In this document: positions 1 to 64,000 of the stretch, piece after piece | Layout: each line of letters opens with the position of its first letter | Numbering within the stretch: the stretch's first letter is position 1 | NCBI GenBank assembly: GCA_002269645.1 | Contig: NIVC01000561.1 | Span: 124,001-188,000, forward strand | Direction: 5' to 3' | Source of the DNA: Macrostomum lignano | Lineage: Eukaryota | Length of the DNA: 64,000 bases | Made by a program: the position numbers and the translations under genes | Notes under the pieces: generated by a model | What the model was told of the DNA's origin: nothing | The model's database searches: none | Seen by the model: the letters and a program-made list of their open reading frames with translations, nothing else

Positions 1-151
<151 letters not shown>

Positions 152-180
152 ATAATTATTTAGACAAGCATAAAAAGGGA

Positions 181-1095
181 AAATGAGAAGACAGGAATGT
201 GAAGACAGGAATGAGAAGACAGGAATGAGAAGACAGAAATGACAAGACAGGAGTGAGAAGACAGTGAAGTCAATCAGGGATCAGTCAATTGACAAATCAA
301 TTGACAAATCAATCAGTCAATCAGGGATGAGAAGACAGGAATGAGAAGACAGTGATGAGAAGACAGTGATGAGAAGACAGTGATGAGAAGACAGGGATGA
401 GAAGACAGGGATGAGAAGACAGTGATGAGAAGACAGTGATGAGAAGACAGTGATGAGAAGACAGGGATGAGGAGATGACAGGGATGAGAAGACAGGGATG
501 AGAAGACAGGGATGAGAAGACAGGGATGAGAAGACAGTGATGAGAAGACAGGGATGAGAAGACAGTGATGAGAAGACAGGGATGAGAAGACAGTGATGAG
601 AAGACAGGGATGAGGAGATGACAGGGATGAGAAGACAGGGATGAGAAGACAGGGATGAGAAGACAGGGATGAGAAGACAGGGATGAGAAGACAGGGATGA
701 GGAGATGACAGGGATGAGAAGACAGGGATGAGAAGACAGGGATGAGATGACAGGGATGAGAAGACAGGGATGAGAAGACAGTGATGAGAAGACAGGGATG
801 AGGAGATGACAGGGATGAGAAGACAGGGATGAGAAGACAGGGATGAGAAGATAGGAATGAGAAGACAGTGATGAGAAGACAGGGATGAGAAGACAGGTAT
901 GAGAAGACAGTGGTGAGAAGACAGTGATGAGAAGACAGAGATGAGAAGACAGGGATGAGAAGACAGGCATGAGAAGACAGGGATGAGAAGACAGGGATGA
1001 GAAGACAGGGATGAGAAGACAGGAATGAGAAGAAAGGAATGAGAAGACAGGAATGAGAAGACAGGGATGAGAAGACTGGAATGAGAAGACAGGAA
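181..1095. repeat. 14-bp minisatellite (consensus GGGATGAGAAGACA)
   Basis: Period-14 tandem array with variants (gtgatgagaagaca, ggaatgagaagaca). It explains the spurious LIPVFSSLSSHPC ORFs. Confidence 0.95.
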
Positions 1096-1714
1096 AGATA
1101 TTAAAAGTGAAGACATGCAAGGCACTGATATTTGCCTCAGAAAAAATCACATTGCGAAGTGCAAACAAATGCTAAAAAGAACATCACTAACAATTTAGTT
1201 AAACTGTCAATCAAATGACTGGTATCGGCCTGCCTGTCTATTAGCAGTATTTGAAATAGAACGCCCTAAAAGTAAGCTTAAATATTTTTTCTACGACTAT
1301 GTAAAATCTGCACTGCAGCCAGACTGAGTGAGTTAAGCGAGTACTCAGATACAAGCTAGCTCATGCCCCCTTTGCAGTGCACCGCCACGTGCCCTCAGCT
1401 GCGAGTGGAAGGCACTGCTGAGTTTTTCTGCTTTACCCCCAGCTATTCTCAGATAAACACTCGGCACACTGGAGGGGCAGGCACAGAATCCAAGCAATGA
1501 GAATATTTTCTAGATGTTTTCCAGCTTAGCTGGGGCTAAGAATAATGACAATTTTTCCGCTTCAAGCCTACACTCTGTGTCTCTTATTCTTCGCCTTTAT
1601 TGCCTTTATATTGCTGAATACACTGCAGCCTGGCATAACAACAGAGCGAATAGCCTTGGCTGTTTCTAGTTCAATAGCTTTGTGACCGTGACATTGGGGC
1701 GGAGAGAGCAGCAC

Positions 1715-2158
<444 letters not shown>

Positions 2159-2171
2159 AACAGAAACTCAC

Positions 2172-4005
2172 GTCTGCTCCATGGTGAGCGGGCCGGAGCG
2201 GATGGGGATGCCCTCCTTCCTGGTGAGGTTATTGAAGTCAGCCGAGGCCAGAGGATCATAGTTCTTCAGGTCGGGATTGCTAGGATCCAGGCCGTCGTCA
2301 ACCACGGAGACAACGATCCCGGAGCCGGTGAAGCCGCGGTTCCAGGCGGGCAGGAGGTTCAGGTCGAGGCCGGGATTGATGCCCTGCAGCTGGCCCGTGT
2401 TGTGCTGGGTGGAAGTTGGTGGCGGGGGGCCGCGGGTGCTTTCAGTGCTTGCTTTGGCAAATTTAGTATTTAAAAAGAAATTGCTAACAGGGGAAACTTA
2501 CCTCATATTAAAGGTCATTTGGGGTCACTAAAGCCAGACAATCAGAATCAGAAATATCACACCTGTGCTGGGTTCACTGAATCTAGATATTCACGGGTCA
2601 CTGTAACCAGATATTCACAAGTCAATGTAACCAGATATTTGCGGGTCACTGTAACCAGGTATTCACGGGTCACTGTGACCAGATATTCACAAGTCAATGT
2701 AACCAGATATTCACGGGTCACTGTAACCAGATATTCACGGGTCACTGTGACCAGATATTCACAAGTCAATGTAACCAGATATTCACGGGTCACTGTAACC
2801 AGATATTCACGGGTCACTGTAACCAGATATTCACGGGTCACTGTAACCAGATATTCACAAGTCAATGTAACCAGATATTCACAGGTCACTAACCAGATAT
2901 TCACAGGTCACTAACCAGATATTCACGGCTCAATGTGTAAGCAGATATTCACAGGTCACTAACCAGATATTCACAAGTCACTAACCAGATATTCACAGGT
3001 CACTAACCAGATATTCACGGCTCACTGTAAGCAGATATTCACGGGTCACTGTAAGCAGATATTCACGGGTCACTGTAAGCAGATATTCACGGGTCACTGT
3101 AACCCAGATATTCACGGGTCACTGTATCCAAACAATGAATGATCACTTAGGGAACTTAGTGTAAAAGGGATATTGAAAGGTTATTTGGGTCACTGAAACC
3201 AAGGCAGTCAACAATAAGTTCTTGACAATCTTATAGCTACACAATGCACAAAAATTTCAGTCCCTACAATCGCTCACCAGATACCACTGCAGATTGAAGT
3301 GTGGATCGTTGACAATAAGATCCAAATGCCTACGCGACAGGGCCTTCTTGTAGATCTTGGCATCCTGTAGTGTTCAAGTTACAAATTACAATAATTAAAA
3401 TCGAATATTCGTATTTCTATTCTAAGCACGAAATAAATTACTCACCTCGATCTCTTCCCGTCTCTTGTCAATAGCTCTGCTCTCCTCGCTGCTGTCATCT
3501 GATTTATCATCAACTCCATCAGCTAAATTCCTCAAAAACTCATTGATATCAAGGTGCCTCTTTTCAACATCCTCAGCGACTTGATGTATGGAGCGAAGTA
3601 CTCGAGGATGGGACAGCATTGACTGGATTAGGGCGGCCCCATCGGTGGCGCACTGATTGGCAGTGTGGTTTGACTTGCATGCACTGCGGTGCTGTAGATG
3701 GTACACATTGCCAAGCTGCTGGGCCTGGGGGTCGGTGATGAAGGTTGAGATGCTCTAGATGGATTTATGACAGTTAAAGCAACTATTATATATAGATCAA
3801 TTTAATATTATATGCTCACATGATGTAGTAAGTCAAAGTTGTGCTTCTTTGCAATTTCTTTGGCCACAGAGATATCACTATTGTCCAGCAGTTCCAATGC
3901 AAAGTGGTCAGTCAGCTGTTCTTGACAATTGTAGACACAGATTGCACATGAAAAAATACAAGCTAGAAGCCAGGGAAGACCCTTGCTTCTCTTGTATGCA
4001 ATCAT
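2172..4005 (-). CDS. Proprotein convertase (kexin/furin/PC2-type, peptidase S8B), 5' part; exons 4005-3820, 3754-3446, 3364-3278, 2404-2172
   Basis: Splicing at GT/AG with matching phases gives a signal-peptide-like N-terminus, a prodomain with dibasic sites (EKR, KRR, SRR), then [12 protein letters not shown]|[40 protein letters not shown]...[16 protein letters not shown]. This is the conserved start of the PC catalytic domain including the catalytic Asp (DDG). It ends in a phase-2 donor just before the expected HGTRC exon. Confidence 0.88.
2545..3125. repeat. 24-bp minisatellite (ACCAGATATTCACGGGTCACTGTA) in convertase intron 3
   Basis: Period ~24 array with shorter variants. It explains the [11 protein letters not shown]. 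Confidence 0.93.
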
Positions 4006-5718
4006 GAGATTTTGTTCTGCAAATTATGTTTGCCTCTTGCTGTCTGAAAAATTAAATAAGTTTATGCTTTAAAATTTGGATAGGCCTAGATAGATTATTA
4101 AATATTCTAAATAAATTTAACAAGTCTAACTGTACAAAGTCAAAGTAGAAAACAAAAATTTAGAACTATCTAAACAAATCAATACACATAGTGCATATAA
4201 TAATCAAATTTGTATACATGTGTAAGGCGTTGTGAAAATCTAAAAAATAAAAATATCATAATAAGCCAGTGGCCCAACCCAGTTAGATTAGAAAGCTGAG
4301 CTAAGCTACAAATTATTTAAAGTAGGGGAGCCTATTCCATAAGGTTTTAGAACATCAGAGTGTGTGTGGATTTTCCATTGAAAAATCTTGATTAAATATA
4401 AAAAGCTCAAAAGTATAAAATAGCTATATAGAGTTTAGAAGATTCAGGCCAAATAATACCCAACCTAAATTAAAAGCCACTTGACTAATCGATACAAAGC
4501 CAAAGCCAAAGGGAACTTGACATAAGCGGTATAATAAGCCTAATGCTATACTATGAATACTTTTCGAAGCAATGCAATGGGTTTCATTTTAATAATCTTA
4601 GATTAACCGACATTCATTGGTAATCAATCGATATGTCGATATAAAATCTACTCTATAGACTGATAAGCGGACGTAACGGAAGTTATGTATCACGCATATC
4701 CCGGTGACTGCGTGCTACTTATGAAAAATATCAATAGATCTTACTGTTAAAAATATCAGCAACGCAAGTGGACGATAACTGTATTAAAGATGTTTATTTC
4801 TTTAAAATGAAAAATGAATTAGGATTTGTTCTCTAAAAAAAGCAGTAACGCACTAAAAAGTTTAAAAAATGGTTTGTTCGTTAAAATGTTACAAACTTCC
4901 GGTTTAAATAATTTATAAACTTTTTCGAATCAAAATTTAGCAGTGACAGATCCAGGAATATTCCCAGGAGATCAGCCGACCATCTTGACCCACAGAGTGT
5001 TCCTCGAGTTCAAGCTCCGAGCCTGAGATATTTGATCTATGGAATGCAATTACACAAGGACAAAAATATTTCGTTTAGTTTTTCTATAATTCTCTAGAAT
5101 TTTTCAATTTCTTCCGAATTTCCTAAAGTTCCCAAATCTCTCGTAGTGGTCCACAGACTTGTTGAACCCCTAATAAAATTGGGGAAATATATTAAACAGT
5201 CAAAGATAGGAAAATTTGGGATTTTGAAGTAGCCTTCGGTTAAAACAAAAGTTACCTGCGGGACGTGAATGGTAGAGCGACGCCGACTGCTCTTCAAAGC
5301 CGACACTGCAGCCGGCGCCGCCGCCAACTATGCGGAAATTTACTTACAGTATCATGCCGGTCAATAAATTTAGTTTCGATCACATATTTTATTTTTTCTT
5401 TAAAAAACCTTGAATTATTTGTACTCTGCGCTTCTACGATCTATGCATACATCAACTGTTCAGAAATGGGCTCACACATATTGTAGGTGAGTTGTTTGTC
5501 GAGCAGATATTTCTTGGGGTGGGCGCCCCTGTCTCTTAGACTAGTGGATGCATGCCACGTCTTGTGTGAATGCTAACATAAGTGGAGCTTCTGTCCTTCA
5601 TCGTCACGGTTACTTTAAACTGCAAGTTAGATGCTTCAATTACAAATGCTTGTATATTACCAGCAAGAGACACATGTATTACTTGAAGTTTCTGATGTAC
5701 AGAATGATCGATTGTTAT

Positions 5719-5911
5719 TGACATACGCTCGTGCAATAGTCTATGGCCGTTGCGCCTCCCTCATCCCTCCCTAATATAAAAGTGTCCTAGCTTCATAATC
5801 TTGTTACAAGCCCCGCTATCATTAATGTGGTCCTAAAGCCAAATAAACAAGCAAAGCAAGATACGAGCTTCGTTATTCATCAAGCACTAGAGTTGCCATC
5901 TGAGCATCACA
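5719..5911 (+). repeat. 5' LTR (193 bp)
   Basis: TGACATAC...CATCACA. It differs from the 3' LTR by 7 substitutions and lacks an 11-bp segment (ttaaataccgc). Confidence 0.95.
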
Positions 5912-8900
5912 ATGACGTCGCAAGCACTTGGACACATCGAACTTTCAGAACCTGAGCGCGCCCTGACGTGGCTAACAGCATTCCGTGCGCTCGCTAGAGC
6001 CAAGAAATGGAAAGATGAAGGCACCAACAGAGAAATTGCAGATAACTTTCTGGCAATATGCGGATTGCCAGCACTTGAAAAGCTAACATCTCTGGTGGCC
6101 CCAAAGAAGATTGACGAATTGGAGTTTTCTGCAATCGAGGCCGCCATTCAAAGTTCCCTTCAACCAAAGACGCGCATCACCATTGCCGAGCGAACTCGCT
6201 TCTACACCATCCGACGAGTCTCTTCTGGATTACCTCTCGCGCCTTAGAAAGGCCGCCCAATATTGCAAATTCGATTCGCTGAAAGAGACAGAAAGCCCAG
6301 AAGAGGTCATGATTCAATTGGCGTTAGTCGCTGGCATGCACTGTCCCACAACACAGCAAAAAGTTCTAAAAGGTATGCAGATCAAGGAGCTGTCGGTCGA
6401 GGAAATCGTAGATTTTGTTGCCCAGATCAAGCAAGTGAAAGAGTTCGTGTCCAAACAAGCCTCTACACCGTTCACGACCTCCCCACCAAAGGAAACTGTT
6501 CCGGAGATTCGCCATGGCTTTTTGGCTACAAAGAACAACTTTACCACTCGCAAGATTGGACTACGCACGGGACAGTGTGATTACTGCGGTCAAGTCCATG
6601 ATGTTGCTGGAAAGTGCCCAGCGTTTGGAAAAACCTGCAGCAAATGCTCAAAACCAAACCACTTTGCATCGGTATGTCGATCCTCCCGACCACGCCAGCT
6701 CCACAACGTCGAGGAGCTCTCAAACGCAGACACGCCGCAACCAGATACCACGTCCCTTCTTCACCTTGGGGACGCGGACACGATTCATGCTATCGACTCG
6801 ACACTGGAAAACATAGTCATCAATGGTGCTCAAATCCCAATGCAAGTAGACACCGGTGCTGCGGTGAGCGTCATTTCAAGCACTCTCTGGGAGTCACTCC
6901 GCCGCCCGGCCCTCCAGAAGTGTCATCGCCGTCTTCAAGCCCACGATGGCCACACGCTTAAAGTCCTCCGCAAGTTATCAACCGCCATTGAGCTTCGCGG
7001 CAAGTTTTACCCTGCTGAACTGATCGTTGTACAGGCCTCTAAGACATTCGGTCTGTTAGGCCGTGACTTATTGGACTCAGCGCAAGTCCACAGCACATGC
7101 TCCACTAGCATCGGTAACAGCGTGGATGCCCTACCCGTGATTAAAGGCATCAAGGCCAAAATGGAGACCATCGCTGGTGCCACTCCCAGGTTTTGCCGTG
7201 CGCGTCCCGTGCCTGTCGCCCTGGAATCCTCCATCAACGCTGAATTGGACAGGCTGCAGCAGTTGGGCGTGATAGAACCAGTTGACGGCCCGGTGAACAA
7301 TGCTTCTCCTGTCGTCTGGGTCAAAAAGAAAGATGGAACCCTAAGGATGTGCGCTGACTACAGCGTTCACGTCAACGCAAAGATCAAGTCAGAGGACTAT
7401 CCCATCCCTAGCGTGGAGCACCTATTTTCCAAACTAAAAAACGCCAAGAAGTTCGCCAAAGTAGACCTGAGGTCGGCCTATTGGCAGATCGAATTGGACG
7501 AGGCTGCTCAGGATCTCTCAATAATTAACACATCCAAAGGATTATTTCGCGTGAAAAGACTTCAGATGGGGATGAAGAATGCATCTTTTATTTTTCAACG
7601 CGCGATGGAAAGTACTCTGTCGGACTTAAAGGGCGTTCTCATCTACCAAGACGACGTATTAGTTTTCGCCGAAAACAGTGATTCACTACAGAAAAGACTT
7701 CGTGCTGTGAAGACTAGGCTGGCAGAAAAGCATGTCACCATCAACGAAAGCAAATGCATCGAGGCGACTGATGAAATATCATTTCTGGGATTTAAAATTT
7801 TTGCTGCTGGCATCCAACCCGATGATCGACTGGTTGAGAAAATCCGCAGTATCGCACAACCCAAAGACAAGAAGGAGCTGGAACGATTCGTTGGTCTAAT
7901 AAACTTCTTTGGAAGGCTAGTACCCAACTTCTCTGGAAAGATTCAGCCGCTAAATCGACTGCGCAGAGCGGACGTCAACTTTCAGTGGACAGCTGAGGGT
8001 GACCGAGCCTTCAGACAACTCAAGACGGAGATTGCCTCTCAACCCATAGTCCAGCCATACTCATTAGAAAAGGAACTCACTCTTACCACAGATGCCTCCA
8101 AGGGAGCGCTTGCAGGAGTTGTCACGCAAGATGGCCATCCTGTGATCTATATTTCTCGATGTCTTTCTACTGCCGAACAAAAATATTCGAACATAGAGCG
8201 AGAAGTCCTTGCCATTTTTTGGGCAGTGAGCCGGCTGAAGCACTATTTACTGGGCCGCCACTTTACAATACAGACGGATCATAAGCCTCTCGAACAGCTC
8301 TTCGGCCAGTCTCGCGGGGTGCCGCTGAACACCTCCGCTCGCATTAGCAGGTGGGCACTCGCGATGATGCACCTTGACTACACCATACGCTATATACCGG
8401 GAGAGAAGATTCCACATGCCGATGCGCTTTCTCGCCTACGCTTCACTGACTCATCTAATGATTCGGCGGAAGTCTGCGAAGCCATTGATTGCGTTGCCTT
8501 CGAGCCGTCTGTCATTCCCAGGAACCGGGTTGCCGCAGAGCTAGAGTTGGATGAGCTCATAAAAAAGTGATGCACCGAATTCACTCGGGAAACTGGGCTG
8601 GCTGTTATCAGGCTGAGAAACCATTCCAGGCCGTATCGCAATGCCTAACTATCGAGGACGGCTTACTGTTCAGGGGTCGCCAGGTCTACATTCCGCCAGG
8701 ACTGCGGAAAGAAGCTTTTCGTGCAGCGCATGACACTCACTCTGGATCTCTGGCGACACTCAACTTCATGAGCTTGTCCTGCTGGTGGCCTGGAATGCGC
8801 GCTGACATCGAGCGATTTGTCAGCCAGTGTGATGTATGCAACAGGCTGCGGCCCAGATTGGGGAAGACCAGAGACACCTGGCCATCGACTGAATACCCGT

Positions 8901-9676
8901 TTCAAAAGCTTCACGTTGACTGGGCGTACGTAAAGAATGTTGGAAACATCCTGATAGCAGTCGACTCTCACTCTGGTTGGATCGAGGCCTTTCCCTGTAA
9001 AGATCGATCCACAGATCAGATCATCAAATGCCTCAGAACTGTTTTCACACGCTTTGGCGTGCCTGAACTTTTAGTTTCGGACAATGCTCCGGAGTTCGTC
9101 AGCGATTCACTGAGGAGCTGGCTGCACCAAAATGGCATAAAGAAGATGGAATCGCCAACTTACTATCCTCAGGCCAATGTATCGGCTGAGCGAGCAGTCC
9201 AGACAGTCAAACGAGCTCTGCGGGCCTGGAACGAACGAACCACCCACGCTGAATTTGTTCCCTATCTACAGCGATTGCTGTTTCATCACCGAAACTCATC
9301 CACGTGTAGGGGCAAGACGCCAGCTGAGATTGTTTTCGGACGCCAACTACGCGCTCCTGTAGTCTCCACGTTCAACCAAGGCGAGCGCGTTCTGTATCAG
9401 CCAACTTCGGACGTTCCACCCTCCACTGTCGAATACGTGATGAACCGAGGCCGCAACACGGCCTTCGTGTTGGACGGGAGCGAACTGCGTTTGGCAAGCG
9501 ACAACCAACTTGCTCCACTGCCACACGACGATGAAGAATCAATGGCAGGAGATCCCGCAGACACGGAGGCAGGGAACCCCAGCGACAATTCGACCCAAGG
9601 CGCGCAAGAACAAGAAGCAGGTGGAATTCGCCGTAGCACCCGGATGCGTCGCCAACCAGACCGCTACTCCTCGTGA
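5912..9676 (+). pseudogene. Gypsy gag-pol polyprotein with two frameshifts (~6212 and 8561-8566)
   Basis: Double zinc knuckle CDYCGQVH...C / CSKCSKPNHFASVC, protease VDTGAAVS, RT LRMCADY...DLRSAYWQ...IYQDDVLV, RNase H TTDASK...TDHKPL, integrase HDTHSG...CDVC and DWAY/SDNAP/AERAV. The frames are split as 5912-6247, 6111-8570 and 8567-9676. Confidence 0.93.
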
Positions 9677-9824
9677 CTGCTAAAAAACCGCATTAGCTAC
9701 ACATTACGGGTAACCAAAATGAAATCTGACACGCTGAATTTGAATTAGTTATCTGTTGAGTTCCTAACAAAAAGTTTACATTGTTCGGAGACATAGTTCA
9801 ACTCTTTCCTTCTGGAGGGAGACA

Positions 9825-10028
9825 TGACATACGCTCGTGCAATAGTCTGTGGCCGCTGCGCTTAAATACCGCCTCCCTCATCCCTTCCTAATATATAAGT
9901 GTCCTAGCTTCATAATCTTGTTACAAGCCCCGCTATCATTAATGTGGTCATAAAGCCAAATAAACAAACAAAGCAAGATACGAGCTTCGTTATTCATCAA
10001 GCACTAGAGTTGCCATCAGAGCATCACA
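9825..10028 (+). repeat. 3' LTR (204 bp)
   Basis: Direct repeat of 5719-5911, containing TATA-like tatataag and aataaa. Confidence 0.95.
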
Positions 10029-10084
10029 GTTATTATTAATTTGGCATTGCAGTTAGATAGTAAAGTGATGAGCCCTTCCTTCCA

Positions 10085-10416
10085 CTTGAAGACTGGTCTC
10101 TCAAACATAGAACAGCAAGAAAGCCGAGCAGAAGAAAAAGCACACTAAATAGAAAAATGAGAAAGCTTTTCCGACTCATCTCTCTCCTAGTGAATCACGT
10201 GGCCGCTCAGAAGGGCTCTTTATTATCTGGACGGCATAAACAACTGAAAAAAGTTATCCAAGTGTACGGAAAAAACCTTGCTCGCTCGCTTTTTCAGTTG
10301 CTTCAACCTACAGAGACGCTTCACTGTCTGGAGAAGCAAAAAAGCAGAAAACAAATTATTTCTAAAAAACACAACAAGTCGGGATTCTTGCTCGACAAGG
10401 CAGCAGCAGGCAATTC
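10085..10416 (+). promoter_or_regulatory. Conserved upstream block of ANK-cGLR gene A (paralogous to 24680-24960)
   Basis: Alignable non-coding block shared with gene C, including ctagtga(a/c)tcacgtg and ggcataaacaa. Promoter function is inferred from position only. Confidence 0.5.
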
Positions 10417-13400
10417 ATGACGGACCCACCTGAGCCGCAGAAGTTCGAGTCAGTGCTCGAGTCGGTGCTCGAGTTGCGAGACTGCGGCCTCCTCACTGAG
10501 TGGCTCATCCATGGCGGCAGTCCTGACGAGCAGGACTCTGACGGCAGGTCCTTCCTGCACGTCGCCAGCTTTCTAGGAAATGCAGAGGCCGCGCGGCTGC
10601 TCGTGGAGGCCTCAGCGAACGTCGATCTGGCCGCAGCTGACGGCTCTACGCCGCTGCACGAGGCTGTCCTCGGTGGCAGCGAGCAACTGACGCGGCTTCT
10701 GCTACGAGCCGGAGCGAGTCCAGCCGCCCGGACGGTGGGCGGCGCCCTGCCGATGCACCTGGCCGCGACCATTGAGTCCGGCGACGACATCGCGCGGCTG
10801 CTGGCCGGACCGACCTGCGCCGCCACCGACAGCCGTCAGGAGCCGCCACCGGTCTCGGGAGCTTCCGGCCCGCTGCCGACTCCGCTGTTTCTGTGCGTCA
10901 TGGTCGGCCGGGCTGGCGCTGTGGACGCCCTGACTGCCGCCGGGGCAGACCCGAACTGCTGCCCCTCGGAGCTCGAGCTGGAGGCCCTTCAGCAGCTGCT
11001 GTGGGCTCTGATAAAGGCTTCGCCTAGTCGGATTTCATTTCTGAAGATATTACAACTCGTATTCGTTTATGAAAATTTTTTTGTGCCCTAAACGGGACGG
11101 CGATGAAGGTCGCAGCAATACTGGGCAATGCCGAGATCGTTCGAATATTGCTGAGTGCCGCTGCAGATCCCGACAGGCGGAACCCGAGCAGCTCTCTTGG
11201 TTTAACTCCACTTCATGAGGCTGTACTATTTGGGCACATTGATGTGATGAGCCGGCTACTTAACGCAGGTGTGAATGTCGATATTACGGATGAAGAAGGC
11301 TTCACTTCTGTTCACCATGCCCTGCCAAGTGACTGTGGGCCTGAAGCACTCGCAGTTCTCCTCAGAGCCGGAGCCAATGTTGATTCATCATCAGATACTG
11401 GTGCAACGCCTCTTCATTTAGCAGTCTTGTATGGTTTTCAGGAGGTCGCGAAGCTGCTGATCAGTGCCAGGGCGAATGTCGACGCTCGAAACTCCAATGG
11501 CGACACGCCGCTGCACCATGCAATTTATAAAAGTAGAGCAGAGCTGGTTGCCATGCTGCTCAGAGCTGGAGCCAGGGTCGACCTGCTGAACAACCGAGGT
11601 CAAACTCCCCTGGCCCTGGCTGTTGATAAAACATCCCCGGAGATCGTCAGCGAGCTGATTAGAGCTGGAGCTTCAGCCGATATGAGCAGCAATAACAACA
11701 AGGATTTGGTCAAGGAGGCCCTCGAGTGTCGGCAGCTGTCCATGGCTCGCATGCTGATTGACGCCTCTGCCAAAATAGATGAAAAAAAGAGCTCAGAGTG
11801 GTTTATGCTTGCCTTAATGGCTGGTTTCACAGAGGCGTTGCAGCTTCTGATCGATGCTGGTGTCAGGCTGGATCAGACAGAGCCGATGGGCCTCATGCTG
11901 TCCTTCTTTACTTCTTTTCAAGAAAATGCCTCAGTCAGAAAGTTGCTGCTTGCTGCCGGAGCGGACATCCCAGCAGATTTGACCAGCTTCTTTTTCGCAA
12001 TCTCAGCCCCCGATCCGTCCAGCCCAGCCGCAGCGCCGACCGTCCGGTCAGCGGAGGAGCAGCGCCAGTTCAGCTCGCGGCTGTCCGAAGCCATGCGAGC
12101 CGCCGGGTTCAAGCAGGCCAACGCGGCAGTTCAGAGCGGCGCTGCGGCCGCGCTGCAGGACATCCTGAGAGACCTGATGGACGACAAGGACATCTTCGTG
12201 TTCGGCAGCTTCGCAGACGGATGGGGCAGCAGCCTGGAGATTCTGAACGGGGAGATCAGCTGGGACTCCGACATTGACGTCACCTTCATGGAGTCCGGTA
12301 GACTTCTGTGCCTGGACTGCGGCTCTGCCGGCTGGACCGGCTGCAGTGGCTGCGGCAGAGATGCGATCCGAGTGCAGTGTGAGAACGGACACGCCTACTA
12401 TGAGCATGGCTGTGAGTAGCTCAATGCCTCTTGAGCATGTAATCATATAAACCAGTAGCTTTCTAAGTGAATGGACCCTCTGGCTTAGCAGATAGTTGCT
12501 GAGAGCTCTGGCTTGGTTCGTGCACTTCGACCCGGCTCTACGGGTCGAGAATTGAAACAGGCAGTGGAGCCTACAGGAGGGAGTTCGACTCAGGTGATGC
12601 AGCAGTGTAACACGGGCCCCACATTGGCAGGATTGTCTGCGTGAAGTCTGGGATTTCTCACAGACTGCTGTCGCTAGGCTGGGTGCCTGGGGGCAAACAC
12701 TTCCCAAACACTTCACAAATGTGTGCGGATTAGTTAAGTTTGCCTTTCCCTGCTTTCTGCTTTCCAGCTGGACTAAGGAGCTATTATCCCGGAATCTAAT
12801 GTGTGTGGATAGAAACAGATAGAAATTGGAGGAAAATTTGGTGGCGCGGCGCCCTACCAAGTCCTGATGCAGCAGGAAAATTTTTGCTGGAATCAAAATA
12901 AACTTAAGTTCGAAAAATCATTTAGTCAGCATTTTTGTCGACACATCCATCTACACATTTACAGCCACGGGACCAAACATGGCAAGGAATCAACCATTTG
13001 AGTTCACAACGATTTTTTCTGGTACCCACGTGAATATCGATTTAATATCTGCCGTGACCTGCTGCCGCTACCCCCGCATCGAGCTGCTGCAGCCCGACTA
13101 CTCAAACCGCAGAGGCCAGCCGTCCCAGATGCCTCAGCGCATCCTGAACCAGCTCAACCAGGAGGCTCTCGGCGACTCTCCAAAGTGCCACGCGGTCGCT
13201 GCGTCGCCTCCTCACAAACGGCCTGGCAGCTGCATGCGGGTGAGCACAACCCTGCTGGAGAGAGCCGTCATGCACAGCCTCACCACCGTGCAGGGCCAGT
13301 TCTTCATCCTCGTCAAGTTCCTCATCAAGAAGGTGATCAGCATCGAGATGAAGGTGAGCGGTCTGAAGACGTACATGGCCAAGAACCTGCTGTTCTACAT

Positions 13401-15013
13401 GCTCGACGAGACGCCGGAAGAAGAATGGAAGCCAGAAAACTTGCTGCAACTCGTGCGGCAGTCGCTGCAGCTGCTGGTCGAGATGATGGAGAGCTCAGAC
13501 TCCGATACAGTGTGCATGAAGCACTTCTTCCTACGAGATGCAGATGTATACTTCAAAAAGAGTCAACCGCCGAAGAAGGACATTGTGGATGCGGTCAATG
13601 GGGTGATTGACGAGCTTCCTCGTTGGCTACATCAATTCCAAGGCCAGCTGAGAAAAAATGCGAGCAACTCTGTGCGGTTCGAGCCTTTCAGGCTGTTGCA
13701 GGCCTTCCGTATCTCAAGTGACGTGCAGCGGTACTCGGGCTACAGCTCAATCTGGGGCTTGGTGAGTCATTGCCTGCTTAAACTCGGCTCGGACCGGCGG
13801 GGTCAGTCGGAGTCCGAGCACCTGTCGGAGCTGCTGCAGCTGATCGATGAGCTGCCAGACTGCGCCAGATCAGCCAGAGAGAGCCTCAGGCTGATGGCGC
13901 ATCTCAAAGTCGGAGCACCGCTGGATGCGGCCGGTGCTGCAGCGGGACTGACGGGTCAGGAGAGCAGCGGCATCGAGTGTCCGGAGAGTCCTGGCGGAGG
14001 CAACGAGCTGCTGTCGGTGGGCGAGGCGAAGGAGCTCGTGTGGCGGCACCTGGAGGAGACTGCAGACTCCGCCACGGTTTTTTTTTTAGTTTTTGAAGAG
14101 GAACTGGATTTTGGATTTCTGCCATCTCGCGGCAATTTATCACTGATCAAGTCTGCAGGAAACAGATTAGAGCTGGAATTTTGTGAAACAAATATTCCGA
14201 ACATTGATTTTAGAAAACTTCTGGCGAGTCTGGCTGCTCAGGATGAGGCAGCTTCAACTGAGTCGCAGAATGTTGAGCCCAACCTACAAATGGTTTCAGC
14301 TGTGTCCAGCAAATTCTTAGTTTTAGCTTCTGAATTTGATGAAGAGAATCTTGCTTCCCTTTTCAACAGGCTGAGTGAAATGATTCAGCAGGTTCCGCAA
14401 CTTTTCGATTTTGCTTTATTAATGGTAAGATTGCGTCACAATAATCAGCCTAGAGTTTCTCCCCTGACTTTCGTGACCATTCTGAATTTTCAGGTTGAAA
14501 ATTTTCCTGAGTTTTGGAGCTTTATCGTAAACTCTTTGGCGGGTGTGCTGCATTGCATCCTGCATGATGAGACACCAGAAGACCTCCGCAACTTCAGAGC
14601 CGCAGCCGCGGATCCGCAGGCCCTGCAGCAGCTCCTGCAGTCAGAAATCGATGCCGTACCGAGCGACCCTGACTTGCCGTCTTCTCTACAGCCTTTTCTC
14701 GAGCGAATCCATGACTTCGTACGTCTGAATTAAATTTAAACAATTTTTTATCCAATTTCAATTTAGGTAGCCATGTAAAGTTGCAGCAATTGTAAATCCT
14801 AGAAACAGCAGATGGTGATTGAACTGTCAGTAAAGTTTTTGTGAATTCTATGTTCTGCCTTTGCCACCATTCCAGCTTCAGGATGAAAGAATTTTAAGCC
14901 TACTCACGGTGCTGCTGCCCATGGCGCTGGATGCAGCTGAGAGGCTGAGATCTGAGGATGAAGCTGGCGAGATGCGGCAGCTGCCCGGACCGCAAGAGGA
15001 TGCTGAGGGCTGA
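10417..15013 (+). CDS. Gene A: ankyrin-repeat / Mab-21 (cGAS-like, cGLR) nucleotidyltransferase fusion; exons 10417-12411, 12965-14718, 14876-15013; ~1295 aa after adding one T at 11076-11082
   Basis: About 12 ankyrin repeats (TPLH motifs), then FVFGSFADGW-x-DSDIDV (NTase GS and DxD). The phase-1 intron (gtgagt...tttacag) joins in frame to HVNIDLI (third acidic residue). Mab-21 C-lobe motifs follow: MRVSTTLLERAVM, LKTYMAKNLLFY, EEEWKPENLL, MKHFFLRDADVY. A phase-0 intron (gtacgt...ttccag) opens a 45-aa acidic terminal exon. Confidence 0.85.
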
Positions 15014-15251
15014 CTGCTCCATGGATTTGGATCACTGCTGACTGACATTGCAGTTCACATGATTTTTTTCCGGATGGGAAGTCTCAGCATAAAGAGGCTG
15101 GACCCGTGCCCCTCCCAGAGCCATAAACTCATTTTTAATCAACCAGAGTTTTTTGTTAATTATTTTTAAGTTTTCTTCTGCACACCAGACAATTCATATT
15201 TATCATCCTTCAGTATATTTTACATTTTCTATTCATTTCTTCTGTATTTTC

Positions 15252-15470
15252 CAGGGGCGTCGCCGTGGATTTTATGGTGGGGGACAAGCCAAGAATTCTG
15301 CATGACTCAATTCCTGCATCATTTTGTGAATCGGTGTTGTTGGCAACGTGAAGCAAAATTATTGAACTCCAGAACGGGTCCCCATTGGTGGGTGGGGGAA
15401 CAAAGCACTGGCATGTCCCCAGCTTTTACTTTGCTCAGCTTCTGCTTGCCCCTCCGGTGGCGACTCACCA
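15252..15470. mobile_element. Possible degenerate MITE (hAT-like ends); partial second copy at ~20022-20215
   Basis: Left end caggggcgtcgcc and right end ggtggcgactc form an imperfect inverted repeat. No TSD verified. Confidence 0.3.
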
Positions 15471-16154
15471 ACAGATTTTCTGCATAACTATCAATAATCT
15501 CAAGATTCGAGATGTTTTCATAACCATGCGTGTAAAACTTGACTATCCAACATTTGTTTTCTTGGACAGTAGAGATCTTGGATTTTATCTTAGTTTTCTG
15601 CTATTTAAACAAATTTATCTTTACCAGCGTTAATTCTGCTTCAAAGATTTTATCAGTTTACCAATATCAATTACTAATTATTTAACTACTGAAACCAAAA
15701 ATATATTTTAATCGAGTCATTTATAGAATTCGACTCAGCCAAGCAGAATCCTCGATGCCAGTTTTTTGTCAAACAATTTTTAAAAATAATTTTCCGGATT
15801 ATTGAATGATCTGTTTCTGTCAGCTAAGCTTTCAAACTGAGTAATATAATCACACTAAAGGGCTCACCAGAGTTCTAGATTCGGGGACAGTGGATGCTCA
15901 CATCACTTGCACGAAACAAGAAACCATTACGTCAGAAGTCTGGGACACTGGGAGTTGCACTGATGCAGCTGCAGCATCATCTTAACTGCAGTCTTTTGAC
16001 ATAAGCCTGCATTTTAGTTAGGGTCTGAGAGGCACCAGTCTTGGTATTGACCTTGAATTTGCTTTCAAAAGAAGTTTTAGAAGCAGGAGGCTGTGTGCAC
16101 CCTATGGCGCACTTTAAGCGACATTGTCGCACAACCGGCGAGAGGCATTACTGC

Positions 16155-16404
16155 CCATTCTGCCGACTCCCCTGAGCAGGCACACAAGCGCGCGGATACG
16201 TACGCAGTCATACGCACAGGCACACACTCACACAGGAGTGCACAGCGGCCCCAACTTATATTTATCGTTAGGCATGTACACTTCACTGCGCCTTGGGGGT
16301 TGGGCCTAAATTGAACGATCAGAGATTGATGTGACTGCATTTAGAATCGAGCCTGGGCCGCTGGCCCATCAGAGCACCGCAATGGACCACTGGGCTACGG
16401 CTGC
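16155..16404 (-). mobile_element. tRNA-derived SINE copy 1
   Basis: The minus strand begins with Pol III A-box (TAGCCCAGTGG) and B-box-like (GGCTCGATTC) motifs. The body matches 35738-36025. Confidence 0.7.
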
Positions 16405-16927
16405 GGCCCTCCTAAGCGTCTAACATCCTCTTCTTTGAGTGTCTGCTTGGCTGTTCGACAATTGTGACTTTCGCTCAGGTGCCGAGTCTCTGACTTTCGA
16501 TCGTATTTAAGCAATTTTGCATTAAAGCTACTGGCAGTAGTCAGACTGAGTTCTGATCTGGACTCGACCTGCGTATGCATGTACCAGCCCAAGGGCTCTA
16601 ATTCAAGTAGCCTGGAAACCTACACGGATTTTCTGTCTTGGGGAAACATTGAAGCAATCATTCATTCAATTCATGACGGTAGAAGGCATCGGGGTCACCA
16701 GCAATCTGTTTTTACATAATTTTCCAGTATTCGGGACCAAGACCTGGTTCCAGATTCTTTCATTACTTTTATTGGGTTTAGAAATTTCTAAATAAGGAAT
16801 TTATGACTCTTTCACCGACTGCAGCAGTACGAATGCTGTATAATTCACATCTCTTTTTCGAATTCTCTTCTCCTGCACTTTTCTGTTACCGAATTTTCAG
16901 CCCGATGAAACAGCAACTTTGGGCTGT

Positions 16928-17568
16928 GTCAACCACCTGTGTGTTAGACAGCAGTGTCACCTGTGTGTTGAACAGCAGTATCACCTGTGTGTTGAACAGC
17001 AGTGTCACCTGTGTGTTAGACAGGAGTGTCACCTGTCAGTTAGGTGACAGGAGTGTCACCTGTGTGTTAGACAGCAGTGTCACCTGTGTGTTAGACAGCA
17101 GTGTCACCTGTGTGTTAGACAGCAGTGTCACCTGTGTGTTAGACAGCAGTGTCACCTGTGTGTTAGACAGCAGTGTCACCTGTGTGTTGAACAGCAGTGT
17201 CACCTGTGTGTTAGACAGGAGTGTCACCTGTCAGTTAGGTGACAGGAGTGTCACCTGTGTGTTAGACAGCAGTGTCATCTGTGTGTTAGACAGCAGTGTC
17301 ACCTGTGTGTTAGACAGCAGTGTCACCTGTGTGTTAGACAGCAGTGTCACCTGTGTGTTAGACAGCAGTGTCACCTGTGTGTTAGACAGCAGTGTCACCT
17401 GTGTGTTGAACAGCAGTGTCACCTGTGTGTTAGACAGGAGTGTCACCTGTCAGTTAGGTGACAGGAGTGTCACCTGTGTGTTAGACAGCAGTGTCATCTG
17501 TGTGTTAGACAGCAGTGTCACCTGTGTGTTAGACAGCAGTGTCACCTGTGTGTTAGACAGGAGTGTCA
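16928..17568. repeat. 24-bp satellite (GTCACCTGTGTGTTAGACAGCAGT), array 1, with ~195-bp higher-order period
   Basis: Tandem units. The variant gtcacctgtcagttaggtgacagg recurs at about 17030, 17225 and 17445. Confidence 0.95.
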
Positions 17569-17682
17569 TCTTGATGATATGAAATCATACAGAACAGTTG
17601 AAATCCACAGGGCAGGATTTCGCTCCTTATTAAAACAAAGACTAGCTACCACAACAGCATTGTCCCCAAAAGGACCGATACG

Positions 17683-19783
17683 GGTTGTAAGGAGATCGCA
17701 AAGCTGCTGATCGGTGCCAGGGCGAATGTCGACGCTCCAGACTCCGATGGCAACACGCCGTTGCACCACGCAGTTCGTAAAAGAAGAGCAGAGCTGGTTG
17801 CCATGCTGCTCAGAGCTGTAGCCAGGGTCGAACTGCTGAACAACTGGCGTGAAACTCCCCTGACAATGGCTGTTGTTTATATGAGAACCCCGGACATCGT
17901 CAGCGAGCTGATTCGAGCTGAAGCTTCTGCCGATATGAGCAGCAACAACAATGAGGATTTGGTCAGCCATGCCATCAAGTGTCGGCAGCCGACCGTGGCT
18001 CGGATGCTGATTGACGCTTCTGCCGACAACATGTTAGAGTGGTTTGTACTTGCTATAGGGACCGGTTTCACAGAAGTGGTGCCAGTTCTTATCGATGCAG
18101 GGGTCAGGTTTAATCAAACAAGGCTGATGATTCCAAGCAATGACTCAGTCAGACAGTTGCTGGTTGCCGCTGGAGCAGAAATCGCACCAGAAGCGTTGAC
18201 CAGCTTCTTTTCTGCAATCTCAGCCCCCGATCCGTCCAGCCCAGCCGCAGCGCCGACCGTCCGGTCAGCGGAGGAGCAGCGCCAGTTCAGCTCGCGGCTG
18301 TCCGAAGCCATGCGAGCCGCCGGGTTCAAGCAGGCCAACGCGGCAGTTCAGAGCGGCGCTGCGGCCGCGCTGCAGGACATCCTGAGAGACCTGATGGACG
18401 ACAAGGACACCTTCGTGTTCGGCAGCTTCGCAGACGGGTGGGGCAGCAGCCTGGAGACTCTGAACGGGGAGATCAGTCCGGACTCCGACATTGACGTCAC
18501 CTTGATGGAGTCCGATAGACTTCTGTGCCTGGACTGCGGCTCTGCCGGCTGGACCACCTGCAGTGGCTGCGGCAGAGATGCGATCCGAGTGCAGTGCGAG
18601 AACGGACACGCCTACTATGAGCATGGCTGTGATTGTCGGATATGCCTGTCGGAACATGCCTGTCGGAGCTGCTGCAGCTGATCGGTGAGCTGCCAGACTG
18701 CGCCAGATCAGCCAGAGAGAGCCTCAGGTTGATGGCGCATCTCAAAGTCGGAGCACCGCTGGATGCGGCCGGTGCTGCAGCAGAACTGACGGGCCAGGAG
18801 AGCAGCGGCATCGAGTGTCCGGAGAGTCCTGGCGGAGGCAGCGAGCTGCTGTCGGTGGGCGAGGCGAAGGAGCTCGTGTGGCGGCACCTGGAGGAGACCG
18901 ACACTGCCGCAGTGCTTCAGTTTCGGTTCAAAAAGGAATTGGATTTTGGATTTCTGCCATCTCGCGTCAAGAAATTATTTATCGTTTTTTTCAGGCGTCA
19001 GATGGAAGCCGGAATTCTTCTGGTCGAAAATTCCTCCAATAGATTTTCGAAAACTTCTTGCGAGTCTGGCTGCTCAGGATGAGGCAGCTTCAACTGAGAC
19101 GCAGAATGTTAAGCCCAATCTGCAAATGATTCAAGCTGGGTCCAGCAATTTTTTGGATGAAGAGAATTTACCTCCCGATGTAGACTGGCTGCTTATATGG
19201 AGTGAGCAGGCTCCGCAAATTTTCGATTTTGTTTTTTCTATGGTAAGATTGCGCCGTAATGCTGGGTATTCTGCTGAGAGTTTCTACCATGACTTTTGTG
19301 ACCACTCTGAATTTTCAGGCCGAAAAGTTTCCTGAGGTTTGGAGTTACTTTTTTAACGGCTTAGCAAGTGCATCGTATTGCCTGCTCCAGGATGAGGTAG
19401 CAGCTGTAGACGAAGCTCAAGAAGTACTCCGCAAGCTCAGAGCCGCAGCCGCGGATCCGCAAACCCTGCAGCAGTTCCTGCAGTCTTTAGTGGATGACGA
19501 ACTATTGTATGATGATGAAGAACTGAGGGAATTCGTACGTATTTCGTACGTATTAAATTCGTACGTAATTTAAACAGCAGGTGGTGATTGAATTGTCAGT
19601 AAAGTTATAGTGAATTCCACTGTTGTGTCTTTCCGACCATTCCAGCTTCAGGATGAAAGAAAGTTAAACATAATCACGACGGTGCTGCCCATGGCGCTGG
19701 ATGCAGCTAAGAGGCAGTTGTCCGAGGATGAAGCTGGCGAGATGCGGCAGCTGCCGGGGTCACAAGAGGATGCTGAGGACTGA
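17683..19783 (+). pseudogene. Gene B: 5'-truncated, internally deleted ANK-cGLR pseudogene
   Basis: Starts mid-ankyrin (homologous to gene A ~11440) and keeps GSFADGW/DSDID. At 18632-18659 it jumps to the equivalent of A 13821, losing intron 1, the third Asp and most of the Mab-21 lobe, with at least two further frameshifts (~18990, ~19270). It retains exon 3 (19646-19783). Confidence 0.85.
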
Positions 19784-20769
19784 CTGCTCTATGGATTTTG
19801 ATCCCTGCTGACTGACATTGCAGTTCACATGATTTTGTCCGGATGGGAAGTCTCAGCATAAAGAGGCTGGACATACATAAACATATTTTTAATCAACCAG
19901 AGTTTTTTTGAAATTTTTAAAAGTTTTTTTCTGCATGCGAGACATACGTAGCTCATATTTATTATCTTTTAGTATATTTTACATTTTCTTTTTATTTTAT
20001 TCGAAACTTTCTTTTGTAATTTCCAGGGGCGTCGCCATGGATTTTATGATGGGGGGGCAAGCCAAGAATTCTGCATGACTCAATTCCTTCATCATTTTGG
20101 GAATCGGTGCTGTTAGCACTCATTTTGGCAGAGTGAAGCAAAATTTTTGACTTCCATAACGGGTGACACTTGGTGCAGGTTGGGGAACAAAGCCTTGCCA
20201 TGTCCCCCGTAGCTTTTGCTTCTTTTACTGAGCTTTTACATGGCCGCTGATATTTTCTAGATTTTCTACATAACCATCAATAATTTCGAGATTAGATAGA
20301 CTTTTAATCTTAGCAAACGACTTTATGTATATTATAACAGCTTTTAATAAATCATAATTCATTTTCGCTAAAAAAATAAATTTAATAATTCTCTGGATTA
20401 TGTGCTGATCTGTTTCTGTCAACTAAGCTCGCAAACTCAGTAATATAATCAGATTAATAAGCTCATCAGAATTCAAGATTTGAGATCAAGGACACTGGGT
20501 GCTCAAATCACCTGCACGAAATAAGTAACCGTTGAGTCAGAAGTCCGAGACACTGGGAGTGGCACTGATGCAGCCGCAGCATCATCTTGACTGCAGTCTC
20601 TGGCATAAGTGTGTACTTCTGTTAGGGTCTGAGAGACACCAGTCTTGGTATTGACCTTTAATCTGCTTTCGAAGAAGTTTTAAAGCTTCAAGCGTCTCAT
20701 ATTTATCAGTTAGAAGCAGGAGGCTGCGTGCACTCTTCATGGCAATGAGCCGTGGCAATTTCAACGCAA

Positions 20770-21475
20770 CCAATTAATTGAAGCCAAGTTTTTATCCAGC
20801 ATCTTGCAAAGCGTATCTTGCATCAGTCAATCAATTTAAACTTTTATTTTAAGATTTTAATAATTAAACTGCATAGGAATTGCAAAATCAACAGTACAAA
20901 AGCAGTGTCAGCATTTCATGTTAATTTTTTGTAGGCTAACATCCTACTGGTCGATAAAAGTACTGAAAGTCATTAAATAAAAATAATAAACTAGACTGAC
21001 GTTCTTATTCTTTCAATACTTCTACGAGTACAATTTGCTGATTTCTGTAGAAGTAAAGATTGCATGCCTAATTAAAGGAACATCCGTGAAAGGTGCAATT
21101 GTTGAAGGCAAACTTCGTACCAACAGAATAGGCAGCTTCAGAGCTAACACTAACCTCCGTCGATACTACAGTCTTACCGACGACCTCAACAGCATCAGCA
21201 TGTTCGGGTGTCTTGCTCTTGTATTGGTTGAGCACCGAATTCGGAATGGTATGCAAATTGCGCTGAAGATTCTCCTCTGTGAGGAATGTCTTCAACCGCT
21301 GTCCATGGCTGATCATCTGCTTCGTCTGCTGGTAGGCTGTCAATCTCGGCGATGTCCATGGCGCTGATATCTACGCCACCTTCCCGCAGGAGCGGCAGAT
21401 GCTCATCGGGCTCGGGCTCCTTTTGTATGAATTCGAGAAATCTAGCGAACTCGTTGTCCCTTCAATTCTGTCATT
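20770..21475 (-). other. Foreign coding-like fragment interrupting the duplicated unit (unknown gene/TE 3' end)
   Basis: Absent from the A and C units. The minus strand reads EFARFLEFIQKEPEPDEHLPLL... and, in another frame, ends FAFNNCTFHGCSFN*. Family not identified. Confidence 0.3.
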
Positions 21476-21479
21476 GCTC

Positions 21480-21595
21480 GAGCAGAGCCAAGCCGAGATT
21501 CCAATTCAGCCCCAAATGAATGTGACTGCACTTGGAATCGAGCCTGGGCCGCTGGCACATCAGAGCGCCGCGCTGGACCACTGGGCTACCGCCCC
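21480..21595 (-). mobile_element. tRNA-derived SINE copy 2 (head only)
   Basis: The minus strand reads GCGGTAGCCCAGTGGTCCAGCGCGGCGCTCTGATGTGCCAGCGGCCCAGGCTCGATTCC (A and B boxes). The body is cut off by the 20770-21475 insert. Confidence 0.7.
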
Positions 21596-21734
21596 CCCCC
21601 CCTAAGAGTCTACCAACCTACTTGGAGTGTCTGCTTGCTGCTCGATAAATGTGACTTTCTCTCATTTGCTGAGTTTGACAGTTGATCATATAGCTATTTG
21701 AGTAACTTTGCATTGAAGCTACTGGCAGTAGTCA

Positions 21735-23110
21735 GCAGGGTCACCTGTGCGTTAGACAGCAGTGTCACCTGTGTGTTAGACAGCAGTGTCACCTGTGTGT
21801 TAGACAGCAGTGTCACCTGTGTGTTAGACAGCTGTGTCACCTGTGTGTTAGACAGCTGTGTCACCTGTGTGTTAGACAGCAGTGTCACCTGTGTGTTAGA
21901 CAGCAGTGTCACCTGTGTGTTAGACAGCAGTGTCACCTGTGTGTTAGACAGCAGTGTCACCTGTGTGTTAGACAGCAGTGTCACCTGTGTGTTAGACAGC
22001 TGTGTCACCTGTGTGTTAGACAGCAGTGTCACCTGTGTGTTAGACAGCAGTGTCACCTGTGTGTTAGACAGCAGTGTCACCTGTGTGTTAGACAGCAGTG
22101 TCACCTGTGTGTTAGATAGCAGTGTCAAGGTGTTAGACAGCAGTGTCACCTGTGTGTTAGACAGGAGTGTCACCTGTAGGTTAGATAGCAGTGTCACCTG
22201 TGTGTTAGACAGCTGTGTCACCTGTGTGTTAGACAGCTGTGTCACCTGTGTGTTAGACAGCAGTGTCACCTGTGTGTTAGACAGGTGTGTCACCTGTGTG
22301 TTAGACAGCAGTGTCACCTGTGTGTTAGACAGCAGTGTCACTTGTGTGTTAGACAGCAGTGTCACCTGTGTGTTAGACAGCAGTGTCACTTGTGTGTTAG
22401 ACAGGAGTGTCACCTGTGTGTTAGACAGCAGTGTCACCTGTTTGTTAGACAGCAGTGTCGCCTTTGTGTTAGACAGCAGTGTCATCTGAGTGTTAGACAG
22501 GTGTGTCACCTGTGTGTTAGACAGCAGTGTCACCTGTGTGTTAGACAGCAGTGTCGCCTTTGTGTTAGACAGCAGTGTCACCTGTGTGTTAGACAGGTGT
22601 GTCACCTGTGTGTTAGACAGCAGTGTCACCTGTGTGTTAGACAGCAGTGTCACTTGTGTGTTAGACAGCAGTGTCACCTGTGTGTTAGACAGCAGTGTCG
22701 CCTTTGTGTTAGACAGCAGTGTCATCTGAGTGTTAGACAGGTGTGTCACCTGTGTGTTAGACAGCAGTGTCACCTGTGTGTTAGACAGCAGTGTCACCTG
22801 TGTGTTAGACAGCAGTGTCACCTGTGTGTTAGACAGCAGTGTCACCTGTGTGTTAGACAGCAGTGTCACTTGTGTGTTAGACAGGAGTGTCACCTGTGTG
22901 TTAGACAGGAGTGTCACCTGTTTGTTAGACAGCAGTGTCGCCTTTGTGTTAGACAGCAGTGTCACCTGTGTGTTAGACAGCAGTGTCACCTGTGTGTTAG
23001 ACAGGAGTGTCACCTGTGTGTTAGACAGCAGTGTCACCTGTTTGTTAGACAGCAGTGTCGCCTTTGTGTTAGACAGCAGTGTCACCTGTGTGTTAGACAG
23101 CAGTGTCACC
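21735..23110. repeat. 24-bp satellite (GTCACCTGTGTGTTAGACAGCAGT), array 2
   Basis: Same unit as 16928-17568, in the corresponding part of the duplicated unit. It explains the NTQVTLLS/DSSVTCVL ORFs. Confidence 0.96.
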
Positions 23111-23829
23111 TTACAGATATGAAATTATTCGAGCAGCTTTAACCCACATGGCAGGATTCCGCACCTCAATAAAACAAAGACTACCAAAACAACTTTTGGG
23201 GCGCTAAAAAGGCCGTTTTACATAAACAATGGCCGAAAAAGACAGAAAATATTCTGCCAATTATTTTTGATAGAACTGTCAGTTTAAGAAGAGCTGAGTT
23301 TCCAAGAAATCAACACGAGCACGAGTTTATTTCTTTAATTTGTTAAAATCAGCACTGAGAACGGACTCGTTTGCACATCCAATTGAAACAAAATGCCTGA
23401 AAACGTAAACGATAATAATTATATTTACCTGTATGTCGAATCTGCATGTTGAACGTTGAGTTCATAATTCAAGATCTTACAGTTTAATTTGTCAGAGTAA
23501 AATCCCAAGCTTCAAAAACTTATTGAATACATACAGTCTTTATAATCATTTATGTCTGCGACTTCTTTGTTTGGGACAGTGTAATTAATGTAATATTATG
23601 ATTATGTGTGCAAAAGTAGTTTCTTCAGTGGCAGGCTAAAAAATCTTCCTGTTCATCCTCTGGGCAGGTTACATTTTCACCTGTGAGTCGTGTATTTGTC
23701 AACTAGGAAGCGGCTCCATTATTTTTAACAGCTTATCCCTGCTGTTATTATTCAAATGAATTAAAAAAACCTTCAGCTTGATGTGCTTTAGGCAGCGTAA
23801 ACTGTTGTTGCATATCATCAATAGCGCTA

Positions 23830-24600
23830 AGTTAATATAAGGTTGTAAAAATGGAATTTTCATCCTCATCCCATTATTAAAAATCCTTATCATGCAATGT
23901 CATGATGGCTTTGACAATTTCAGACTCGCTCACAGAACCATCACAGCTTTCTCGGCCATCCCAACGTGTCGAATCCTCTTCTGCTTTTACTTTGATCTCT
24001 GTCTCTTGAATTTTTTTCCATGTCTGATTGGTGAGCTCCATTGCCACAGGCTTCCCCTCCAGCTACACAGCCTGCGGCTCCCAGAGCACCTGCAACGATT
24101 GGGATAAGAGCCGCCAGAGGTAGGATTCCACCAGAATTTTCATCTGTGAAGCTGTGCGCTTGCTCATTACACTGAAATATCTGCTGTGTGGAATCGATTT
24201 TGACTTTGACCTTGGGTAATTACCCTGATTTGATGATTTGATTGATTTTGTGTTTAATATTATAATTACTTCTGTGTCAGCTGGTATGACGAATAGTTCA
24301 GCTTTTCTGAATGTTCCGTGCGGGTAATTTAAGGGTAATTTAGTGGATAAAAGTAATAATCTCCGGGGTCTAAGGTAGTATTCCTGTCTGTTTTATGCGG
24401 ATCAGGGCTAAAATACGGAGTACATATTTCTATGCGTGTTTAAATAGCTACAAGTAGGGTGGCGGTCTGTCTACCCATTTTGTAGAGTATTGTCCTGCAT
24501 TAATGTTTAGCTCTTCAGCTGTCTGCTTGGTGTCTGCATCTATAGACTACAGCGTGACACGTTTTTTGCTAATTAATTGATGAAGCCAGCTGATTCTACC
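23830..24600 (-). mobile_element. Degraded Polinton/Maverick (adintovirus-like) fragment encoding an adenovirus pX/mu-like core protein
   Basis: With stops and frameshifts, the minus strand reads EYYLRPRRLLLLSTKLPLNYPHGTF... (~24390-24240) and GGILPLAALIPIVAGALGAAGCVAGG (24132-24055). The latter is the GG-hydrophobic motif I recall from adenovirus pX and Polinton homologues. Assignment is from motif recall, not a search. Confidence 0.5.
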
Positions 24601-24679
24601 GGTAGTTTATTCCATGCAACTAAGAAAAGTTAACAATAAAAATAAGTCAACCCAAATTAAAGGTTCGAAACAAGGTCGT

Positions 24680-25072
24680 CAAGACTGAACTTCGGTCTCT
24701 CGAAGGGTCGAACAGCAAGGAGAGCAGAAGCATAAGCAGACTGTACACAAGAATAAGAACACTTTTCCGATTCATCTCTCTCCTAGTGACTCACGTGACC
24801 ACTCTGAGGGCTCTTATTGTCTGGATGGCATAAACAAGTCTGGAGTGCAAAATAATTATCCAAGTGCACGGACAAACCTTGCTCGCTCGCTTTTTAATTT
24901 GCTTCCACTTACAGAGACGAATCACTGTCTGGATAAGCAAAAAACCAGAAAAATACAATATACGTAAGTACTAAAATACTTCTTTTAAGCACAGGAGCTA
25001 GAGCTCCTTTCAAAAAAACTGGCAATAAACTTTTGTGGCACCAAAAATCAATAAAAAACAGAACAGAAAGTC
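24680..25072 (+). promoter_or_regulatory. Conserved upstream block of ANK-cGLR gene C
   Basis: Paralogous to 10085-10416. Contains tgactcacgtgac (overlapping AP-1-like and E-box motifs). Confidence 0.5.
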
Positions 25073-28000
25073 ATGCCGGACTCACCTGAGCCGCCGCAGT
25101 TCGAGTCGGTGCTCGAGTCGCTCGAGTCGGGAGACTGCGGCCTCCTCACTGAGTGGCTCATCCATGGCGGCAGTCCTGACGAGCAGGAATCTAACGGCAG
25201 GTCCTTCCTGCACGTCGCCAGCTTTCTCGGAAACGCAGAGGCCGCGCGGCTGCTCGTGGAAGCCTTGGCGAATGTCGACCTGGTCGCAGCTGACGGCTGC
25301 ACGCCGCTGCACACAGCAGTTCATAAAAGAAGAGCAGAGCTGGTTGGCATGCTGCTCAGAGCTGGAGCCAGGGTCGACCTCCTGAACAGCAATGGCCTGA
25401 CTCCCCTAGCCCTGGCCGTTAATAAAGAAAACCCGGAGATCGTCAGCGAGCTGATTCGAGCTGGAGCTTCAGCCGATATGAGCAGCAATAACAACAGGGA
25501 TTTGGTCAGGCAGGCCATCATGTGTCGGCAGCTGTCCATGGCTCGGATGCTGATTGACGCCTCTGCCGAAATAGATAAAAAAAGAGCTTAGAGTGGTTTA
25601 AGCTTGCCTTGTTGACTAGTTTCACAGAGGCGGTGCAACTTCTGATCGATGCTGGTGTCAGGCTGGATCAGACAGGGCCGATGGGCCTCATGCTGTCGTT
25701 TTTTACCATGCTTCCAGGCAATGCCTCTGTCAGAAAGTTGCTGCTTGCTTCTGGAGCAGAAATGGCACCAGAAGAGGTAATGAGTTTCATTTCCGCATTC
25801 TGCTCAGCCCCAAGGCCACCCCGCCAAGCCGCAGCGCCGACCGTCCGGTCAGCGGAGGAGCAGCGCCAGTTCAGCTCGCGGCTGTCCGAAGCCATGCGAG
25901 CCGCCGGGTTCAAGCAGGCCAACGCGGCAGTTCAGAGCGGAGCTGCGGCCGCGCTGCAGGACATCCTGAGAGACCTGATGGACTGCAAGGACATTTTTGT
26001 GTTCGGAAGCTTCGCAGACGGATGGGGCAGCAGCCTGGAGACTCTGAACGGGGAGATCAGCTGGGACTCCGACATTGACGTCACCTGGATGGAGTCCGAT
26101 AGACTGCTGTGCCTGGACTGCGGCTCTGCCGGCTGGACCGCCTGCAGTGGCTGCGGCAGAGATGCGATCCGAGTGCAATGCGAGAACGGACACGCCTACT
26201 ATGAGCATGGCTGTGAGTAGCTCAGTGCTTCCTGAGCATGTGATCATTATAAACTAGTGACTTTTTAGTGTCCTGGGCCCTCTGGTTTAGCAGGTAGTTG
26301 CAATGAGCTCTGGCTTTTTTGTGCGCTTCGACCCATATTGAAGCGGGCAGTGGAGCCTACAGGAGGGAGTTCATGTCAGATGATGCGGCAGTGCAAAACT
26401 GGCAGGATTATCTGCGTCAACTCTGGGCAATCTCACAGACTGCTGTATTCAAGGTGGGTGGTCTGTAGGCAGACACGTTCCGCCTTGCTTGTTGCCTTTC
26501 CCTGCTCTCTGCTCTCCAGCTGCACTCGACGAAAGTAAAGAGCAATTTAAAAGGCATTTCTTGTATGTGGATTGCTAAAGTAACCAGAGAAATAAAAGAT
26601 GAGAATGAATGCTTGCTGGCGGGGCTGTGTGCAAAGCATTGAGTGCTTGCTGGAATCAAGATAAATTAAAGTTGGTAAATATTGCAGTCATCGTAGTTGT
26701 ATTAGTTCTTATGCAGCGTTTAGGAGGCTAAGCACTCGATTTTTCACATTCACAGCCACGGGACCTAACATGGCAACAATGCGTTCATCAGAGCCTTTTA
26801 ATCATCGTTTGCATGTCAATATCGATCGAATACTTGCCGTGCCCTGCTGCCGCTACCCCCGCATCGAGCTGCTGCAGCTCGGCTACTCAAACCGCAGAGG
26901 CCAGCCGTCCCAGATGCCTCAGCGCATTCTGAACCAGCTCGAACAGGAGGCTCTCAGCCACTCTCCAAAGTGTCACGCGGTCGCTGCGTCGCCTCCACAC
27001 AAACCGCCTGGCAGCTGCATGCGGGTGAGCACAACCCTGCTGGAGAGAGCCGTCATGCACAGCCTCACCACCGTGCAGGGCCAGTTCTTCATCCTCGTCA
27101 AGTTCCTCATCAAGAAGGTGATCAGCATCGAGATGAAGGTGAGCGGTCTGAAGACGTACATGGCCAAGAACCTGCTGTTCTACATGCTCGACGAGACGCC
27201 GGAAGAAGAATGGAAGCCAGACAACTTGCTGCAACTCGTGCGGCAGTCGCTGCAGCTGCTGGTTGAGACGATGGAGAGCTCAGACTCCGATACAGTGTGC
27301 ATGAAGCACTTCTTCCTACGAGATGCCGACGTGTACTTTGAGAGGGATCAACTCCCGAAGAAGGACATTGTGGATGCGGTCAATGGGGTGATTGACGAGC
27401 TTCCTCGCTGGCTGCATCAATTCCAAGGCCAGCTGAGAGAAAATGCGAGCAACTCTGTGCGGTTCGAGCCTTTCCGGCTTTTGTGGGACTTTCATTTTTC
27501 ACGTGACGTGCAGCGGTACTCAGGCTACAGCTCAATCTACGGCTTGGTGAGTCATTGCCTGCTTAAACTCGGCTCGGACCGGCGGGGTCAGTCGGAGTCC
27601 GAGCACCTGTCGGAGCTGCTGCAGCTGATCGGTGAGCTGCCAGACTGCGCCAGATCAGCCAGAGAGAGCCTCAGGTTGATGGCGCATCTCAAATTTCACG
27701 CACCGCTGGATGCGGCCGGTGCTGCAGCAGAACTGACGGGCCAGGAGAGCAGCGGCATCGAGTGTCCGGAGAGTGCTGGCGGAGGCAGCGAGCTGCTGTC
27801 GGTGGGCGAGGCGAAGGAGCTCGTGTGGCGGCACCTGGAGGAGACCGACTCCGCCACAATTTTAAATTTTTTGTTTGAAGAGGAACTGGATTTTGGATTC
27901 CTGCCAGCTGCTGCAAAGCAACATTTTATTATCAGGTTCAATTTGAACAATCAGACATTTCCGCTGCCAGTAGACTTTGTCCAGTTGCATAAGTCCCTGG

Positions 28001-29136
28001 CAGGTCGGGAATCAGCTCCATTTGAGACGCAATTTGGTCAGGAAATCGTTGCTGGACTCTCCCAGAGATGTGACGTGAAAGCTCTTCATGAGGCTTTTGA
28101 TGTGGCTGAAACAATCGAAAGCGGGACTCGGCGCTTTCTATGCGGAAGGATGGGTCAGATTTTACAGGCATATCCTGAGTACAGTAATTATGTCATATCA
28201 TTAGTAAGATTTTATTCAATTTTTTACTTTGACTGTCGCACTCCACATTCATTGACTTCACCTGCAAATGCTTCTCGAATCAACATTTTTCAGATGATTG
28301 CAAGCCCACAATTTCGAGGCCGACTGATAGAGTTCGGTTCTGAAATTTTTTGCCATTTGTTTCAAGAGTTACGTCTTGAAGACATCCGCAACTTTCGTGC
28401 CGAAGCTGCGTCTCCTGAGTGGCTGCAGGAAATCCAGCAGAAATTTCTGCAGTGGTTTTTGGACAGCGCAGAAAGCCAACCGCCTCTACAGCTCTTTCAG
28501 TCAGATGAAGCTTTGAGATCGTCCATTTCTGAAGTCATCAAATCGGTAGTTTAAAAAATAGCAAAAATTAAAACATTAGAAAGCAAAATAATTTAAATAC
28601 TTTGGGAGTTTCAATCAAATAAAAATGTTAGCCACAAATTTTAGTCCAGCACTTTCAAGGCAAAGATTTCAGCTTTGGAAACCCATCTGTTTCAGATGTC
28701 GGCTGAACCATGCATCTTTCAAGACGCGCTACTCTTGGCCCTAGATAAAGCTGAGAGTCTGCAATCCGAGGCTGAGCCTGGCGAGATGCAGCAGCTCCCT
28801 GGGCTGCAGGAGGAGCCGCTGGATGGAGCCGAGAGTCTGCAAGCCGAGGCTGAGCCTGGCGAGATGCAGCAGCTCCCTGGGCTGCAGGAGGAGCCGCTGG
28901 ATGGAGCCGAGAGTTTGCAATCCGAGGCTGAGACTGGCGAGATGCAGCAGCTCCTTGGACTGCAGGAGGAGCCGCTGGATGAAGCTGAGAGTCTGCAATC
29001 CGAGGCTGAGCCTGGCGAGATGCAGCAGCTCCCTGGGCTGCAGGAGAAGCCGCTGGATGAAGCCGAGAGTCTGCAAGCCGAGGCTGAGCCTGGCGAGATG
29101 CAGCAGCTCCCTGGGCTGAAGGAGACTCCGGATTGA
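25073..29136 (+). CDS. Gene C: ankyrin-repeat / Mab-21 (cGLR) nucleotidyltransferase fusion; exons 25073-26212, 26756-28545, 28696-29136; ~1123 aa after adding one base at 25577-25583
   Basis: Same exon phases as gene A (gtgagt...ttcacag; gtagtt...tttcag). About 5 ankyrin repeats, intact GS/DSDID/VNID, near-identical Mab-21 core, divergent C-terminal region and an expanded acidic exon 3. Confidence 0.85.
28750..29133 (+). repeat. Coding 78-bp (26-aa) tandem repeat x5 in gene C exon 3
   Basis: AESLQ(S/A)EAEPGEMQQLPGLQEEPLD(G/E) four times plus a partial fifth copy. Confidence 0.9.
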
Positions 29137-30683
29137 GTTTTATTTGTCTCCTCAGCCTGCCAGCTCGCAGCGGCAAGATGGAGCAGCGGTGCTGAGGTAC
29201 TTTTGAAGCTGACGTGCCTGACTGATTGCCGTGTGAGGCATCACCTTGCTCTACTCTCATGCCTGCATCTCACCCTACGTCTCACTGAAATTTTACTGAT
29301 TCTCATAGAGACTTTACTGTAAGTCTTCTCAATGCACTGTTGCGAAATCCCAGTCTACTGTTGTAATGCACTTTCTGCACTCTCTCCCTACACGATGTGG
29401 CGGGAGGTTATACACGTAAGTATGTTCATATGGCTGTATCAGTTCGCCGTGAGTTTATTAATACCAATATTTTCTTGCATAGTTTTTCAATAATTTTTCT
29501 CGCATAGCTAAATCTAAAGAGGCTGGACCCGTGCCCCTTGCAGATCCATAAACTCTTTTTTAATCAAATTTTGCCGTGTGAAACTCTGGTTTGAAAACTG
29601 CACAATGCCCCTGAATAATGAGCAGCTTGAGCATTTTGATTTTGAGCCGTTTAGCGGCGTCTCACAAAGTTTGAAGACCAGAGTTGATTGTTTCTCTTTT
29701 GCTTCTGCACACCAGAAATTGTTCAAAGTGATTGTCTTCTATTTTTCATATTTTATTTTATTCATATTTTAATTTTAATAATTTTAAAAAGAATGTTCTC
29801 TTCTTGCAGACGAGTTAAGTAATAATTAGCAGCTTAATAAATCATAATTCTGTTTTATTAATTAGGCTTAATAAGTTCGTGAATCATCCAACATTTGCTT
29901 TTTTGCAGTAGAGATCTCGGATCTGATCTCAATTTTCTGTTATTTAAACAAATTTCTCTTTGCCACTGCTGATCCTTTTACAAAGATTTCTTTAGTTTAC
30001 CAATATGAATTGCTTTTTATTTAACTATTTAATAATAAAATGAATCTCAATCGACTCCTTACCGATTTCGGCTCAGCCTCGCAGAATCTTCAAAGCCAGT
30101 TTTTATATTTTCGTCAGACAAATAAATTTAATTAATAACTCTCTTGATTATGGGATGATCTGTTTCTGTCAACTAAGCTCGAAAACTGAATAATATAATC
30201 ACACTAATCAGCTCATCATCAGAATTCTAGATTTGAGATCAAGGACACTGGGTGCTCACATCACCTGCACAAAACAAGAATCCGTTGAGTAAGAAGCCTG
30301 AGACACTGGGAGTTGCAGTGATGCAGCTGCAGCATCATCTTAACTGCAGTCTTCTGGCAAAAGCCTGCATTTTTGTTAGGGTTCGAGAGAGCCTCCGGAC
30401 TCATATTGTCTTTGAGTCTGTTTTAAAGCCTTTTTGAAGCTCTAGGCGTCTCAACATATGTTTTAGTTAGAGGCAGGGGGCTGGGTGCACCCTGGCGCAC
30501 TTTAAGCGACATTGTCACACAACCGGCGAGAGGCAATCCTGCTCCAATTACTTCAGAATTCAAAAAGTTCAACAACTTTAAGAAGTTTAAACCAACAGGG
30601 CAGGATTTCACTCCTCAGTAAAACAAAGACTACCAGAACAGCGTGGCCCCAAAAGGGCCGTTTTATATATACATCGCAAAAAT

Positions 30684-30910
30684 TCTGCAAGCTGAGGATG
30701 AAGCTGAGAGTCTGTAAGCGTAGGATGAAGCTAATGAGAGTCTGCAATCTGAGGATGAAACTGAGAGTTCGTAAGCTGAGGATGAAGCTGAGAGTCTGCA
30801 AGCTGAGGATGAAGCTGAGAGTTTCAGAAGAGAGAAGCTGGGAGCTCCCTCGGCTGCAGAAGAGCCTATAGATTGGCCTCTCACACTACGTGTCATTAAC
30901 TTTTACTCAT
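30684..30910 (+). pseudogene. Remnant D: degenerate exon-3/3'UTR fragment of a fourth ANK-cGLR copy
   Basis: 27-bp units (gagagtctgcaagctgaggatgaagct = ESLQAEDEA) with stops, followed by sequence matching gene C 3' flank (~29270). It is flanked by ~40-bp direct repeats (30647-30685, 30935-30973). Confidence 0.6.
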
Positions 30911-31604
30911 TCTTATTCTACCAGAAAAGTGTAGCCCCCAAAAAGGGCCGTTTTATGTATACATCGCAAAAATGAAAGCAAATATTTTGTCAATTTTCTG
31001 CTTAGAACTCACAGTTAAAATGAGCTAATTTCTTAGAAACCAACGCGAAGACAAGTTTATTTTTGTAATTTGTTAAAATCAGTATCGTGAACGGAATTCA
31101 TGTTTGCCGAAGGCAGCCAACCAAGCGCACATCCAGTTTAAACAAAAACTCAGAAAACGGAATTGAGAATATAATTATATCTACCTGTATATTGAATCCG
31201 AAATTTAAACAGTAAGTTCATAACTTATAATTTTACAGTTGAATTGGTCAAAGTAAAATGCGAAGCTTCAATAAAACTGGAAAGGTACCAAAGTACTTTC
31301 AATAAATATTACTAAACTATATGCACAGCATATAGGTTATTAATGAGAGGTTTGATTCAAGTCAATTTAGTACGGAAGTAAATTTTTGTTAATAATAATA
31401 GCAACAATTTTATTACGATTGAAATCAAAATTACGAAGAATTTGATAAATTGCACAATGTCCAAAATGGCACTCTACTCAGATCCAAAATGGCACTCTAC
31501 TCAGACACAAATCTGTACTTTAATTCAATACATAGCGCTGTACATCTAGAAAGCAGTTCACAGTCAGAAGTACACACAAGACATGAAGTCACGTGACGTC
31601 ACAG

Positions 31605-34349
31605 TCACACAGCTCCAGTGGTGGACCGGGGTCGGTAGGTGCTCTTTCCAGGAAACTGGATGCCTCTGCCGCCGCTGTCTCCGCCGCCGCCGTCGCCTTG
31701 GAGCAGCTTGCAGAACTCTTTGAACGTGACGCCGCCGCCACTACCGACATCCGTGGCCGACATCACCAGCTCGACATCGGCATCGGCTGAGTCCTCTTCC
31801 AGCAGCTCCAGAGCGACTTGAATCTCCTGCCGATTCAGAAGTCCGTCGCCGTCTTTGTCAAACAAGTCGAACGCCGCTCGAAGCTCCAGCAGCTCCTCGG
31901 TGTTCAAAGCGGCGTCGTCTTCGCTCTGGTGGCAGCACTGCCGGTGCCTGCGGCCTCCGAGCTGCTGCTGCTGCTGCTGCTGCTGCTGAGCTGTCGGGTG
32001 CAGCGCCGATGCTGGTGTCAGCCAGCACCGAGAGCTGTTCATTAGGCTGGTGAACTCCAGCAGAGACAGACCGCCTTTGCGGCCGGAGTCCCACTGGTTG
32101 AGTAGCAGCTGAGGGAGTTTCGTTGGGGGAGAGGAACTGCGGTTTATGAGGCTGTTGGAGACACTGCTCACATTTGGCACTCTGCTCAGGTACTCAATTG
32201 GCACTCTACTCAGGTACTCAATTGACACTCTGCTCAGATACTCAATTGACACTCTGCTCAGATACTCAATTGACACTCTGCTCAGATACTCAATTGGTAC
32301 TCTCCTCAGGTAATCATTTGGCACTTTGCTCTGGTGCTCAGTTGGCACTGCTCAGGTAATCAGTTGGCACTCTGCTCAGGTACTCAATTGGCACTCTGCT
32401 CAGGTACTCAATTGGCACTCTGCTCAGATACTCAATTGGCACTCTGCTCAGGTACTCAATTGGCACTCTGCTCAGGTACTCAATTGGCACTCTGCTCAGG
32501 TACTCAATTGGCACTCTGCTCAGGTACTCAGTTGGCACTCTGCTCAGATACTCAATTGACACTCTGCTCAGATACTCAATTGGTACTCTCCTCAGGTAAT
32601 CATTTGGTACTCTCCTCAGGTAATCATTTGGCACTTTGCTCTGGTGCTCAGTTGGCACTGCTCAGGTAATCAGTTGGCACTCTGCTCAGGTACTCAATTG
32701 GCACTCTGCTCAGGTACTCAATTGGCACTTTACACAAATCAGAAGTCTCGTCTACACCATGGCATAGAAATACGGGCTTTAATTAAAAAAGTTGCCAAAC
32801 TTCACATTAGAAGATATGTTGCTATAAATAGCTCCCCAAACCAGACGAAGCTGTTTTGAGCACAGAAAAACCGCATTGAGCATATGGGGCTCCCTGCTGC
32901 TTATTCAAGGCCATATTTCTGAGCAGTTCGTGCTTCACATAATTCTCAATGAAAATGGTGTCGTATTCTTTGCTAACACAATGCAGAGATATCTGACTTG
33001 CTCTGTTATTCACACCATCTTGTTTTTACTGGAATGAAAATATGCAGACGAAACTGTTCACTCGTAAATTTGTACTCAGAATTATTTTCCAAGAAACTCA
33101 AAGCATTTTATCTGCCTAGAAAGCGTTGGACTCAAGCTTTAAATAAAGGACATTGTGCTCGCTTTTGTTTTAGCTTAGATTTTCTGAGTCTGTCTGTTTA
33201 TGCAAGCCTGAACTGTCTGTTTATGCAAGCCTGAACTGTCTGTTTATGCCAGCTTAAACTGTCTGTTTATGCCAGTCTGAACTGTCTGTTTATGCCAGTC
33301 TGAACTGTCTGTTTATGCAAGCCTGAACTGTCTGTTTATGCAAGCCTGACCTGTCTGTTTATGCAAGCCTGAACTGTCTGTTTATGCCAGCCTGAACTGT
33401 CTGTTTATGCCAGTCTGAACTGTCTGTTTATGCCAGTCTGAACTGTCTGTTTATGCCAGTCTGAACTGTCTGTTTATGCAAGCCTGAACTGTCTGTTTAT
33501 GCAAGCCTGACCTGTCTGTTTATGCCAGTCTGACCTGTCTGTTTATGCCAGTCTGAACTGTCTGTTTATGCAAGCCTGAACTGCCTGTTTATGCAAGCCT
33601 GAACTGTCTGTTTATGCAAGCCTGAACTGTCTGTTTATGCAAGCCTGACCTGTCTGTTTATGCCAGTCTCAACTGTCTGTTTATGCCAGCCTGAATTGTC
33701 TGTTTATGCCAGCTTAAACTGTCTGTTTATGCAAGCCTGAACTGTCTGTTTATGCCAGTCAGAACTGTCTGTTTATGCAAGCCTGAACTGTCTGTTTATG
33801 CCAGTCAGAACTGTCTGTTTATGCCAGTCTCAACTGTCTGTTTATGCCAGTCTGAACAGTCTGTTTATGCCAGTCTGAACAGTTTGTTTATGCCAGTCTC
33901 AACTGTCTGTTTATGCAAGCCTGGATTGTCTGTTTATGTCTAAAATATCTAAGAAAGATCCTAAAGTGTCTGTTTATTAGTGAAAACAGTCTCACCTGAA
34001 CCTCCCGCTCCGCAACCGGCATGCTGAGCCTCTCCATCACGCTCGCCAGCTCAGCCCCGCCCATCCTGCCGTCGTTGTCCTTGTCAAACAGACCGAACGC
34101 CTCCTTCCACTTGCCAGCAAAGTCGGCCACATTGAGGCTGAGCGATCGACCAATCATAGCGCGACGCTGCTTAACCTTTCGATCTCCAGTTGAACTTGAA
34201 CTTGAGTCATCTGCAGCAGCCTTCATCAAAGGTTTCATTGATGCTTTGGCTGGCAGAAGCATAGCGAGTTTGGCTTTTAAATGATTGTTGGGCTGTTCTG
34301 TTGGTTGGGGCTTGATGAGACCGCTGTTAGCACTGCTGCAGACAGACAT
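31605..34349 (-). CDS. Calmodulin-like four-EF-hand protein; exons 34349-33996, 32108-31605; ~285 aa
   Basis: Phase-0 splice EREVQ|LLLNQWD. EF loops DKDNDGRMGGAE, DSGRKGGLSLLE, DKDGDGLLNRQE, DVGSGGGVTFKE. The start codon is uncertain because there are several in-frame ATGs. Confidence 0.82.
32175..32730. repeat. 24-bp minisatellite (GGCACTCTGCTCAGGTACTCAATT) in EF-hand intron
   Basis: Tandem array directly upstream of the exon-2 acceptor. Confidence 0.93.
33190..33940. repeat. 23-bp minisatellite (GCCTGAACTGTCTGTTTATGCAA) in EF-hand intron
   Basis: Period-23 tandem array. Confidence 0.94.
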
Positions 34350-35049
34350 GGCTGTTCGCTGTGATAAGAAAGTTGGGTGTTGTAAGAGAATCAATGTTAA
34401 TGTCTTGCAGGAGCCTCTGCTCTGCTACAGATTGCCTGTATTTATAAACAGTTGCTTTTGGCATGGGAGGGTAGAGGGGGGGTTATCTTTCTAACCCCCT
34501 GCTGTTTCAAGCCATGCAGAGCCAGTTCTTGACAAACAAAAAGCAAGAGGTCCACTCACTTACTCACCCCATTAGCGTGCAGCACACGGGTAAATAAGTT
34601 AATAATAAACCGATGTACATTTTTAGTTCAATGTGAAAAATTGGAATTTTCCGTGGAAGCGAATGAAAAGGTTTCTAAACAATGTTGGGTTTGGGTTAGA
34701 GTGAATATTTTCAAGAAATTGTTTCGGTCCATTCCTAACTAAAAATGTATGGAAAGTATAGAGATGAGTGCTGTATTTCCAAGTCAATTAAATTTCAATA
34801 CCGAGTTTATTGTACTCTCAGTAGTATACCATCTGTTTGCTGAAGTTGATTCAGCAAGTACAAGGAGGATAAACTGCATGTGCTGTAGAAAGGATTGGTT
34901 GCTCCCACAGAACCCCCTTTTGGGCCATAGACAATTTAAAAGCAAGTCTTCGACGGCTTGATTCCCTCCACTGAGGATTAAATGGCTTGATCCTACCCTC
35001 AATTAGCTTAGAAAAGGCTATATTATGGGTCTGCAACAGCTGACTGCCG

Positions 35050-35280
35050 AAACCAAACCCTCTCCTAAACCCTAATTCTGACCATAACCCGAACCCAACT
35101 GAAACACTTTAATTTAACCTAGTTCCTAAACCGAAACATAAAACTAAACCCTAACCCTAACCTCCATTCTTGAACCTAACCTATACCTTAACCATACCCT
35201 AACCCTAACCCTAAACTAAACCTTAACCTAAACCCTAGCCCAAACCTCAGTAAACCTCAACCTACCTAAACCTAAACGAA
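35050..35280. repeat. Degenerate interstitial (CCCTAA)n telomere-like tract
   Basis: Several exact ccctaa units mixed with cctaaa/cttaac variants. Confidence 0.65.
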
Positions 35281-35737
35281 GTCCTGTCATAAGATTCCTG
35301 TCAAGTCATCGTAATTACCTGAAAATCAAAAGTACACATGTTTACACGCGTGTATAAGTGTATCGTACCATCACCTTTTCGAGCCATTAATAACCATAGA
35401 CGTGTTACAAGTCTGTCTAAATGATTGGCAAAAACTTTGTCAATTACCATAGAGCTTCAGCTTCATTCAAGAATAAAATAGTCTATGGTCAAACCCCTAT
35501 TGGTAGTGTGACTTCGGCTCAGATGTCTGCGACACAATTAAGTTTTCACACAGAACAAAAACGCTTTCATTTTATTTCGGTTGATCAAGAAAGCTTTATA
35601 ATCACTCCACAAATTTCTGTACATTATCGACAGCGTATCGTCATTGCCTTTTGCCGTGAATTGTCGATGAAGGATGTGTCGGTGGTGTTCGGACTATCAA
35701 AAACTTTTGTTCACCTCATTCGGCCAACATTGTTGTC

Positions 35738-36025
35738 CATTCCGCCGACTCCCCTGAGCAGGCACACAAGCGCGCGGATACGTACGCAGTCATACGCACA
35801 GGCACTCACTCACACAGGAGTGTACAGCGGCCCCTACTTTATTTATCGTTAGGCATGTACACTTCACTGTGCCTTGGGGGTTGGGCCCCAAGCTGGGCGT
35901 TAACTGCACTAGCAGAGCCAAGCCGGGATTCCAATTTAGTCTAAAAGATTAATGTGACTGCACTTGGAATCGAGCATGGGCCGCTGGCGCATAAGAGCGC
36001 CGTGCTAGATCACTGGGCTACGGCT
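35738..36025 (-). mobile_element. tRNA-derived SINE copy 3
   Basis: High identity to 16155-16404 and, in the head, to 21480-21595. A and B boxes are on the minus strand. Confidence 0.72.
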
Positions 36026-37147
36026 CCTTGCTGGCTATCCAGGAGGTTTGGCCATAGACAGTTCATTCTGCAATATTTCCAGCTAGCAGGGTGATATACA
36101 CGGTAAGTATAGTCCTTCCCTAGAAGACATTAGTAGATCTTGTCTATCTTCTTTGGGTTGCTGCGCAAGTACTTGCAAAAACGTGCAAGATCTTTGCTAT
36201 AATACTTAGAGGTACCATGGTAAACTTACCAGATCTGGGCGACTTGCTACATCGTACAAGATCTTAGCTTTTATATCTTTTTATAGCTTCGAATCGTATA
36301 TTTTCTAAAATTTACTGTCCCATTTTGTCATAAAATAAAATATAGTTCAGCTAGAACACTTTAGCCAAATGAATAACAAAAAAATGTACCTCCCATCTTA
36401 GAAGATCCTGCAAGAACCGAGCAGATTGAGAAGATCTGCTAAGTTTGAGAAACAGAATGTTCTCTAGGGTTGCAAAGCAAAATGCAAATGGTCAGGAAGA
36501 ACAGACAGTAAACAAGCGGCCCACGTGCGGGTTAATGAAATGCAACCTTAGGCACGTCATTTATCAAGCAATCCAACAGGTGATTAAACTCAAATTTCAC
36601 TATTGCGAAATCAAACCGAAATTTATATAACTAAAAGTACGCATAAGTTTTTACGTAATTAAATAAATTAAAAAAGAGTTTTGTGAGAAAACTTCAAATT
36701 TGTGGGCGACATTGCGAGACGTTCTTCTGTGACATTCCTGTAGGCGAATTGCACTGCTGCACATTGCTGCCGGAGTGTCTTTAGTAAAATAAAAAAAAAT
36801 TTCATTTCTAATAAATAATTAACACAACGGTTTTAGAAAAATGCCAAACCTCAGCGAATTTAAATTCGAACTAAACCTAGTACCTTCAATACATTGTAAA
36901 AAGTTATTAAATTAAGACTCAAACGGATCAAGCTGATGTACGAGCGTACAACTAATATTCTAGGTATTACAATATTTTAAGCCGTTCGGGAATATGCAAC
37001 CGCCGTTATAATTCGCTCTGGGCCGTGAAAATGTGAGATAAGAAGATAGTCCAGCGCGTGTAACACAAATAAAATAAAAGTCACTTCAGCGATGTACATC
37101 AAAATTACAATTGCAGCCCTCAGGATTTTACTAAAACACAGTGTGCA

Positions 37148-37960
37148 GTTACATCAAGGCCGTGATTTCTTATCTGCCCTCACCCAGTTCTTTAACCATC
37201 ATCTCGGGTCGCTAGCAATGTACATCAAGGCCGTGATTTCTTATCTGCCCTCACCCAGTTCTTTAACCATCATCTCGGGTCGCTAGCAATGTACATCAAG
37301 GCCCTGACTTCTTATCTGCCCTCACCCAGTTCTTTAACCATCATCTCGGGTCGCTAGCAATGTACATCAAGGCCCTGACTTCTTATCTGCCCTCACCCAG
37401 TTCTTTAACCATCATCTCGGGTCGCTAGCAATGTACATCAAGGCCCTGACTTCTTATCTGCCCTCACCCAGTTCTTAAACAATAGGATCGCTAGCAATGT
37501 ACATGTACATCAAGGCTCTGATTTTTTATCTGCCCTTCTTATCTGGCCCTGATTTCTTAAGCCATCATCTCGGGTAGCTAGCAGTGTACATCAAGGCCCT
37601 GACTTCTTATCTGCCCTCACCCAGTTCTTTAACCATCATCTCGGATCGCTAGCAATGTACATCAAAGCCCTGACTTCTTATCTGCCCTCACCCCAGTTCT
37701 TAAACAATCGGATCGCTAGCAATGTACATCAAGGCCCTGACTTCTTATCTGCCCTCACCCAGTTCTTTAACCATCATCTCGGATCGCTAGCAATGTACAT
37801 CAAGGCCCTGACTTCTTATCTGCCCTCACCCCAGTTCTTAAACAATCGGATCGCTAGCAATGTACATCAAGGCCCTGATTTCTTATCTGCCCTTCTTATC
37901 TGGCCCTGATTTCTTAAGCCATCATCTCGGGTAGCTAGCAGTGTACATCGAAATCCTGAT
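37148..37960. repeat. ~71-bp minisatellite, about 11 copies
   Basis: Unit gtacatcaaggccctgacttcttatctgccctcacccagttctttaaccatcatctcgggtcgctagcaat. Confidence 0.93.
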
Positions 37961-38729
37961 TTCTTATCTGGCAGAAAAGCATAATGTATGCAGGTATTGT
38001 GTACACTCAGCAGCATGTTAAAGTTTTCACCTTAACTGTGGGGCTGCAGGTGATGCAATTTGCGTCACAAGGCTAATATGTTGCTAAAGTGTATTTTTAT
38101 CAGAGTTATTTCTATTGATAAGCTTCTATTCTTTTAGCTTATCCCTCATTCCCAGCGCCTCGCTGGATGTTGTTGCGGTTTCCATGAGAACAATAACCAA
38201 CATAGCAGCTGGGAGTCTATTAATTCCTCTTCTCCTATTAATATTCCCGAAATTGCGCCCCTCAATCCTTGCTACTTTCACCTATCTACAAAATAATCAG
38301 CTCGAGTCTGTTGATAAAAGTACAAAACCAGCCCTGTAGAGTACAGCCTGCAGTCCTAACTTATGCGCGGTTCCTCACTTTCCTCACTTTATCTCACATC
38401 CTATTGTGATCGGCGCGTGATTCTATCATTGGATTTGAGAAGCACATACTCTGCACCCGCTTGCACTTCGCAGCGGCAACTCACTGTTCAACTAGAAACC
38501 AATAATATGCTCAATAATCAGCTTTTTCTGCAAGTTGCCTTCGCGTGGGCAGAAGGTGGAGCAATAAAATATCGAGAATGTGGCTCCTCAGATTTTGTAT
38601 TAATCGCGCTCAACTTAATTGTTTGCTATTTGTTTTACTGAATTCGTCAGCTTGGCCTTCATTGGTTAAGGCTCTAATTACTCAACTTATTGCGTAAACA
38701 TTTTAGACTGACTAACTTCCCGCAGTCTT

Positions 38730-39000
38730 CCTCACCTGGTTCCAAAGAGTGACATGAGCACACTGCCTCACCTGGTTCCAAAGAGTGACATGAGCACACT
38801 GCCTCACCTGGTTCCAAAGAGTGACATGAGCACACTGCCTCACCTGGTTCCAAGATTGACATGAGCACACTGCCTCACCTGGTTCCAAGATTGACATGAG
38901 CACACTGCCTCACCTGGTTCCAAGAGTGACATGAGCACACTGCCTCACCTGGTTCCAAGATTGACATGAGCACACTGCCTCACCTGGTTCCAGAGTGACA
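38730..39000. repeat. 35-36-bp minisatellite, about 7 copies
   Basis: Unit cacctggttccaaagagtgacatgagcacactgcct. Confidence 0.92.
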
Positions 39001-39150
39001 CATGAGGCTCATCCTTCAAATCAGAGAGAGCGAGAGAGAGAGAGAGAGAGAGTACCTGATTGGTCAGAGCAAACTATATAGACAGCAATCAGTGAACTGA
39101 TCCTCAGCAAAAGAAACCGCCTCTGTATTGTCAGCAGAAAAAGCGAAGAA

Positions 39151-45864
<6,714 letters not shown>

Positions 45865-46759
45865 CTTGAAGAAATCTTTTAACCTTGAGCCGATGGATTT
45901 CAGCTTGCTTCTCCCCACCTTCCTTCTCTATTTTAATTAATCTGTCTATCTGCGCTAATCTGACGCGCTTTACACAACATATCGGTAGGTAAAGAGAGCC
46001 ACAATTCTATAATATGTTATAATTTAGTTTCATCAGTGAATAAAATTTGATTTTGATTTGAATAGTTAAATTATTCTCTTCTATCAAATTATGCTATCAA
46101 ATGCGACTGAATGTCTGATTTAAACTGGTAAAATAAAAATTTCTCATTTCGATATAAATACTTTTAGATACATTTATTCGTATTGGCTACTTAAAGTAGG
46201 AAAGTAGTACATAAAAATGTGGGCAGGTTTAAAATTCTTCTTTTCTTTCGGGAGTCTGTGTGATTGCACTGCTGCTAAATTGATTGTCCCTCATCGACCT
46301 GCAGATAATTTCTCAGAAAACCAGAGTGTCGAGTCCCTGTACTGCAGTTGTCCATGTGCGCTACTGTGAGCAGAATCATTTCAGCGTTGGTTTGTGAGAG
46401 ACGATGTCGCCAAAGGTCCACAGCAGAGTCAGGTTGACTCCAAATTAACTGCTTTGAATAATATGCTAATTAAAATCGATTCTAAGCTTGATAAATAAAT
46501 AAATAGTATGCAAAGAAAAATTCAGAAACAAAAATTAATAACAAGGACACAACAGTAATAACACACAATAAAATTACTTATATTTAATGCAGTTGTTATC
46601 ACAAACCAGAAAAAGGCTTACTTATAGTAGTACCTGTGAGTTTATAAAATACTTAATTTTTTATTCAGTTACATTGGAGCAGGGGTCGCCAAACTCCGGC
46701 CTGCGAAGTCTCTATCCTTTAAAGGATGGAAAGTCCTTTGAAACTTTACAATATCTGGC

Positions 46760-47940
46760 CCACCAAGGTTTGTGTCTGTTCTCTCCCCTTTCTCCCCTCT
46801 CTTCCCTCTTCGCTCTATCCTCTCTCCCCTCTTCCCTTCTCTCCCCTCTCTCCCCTCTTCCCTTCTTCTCTCCCCTCTTCCCTTCTCTTCCCTCTCTCCC
46901 CTCTTCCCTCTCTTCCCTCTCTCCCCTCTTCCCTTCTCTTCCCTCTCTCCCCTCTTCCCTTCTCTTCCCTCTCTCCCCTCTTCCCTTCTCTTCCCTCTCT
47001 CCCCTCTTCCCTTCTCTTCCCTCTCTCCCCTCTTCCCTTCTCTTCCCTCTCTCCCCTCTTCCCTTCTCTTCCCTCTCTCCCCTCTTCCCTTCTCTTCCCT
47101 CTCTCCCCTCTTCCCTTCTCTTCCCTCTCTCCCTCTTCCCTTCTCTTCCCTCTCTCCCCTCTTCCCTTCTCTTCCCTCTCTCCCCTCTTCCCTTCTCTTC
47201 CCTTCTCTTCCCTTCTCTTCCCTCTCTCTTCTCTTCCCTCTCTCCCCTCTTCCCTTCTCTTCCCTTTCTCCCCTCTTCCCTTCTCTTCCCTCTCTCCCCT
47301 CTCTCCCCTCTTCCCTTCTCTTCCCTCTCTCCCCTCTCTCCCCTCTTCCCTTCTCTTCCCTCTCTCCCCTCTTCCCTTCTCTTCCCTCTCTCCCCTCTTC
47401 CCTTCTCTTCCCTCTCTCCCCTCTCTCCCCTCTTCCCTTCTCTTCCCTCTCTCCCCTCTTCCCTTCTCTTCCCTCTCTCCCCTCTTCCCTTCTCTTCCCT
47501 CTCTCCCTCTTCCCTTCTCTTCCCTCTCTCCCCTCTTCCCTTCTCTTCCCTCTCTCCCTCTTCCCTTCTCTTCCCTCTCTCCCCTCTTCCCTTCTCTTCC
47601 CTCTCTCCCCTCTTCCCTTCTCTTCCCTCTCTCCCCTCTTCCCTTCTCTTCCCTCTCTCCCCTCTTCCCTTCTCTTCCCTCTCTCCCTCTCTCCCCTCTT
47701 CCCTTCTCTTCCCTCTCTCCCCTCTTCCCTTCTCTTCCCTCTCCCCTCTTCCCTTCTCTTCCCTCTCTCCCCTCTTCCCTTCTCTTCCCTCTCTCCCCTC
47801 TTCCCTTCTCTTCCCTCTCTCCCCTCTTCCCTTCTCTTCCCTCTCTCCCCTTCTCTCATCTCTTCCATCTTCCCTTCTTCTCTTCCTTTCTCTCCTCTCT
47901 ACCTTTTCTCGTCTTGTCTTCTTACTTATATCTTCTCTTT
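46760..47940. repeat. Polypyrimidine/polypurine ~26-bp minisatellite (CTTCCCTCTCTCCCCTCTTCCCTTCT)
   Basis: Almost pure C/T on the + strand for ~1.1 kb. It explains the SLPS/REG ORFs. Confidence 0.96.
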
Positions 47941-48429
47941 CATCTCTCATTTTCTATTCCCTCTCCATTCCTCTCTAATCTGGCCCCAGAGGTAATAAAG
48001 TTTGCCGACCCCTAAATTGGAGAATATTATCAGTCAAAATATTGGCTTACACAGCAAGTCACCAAAAACCAAATATAGAAATGGGAAGATCCGGAATCCA
48101 GAAAGGTTTGGAAGAAAATGTTATAAAAATAGCCAACAAGCTAGAAAAAAGGCCTTAAAAAATCGTACATTATCGAGCGGTCACCAGCAAGTTTGTGTAA
48201 ATAATACGGGAAAAGTAAAACAAAAAGCATTTGAAAATATATAAAGTTTTGTAAAATAATTTGTCAATAATCTTGTGACAGAGTTATTCAACGCGACACC
48301 AGAATGCAGGAGAGAGAGAGACGATCGGTAAGCAATGCTATGGAATGAAAAACTAGACTTTTAACAAGACATGCGCAGGAATAACTCGCGAGGCCTGTCT
48401 GCCTGCATGCAGACATCCCCATCATCAAT

Positions 48430-49510
48430 ATGGGCAGGGAATTCCCATTAAAAAAATTTGAACAAGGGAATCCCGCTTAAAAATCAGGACAGGTGAATCC
48501 CACTTGCAAATTGGGACAAGGGAATCCCACTTAAAAATCGGGACAGGGGAATCCCACTTAAAAATCGGGACAGGGGAATCCCACTTGCAAATTAAGACAG
48601 GGGAATCCCCTTCAAAAATCGGGACAGAGGAATCTCGCTTGCAAATTGGAACAGGGGAATCCCGCTTGCAAATTGGGCCAGGGGAATCTCACTTAAAAAT
48701 CAGGACAGGAGAATCCCGCTTGCAAATCGAGACAGGGGAATCCCCTTCAAAAATCGGGACAGGGGAATCCCCTTCAAAAATCGGGACAGGGGAATCCCAC
48801 TTGCAAATTGAGACAGGGGAATTCCCTTCAAAAATCGGAACAGGAGAATCCCGCTTGCAAATTGGGCCAGGGGAATCTCACTTAAAAATCGGGACAGGGG
48901 AATCCCGCTTGCAAATCGAGACAGGGGAATCCGCTTCAAAAATCGGGACAGGGGAATCCCACTTGCAAATTGAGACAGGGGAATTCCCTTCAAAAATTGG
49001 AACAGGGGAATCCCACTTGCAAATTGAGACAGGGGAATTCCCTTCAAAAATTGGAACAGGGGAATCCCGCTTGCAAATTGGGCCAGGGGAATCTCACTTA
49101 AAAATCAGGACAGGAGAATCCCGCTTGCAAATCGAGACAAGGGAATCCCCTTCAAAAATCGGGACAGGGGAATCCCGCTTGCAAAAATCGGGACAAGGGA
49201 ATCCCCTTCAAAAATCGGGACAGGGGAATCCCGCTTGCAAATCGAGACAAGGGAATCCCACTTAAAATCAGGATATGGAAATCCTGTTTGAAAATTGAGA
49301 CAGGGGAATCCAGCCTGAAAATTGGGATAGGGAATCCCGATTGAAAATTGAGAGCGGGAATCCCCTTCATCAATAAGGACGAGGGAATTCGCTTCAAAGA
49401 TTGGGACATGAGAATTCCCAACTTTAAAAGAAACCCGACAAGAAAAATACCCAGCCTGAGAAATTAGAAATAGAGAATCCCCCGGAAAGATTTTCAAAGG
49501 GGAATTCCCA
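48430..49510. repeat. ~27-bp minisatellite (ATCGGGACAGGGGAATCCC(A/G)CTTGCAA-like), degenerating rightwards
   Basis: Period-27 array (IGTGESHLK pseudo-ORF) located 3' of both SSUH2 and the calpain. Confidence 0.92.
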
Positions 49511-49556
49511 ATACCGCGAATTGAACTACACCAGACAGACAGACAGCTGACCAGTT

Positions 49557-52453
49557 TCAAATGTACAGCAGGTCGTTGGTGGAGAAGATCTGCACAAACA
49601 GCTTGGCAGCCAGGCGAACTCTCTCGGTCTTATTCGGCCGCATGGGAGACCCGGCGCCGGAGATCTGCCGGTGGCCGTACAGCTGCAGCTCCTGCACGCC
49701 GTCCCCACCTTTGAACCACTCGTCCTGGTCGATTTGGCCGTGCGCCAAAAACGCGTCGACCACAGCTCGTTCGGACCGAATCTCGAATGAGATCACTCGC
49801 TGGTCTGTGCGGCGGTAGAACACTAGCGGCTCGTTCCATTCCGGATCTGAGGTGTTGGCGAGGGCCCGGGTTCGAGCCTTGGACCCGCCGCCTTCGAAAA
49901 ACACCTGACAATAAGGGTTGGCGCCAAGGACGAGGCGGGGCAGTCCGCGAGCGCTGAGCACGAGAACTCTGGTGCCGACTTCCGGGTAGGCGGTGAATGC
50001 GAAGCACAGAGAGGCCGGTGGCTGATCAGCGACCAGCTCGCTGAAGATAGAGAGAGATGGTGGGGTAGAGTGTCTGACAGAGTGATGGTAGAGTGTCTGA
50101 CAGAGTGATGGTAGAGTGTCTGACAGAGTGATGGTAAAATGTCTGACAGAGTGATGGTAGTGTCTGACAGAGTGATGGTAGTGTCTGACAGAGTGATGGT
50201 AGTGTCTGACAGAGTGATGGTAGTGTCTGACAGAGTGATGGTAGTGTCTGACAGAGTGATGGTAGTGTCTAACAGAGTGATGGTAGACTGTCTGACAGAG
50301 TGATGGTAGACTGTCTGACAGAGTGATGGTAGAGTGTCTGTCAGAGTGATGGTAGAGTGTCTGACAGAGTGATGGTAGAGTGTCTGACAGAGTGATGGTA
50401 GACTGTCTGACAGAGTGATGGTAGTGTCTGTCAGAGTGATGGTAGAGTGTCTGACAGAGTGATGGTAGTGTCTAACAGAGTGATGGTAGACTGTCTGACA
50501 GAGTGATGGTAGACTGTCTGACAGAGTGATGGTAGAGTGTCTGTCAGAGTGATGGTAGAGTGTCTGACAGAGTGATGGTAGTGTCTAACAGAGTGATGGT
50601 AGACTGTCTGACAGAGTGATGGTAGACTGTCTGACAGAGTGATGGTAGACTGTCTGACAGAGTGATGGTAGACTGTCTGACAGAGTGATGGTAGACTGTC
50701 TGTCAGAGTGATGGTAGAGTGTCTAACAGAGTGATGGTAGACTGTCTGTCAGAGTGATGGTAGACTGTCTGACGGAGTGATGGTAAAATGTCTGTCAGAG
50801 TGATGGTAGAGTAGAGTGTCTGTCAGAGTGATGGTAGAGTGTCTGTCAGAGTGATGGTAGAGTGTCTGACAGAGTGATGGTAGAGTGTTTGACAGAGTGA
50901 TGGTAGAATGTCTGACAGAGTGATGGTAGAGTGTCTGTCAGAGTGATGGTAGAGTGTCTGACAGAGTGATGGTAGAGTGTCTGACAGAGTGATGGTAGAG
51001 TGTCTGACAGAGTGATGGTAGAGTGTCTGTCAGAGTGATGGTAGAGTGTCTGACAGAGTGATGGTAGAGTGTCTGACAGAGTGATGGTATAGTGTCTCAC
51101 AGAGTGATGGTAGAGTGTCTGACGGAATGACGGTAGAGTGTCAGGCTGTCAGACTCACCGAGCATTGCACGAGGCGCCCCTAGAATAGATTCGCAGGGTG
51201 AAGAAGGCCTCCTGGCTGGCTATTTCGGTGCAGGGCAGCAGGATGTATCTGCCCGGCTCCAGGTGCAGTCCCAGAGTGATTCGCTGCGCACTCGAGCAGG
51301 CTGTGTGGTGCACAACCTGGCAGAAGTCCAACCGGTGAGCTCTGTACTCTCTGTTGGACTCCACCTTCACCAGCAGCAGGCCCATGGATACCAGATCGTG
51401 CGGAGTGGCCTCGAACCGCTGGCTCAAGCTGATGTCCAACTCCAGGTTCGGGTTCGTCACATCGAGCATGTACTGCGGATATTGGTAAAGCATAGCAATG
51501 CTTTTGTTACAGGCACACCTACAGACTACGGTGAAGTCTTTACAGACCCTTATAGACACTCAAGTAGATACTCACACAACACACTAACAGGCCCTTACAG
51601 ACACACTAACAGTCTGTAAAAGTCTGTAACCGTGTCTGTAAGATTCTGTACGTAGTGTTTGTTAGAGTCTGTTAGTGTATCTTTTTATAGTTCTGTTAGT
51701 GTGTCTTCAAAGGTCTGTAAGGATCTGTTAGTGTCTGTAAGGGCCTGTTAATGTGTCTGTAAGGGCCTGTTAATGTGTGATTCGCTTCGCTCTACCAATC
51801 TTAGACACACTAACAGGCCCTTACACACACAGACACACTAACGAGCCCTTACAGACACACTAACAGGCCCTTACAGACACTACGTACAGAATCTTACAGA
51901 CACGGTTACAGACTTTTACAGACTCCCAGATCCCTCTCTCTCCCCCTCTCACCTGCGGATTAGTCAAAGGCCGACCGCCCTTCTCCAGACAGCCGCCAGA
52001 CAGCCACTCAGTCCAGGAGCCTCTGAACACGGCCTCATGCCAGGTGTTCCTCATGGACAGCACCGACAGGTTGTGCACCCGGCACACAATCAGCTCGGAG
52101 AAGTTCTCGAACAGGTCAGCTAAGGACATCCACGAGTCCGAGTCGTCATCGTAGGCGAAGCCGTAGCGATCGAGCTCGGCGTCCGACAGGCTGGCCATCT
52201 CGGAGGAGCCCTCGCTCCACGGGCCACGCCAGGCTCCGCGCCGCTGGCCCGCCGGGTTGCGCACCCGCACGAAGCGGTGCCGGCGCCGCGGGTCGCCGCG
52301 CTGCTGGGCCATCTGCACCAGGTCCTGGAAGCGCAGCGGGTCCGCGGCCACGCAGCGGGTTCCCGTGGCCAGGTAGGCGTGACAGGGGACCAGACCGTGC
52401 TTGGTCTCCGAGTGGGGGTCCGAGCTGGCGGGCTGGGTGGGGCAGGAGCGGTG

Positions 52454-52486
<33 letters not shown>

Positions 52487-52487
52487 C

Positions 52488-52546
<59 letters not shown>

Positions 52547-52571
52547 CACAGACAGACACACAGACAGACAC

Positions 52572-52610
<39 letters not shown>

Positions 52611-52639
52611 CACAGACAGACAGACACACAGACAGACAC

Positions 52640-52670
<31 letters not shown>

Positions 52671-52683
52671 CACAGACAGACAC

Positions 52684-52782
<99 letters not shown>

Positions 52783-52807
52783 CACAGACAGACAGACAGA
52801 CAGACAC

Positions 52808-52882
<75 letters not shown>

Positions 52883-52891
52883 CACAGACAC

Positions 52892-52938
<47 letters not shown>

Positions 52939-55835
52939 CCCCCTTGCAGAGTTTTGCAGCACTACCGGAATGCAAAGCAGACAGAGGCAGAGAGCAGTAG
53001 AAATCAATGCTCAAAAGCTCAAACCGCGGCAAAAGACGCGATCGGCCAGCCAGAACCGGACTGTGCAATCGAGTCAAAGCTCAATCAATCAATTTTGCAG
53101 TGCACTCTCCTGAGTCTCCAACCCACACCGCCTCCCAGATAGCACTGAAACACCGCAATTTTGAACAAATAGCCGCTGCGGCAGTTCCCTAGCTGCAAGC
53201 TCTGGCACTTTGTAGCCGGGGCACATTAAATACAGAAGTACTTTTTGTGTTGGTTAAAATAAAGTTGCGCTATATATGTCAGTCAGTATCAGTACTGAGT
53301 CTGATTCCAAAACTTCAATTTCAGAACCGAAAATCCCTTATTTCAGAACTGGAAATTCCCATATTTTTGAACTAAAAATCCCAATGATTTTCCGATTTCA
53401 AAATTCAAATATTACTTTACAAGCCAAAAAACAGAACTTAAAAAGTTAAGTACTTAAAAGAACAACATGTACTTCAGCTTCATCGTCACTCACGCTCTCC
53501 GCAGCATCAACCGAGGCCGGCGCCACTTTCAGCAGCAGCAGCGACCGCTGCTCCAGCTCTGTCTGCAACCGCTCGAACACCGACACCCGAGTCTTCTCCA
53601 TCGCAGCGCCGCCGGACATGCTGTTAGCAACCAGATCAGGAGAAGCTGATAGCGACACCGAATGGCACAGACCGCCTGTGGCGCACTCCAGACCCTGCTC
53701 AAGTGTCAGCGACTCCAAAGCCCTGTAGGAGCCGAACAACTTAGCTATAGCCTTCTCCAGTAGAGGAGCAAAGTACTCACCGGAGTCTGGCGAGTGCGCG
53801 AACAGCATTGAGGATGATGGTGATGAGGAGGAGGCTGACCGAGGCAGCCGGTCGTCGATCACAACTCGATACGGTTCGTCATTAAAGTGCAACCGGAAAT
53901 GGAATGCGCCAGTGAAACGAACCGGGTCCAGCAGCTCCTGCTCCTGGGAGCGAAGATCCGGCATGGCCTGGATGGCATGGGGACGTATATCGGCTGATTT
54001 TGTTTTTTAAACTTTCGGTTCTGTCTCTCACGTACCTTCTCGGCATACTCCGGCCAGATCAGCAGCGCCGCGGCAACTGCCGGCACCCAGCAGGTGCCGA
54101 GAGAACCGTGGCAGAGCTCCCGGCTTCGTTTCTCTCGGATGAGCAGGCAGGGCGACTCAGAGATCGTCTGTATACGAGTGCGAGGATTGGGGATAGTGTT
54201 TTAGATGGGATAATATTGGCAAGTTCAGCAACTCAAATTCGGTAATCAAACTCGGTATTTGAAGGATTTAATCCAATGAGGAACAATGGGGATGAGGATA
54301 TGCAGATATTTAGGATCTAAATTCCATGGTTAAGAATGAGGATCTGCAGGTTTTGGGATCTAAATCCCATGGTTAAGAATGAAGATTTACAGATTTTGGG
54401 ATCTAAATCCCATGGTTAAAAATGAGGATCTACAGATTTTTTTATCTAAATCCCACGGTTAAGAATGAGGATCTGCAGGTTTTGGGATCTAAATTCCATG
54501 GTTAAGAAATAAGAATGAGGATCTGCAGGTTTTGGGATCTAAATTCCATGGTTAAGAATGAGGATCTGCAGGTTTTGGGATCTAAATCCCATGGTTAAGA
54601 ATGAGGATCTGCAGATTTTGGGATCTAAATCCCATGGTTAAGAATGAGGATCTGCAGGTTTTGGGATCTAAATCCCATGGTTAAGAATGAGGATCTGCAG
54701 GTTTTGGGATCTAAATCCCATGGTTAAGAATGAGGATCTGCAGATTTTGGGATCTAAATCCCATGGTTAAGAATGAGGATCTGCAGGTTTTGGGATCTAA
54801 ATTCCATGGTTAAGAATGAGGATCTGCAGATTTTTGGGATCTAAATCCCATGGTTAAGAATGAGGATCTGCAGATTTTTGGGATCTATATACCAAGGTTA
54901 AGAATGAGGATCTGCAGATTTTTGGGATCTATATACCAAGGTTAAGAATGAGGATCTGCAGATTTTTGAGATCTAAATCCCATGGTTAAGAATGAGGATC
55001 TGCAGATTTTTGGGATCTATATACCAAGGTTAAGAATGAGGATCTGCAGATTTTTGAGATCTAAATCCCATGGTTAAGAGTGAGGATCTGCAGGTTTTGG
55101 GATCTATATCCCATGGTTAAGAATGAGGATCTGCAGATTTTTGGGATCTAAATCCCATGGTTAAGAATGAGGATCTGCAGATTTTTGGGATCTAAATCCC
55201 ATGGTTAAGAATGAGGATCTGCAGATTTTTGGGATCTAAATCCCATGGTTAAGAATGAGGATCTGCAGATTTTTGGGATCTAAATCCCATGGTTAAGAAT
55301 GAGGATCTGCAGATTTTGGGATCTAAATCCCATGGTTAAGAATGAGGATCTGCAGATTTTGGGATCTAAATCCCATGGTTAAGAATGAGGATATGCAGAT
55401 TGTTTGGGATCTAAATCCCATGGTTAAGAATGAGGATCTGCAGATTTTGGGATCTAAATCCCATGGTTAAGAATGAGGATCTGCAGATTTTTGGGATCTA
55501 AATCCCATGGTTAAGAATGAGGATCTGCAGATTTTTGGGATCTATATACCAAGGTTAAGAATAAGGATTTGTATACTGATGGGATCTAAATTTTACAATT
55601 TCAATGTAATTTACTAAAAACTAATCTTAAAACAACAATGAAACTATATTACCTTAATCCGATCCCACCGAATCGAGTTGTCAGAAACATCAACAGAGAA
55701 CAGTGACTGAGCATTGGCTGGAAATTTGGCATCCTCAAAAACTGTGCCAGAATTTTGGCACTGCTTTTGAATATCCTTGAAGCGTTGATTTTGAAAATCT
55801 GTTGGTGACTCAAGAAGCTTCAGAAATGCCGCCAT
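49557..55835 (-). CDS. CAPN5: Calpain-5/TRA-3-type calpain (CysPc + C2-like domain III + C-terminal C2); exons 55835-55653, 54167-54036, 53967-53473, 52432-51953, 51472-51159, 50040-49557; 695 aa
   Basis: In-phase GT-AG splicing (2088 nt) gives [15 protein letters not shown] (Cys), [29 protein letters not shown] (His), VRNPAG (Asn), domain III (NPQY...[12 protein letters not shown]...FTLRIYS) and C2 (ANPYCQV...[13 protein letters not shown]). There is no penta-EF domain. Orthology is untested. Confidence 0.88.
50055..51140. repeat. 23-bp minisatellite (AGAGTGTCTGACAGAGTGATGGT) in calpain intron 5
   Basis: Tandem array filling the intron. Confidence 0.95.
51611..51924. repeat. Foldback/inverted repeat in calpain intron 4 (47-bp perfect arms)
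   Basis: 51611-51657 is the exact reverse complement of 51878-51924. Internal ctgtaagggcctgtta / taacaggcccttacag subrepeats are also inverted. Confidence 0.85.
52455..52938. repeat. (GACA)n microsatellite in calpain intron 3
   Basis: GACA/CACA run next to the exon-4 acceptor. Confidence 0.97.
54290..55560. repeat. 43-44-bp minisatellite (GGGATCTAAATCCCATGGTTAAGAATGAGGATCTGCAGATTTT) in calpain intron 1
   Basis: Roughly 28-29 tandem units. Confidence 0.95.
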
Positions 55836-57670
55836 TATAATTCAGCATTAATAAACTAGAAGAAAAGCTGCAATGAAATATTAGTATACAAGAATTGATT
55901 GTATAAAAGTTCAACACAGTTTACTTTAATTATTCCTAGATTGTTAGGGAATCGCTTAATATTAATTTCAATTTGACTTTTTGCATTTCCCTATTCACTT
56001 TATTTTCATCTTTTACATAGGTCTAGGCCTAGTTAATGCTATAAAATCTACATTATAATTTTACTCTCAGTAAAACCAACCAACAAATGCTATTTAATTT
56101 GTGATAAGTAGTGATAAGTAATTTGTGATTTAGTTTTTGTTTTATTTAATAAGTAGGGCATTAAAATTTATAATATTAAAATGTAAAGAGATTTGAGATG
56201 CTTGTGGTTTTTTAAATACTATTATATGAGTTAATTAAAGGTAATTAATTTTATCCTACAAAACTATTTACTAGATAGATATAGATAACAATGCAGCTAC
56301 TTATAGAAAAAATTCATTAATTTTTTCCAAATTTCATCTAACTTGCATAAATAAACAGACTTAGTCTATAAGTATTTGTAAAGAAAGAACAAATAAGCAA
56401 TAGCATGGAATGGAATAATTCTGAGTAAACCTAAAAATTAAATATCTTAAATCGGCACTGAAACATATAATTTGCTAGACTATAGGCGGTTATGTAAGCA
56501 TTTTTGTTTTTTGGCTTTGGTAATGCCCCAGGTAGGGAATATCAAAGCCACGAACTAAAAGGGGCAATGGAGCTCACCTTGTTTGCCTAAAAAAATCTAC
56601 AAAAGTTATGAAGTTGAATTCTGATCCACACGGAAATTCTAAACAACATCGTTAGCAACGAGTTTAACAGAATCATATGCCAAACTAAAAGCAGCTAATA
56701 CTTTTACATGACATGCTAGAACTAACTAAGGCTAAGAGAAAATATAATATCTATATTTTTAATTAGAACAGTGCTTGGATTGCTTTGAGCTTGGACTGTG
56801 CTACGATTATTAACCGGACCTTTTGCACCAAAATCTTCGGTCAGTGGGGTAAAAAAACATTCCGCATCCTGTCAGAACGTATTTACTCCCCCTTATTAAC
56901 GCGGTTATATATTGAATGCAATACAGTGCTAAGCCACCCATGTACTGTATTATATTTTATAACGCACGGAAGAAACGACAAGTGCTTTCGCGGCGGAGCG
57001 AATCGACTACGCTTAATTTAGAAAACGTGAGCTGAGATGACTAACGAGAGAAAGCCTCATTCACAAAATTACAAATTTAGAGCCAAGAGGTGTAGAATAA
57101 CGGATTGGAATTTGCCATCCTTGTCAAGAATTAATTGTTAAGATTATTTTTTAAAAGAGGACATACAGAGTTGTCTTTATCTATCGACTCGATATAGCGC
57201 AGACGAACGAACTCGCGCGATCAATAAAGGTCAAAGATAATTGATACGCTGGTAATAATGAATATTGAATAATAAGTTTTGTTCTGATTCACTGAAGCTT
57301 TATCAATAATATGACAATGAAATTTATTTTTATCATTTTTATTGATCGAACGAAATGAATAGATGGCACAATCCACAATGGGCATGCACCCATCAACAAG
57401 CTTTGCCTCCGCGGCTCCGCCTTCAACCTCAAATGCCACATCCTCTTCATCTTCACTCTTCACAATCATTTTAGTTTGGAGTCTGGACTGTACCGCCATC
57501 AGCGGATTCACACTACGAGAAAATGCATGTGATGCGATGATATGATTATGATTTATGAACTTATGAACTTATATAGTACAACAGGGGTTTAGATGGATCC
57601 AGATTCCAGAACAAGGTTTAGGACCAGAAGTCCAGGAGACCCGGAACAGGTTCATTCAGGGTGCAGCCAA

Positions 57671-57749
57671 GGACTTCTAGACTAACTAGAAGTCTAGAAA
57701 TCTAGTTAGTCTAGTTAGTTAGTTCTACTTCTAGTTAGTCTAGAAGTCC
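57671..57749. other. Nested palindrome (23-bp perfect inverted arms)
   Basis: ggacttctagactaactagaagt (57671-57693) is the reverse complement of 57727-57749. Each arm is itself a hairpin. Confidence 0.85.
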
Positions 57750-60269
57750 AGCTTGAGTGCAGCCGACACGAGAACAGCAGTGGCACGTGGCCAAATGCAA
57801 ATGCCAATGCCATGCCAAAACGTTTCACAATTTCCCATTCAAATCAACTTGCATATTGGATTGGAATTTGGAATTGCATTGCATCACCCAGGCGGCCCAG
57901 CCCAAATACAGGCCCGCGAATTTGCGATACCCTTTCATTTGAAAAAAGTTAAGACTTGGACTGGGGCTAACGTGATCGTGGATGGAAAGAAAGGATTGAT
58001 AAAATAGAGGGGGGGGGCCTTCGCTAGTTCTGTCTAACTAAAAGGCCCAGTAGGAGGCCTTCACTTTGGAGTTAAAGGATTTTCCTTCTCTCTGTCCCAG
58101 TCAAGACCAATGATTCAGACTGGGGAGCGGGGCCCGCGGGTCGAAATGTACATTTCTGCCTGCCGGGCCCGCGCGGTTTGTGCCTTCGCACAGACCCCAC
58201 CCCCCCAGCCAACCACCCCACCACCGCCAAATCCCTCCCCCCTTTCCTTACAGTCTGAAAACTTTGCTATATAGCGCCCGCGAAGGCCTCCCTCACGCTT
58301 GTGGCCTTCGCTTTCCCTCTCCAGTCTCTCCCTCTCTTGGCGTATCTGCCAGTGCCACTGCCAGGCTCCTCTCTAGTAAGTCTGTCCCTTCCCTTCGCAT
58401 AGCGTATCCAATCTATATATCTGATATTTTAAACTTACACCATCCTTTTCGTTTCCACCAAGCCCGCTATATGCGCAATTTATATTATAAGTAAGTTCTT
58501 GTTAAACAGTTGAATTTTACCCTAACAACTGCAACTGAGTCTGAACTGAAGTGCCTAAGAAGCCTGCTATAATATGACTTCAGAATTGAGAAACGCGCAA
58601 GCAATTTGCTTTGCTTCATCGAGTTAGTTCTGTCTGTCTTACACGGGACCATGCTTTTTTGCATTCGCATGCCGCTGTTATGTAAAAACTTACATCGACA
58701 TAGCCATGGAATGTAAAGAAGTATGTTCTTCGGAGACATTAATCAACAATTTACCCTATTTCTGTATTCTGACCCGTTACATCCTTCGTTTAGTTTAAAT
58801 ATGCGCTCTCGTAGAGGAGAGGCCCGCCTACCCTACCGTACCTCGTCAAGCTAATCAAGATTGTATTCTAAATTCCAGCAGTAATAATTAATAAATACCG
58901 ATGCAATGAATTATAATTTCCTCGTTTTACGAGCTAAGCTGTTGTGTTTCCTTCTTGTATCATTTTACATTCGATCAATGTTCGCTTCAAAGTTCAGAGC
59001 TATCCGTTTAAGAAATCGGGAACATTAGAGTCAGAGACTACTAAAAATGTAACTTCACAATTCCCACGCATCAAGGTGGGCACGGTCAGGCCTCTGAGGG
59101 AGGGGATCCTTTGAAAAATGGCAATCCTTAAGCTTAAGCTCTTCTTCAGCTCTCTCTAATCTACTCTCCTCTGCTCTTTCCTTTCTTCTCTCTTCTCCAT
59201 GCCTTCATTCCCTCTCTTCTTTACTCTTCTCTCCTCTCTCTTCTCACCTTTTTCCCTCTTCTATTATCTCTCCTCTCCTCTCTGCCTCGTATTCTCCCTA
59301 GCGCCAAGATGATCTGACCCTTGTGGTAAAAAAAGTTGTGAAAAAAGCATGCACGAATCCTGCTTTGCACCATTTGGCTTTAGAAAATAATTTTTAGTAT
59401 AGTGGATGAATGGATCGAATCGAATATTGCTCTGCGCTGCACTAGCCATGCTCTGCTGCAGTCAATCAATAACCTAAAGCCCCGAGGTCCCAGACTCCCT
59501 CAGCTCTCTTTAGCTCTATTATGCCTAGCACTCCACTATGCCACATATTTACAAGCAATAGTGTGGCTGGCTAGATCCCTATGAAGTTTTACGAACGAGC
59601 ATTTTCCCCACTGCCACATCCCCCAAGCGCCTTCCCATGCCCACATCCCGTCCCTATTATAAAATTTTCCCAAATGCGCTATATACATGTAAGTCATATA
59701 AAGTAATATAAGTCAAACCATATTCCAGCTGGGATGCGGAACTGCAAACAGGATTTGGGAATTGGGATATTCTAGCTAGTGGGTAACTACTGCAATATCT
59801 TTAGATTAAATAATAATTTACATGTAAACTTAACTGCTATAAGGTCACAGCCCTATATACTGTACTGTACATGTATACAGGCGTTAACAGTACTCGCACT
59901 CGGATGATGTACATAGATATACTCGTAGGTCGGTAGTTCCGGATTTACTAAGGTACATGTTCACATTTACCTACACCAGTATATGTTTGCACTTATATTG
60001 CACACATTAACGCTTGTACATCTTCTATGTTCTCGGAAATCGGGAAAATGGAGACAGGCAGTAATTGCCTGCAAACTTGTGGTGTATGCAGAGGGGGTAT
60101 TGGGGCCCCGTGCCCCTTCTCATGCAATTGCCCCGGCCCCCAACAAAATAAATCTTGCGCTGCTCTAAACACTGGAATAGAAGAGGACAAAACAAGCTCG
60201 ACGAAATCACGGAGCTCAAATTAAGATGCTGCCTCTTTCATGCACCGGGCAGGGTAGGGCGTGACAAAT

Positions 60270-62165
60270 AAGACAGGATTGCCCACCAAAAGAGACAGGA
60301 GCGCCCACCAAGAGACAGGGGCACCCACCAAGAGACAGGGGTGCCCATCAAGACAGGGGCACCCACCAAGAGACAGGGGTGCCCATCAAGAGACAGGGGC
60401 ACCCACCAAGAGACAGGGGCGCCCATCAAGAGACAGGGGCACCCACCAAGAGACAGGAGCGCCCACGAAGAGACAGGAGCGCCCACCGAGAGACAGACAG
60501 GAGCGCCCACCAAGAGACGGGGGCGCCCACCAAGAGACGGGGGCACCCACCAAGAGACAGGGGCACCCACCAAGAGACAGGGGTGCCCATCAAAAGACAG
60601 GGGCACCCACCAAGAGACAGGGGGGCCCATCAAGAGACAGGGGCACCCACCAAGAGACAGGGGCGCCCATCAAGAGACAGGGGCACCCACCAAGAGACAG
60701 GAGCGCCCACGAAGAGACAGGAGCGCCCACCGAGAGACAGACAGGAGCGCCCACCAAGAGACGGGGGCGCCCACCAAGAGACGGGGGCACCCACCAAGAG
60801 ACAGGGGCGCCCACTAAGAGACAGGAGCGCCCACCAAGAGACAGGGGCGCCCACCAAGAGACAGGGGCGCCCACTAAGAGACAGGGGCGCCCATCAAGAG
60901 ACAGGGGCGCCCACCAAGAGACAGGGGCGCCCACCAAGAGACAGGGGCGCCCACCAAGAGACAGGGGCACCCACCAAGAGACAGGGGCACCCACCAAGAG
61001 ACAGGAGCGCCCACCAAGAGACAGACAGGAGCGCCCACCAAGAGACAGGGGCACCCACCAAGAGATAGGGGGCGCCCACCAAGAGACGGGGGCACCCACC
61101 AAGAGACGGGGGCGCCCACCAAGAGACAGACAGGAGCGCCCACCAAGAGACAGGAGCGCCCACCAAGAGACAGGGGCGCCCACCAAGAGACAGGGGCGCC
61201 CACCAAGAGACAGGAGCGCCCACCAAGAGACAGATAGGAGCGCCCACCAAGAGACAGGAGCGCCCACCAAGAGACAGGGGCACCCACCAAGAGACAGGGG
61301 CGCCCACCAAGAGACAGGGGCACCCACCAAGAGACAGGGGCACCCACCAAGAGACAGGGGCGCCCACCAAGAGACAGGGGCGCCCACTAAGAGACAGGGG
61401 CGCCCATCAAGAGACAGGGGCGCCCACCAAGAGACAGGAGCGCCCACCAAGAGACAGACAGGAGCGCCCACCAAGAGACAGGGGCACCCACCAAGAGATA
61501 GGGGGCGCCCACCAAGAGACGGGGGCACCCACCAAGAGACGGGGGCGCCCACCAAGAGACAGGGGCGCCCACCAAGAGACAGGAGCGCCCACCAAGAGAC
61601 AGACAGGAGCGCCCACCAAGAGACAGGGGCGCCCACCAAGAGACAGGGGCACCCACCAAGAGACAGGGGCGCCCACCAAGAGACAGGGGCGCCCACCAAG
61701 AGACAGGGGCGCCCACCAAGAGACAGGGGCGCCCACCAAGAGACAGGGGCGCCCACCAAGAGACAGGGGCGCCCACCAAGAGACAGGGGCGCCCACCAAG
61801 AGACAGGGGCGCCCACCAAGAGACAGGGGCGCCCACCAAGAGACAGGGGCACCCACCAAGAGACAGGGGCACCCACCAAGAGACAGGAGCGCCCACCAAG
61901 AGACAGACAGGAGCGCCCACCAAGAGACGGGGGCGCCCACCAAGAGACGGGGGCACCCACCAAGAGACGGGGGCACCCACCAAGAGACAGGGGCACCCAC
62001 CAAGAGACAGGAGCGCCCACCAAGAGACAGACAGGAGCGCCCACCAAGAGACGGGGGCGCCCACCAAGAGACGGGGGCACCCACCAAGAGACGGGGGCAC
62101 CCACCAAGAGACAGGGGCACCCACCAAGAGACGGGGGCGCCCACCAAGAGACGGGCGCCAACCAA
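60270..62165. repeat. 20-bp minisatellite (CCACCAAGAGACAGGGGCGC), ~1.9 kb
   Basis: Period-20 array with +4 (gaca) variants. It explains the HQETGAPTKR / LLVGAPVSWW ORFs. Confidence 0.96.
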
Positions 62166-63384
62166 AGCACGACATATCGGCGCCCCTTAGGTTTGGGAAC
62201 TTTGGGGCCTTTAAAATTGATCAGCTTTACTCTCCTTACTGCCCGTGCCCCCCACTGTGCCTTACATTCACCTTTTTACAGTGCAAGAAACCTAGTGGTT
62301 TAAAACCTAGCTTATCTGTGACTAACAGGCCCTATAAAAGAAGCAAACAGACTACAGAGCAGACTCCTTATCAGTGAAACAAAATATAGTTTAGCCTAGA
62401 TCTTGTATATAACTTAACACTATATATTAGACTTGGTAAGTAAAGTTTAGTAATTTACTGTATAACAATATGCATTATAAATTAACGGACCGTGCTTGCA
62501 GATTACTATATTTAACTTTGAAAATTAATAGGAAGTCGTGAAATCCCAAGAATCCCAAATATTTTTTAAACTCAAACGAAAACAGCACCCAGCTTGAAAA
62601 AACTGCCAAATAAGGGTGCGAAAATAACTGTTAATTTTTCATGGCACACATTTTTTATTTTCTTGAGTAGCTGCAGCCTCCCAGAGACCCAGACAAGAGA
62701 AAAGTCTGGCAAACTTTATAACTGCCTCGCTGCATGCTTTGTTTTAAATTGATACCAAAATAAAAAACTGCACGTCGCTTTCTAGTGAGCCTACTGTAAG
62801 TAAGTTATATAGAGTTTTTTTAAACCTGTAGCATGCGAATTCCATTTTATCTATACACAATGACCATGGACCCCCACACCAAACTCAGACAAACAAAGAG
62901 GAAAGGAAATATGAAACAGAAGATGACTCATAGCTCTTTATTTTGACATCCTAAAATTTCTAAAAACTACGCATGATTAAAGCATGTCTGGATTTAGCAA
63001 CCATAATTAAAACAACCATAAGTAGCATAATTAAAATAATTTCTCTGTACACCTATATTATAGTAACAAGAGCATCTAAACTTGAGAATTACATTCGGAA
63101 CCCATGTTTGTTCACGTATTAAAATTGATAATAAGGTACACATGCACGAAGTCAATTCTTTTAAAAACTTTTAGGAACACGTGACCTGATCGACTTTTAT
63201 GCCCCAGAAAAAAATCACAACATCAAAATGCACCATGGTATTTATAAGTATAATCAATAATTCGAAAGTAATTTGAAGCTTAAACGCATCAGGAAATTGC
63301 ATAGCGTATAGTAGTTTCTCAGGAGTTACATGCATTTTGAAGGGGTAACCATTTAATTTCATATAGCGTTGGCGTCAGCAATCG

Positions 63385-63710
63385 GAAAGCGCCAGCACCG
63401 GAGGCGTCAGCACCGGGGGCGCCAGCACCGGGGGCGCCAGCACCGGGGGCGCCAGCACCGGGGGCGCCAGCACCGGGGGCGCCAGCACCGGGGGCGCCAG
63501 CACCGGGGGCGCCAGCACCGGGGGCGCCAGCACCGGGGGCGCCAGCACCGGGGGCGCCAGCACCGGGGGCGCCAGCACCGGGGGCGCCAGCACCGGGGGC
63601 GCCAGCACCGGGGGCGCCAGCACCGGGGGCGCCAGCACCGGGAGCGCCAGCACCGGGGGCGCCAGCACCGGGGGCGCCAGCACTGGGGGCGCGGCGGCGC
63701 CAGCACCCTA
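63385..63710. repeat. 15-bp GC-rich minisatellite (GGCGCCAGCACCGGG), about 19-20 copies
   Basis: Near-perfect period-15 array with a G5 run per unit junction. Confidence 0.96.
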
Positions 63711-64000
63711 ATTATATTGAGTACTATAGTAACCATAAATCTGCACAGAAACTTGAAAATCCACCTTAGAGATTAAATTGTGCGCGACCATCAAACTTCG
63801 AAGTTCGAAGCAATTCGAAGCTGCATGCATATGCACACACATGTCATGCTGTACCACATGCATATCTTCACTGGCTCAATCCATCTTACAGGTAAATAGG
63901 AGCGGATGTTTACAGTATACAGCAGGCGCGGCACAGCAAACTGTTTACTGCAATTTCAAAATGTAGAGGATAAGCATTGAGCATCCATCCACACAGCTGG

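What the first reader, a model, noticed from the sequence alone, without database searches (positions are those of the whole stretch)
10417..30910. Tandem array of ankyrin-repeat / cGAS-like (Mab-21, cGLR) receptor genes hidden by introns and single-base frameshifts
Seen: the ORF track shows only fragments, but phase-matched splicing joins them into one architecture, ANK repeats - GS..DSDID | VNID nucleotidyltransferase - Mab-21 C-lobe - variable helical region - acidic tail. It is present as two near-complete genes (A, C), one pseudogene (B) and one remnant (D) within 20 kb. All three NTase acidic residues are intact in A and C, and the vertebrate cGAS zinc thumb is absent. Known: cGLRs are nucleic-acid or other pattern sensors that make cyclic dinucleotides for STING-type receptors, and ANK- or TPR-fused Mab-21 proteins occur in some invertebrates. 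Inference: this is a birth-and-death innate-immune receptor locus whose sensing specificity may lie in the ANK and C-terminal modules. This five-part architecture may be undescribed in this lineage.
Basis: partly seen in the sequence, partly recalled or inferred. Interest (0 to 1): 0.9.

Follow-up and report, generated by a model that had tools for sequence, protein, structure and literature searches.

The report
Flatworm ankyrin–cGAS-like receptor gene array
This stretch of the flatworm Macrostomum lignano genome really does hold a tandem cluster of ankyrin-repeat/cGAS-like enzyme genes in different states of decay, but the gene family is already in public databases and in the 2023 census of animal cGAS-like receptors, so it is a sound but largely known finding.

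Summary
The window is Macrostomum lignano DNA.

- **Copies.** Positions 10417-30910 hold four related copies. A and C are near-complete genes of three coding exons (1295 and 1123 aa), each broken by one single-base frameshift at a homopolymer run. B is 5'-truncated, has a 1.4-kb internal deletion and is frameshifted. D is only a remnant of the acidic tail exon.
- **Correction.** The A "intron 1" is a frameshift in coding sequence, not an intron.
- **Family.** Membership of the Mab-21/cGLR superfamily rests on a profile comparison (99.8 %, active-site motifs aligned) and a fold search (cGAS, MB21D2, Sp-cGLR1, MAB21L1 on top).
- **Turnover.** Birth-and-death is supported by comparison with a second assembly, which shows a retained deletion segment, an extra mosaic copy and an intact C counterpart.
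- **Novelty is low.** Copy C is already a UniProt entry. About 90 clusters of this family exist in M. lignano. Li et al. 2023 list M. lignano ANK-cGLRs and cloned five relatives, none among their 15 active enzymes.
- **Open.** Immune function, product, ligand and receptor are all inferred. The acidic pI argues against direct nucleic-acid sensing.

The parts
10417..12411 (+). Copy A, coding exon 1: about 14 ANK repeats, a linker and the NTase N-lobe (GS597...DSDID, then a CLDC-x7-CSGC insert). It carries one 1-nt frameshift.
   Evidence: ORFs; Pfam ANK; donor GGCT|GTGAGT; repaired translation of 1295 aa.
11076..11082 (+). T7 homopolymer run in copy A where one base is missing relative to the reading frame. 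It is a frameshift, not an intron.
   Evidence: P0002 and P0175 read through the homologous stretch. Adding one T gives a continuous ORF.
12412..12964 (+). Copy A intron 1 (GT-AG, phase 1). It splits the NTase between the DxD motif and the third catalytic Asp.
   Evidence: The junction ...YYEHG-S-TGPNMA is matched by P0001 and P0175.
12965..14718 (+). Copy A exon 2: third Asp (VNID), Mab-21 C-lobe, conserved helical extension (SELLQLI..PDCA..FGFLP) and the hypervariable C-terminal module.
   Evidence: Pfam PF20266 at 27.4 bits; alignment; hhalign; segment analysis.
14876..15013 (+). Copy A exon 3: a single-unit acidic tail (…ALDAAERLRSEDEAGEMRQLPGPQEDAEG*), reached through the intron 14719-14875 (GTACGT...CAG, phase 0).
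   Evidence: The splice is inferred from the sites, the phase and homology to the tails of P0018 and P0175.
17683..18627 (+). Copy B, 5'-truncated remnant of exon 1 (the last ANK repeats plus the NTase N-lobe with GS...DSDID).
   Evidence: tblastn; frames. It starts directly after the minisatellite 16934-17568.
18628..18659 (+). Copy B deletion junction. The intron, the third Asp and the Mab-21 C-lobe (about 1.4 kb in A) are missing. A short filler of repeated CTGTCGGA sits at the junction.
   Evidence: The homologous copy in the other assembly keeps this segment (L001 2339-3711).
18660..19783 (+). Copy B remnants of the exon-2 3' half (at least two frameshifts) and of the tail exon (19646-19783).
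25073..26212 (+). Copy C exon 1: about 6 ANK repeats plus the NTase N-lobe, with a 1-nt loss at 25576/25577 next to an A7 run.
   Evidence: It is 98-99 % identical to P0001, which is intact at this site.
26756..28545 (+). Copy C exon 2 (after the phase-1 intron 26213-26755): VNID, Mab-21 C-lobe, helical extension, and a variable module only 31 % identical to that of A.
28696..29136 (+). Copy C exon 3: acidic tail made of 4.9 copies of a 78-nt (26-aa) repeat, AESLQSEAEPGEMQQLPGLQEEPLD.
   Evidence: It is a 100 % match to the end of UniProt model P0003.
30684..30850 (+). Copy D: an orphan, stop-ridden remnant of an acidic tail exon (AEDEAESLQ...AESFRREKL), of the P0175 tail type.
   Evidence: No other part of the gene is found downstream of C.
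15567..16084 (+). Conserved 3' flank of the duplication unit. It also occurs at 20369-20636 (after B) and 29906-30514 (after C).
   Evidence: Repeat families D9, D13 and D15.
21729..23111 (.). 24-nt minisatellite between B and C, with the same unit as 16934-17568 before B. It produces long spurious ORFs on both strands.

Best explanation
Window 10417-30910 is a tandem array of lineage-specific ankyrin-repeat/cGAS-like-receptor (Mab-21 family nucleotidyltransferase) genes of the flatworm Macrostomum lignano. The array evolves by duplication, unequal exchange or gene conversion, and decay.

Each functional unit encodes a large acidic protein with these parts, in order:
- an N-terminal ANK array of variable length;
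- a cGAS-fold NTase with a complete GS / DxD / D active site;
- a family-specific helical extension;
- a swappable hypervariable C-terminal module;
- an acidic repeat tail.

The most likely mechanism is inferred, not shown. The protein would be held inactive until the ANK and/or C-terminal modules engage a ligand, more likely a protein or another non-nucleic-acid cue than dsDNA or dsRNA. The NTase would then make a nucleotide second messenger for a still unidentified receptor.

Shown here: the anatomy, the homology, the fold, conservation of the active site, purifying selection on the core, mosaicism of the C-terminal module, and structural differences between assemblies.

Inferred: catalysis, the product, the ligand class, the immune role and the downstream receptor.
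For: - Species and identity: all close hits are M. lignano. P0003 (UniProt A0A1I8I3M4) is 98.5-100 % identical to its four matching pieces of copy C.
- Homology: a family profile against a profile of PF03281+PF20266 proteins from bivalves gives hhalign probability 99.8 %, E 2.6e-28 over 305 columns. GS, SDxD and the third Asp fall in the same columns.
- Fold: an AF2 model of the paralogue P0005 (pTM 0.73) hits only the cGAS/Mab-21 clade in its top 20 matches. These are cGAS 4k97 (E 1.7e-4), MB21D2 7lt1, Sp-cGLR1 8gjy, MAB21L1 5eom, bacterial CD-NTases and MiD49/51. After them the E-value jumps above 2.
- Active site: S, D and D are invariant and the third D is at least 90 % conserved in the family alignments. 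The motif is present in A and C.
- Selection: between A and C the core has dN/dS 0.36-0.66 at dS of about 0.1. The C-terminal ~200 aa are only 31 % identical, with dS 1.76.
- Turnover: in the Mlig_3_7 contig NIVC01000561.1 the B counterpart keeps the 1.4 kb that is deleted here. The C counterpart (P0001) is intact. A further mosaic copy (A-like ANK plus C-like 3' half) lies downstream of it, where the window keeps only remnant D; the exact position was not aligned.
- Expression of close relatives: BOX15_Mlig models come from a genome-guided RNA-seq transcriptome (PMC5730564). P0001 and P0175 join the ANK and NTase exons.
- Expansion: 95 clusters at 50 % identity score E<1e-10, and every sampled hit down to E 6e-15 is M. 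lignano. Most of those examined carry ANK arrays.
- Ligand class: pI is 4.7-4.8 for the whole protein and 6.0-6.4 for the core. Li et al. report that nucleic-acid-sensing cGLRs are basic.
Against: - No enzymatic, expression or infection data exist for these copies.
- A and C each carry a frameshift as assembled, so strictly no copy in the window is intact.
- Pfam's NTase-domain model PF03281 does not hit even the spliced protein. A family profile finds no solved structure by sequence. The assignment therefore rests on profile-profile and fold evidence.
- The structure was modelled on paralogues (47-51 % identity for P0005; P0001 for full length) with only moderate confidence (pLDDT 67-69).
- Five M. 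lignano relatives were cloned by Li et al. and carry no 'active' label in their Table S3.
- cGAS and STING are reported lost in Schistosoma and Schmidtea. Whether M. lignano has a STING was not determined.
Confidence: 0.6

Rival explanations
1. Decaying array: all four copies in this window are pseudogenes. A and C were recently inactivated by frameshifts, and the function is carried by intact paralogues elsewhere in the polyploid genome.
For: A and C each have a 1-nt frameshift as assembled. B and D are clearly dead. The genome has extensive duplicated blocks (PMC5730564), so redundancy is high.
Against: - Both lesions sit at homopolymer runs (T7 and A7).
- The 98.5-100 % match to ML2-derived UniProt models suggests the window comes from the PacBio ML2 assembly. 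Fewer mapped transcripts have intact ORFs on that assembly than on Mlig_3_7.
- The counterpart of C in Mlig_3_7 is intact at the same site.
- dN/dS between A and C is below 1 in every segment, and neither copy has any other stop.
Confidence: 0.25
2. A catalytically active NTase with different chemistry: not a cyclic-dinucleotide synthase. It could make a linear 2'-5' or 3'-5' oligonucleotide (OAS-like), act as a terminal RNA nucleotidyltransferase, or nucleotidylate proteins, with the ANK array recruiting the substrate.
For: - The N-lobe motif FGSFADGWG...SDIDV resembles the FGS..G.G..SD.D motif of non-canonical poly(A)/U polymerases (my own knowledge).
- There is a weak Pfam hit to MTPAP-like_central (E 0.025-0.17).
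- The GS-to-DxD spacing is about 8 residues longer than in the bivalve cGLR-like profile.
- The screened relatives gave no labelled active product.
Against: - The PAP/TUTase hit is below threshold.
- The fold search ranks cGAS, MB21D2, cGLR and CD-NTases on top, with no PAP, TUTase or OAS in the top 20.
- The C-lobe is Mab-21_C.
Confidence: 0.12
3. Non-enzymatic Mab-21-like scaffold or adaptor, like MAB21L1 or MiD49/51. The ANK and C-terminal modules would mediate protein-protein interactions and the NTase fold would only bind a nucleotide.
For: MAB21L1 and MiD49/51 are among the fold matches. The proteins have large protein-interaction modules and are acidic.
Against: The full GS / DxD / D set is invariant or nearly so across a family that is otherwise only 35-50 % identical. 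That conservation is hard to explain without catalysis. Li et al. separate Mab21L1/2/3 from cGLRs by exactly this criterion.
Confidence: 0.08

Closest known systems
Predicted M. lignano cGLRs in Li et al. 2023 (Table S3 rows 89-93, e.g. PAA57558.1 = P0004; Table S2 ANK-bearing PAA67649.1 and PAA58690.1)
   Same: Same species and same family. P0004 is 46-48 % identical to copy A (E 1.6e-119). They share the GSF.DGWG...SD.D signature, the CC.YP and CHAV motifs and the PDCA helical extension. ANK fusions are already listed there.
   Different: A and C belong to a subfamily with a CxxC-x7-CxxC insert, a hypervariable C-terminal module and an acidic repeat tail. The accessions of their nearest intact relatives (PAA80900.1, PAA90451.1) were not found in the held parts of the supplement. 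The tandem-array organisation is not described there.
ANK-fused cGLRs of the coral Stylophora pistillata, and the solved Sp-cGLR1 (PDB 8gjy)
   Same: The architecture is a cGLR NTase core fused to ankyrin repeats. Sp-cGLR1 is a fold match at E 1.3e-3 with 20 % identity over 216 columns.
   Different: It is from a different phylum. Sp-cGLR1 itself has no ANK, senses dsRNA and makes 3'3'-cUA. Corals have several STINGs. No activity is known for the flatworm proteins.
Bivalve and annelid Mab-21/cGLR-like proteins, some with C-terminal TPR (e.g. Sinanodonta woodiana KAL3855470.1, Ruditapes philippinarum XP_060600956.1, Lamellibrachia satsuma KAI0227343.1)
   Same: These are the nearest relatives outside Macrostomum. 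HMM E-values are 1e-9 to 1e-14, and hhalign gives 99.8 % with the active-site columns aligned.
   Different: They hit Pfam PF03281. Their repeats are C-terminal TPR rather than N-terminal ANK. They lack the 8-residue insertion between GS and DxD and the PDCA extension.
Human MB21D2 (orphan cGLR, PDB 7lt1)
   Same: It is among the top fold matches (E 3e-4) and is also an orphan with an unknown ligand.
   Different: It is a single-domain protein with 11-12 % identity.
Vertebrate cGAS
   Same: It is the best fold match (4k97_A, E 1.7e-4) and has the same catalytic triad logic.
   Different: The flatworm proteins have no H(X5)CC(X6)C zinc thumb and no basic N-terminus, and they are acidic rather than basic. 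Sequence identity is about 13 %.

Membership tests
cGAS-like receptor (cGLR) / Mab-21 nucleotidyltransferase superfamily | Bilobed cGAS/Mab-21 fold (Pol-beta-like NTase core plus a helical C-lobe). | tested here: met
   An AF2 model of the paralogue P0005 (47-51 % identity to A) was searched with Foldseek against the PDB. The top 20 matches are all cGAS, MB21D2, cGLR, MAB21L1, CD-NTases or MiD, with E down to 1.7e-4. The test used a paralogue, not the window protein itself.
cGAS-like receptor (cGLR) / Mab-21 nucleotidyltransferase superfamily | Complete active site: G[S/G] motif, [D/E]h[D/E] and a third acidic residue. | tested here: met
   A has GS597-598 and DSDID then VNID. C has GS312-313 and DSDID then VNID. 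These columns align with GS / SDxD / D of PF03281-positive proteins and are invariant or at least 90 % conserved in the family. B lacks the third Asp.
cGAS-like receptor (cGLR) / Mab-21 nucleotidyltransferase superfamily | Significant sequence-model match to the Mab-21 domains (Pfam PF03281 for the NTase, PF20266 for the C-lobe). | tested here: inconclusive
   PF20266 is above its cut-off in A (27.4 bits) and C (26.0 bits) against 24.1. PF03281 is not detected even on the spliced protein. The link to PF03281 proteins is only transitive or profile-profile.
cGAS-like receptor (cGLR) / Mab-21 nucleotidyltransferase superfamily | Ligand-dependent synthesis of a cyclic nucleotide second messenger. 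| not testable with these tools
   Five M. lignano relatives were cloned by Li et al. 2023. They carry no active-enzyme label in Table S3, and flatworms are absent from the list of actives.
Nucleic-acid-sensing cGLRs (cGAS, Dm-cGLR1, Sp-cGLR1 type) | Positively charged ligand-binding surface, seen as a high predicted pI. | tested here: not met
   The pI of the NTase/Mab-21 core is 6.4 in A and 6.0 in C. The whole proteins are at 4.8 and 4.7. The criterion is from Li et al.. pI is only a crude proxy for the surface.
Vertebrate cGAS | Zinc thumb H(X5)CC(X6)C. | tested here: not met
   A regex finds no such motif in A, C, P0001, P0175, P0004 or P0005. A different CxxC-x7-CxxC insert lies between the DxD and the third Asp in the A/C subfamily.
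cGLR-STING pathway | A cognate STING (or other cyclic-dinucleotide receptor) in the same genome. | not tested
   M. lignano is not in the held part of Li et al. Table S5. The literature reports STING lost in Schistosoma and Schmidtea. No paper found here addresses Macrostomum.
MAB21L1/2/3 developmental proteins | Mab-21 fold without a predicted functional active site. | tested here: not met
   A and C have the complete triad, so they are not of this type.
Non-canonical poly(A)/U polymerases (MTPAP/TUTase) | Significant match to PAP/TUTase palm and PAP-associated domains. | tested here: not met
   The only hit is PF22600 at E 0.025-0.17, 12-15 bits against a cut-off of 27. None appears in the top fold matches.

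The most novel reading that the evidence does not exclude
Macrostomum, an early-branching flatworm in a phylum otherwise described as having lost cGAS-STING, has built a repertoire of about 90 clusters of acidic ANK-cGLR proteins. In this reading their specificity is set by swappable ANK and C-terminal modules. They would sense non-nucleic-acid cues, for example pathogen or self proteins, and signal through a receptor other than canonical STING. That would be an independently evolved, modular cGLR-based recognition system, and this array would be a snapshot of how it diversifies.
Probability: 0.2. Interest if true: 0.7.

Novelty: new member of a known kind. Interest (0 to 1): 0.35.

Why it matters
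The locus is a clean, small example of how an invertebrate receptor family diversifies. The catalytic core is kept at 88-93 % identity between copies, with dN/dS below 1. Meanwhile the number of ANK repeats, a ~200-aa C-terminal module and the length of the acidic tail are exchanged or replaced, and copies are truncated, deleted or lost between haplotypes or homeologues.

It also flags M. lignano as the flatworm in which cGLR biology could be studied, because the species is transgenic- and RNAi-tractable. Parasitic flatworms and planarians are reported to lack the pathway.

It does not change current understanding. The family and the ANK fusion are already catalogued, and the function is still unknown.

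Tried and rejected
- **Pfam on the spliced NTase-Mab-21 protein:** only PF20266 hit, not PF03281.
- **Structure prediction of my spliced copy-A protein:** I modelled the paralogue P0005 and the full-length relative P0001 instead.
- **PDB sequence search with a profile that included ANK rows:** swamped by ankyrin proteins and useless. Repeating it with ANK-free paralogues gave no hit to cGAS, OAS or MAB21L1 at E<=10.
- **NCBIfam:** only generic ANK matches.
- **The reading of 11056-11102 in A as an intron:** rejected. There is no AG acceptor in the required interval, and the paralogues translate straight through.
- **A gene prediction that splices 28207-28695 out of C (UniProt P0003):** judged a work-around for the assembly. 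The ORF continues to 28545, and the transcript-derived P0001 reads the equivalent region.
- **Literature searches for Macrostomum with cGAS, STING, cGLR or innate immunity:** nothing specific beyond the supplement of Li et al..
- **STING in M. lignano:** not searched. The protein search tool lists only the best hits of a query, and no reliable lophotrochozoan STING query was at hand.

Full report
**1. What the sequence is**

The window is eukaryotic and very rich in minisatellites. I spliced the NTase-Mab-21 part of copy A and searched it against the large protein collection. It returned 18 hits, and every one that carries an organism name is from the free-living flatworm Macrostomum lignano, with E-values from 1e-66 to 1e-295.

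One hit, P0003 (UniProt A0A1I8I3M4, "ANK_REP_REGION domain-containing protein"), is 98.5-100 % identical to its four matching pieces of copy C (accession). So the window is M. lignano DNA, and copy C already has a public gene model, although a mis-spliced one.

**2. Checking the observation**

- Pfam finds ANK repeats in the 5' fragments of A, B and C.
- Pfam finds the Mab-21 C-terminal domain (PF20266) above its curated cut-off in the long 3' ORFs of A (27.4 bits) and C (26.0 bits), against a cut-off of 24.1.

The intron inside the NTase is real.
- In A the exon ends at 12411 (GGCT|GTGAGT) and resumes at 12965 after ...tttacag.
- In C the coordinates are 26212 and 26756.
- The phase is 1, and T + CC gives Ser.
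- Two M. lignano proteins read exactly ...YYEHG-S-TGPNMA... across this junction: P0001 (PAA80900.1) and P0175 (PAA90451.1). Both come from the Mlig_3_7 annotation, which was built from a genome-guided RNA-seq transcriptome (PMC5730564).

A second short intron joins the acidic tail exon.
- In A it runs 14719-14875, and in C 28546-28695. Both are GT...AG and phase 0.
- This splice is inferred from the sites, the phase and homology. Its acceptor in C is the one used in P0003.

One point needs correction. The break in A between 10417-11091 and 11103-12419 is not an intron.
- The interval has no AG acceptor.
- The paralogues P0002 and P0175 translate the homologous stretch.
- One extra T in the T7 run at 11076-11082 restores a single ORF.

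The break in C is the loss of a G next to an A7 run. C reads GATAAAAAAAGAGC, while copy A and the second assembly read GATGAAAAAAAGAGC. With these two single-base repairs, A encodes 1295 aa and C encodes 1123 aa, with no other stop.

Copy B is dead.
- It begins abruptly at 17683, directly after a 24-nt minisatellite.
- It runs through the NTase N-lobe, then jumps from the exon-1 donor to mid exon 2 (18627 to 18660). The junction holds a small filler of repeated CTGTCGGA.
- This deletion removes the intron, the third Asp and the Mab-21 C-lobe.
- Further frameshifts follow.

Copy D (30684-30850) is only a stop-ridden acidic-tail repeat. Its sequence, AEDEAESLQ...AESFRREKL, matches the tail type of P0175.

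About 0.3-0.6 kb of 3' flank is also repeated after A, B and C. The count of two near-complete genes, one pseudogene and one remnant is therefore correct.

**3. What the proteins are**

By plain sequence models the family is very divergent.
- PF03281, the Mab-21 NTase domain, is not detected.
- A profile of ANK-free paralogues finds no solved structure at E<=10.

Three other lines of evidence establish the relationship.

(i) An HMM of the family was searched against 1.84 billion representative proteins.
- It finds 343 hits, of which 95 score below 1e-10.
- Sampled hits from E 1e-190 down to 6e-15 are all M. lignano.
- The next hits (E from 1e-14 to 1e-9) come from an annelid and from bivalves, and eight of ten examined carry PF03281 plus PF20266, some with C-terminal TPR.

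(ii) A profile-profile comparison of the flatworm family with those PF03281-positive proteins gives probability 99.8 % and E 2.6e-28 over 305 columns. The GS motif, the SDxD and the third Asp (…D.I.A..CC.YP against …D.V.A.rC..WP) fall in the same columns.

(iii) An AlphaFold2 model of the paralogue P0005 (pLDDT 67, pTM 0.73) was searched against the PDB.
- The matches are mouse and human cGAS, human MB21D2, coral Sp-cGLR1, MAB21L1, bacterial CD-NTases and MiD49/51.
- These fill the top 20 places, with E down to 1.7e-4.
- After them the E-value jumps above 2.

The Ser of GS and the two Asp of DxD are invariant, and the third Asp is at least 90 % conserved, across family members that share only 35-50 % identity. 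Both A and C have the full set.

The cGAS-type zinc thumb motif H(X5)CC(X6)C is absent. However, the A/C subfamily has its own CLDC-x7-CSGC insert between the DxD and the third Asp. In the full-length model this insert lies between two short strands joined by a low-confidence loop. A zinc knuckle there is a guess.

The full-length model of P0001 gives:
- a confident ANK solenoid (pLDDT 84-95);
- a reasonably confident NTase/Mab-21 core;
- low-confidence helices for the variable C-terminal region.

**4. How the locus evolves**

A and C differ in a mosaic way.

| Segment (A against C) | aa identity | dS | dN/dS |
|---|---|---|---|
| Shared ANK repeats | 78-86 % | 0.15-0.19 | 0.43-0.66 |
| NTase, Mab-21 C-lobe, conserved extension | 88-93 % | about 0.1 | 0.36-0.63 |
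| C-terminal ~200 aa after FGFLP | 31 % | 1.76 | 0.42 |

- In the C-terminal segment synonymous sites are near saturation, so that module has a different history from the rest of the gene.
- A has about 287 extra residues of ANK repeats.
- C has 4.9 copies of the 26-aa acidic repeat, while A has one.

A second assembly adds to this picture. It is Mlig_3_7 contig NIVC01000561.1, fetched as L001, and it is 92-98 % identical to window 15897-29494. It differs structurally in three ways.
- The B counterpart still has the 1.4 kb that is deleted here.
- The C counterpart is the intact gene for P0001.
- A further copy lies downstream of it, where the window keeps only remnant D. It has an A-like long ANK array and a C-like 3' half.

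Whether L001 is an allele or a homeologue cannot be decided. The DV1 line carries large duplicated blocks. Either way, this is direct evidence for birth-and-death with exchange between copies.

**5. Are A and C alive?**

As assembled, neither is intact. Several points suggest the frameshifts are recent or are assembly artefacts.
- Each copy has a single 1-nt lesion at a homopolymer and no other stop.
- dN/dS is below 1 in every segment.
- The counterpart of C is intact.
- The 98.5-100 % identity to ML2-derived UniProt models suggests the window comes from the PacBio ML2 assembly. Fewer mapped transcripts have intact ORFs on that assembly than on Mlig_3_7.

I put the chance that both are truly pseudogenes at about 25 %.

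**6. Likely function**

The complete and strongly conserved active site argues for catalysis, and against a MAB21L1- or MiD-like scaffold role.

By analogy with characterised cGLRs (established knowledge; Li et al. 2023, PMC9980059), the likely mechanism is ligand-triggered synthesis of a nucleotide second messenger.

Two observations argue against direct sensing of dsDNA or dsRNA.
- The proteins are acidic: pI 4.7-4.8 overall and 6.0-6.4 for the core. Li et al. find that nucleic-acid-sensing cGLRs are basic.
- Five M. lignano relatives were cloned for their screen with poly I:C and ISD45 (Table S3 rows 89-93; row 91 is my P0004). None carries an active-enzyme label, and flatworms are not among the actives.

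The variable ANK array, the swappable C-terminal module and the acidic tail are therefore the plausible sites of ligand or partner recognition, or of autoinhibition. This is inference.

The downstream receptor is unknown. cGAS and STING are reported lost in Schistosoma and Schmidtea (PMC4117786; PMC13563047). I could not determine whether M. lignano has STING.

A different NTase chemistry remains possible. The FGS..G.G...SD.D motif and a sub-threshold MTPAP-like hit point that way. The fold ranking does not favour it.

**7. Comparison with what is known, and novelty**

[quoted passage not shown] They also state that some cGLRs are fused to ANK or TPR repeats.
- Their domain table lists M. lignano accessions with Ank_2 domains (PAA67649.1, PAA58690.1).
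- Their screen table lists five M. lignano proteins.

So the family, its presence in this flatworm and the ANK fusion are already catalogued.

What is not described in any paper I found:
- the locus organisation;
- the mosaic C-terminal module;
- the acidic repeat tail;
- the Cys-rich insert.

I rate this as a new member of a known kind.

**8. Surroundings**

- Upstream of A lies a Ty3/gypsy-type retrotransposon pol (6111-9676; protease, RT, RNase H and integrase).
- Downstream on the minus strand are EF-hand ORFs (31605-32348 and 33888-34394) and a calpain fragment (51860-53077).
- The long ORFs at 16803-17582 and 21694-23142 are translations of a 24-nt minisatellite, not genes.

Noticed in passing
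window 6111-9676 (+): Two adjoining ORFs encode a Ty3/gypsy-type LTR-retrotransposon pol (aspartyl protease, RT, RNase H, integrase zinc-binding and core domains), immediately upstream of copy A. I did not look for LTRs or assess whether it is intact.
   Followed up: partly
window 16934-17568 and 21729-23111: The same 24-nt minisatellite (TAGACAGCAGTGTCACCTGTGTGT) flanks copy B on both sides. It generates ORFs of up to 471 aa on both strands that are not genes. The 5' truncation of B abuts the first array.
   Followed up: partly
copy A aa 632-646 (window ~12310-12354); copy C aa 347-361 (~26111-26155): A CLDC-x7-CSGC insert lies between the DxD and the third catalytic Asp. It is specific to the A/C/P0001/P0175 subfamily. 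Other family members have H...C...C...DGH at this place. It could be a zinc knuckle at a different position from the cGAS zinc thumb.
   Followed up: partly
window ~17560-17680 and ~30520-30640: A short shared element (translating as ...KSTGQDFAPY*NKD... and ...KPTGQDFTPQ*NKD...) sits just upstream of the truncated start of B and just upstream of remnant D. It may be a repeat involved in the truncations.
   Followed up: no
window 31605-32348 (-) and 33888-34394 (-): ORFs on the minus strand with EF-hand domains. The first also translates a 24-nt minisatellite (32174-32729) into IEYLSRV repeats and contains a poly-Q run. They may be exons of one calcium-binding gene.
   Followed up: partly
window 51860-53077 (-): An ORF with the C-terminal part of a calpain (Peptidase_C2) catalytic domain, interrupted by or adjacent to an (AGAC)n microsatellite at 52454-52938.
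   Followed up: no
whole window: There is an unusual density of 20-26-nt minisatellites and (AGAC)n/(CAGA)n microsatellites, in 37 TRF rows with score >=200. They cause strong local GC/AT skews (for example 40001-42000, 46001-48000 and 60001-62000) and many spurious long ORFs.
   Followed up: partly
L001 18493-23265 (Mlig_3_7 contig NIVC01000561.1): A further full-length copy lies downstream of the C counterpart in the other assembly, where the window keeps only remnant D. Its ANK region is A-like (73 % identity over 720 aa in one frame) and its 3' half is C-like (90 %). This indicates recombination or gene conversion between array members.
   Followed up: partly
P0018 (MetaClust UPI0007A1DC3B, 981 aa): A predicted M. 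lignano protein fuses C2H2 zinc fingers to a B-like derivative: the ANK and NTase N-lobe join directly to ...LSELLQLIGELPDC..., skipping the Mab-21 C-lobe. It is either a chimeric gene model or a second deletion derivative elsewhere in the genome.
   Followed up: no

What the first reader, a model, noticed from the sequence alone, without database searches (positions are those of the whole stretch)
12020..28545. Near-identical catalytic core but sharply bounded, divergent C-terminal domain between paralogues
Seen: from AAAPTVRSAEEQ to EEELDFGFLP, genes A and C (and B where retained) are almost identical even at synonymous sites. Immediately after FGFLP, the ~220-aa regions of A (14122-14718) and C (27905-28545) cannot be aligned by eye, while A and B remain related, and codon usage turns AT-richer. 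Small dense islands of divergence sit inside the core: the segment before the third Asp (ARNQPFEFTTIFSGTHVNIDLI vs ATMRSSEPFNHRLHVNIDRI), FKKSQPP vs FERDQLP, and LQAFRISSD vs LWDFHFSRD. Inference: gene conversion or strong constraint homogenises the enzyme while a swappable C-terminal module and surface patches diversify, as in NLR-type arms races.
Basis: partly seen in the sequence, partly recalled or inferred. Interest (0 to 1): 0.75.

Follow-up and report, generated by a model that had tools for sequence, protein, structure and literature searches.

The report
Mosaic flatworm cGAS-like gene cluster
Three tandem copies of a flatworm (Macrostomum lignano) ankyrin-repeat plus cGAS-like enzyme gene keep an almost uniform catalytic core, apparently by copying sequence between copies, while three short loops and a tail domain differ sharply, which is the pattern expected of a diversifying sensor family.

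Summary
The window is Macrostomum lignano DNA with three tandem + strand genes that encode ankyrin repeats fused to a cGAS/Mab-21-like nucleotidyltransferase. A has one frame break. B is a decayed copy with a 1.4-kb deletion. C has a 1-nt frameshift.

- **Core:** outside three islands, A and C differ at 4.2% of sites (dS 0.06-0.10). Intron 1 has K = 0.32, the ankyrin region dS = 0.27, and the C-terminal domain dS > 2.
- **Boundary:** it is sharp but lies about 45 nt upstream of FGFLP. GC3 falls from 0.75 to about 0.40 there.
- **Tails:** they are not different modules. They are deeply diverged versions of one domain (28% identity, E = 1e-10), split by a conserved 69-91-nt intron.
- **Second contig:** it carries an intact B, a C whose upstream part is identical but whose tail differs, and a fourth copy. 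The copies combine long or short ankyrin arrays with three tail types.
- **Control:** a distant paralogue keeps the same protein block yet has saturated dS, so constraint alone does not explain the uniform core.

Best reading: gene conversion, GC-biased, homogenises the core; old tail cassettes and hypervariable loops escape it. An arms race is plausible but not shown (ω is about 1). The family is uncharacterised.

The parts
10417..14733 (+). Gene A: ankyrin repeats, a cGAS/Mab-21-like NTase and an alpha-type C-terminal domain. The reading frame is broken at 11091-11103.
   Evidence: ORFs. Pfam Ank and Mab-21_C hits. Splice sites read directly from the sequence. The frame break lies in a divergent linker with a 16-nt indel relative to D'.
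12027..12411 (+). A, core part 1: spine helix and NTase N-lobe, with the GS motif FGSFADGWG at 12201-12227, DSDIDV at 12264-12281 and the Cys-rich insert CLDC..CSGC at 12309-12353.
   Evidence: Motif coordinates. These residues are invariant or nearly invariant in 23 family members. 93-100% identical to C.
12412..12964 (+). A, intron 1 (GTGAGT...TTTACAG, phase 1). It is not homogenised.
   Evidence: Donor and acceptor are conserved in A, C, B', C' and D'. A-C K = 0.32 with 118 gap columns.
12965..14075 (+). A, core part 2: the strand with the third Asp (VNIDLI, 13030-13047), the Mab-21 C-lobe and a helical extension up to HLEET-DSA.
   Evidence: Pfam Mab-21_C scores 27.4 bits against a cut-off of 24.1.
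12982..13029 (+). Island 1 in A (ARNQPFEFTTIFSGTH): a length-variable loop just before the catalytic third-Asp strand.
   Evidence: The equivalent loop in the P0001 model has pLDDT below 50 (residues 384-401).
13552..13572 (+). Island 2 in A (FKKSQPP). There are three discrete alleles among the copies: A; B', C' and P0002; C and D'.
13696..13722 (+). Island 3 in A (LQAFRISSD): a hypervariable 5-6-codon patch that differs in all six copies compared.
   Evidence: The equivalent loop in the P0001 model has low confidence (residues 640-649).
14076..14733 (+). A, alpha-type C-terminal domain. It is AT-rich and is interrupted by mini-intron 2 at 14425-14493 (69 nt, GTAAGA..TTTCAG).
17602..19573 (+). 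Gene B remnant. It is truncated at the 5' end. The stretch from the intron-1 donor to LSELLQLIG is deleted, with junction filler at 18635-18658. The alpha-type tail carries frameshifts.
   Evidence: The intact counterpart B' in L001 retains 1372 bp at this site.
25073..28554 (+). Gene C: short ankyrin array, NTase core and beta-type tail. A 1-nt deletion in GATG-A7 at about 25580 shifts the frame.
   Evidence: The UniProt model P0003 contains exact stretches of this gene (144, 116 and 449 aa).
26213..26755 (+). C, intron 1. It is over 99% identical to the introns of C' and D'.
25828..27857 (+). C core (exon parts 25828-26212 and 26756-27857), with islands at 26773-26814, 27337-27357 and 27481-27507.
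27858..28554 (+). C, beta-type C-terminal domain, with mini-intron 2 at 28204-28293 (90 nt).
28717..29125 (+). Probable 3' exon of C, encoding acidic 26-aa repeats (a 78-bp minisatellite). Single copies of the motif lie downstream of A (14921-15001) and B (19691-19771).
   Evidence: The public models P0001 and P0003 splice into this sequence.
16934..17568 (.). 24-bp minisatellite separating units A and B. The same array lies between B and C at 21729-23111.
   Evidence: Its length differs in L001.

Best explanation
The region is a tandem cluster of a Macrostomum lignano lineage-specific gene family. Each protein has N-terminal ankyrin repeats, a cGAS/Mab-21-like nucleotidyltransferase with an intact G-S...D-x-D...D active-site signature, a helical extension, and a helical C-terminal domain of about 180 aa with no known family.

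**Shown**
- The NTase core is kept 96-100% alike between copies, at silent sites too. Intron 1, the ankyrin region and the 3' flank are 20-30% diverged, and the tail is saturated.
- The uniform stretch ends at a structural domain boundary.
- Three short predicted loops inside the core are hypervariable.
- The tail exists in at least three old versions, found in different combinations with long or short ankyrin arrays and at the same locus in two haplotypes or homeologues.

**Inferred mechanism**
- Repeated non-reciprocal exchange (gene conversion, sometimes between unlinked loci) homogenises the core. Because conversion is GC-biased, it has driven third codon positions of the core to GC3 0.75.
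- Conversion tracts stop where the sequences are too diverged to pair. The tail and the loops therefore persist as old, AT-rich variants, and they are occasionally moved whole as cassettes.

**Inferred function**
- These are germline-encoded sensors or signalling enzymes. A common nucleotide-signal-producing core is combined with variable recognition or regulatory parts: ankyrin array, loops and tail.
For: **Identity of the genes**
- Best hits are all M. lignano.
- Pfam finds Ank and Mab-21_C.
- The active-site residues are invariant across 23 members.
- The AF2 model of paralogue P0004 (pLDDT 78) has as best PDB matches Cv-cGLR1 8gjw (E = 4e-6), cGAS, MAB21L1, Tc-cGLR and MB21D2.
- Distant profile hits are Pfam Mab-21 plus Mab-21_C proteins.

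**Heterogeneous silent divergence, A against C**
- Core dS is 0.06-0.10, intron K 0.32, ankyrin dS 0.27 and tail dS 2.1-2.6.
- Fisher p values run from 2e-5 to 2e-39.
- C and D' have intron K 0.009 inside flanks with dS 0.16-0.19 (p = 1e-10 to 1e-15).

**Discordant histories along the gene**
- C equals C' upstream, but its tail is 90% like D' at the nucleotide level and only about 55% like C'.
- Island 2 groups (C, D') against (B', C').
- The PHI test gives p of about 0.001.

**GC3**
- GC3 is 0.75 in the core, 0.40-0.57 in the islands and 0.34-0.44 in the tail.

**Control for constraint**
- In the block YPRIELL..LLVEMMES, A against P0005 (another contig) has dS 0.05-0.5, with saturated flanks.
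- In the same block, A against P0006 has dS 0.8-1.4 despite low dN.

**The tail is a real, maintained domain**
- Open frames of about 170-200 codons persist in AT-rich sequence in four copies.
- The mini-intron splice signals are conserved, and the intron is 91 nt in D', which is not a multiple of 3.
Against: - The PHI test loses significance when the islands are removed (p = 0.07-0.5, 34 informative sites). Within the non-island core, most sites fit one tree.
- Only six copies from two contigs were compared, plus two distant loci.
- No reads were available. Paralogue cross-talk during assembly polishing could inflate core identity.
- A and C carry frame breaks and B is decayed, so part of the cluster may be non-functional in this haplotype.
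- Tail ω of about 1 fits relaxed constraint as well as it fits diversifying selection.
- The Pfam NTase model PF03281 does not hit, and a family profile finds no PDB sequence.
- Foldseek TM-scores are only about 0.5, and they were obtained on a 48%-identical paralogue.
- The tail is modelled at low confidence.
- No enzymatic, expression or immune evidence exists for these genes.
Confidence: 0.7

Rival explanations
1. There is no conversion. The core is alike simply because purifying selection, plus strong GC-ending codon preference, holds it, while the rest drifts.
For: The most identical stretch (13245-13440) encodes the most conserved protein block of the whole family. GC3 there reaches 0.93-0.97, which by itself lowers apparent dS.
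Against: P0006 keeps the same protein block (dN 0.13-0.2) yet has dS 0.8-1.4 against A. The non-coding intron 1 is over 99% identical among C, C' and D' while their coding flanks have dS 0.16-0.19. Expression-linked codon selection cannot differ between parts of a single mRNA.
Confidence: 0.08
2. It is an assembly artefact. Collapsed or chimeric repeats, or polishing with mis-mapped paralogous reads, made the cores look alike and created the mosaic joins.
For: The genome is very repeat-rich (37 tandem-repeat rows in the window). One of the two frame breaks sits in a homopolymer run, which is typical of long-read errors: the 1-nt deletion in C next to an A7 run. A's break sits beside a T7 run, but against D' it is a 16-nt indel in a divergent linker rather than a 1-nt homopolymer error. 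No reads could be examined.
Against: The copies differ at 4% of core sites and have distinct introns and flanks. A separate NCBI contig shows the same pattern in three more copies. A UniProt model reproduces gene C exactly over 449 aa, across islands 2 and 3 and the boundary. Polishing cannot make 80%-identical DNA 96% identical, and it cannot generate the GC3 contrast.
Confidence: 0.07
3. The duplication is recent, and positive selection then drove very fast divergence of the tail and loops. Neither conversion nor cassette exchange is involved.
For: Tail ω is 0.86-1.42 among the beta and gamma versions. Island 3 changes are almost all non-synonymous, with ω up to 2.0 in some pairs.
Against: Selection does not raise dS. 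Tail dS is saturated (2.1-2.6) and island dS runs from 0.7 to infinity, while core dS is 0.06-0.10. Intron 1 and the flanks show that the A/C split is old (K of about 0.3).
Confidence: 0.07
4. The cluster is a decaying gene graveyard. Its variable parts reflect relaxed constraint in pseudogenes that are still occasionally converted, not functional diversification.
For: B is deleted and frameshifted. A and C each have a frame break. ω is 0.7-0.9 in the ankyrin region and about 1 in the tail.
Against: Open frames of about 170-200 codons in AT-rich tails would be lost by chance; the expected probability of no stop is about 1e-5 per copy (own estimate). Splice signals and catalytic residues are conserved. 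C' and D' are intact in L001. Public gene models exist for C and C'.
Confidence: 0.2

Closest known systems
Animal cGAS-like receptors (cGLRs), including ankyrin-fused cGLRs (Li et al. 2023, PMC9980059; Cv-cGLR1, PDB 8gjw)
   Same: The fold is a bilobal Mab-21/cGAS NTase, and the best Foldseek match is Cv-cGLR1. The G-S...D-x-D...D signature is present. The family has expanded within one lineage. An N-terminal ANK fusion is an architecture that paper lists for a minority of cGLRs, for example in the coral S. pistillata.
   Different: The sequences are very remote. Pfam PF03281 does not hit, and a family profile finds no PDB sequence. There is an extra helical extension and a C-terminal domain of about 180 aa with no known family. 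A Cys-rich insert (CLDC..CSGC) follows the D-x-D strand. [quoted passage not shown] No ligand, product or STING partner is known here.
Human/mouse cGAS and MAB21L1
   Same: The fold matches over 350-390 aligned columns (E = 3e-5 for 4k9b, 2e-3 for 5eom). The Mab-21_C domain is hit.
   Different: Identity is only 12-15%. There is no cGAS-type zinc thumb at the cGAS position. Instead, CC (AVPCCRYP) and CH (KCHAV) residues are conserved across the family (all invariant except one Cys, which is nearly so), and their role is unknown. DNA binding was not tested.
Clustered immune receptor families with concerted evolution plus hypervariable parts, such as plant NLR clusters and MHC/KIR-type micro-conversion (own knowledge, not tested here)
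   Same: The genes form a tandem cluster. Copies are present or absent, and deleted, depending on the haplotype. A conserved signalling core is combined with variable recognition parts. Histories along the gene are mosaic.
   Different: The enzyme class and domain set are different. Positive selection has not been demonstrated. The variable parts here are three short loops and a helical tail rather than LRR surfaces.
GC-biased gene conversion in multigene families (own knowledge: Galtier/Duret model)
   Same: GC3 is high exactly in the homogenised tracts and low in the tracts that escape.
   Different: This is inferred from composition only. No polymorphism spectrum or direct conversion events were observed.

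Membership tests
Mab-21 / cGAS-like receptor NTase superfamily | Bilobal cGAS/Mab-21 nucleotidyltransferase fold | tested here: met
   The AF2 model of paralogue P0004 (48% identical to A, pLDDT 77.6, pTM 0.79) was searched with Foldseek against the PDB. The top 42 matches are all cGLR, cGAS, MAB21L1, MB21D2 or CD-NTase structures, the best being 8gjw at E = 4e-6, with target-normalised TM 0.46-0.56.
Mab-21 / cGAS-like receptor NTase superfamily | Active-site signature: G-[GS] loop, [DE]-x-[DE] and a third acidic residue | tested here: met
   FGSFADGWG is at 12201-12227, DSDIDV at 12264-12281 and VNIDLI at 13030-13047. All three are also present in C, and the first two are present in B. S59, G63-G65, S79, D80 and D82 are invariant and D152 is nearly invariant in 23 members.
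Mab-21 / cGAS-like receptor NTase superfamily | Pfam Mab-21_C (PF20266) above the gathering score | tested here: met
   A exon 2 scores 27.4 bits and C 26.0 bits, against a cut-off of 24.1.
Mab-21 / cGAS-like receptor NTase superfamily | Pfam Mab-21 NTase domain (PF03281) hit | tested here: not met
   There is no hit at E <= 0.01 for any piece of A, B or C. However, distant profile relatives of the family do carry PF03281.
cGLR pattern-recognition receptors (functional sense) | Ligand-activated synthesis of a cyclic nucleotide signal | not testable with these tools
   This needs recombinant protein assays.
cGLR pattern-recognition receptors (functional sense) | A STING or other receptor for the product in the same genome | not tested
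   No genome-wide search of M. lignano was possible. No paper links Macrostomum with cGLR or STING.
Concerted evolution by gene conversion | Silent divergence in the tract far below the adjacent non-coding and synonymous divergence | tested here: met
   core pS 0.078 against intron 0.26 and ankyrin 0.23. C and D' have intron K 0.009 against flanks of 0.16-0.19.
Concerted evolution by gene conversion | Statistical signal of recombination among copies (PHI or runs tests) | tested here: inconclusive
   PHI gives p of about 0.001 on 65 informative sites, but p = 0.07-0.5 when the islands are excluded. Runs tests are significant for C-C', C-D', C'-D' and B'-C'.
Concerted evolution by gene conversion | Low dS not explained by constraint (control paralogue) | tested here: met
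   P0006 has the same conserved protein block but dS 0.8-1.4. P0005 has dS 0.05-0.5 in the block, with saturated flanks.
   Tail ω is 0.86, 1.05 and 1.42 among the beta and gamma versions, and 0.3 for alpha against beta, where dS is saturated. Island 3 ω ranges from 0.3 to 2.0 on 14 codons. No site-model test was possible with six recombining copies.
   The window has a deleted B and lacks D'. L001 has an intact B' and an extra D'. C and C' share identical 5' parts but have different tails.

The most novel reading that the evidence does not exclude
Macrostomum carries a large, previously undescribed family of modular cGAS-like sensors. A conversion-homogenised catalytic core is recombined in the germline with exchangeable specificity parts: the length of the ankyrin array, three hypervariable loops next to the active-site lobe, and an old polymorphic C-terminal cassette. 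That would be a combinatorial diversification strategy for a nucleotide-second-messenger immune receptor, in a phylum thought largely to lack cGLRs.
Probability: 0.3. Interest if true: 0.75.

Novelty: new variant of a known kind. Interest (0 to 1): 0.55.

Why it matters
cGLRs are now seen as a major family of innate immune receptors in animals, but how their specificity diversifies is largely unknown, and flatworms were reported as mostly lacking them. This cluster marks which parts of a cGLR-like protein are held uniform (the catalytic core) and which are free to vary: three loops, the tail and the ankyrin array. That gives concrete candidates for ligand-recognition or regulatory surfaces, which can be tested in M. 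lignano using RNAi and transgenesis.

It is also a clean within-gene example of how conversion tracts, GC3 and domain boundaries coincide. If the genes turn out to be inactive or non-immune, it remains an ordinary though tidy case of concerted evolution in a repeat-rich, recently duplicated genome.

Tried and rejected
P0001 and P0004 were modelled instead.
- The Foldseek search of the full-length P0001 model was swamped by ankyrin/DARPin hits and said nothing about the NTase or the tail.
- A family profile searched against PDB sequences found nothing relevant; the only hit was prefoldin at E = 0.69.
- A profile search with the four tail cassettes returned no hit at all, not even P0001 or P0003, which contain them. 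I treated this as a tool limitation. The number of tail types in the genome is therefore unknown.
- The PHI test without the islands was not significant, so I do not rest the conversion claim on it.
- I considered that window C might be a simple unequal crossover between C' and D', and rejected the idea. C's tail is only about 90% like D', and the downstream flanks match both at only about 80%.
- I considered an intron at the FGFLP boundary (exon shuffling) and rejected it. The ORF and the public model P0001 read straight through. The real intron lies about 300 nt further on.
- Literature searches found no paper on Macrostomum cGLRs.
- The tail has no Pfam family and is modelled at low confidence.


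Full report
**What is in the window.** The sequence is eukaryotic: it has spliceosomal introns and is dense in minisatellites. Protein searches place it in the flatworm Macrostomum lignano. All named hits come from that species, and the UniProt model P0003 contains exact stretches of 144, 116 and 449 aa of window gene C.

Three paralogues lie in tandem on the + strand, separated by a 24-bp minisatellite (16934-17568 and 21729-23111).
- **A** spans 10417-14733.
- **B** is a remnant at 17602-19573.
- **C** spans 25073-28554.

Each encodes ankyrin repeats followed by a domain that hits Pfam Mab-21_C just above threshold. The gene structure, read from conserved GT/AG sites, is as follows.
- Exon 1 ends in phase 1 at 12411 in A and 26212 in C.
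- Intron 1 is 12412-12964 in A and 26213-26755 in C.
- Exon 2 follows.
- A second short intron lies inside the tail, bounded by GTAAGA...TTTCAG. It is 69 nt in A (14425-14493), 90 nt in C (28204-28293), 84 nt in C' and 91 nt in D'. The public model P0001 splices it.
- A further acidic-repeat exon probably follows, at 28717-29125 in C.

A's frame is broken at 11091-11103, in a divergent linker. C has lost one G next to an A7 run at about 25580. B lacks the stretch from the intron-1 donor to LSELLQLIG, and its tail carries frameshifts.

**Checking the observation.** A against C in 60-nt windows gives these identities.

| Segment | Identity |
|---|---|
| Ankyrin region | about 80% |
| Core, 12039-12411 | 93-100% |
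| Intron 1, 5' half | 63-83% |
| Intron 1, 3' half | unalignable |
| First 60 nt of exon 2 (island 1) | 50-60% |
| Core, 13027 to about 14075 | mostly 90-100% (80-87% in windows over islands 2-3 and near the boundary); perfect run 13245-13440 |
| After about 14075 | about 40% |

Similarity returns in the 3' flank: 15545-16157 matches 29886-30546 at 77%.

The true edge of near-identity lies just after HLEET-DSA, about 45 nt before FGFLP. DFGFLP itself is a conserved islet. The three islands are real: 46% divergence in 81 nt against 4.2% in the other 1380 nt of the core.

The tails cannot be aligned as DNA but are homologous proteins, with 28% identity over 177 aa and E = 1e-10. A and B tails are related. 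GC3 falls from 0.75 to 0.34-0.44 at the boundary, and it also dips in islands 1 and 2.

**More copies.** The gene for P0001 lies on NCBI contig NIVC01000561.1 (locus L001). Where it matches the window closely, over window 15897-26970, identity is mostly about 98% (93-99% by segment), so the contig is another haplotype or homeologue. From my own knowledge, M. lignano is a recent hidden polyploid. L001 holds three copies.
- **B'** is a B copy that still has the 1.37 kb deleted in the window.
- **C'** is the same as P0001.
- **D'** is an extra copy with a long ankyrin array like A's.

C and C' are about 100% identical through the ankyrin region, intron 1 and the early core. Identity then falls to 92-87% at islands 2 and 3, and to about 55% in the tail. 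C's tail is instead about 90% like that of D'.

There are therefore at least three tail versions: alpha (A, B, B'), beta (C, D') and gamma (C'). They occur in four combinations with the ankyrin array: long with alpha, long with beta, short with beta and short with gamma. Island 2 has three discrete alleles, distributed discordantly: A alone; B', C' and P0002; C and D'. Island 3 differs in all six copies and consists almost wholly of non-synonymous changes in 5-6 codons.

**Conversion or constraint.** Silent divergence between A and C differs strongly by segment.

| Segment | Silent divergence |
|---|---|
| Core | dS 0.06-0.10 |
| Ankyrin region | dS 0.27 |
| Intron 1 | K = 0.32 |
| Islands | dS 0.7 to infinity |
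| Tail | dS 2.1-2.6 |

The differences are highly significant. Between C and D', the non-coding intron 1 has K = 0.009 while the flanking coding sequence has dS 0.16-0.19. Codon-level constraint cannot explain that.

A control settles the rival explanation. The distant paralogue P0006 keeps the same conserved protein block but has dS 0.8-1.4 against A. P0005, on another contig, has dS 0.05-0.5 in just that block and saturated dS beside it. Protein constraint alone therefore does not give low dS, and exchange seems to reach unlinked loci.

The PHI test supports recombination (p of about 0.001) but only when the islands are included. Without them it is not significant. The case therefore rests on the divergence contrasts and the discordant segment histories. 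The match between high GC3 and homogenised tracts fits GC-biased gene conversion (the model is from my own knowledge).

**What the protein is.** The family is too remote for Pfam PF03281 or for a sequence profile against the PDB. Three lines of evidence still place it.
- The AF2 model of P0004 matches Cv-cGLR1, cGAS, MAB21L1, Tc-cGLR and MB21D2.
- Its distant profile relatives are bona fide Mab-21 proteins.
- The G-S, D-x-D and third-Asp residues are conserved.

Family members carry ankyrin arrays of very different length, and one model carries a caspase domain. In the P0001 model the near-identity boundary falls where a new small sheet-and-helix subdomain begins. The tail is helical but modelled at low confidence, and all three islands fall in loops, parts of islands 1 and 3 with pLDDT below 50.

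Li et al. 2023 list ANK-cGLR fusions and state that most Platyhelminthes lack cGLRs. I found no paper on Macrostomum cGLRs.

**Verdict.** Gene conversion of the core and cassette-like persistence and exchange of the tail are well supported. An arms race is plausible but unproven: tail ω is about 1, and some copies are broken. This is an uncharacterised, lineage-specific variant of the cGLR/Mab-21 kind with an instructive mosaic evolution. The interest is moderate.

Noticed in passing
window 6111-9676 (+): Two adjoining long ORFs encode aspartyl protease, reverse transcriptase, RNase H and integrase. This is a Ty3/gypsy-type LTR retrotransposon pol, lying immediately upstream of gene A.
   Followed up: partly
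window, whole length (e.g. 183-1093, 2574-3130, 32174-33938, 37150-37970, 41140-42001, 42763-43526, 44044-44688, 46781-47885, 48462-49369, 50064-51142, 54292-55591, 60290-62165): The density of minisatellites with 14-88-bp units is extraordinary, and several have extreme strand skew. They account for the odd composition profile.
   Followed up: no
window 11091-11103 and about 25580: Both apparent frame breaks in A and C lie next to homopolymer runs (T7 and A7). C' in L001 is intact at the C site. These could be long-read assembly errors rather than real pseudogenisation.
   Followed up: partly
window 18635-18658; L001 2339-3711: The 1.37-kb deletion in B begins exactly after the intron-1 donor (TGTGATT). 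It is bridged by 24 nt that repeat the motif GCCTGTCGGA. The deletion is absent from the other contig, so it is polymorphic between haplotypes or homeologues.
   Followed up: partly
window 28744-29124; also 14921-15001 and 19691-19771: A 78-bp minisatellite encodes acidic 26-aa repeats (AESLQSEAEPGEMQQLPGLQEEPLDG) and appears to be a 3' coding exon of gene C. Only single copies of the motif lie downstream of A and B.
   Followed up: partly
A 13057-13062 (CC in AVTCCRYP) and the KCHAV motif downstream; family alignments A1 and A4: A Cys-Cys pair and a Cys-His pair about 40-55 residues apart are conserved across the whole family (all invariant except one Cys, which is nearly so). They may form a metal site in the place where cGAS has its zinc thumb. 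The A/B/C clade also has an extra CLDC..CSGC insert at 12309-12353.
   Followed up: no
proteins P0071 and P0065 (representative library): One family member is modelled as NTase plus ankyrin repeats plus a caspase (Peptidase_C14) domain. Another combines WSC, ankyrin, Mab-21_C and a RING finger. If these gene models are real, they hint at cell-death or ubiquitin signalling outputs.
   Followed up: no
L001 about 11900 (P0001 residues 453-465): C' carries a 13-aa tandem duplication (EDSEQEALSHSPK) in a loop of the NTase. It is absent from window C.
   Followed up: no
window 31605-32348 (-): An ORF with an EF-hand pair, probably an exon of an unrelated calcium-binding protein gene downstream of the cluster.
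   Followed up: no
tool behaviour: A profile search with the four tail cassettes returned no hit, although P0001 and P0003 contain two of them. A negative result from that tool with a short alignment query should not be trusted.
   Followed up: no
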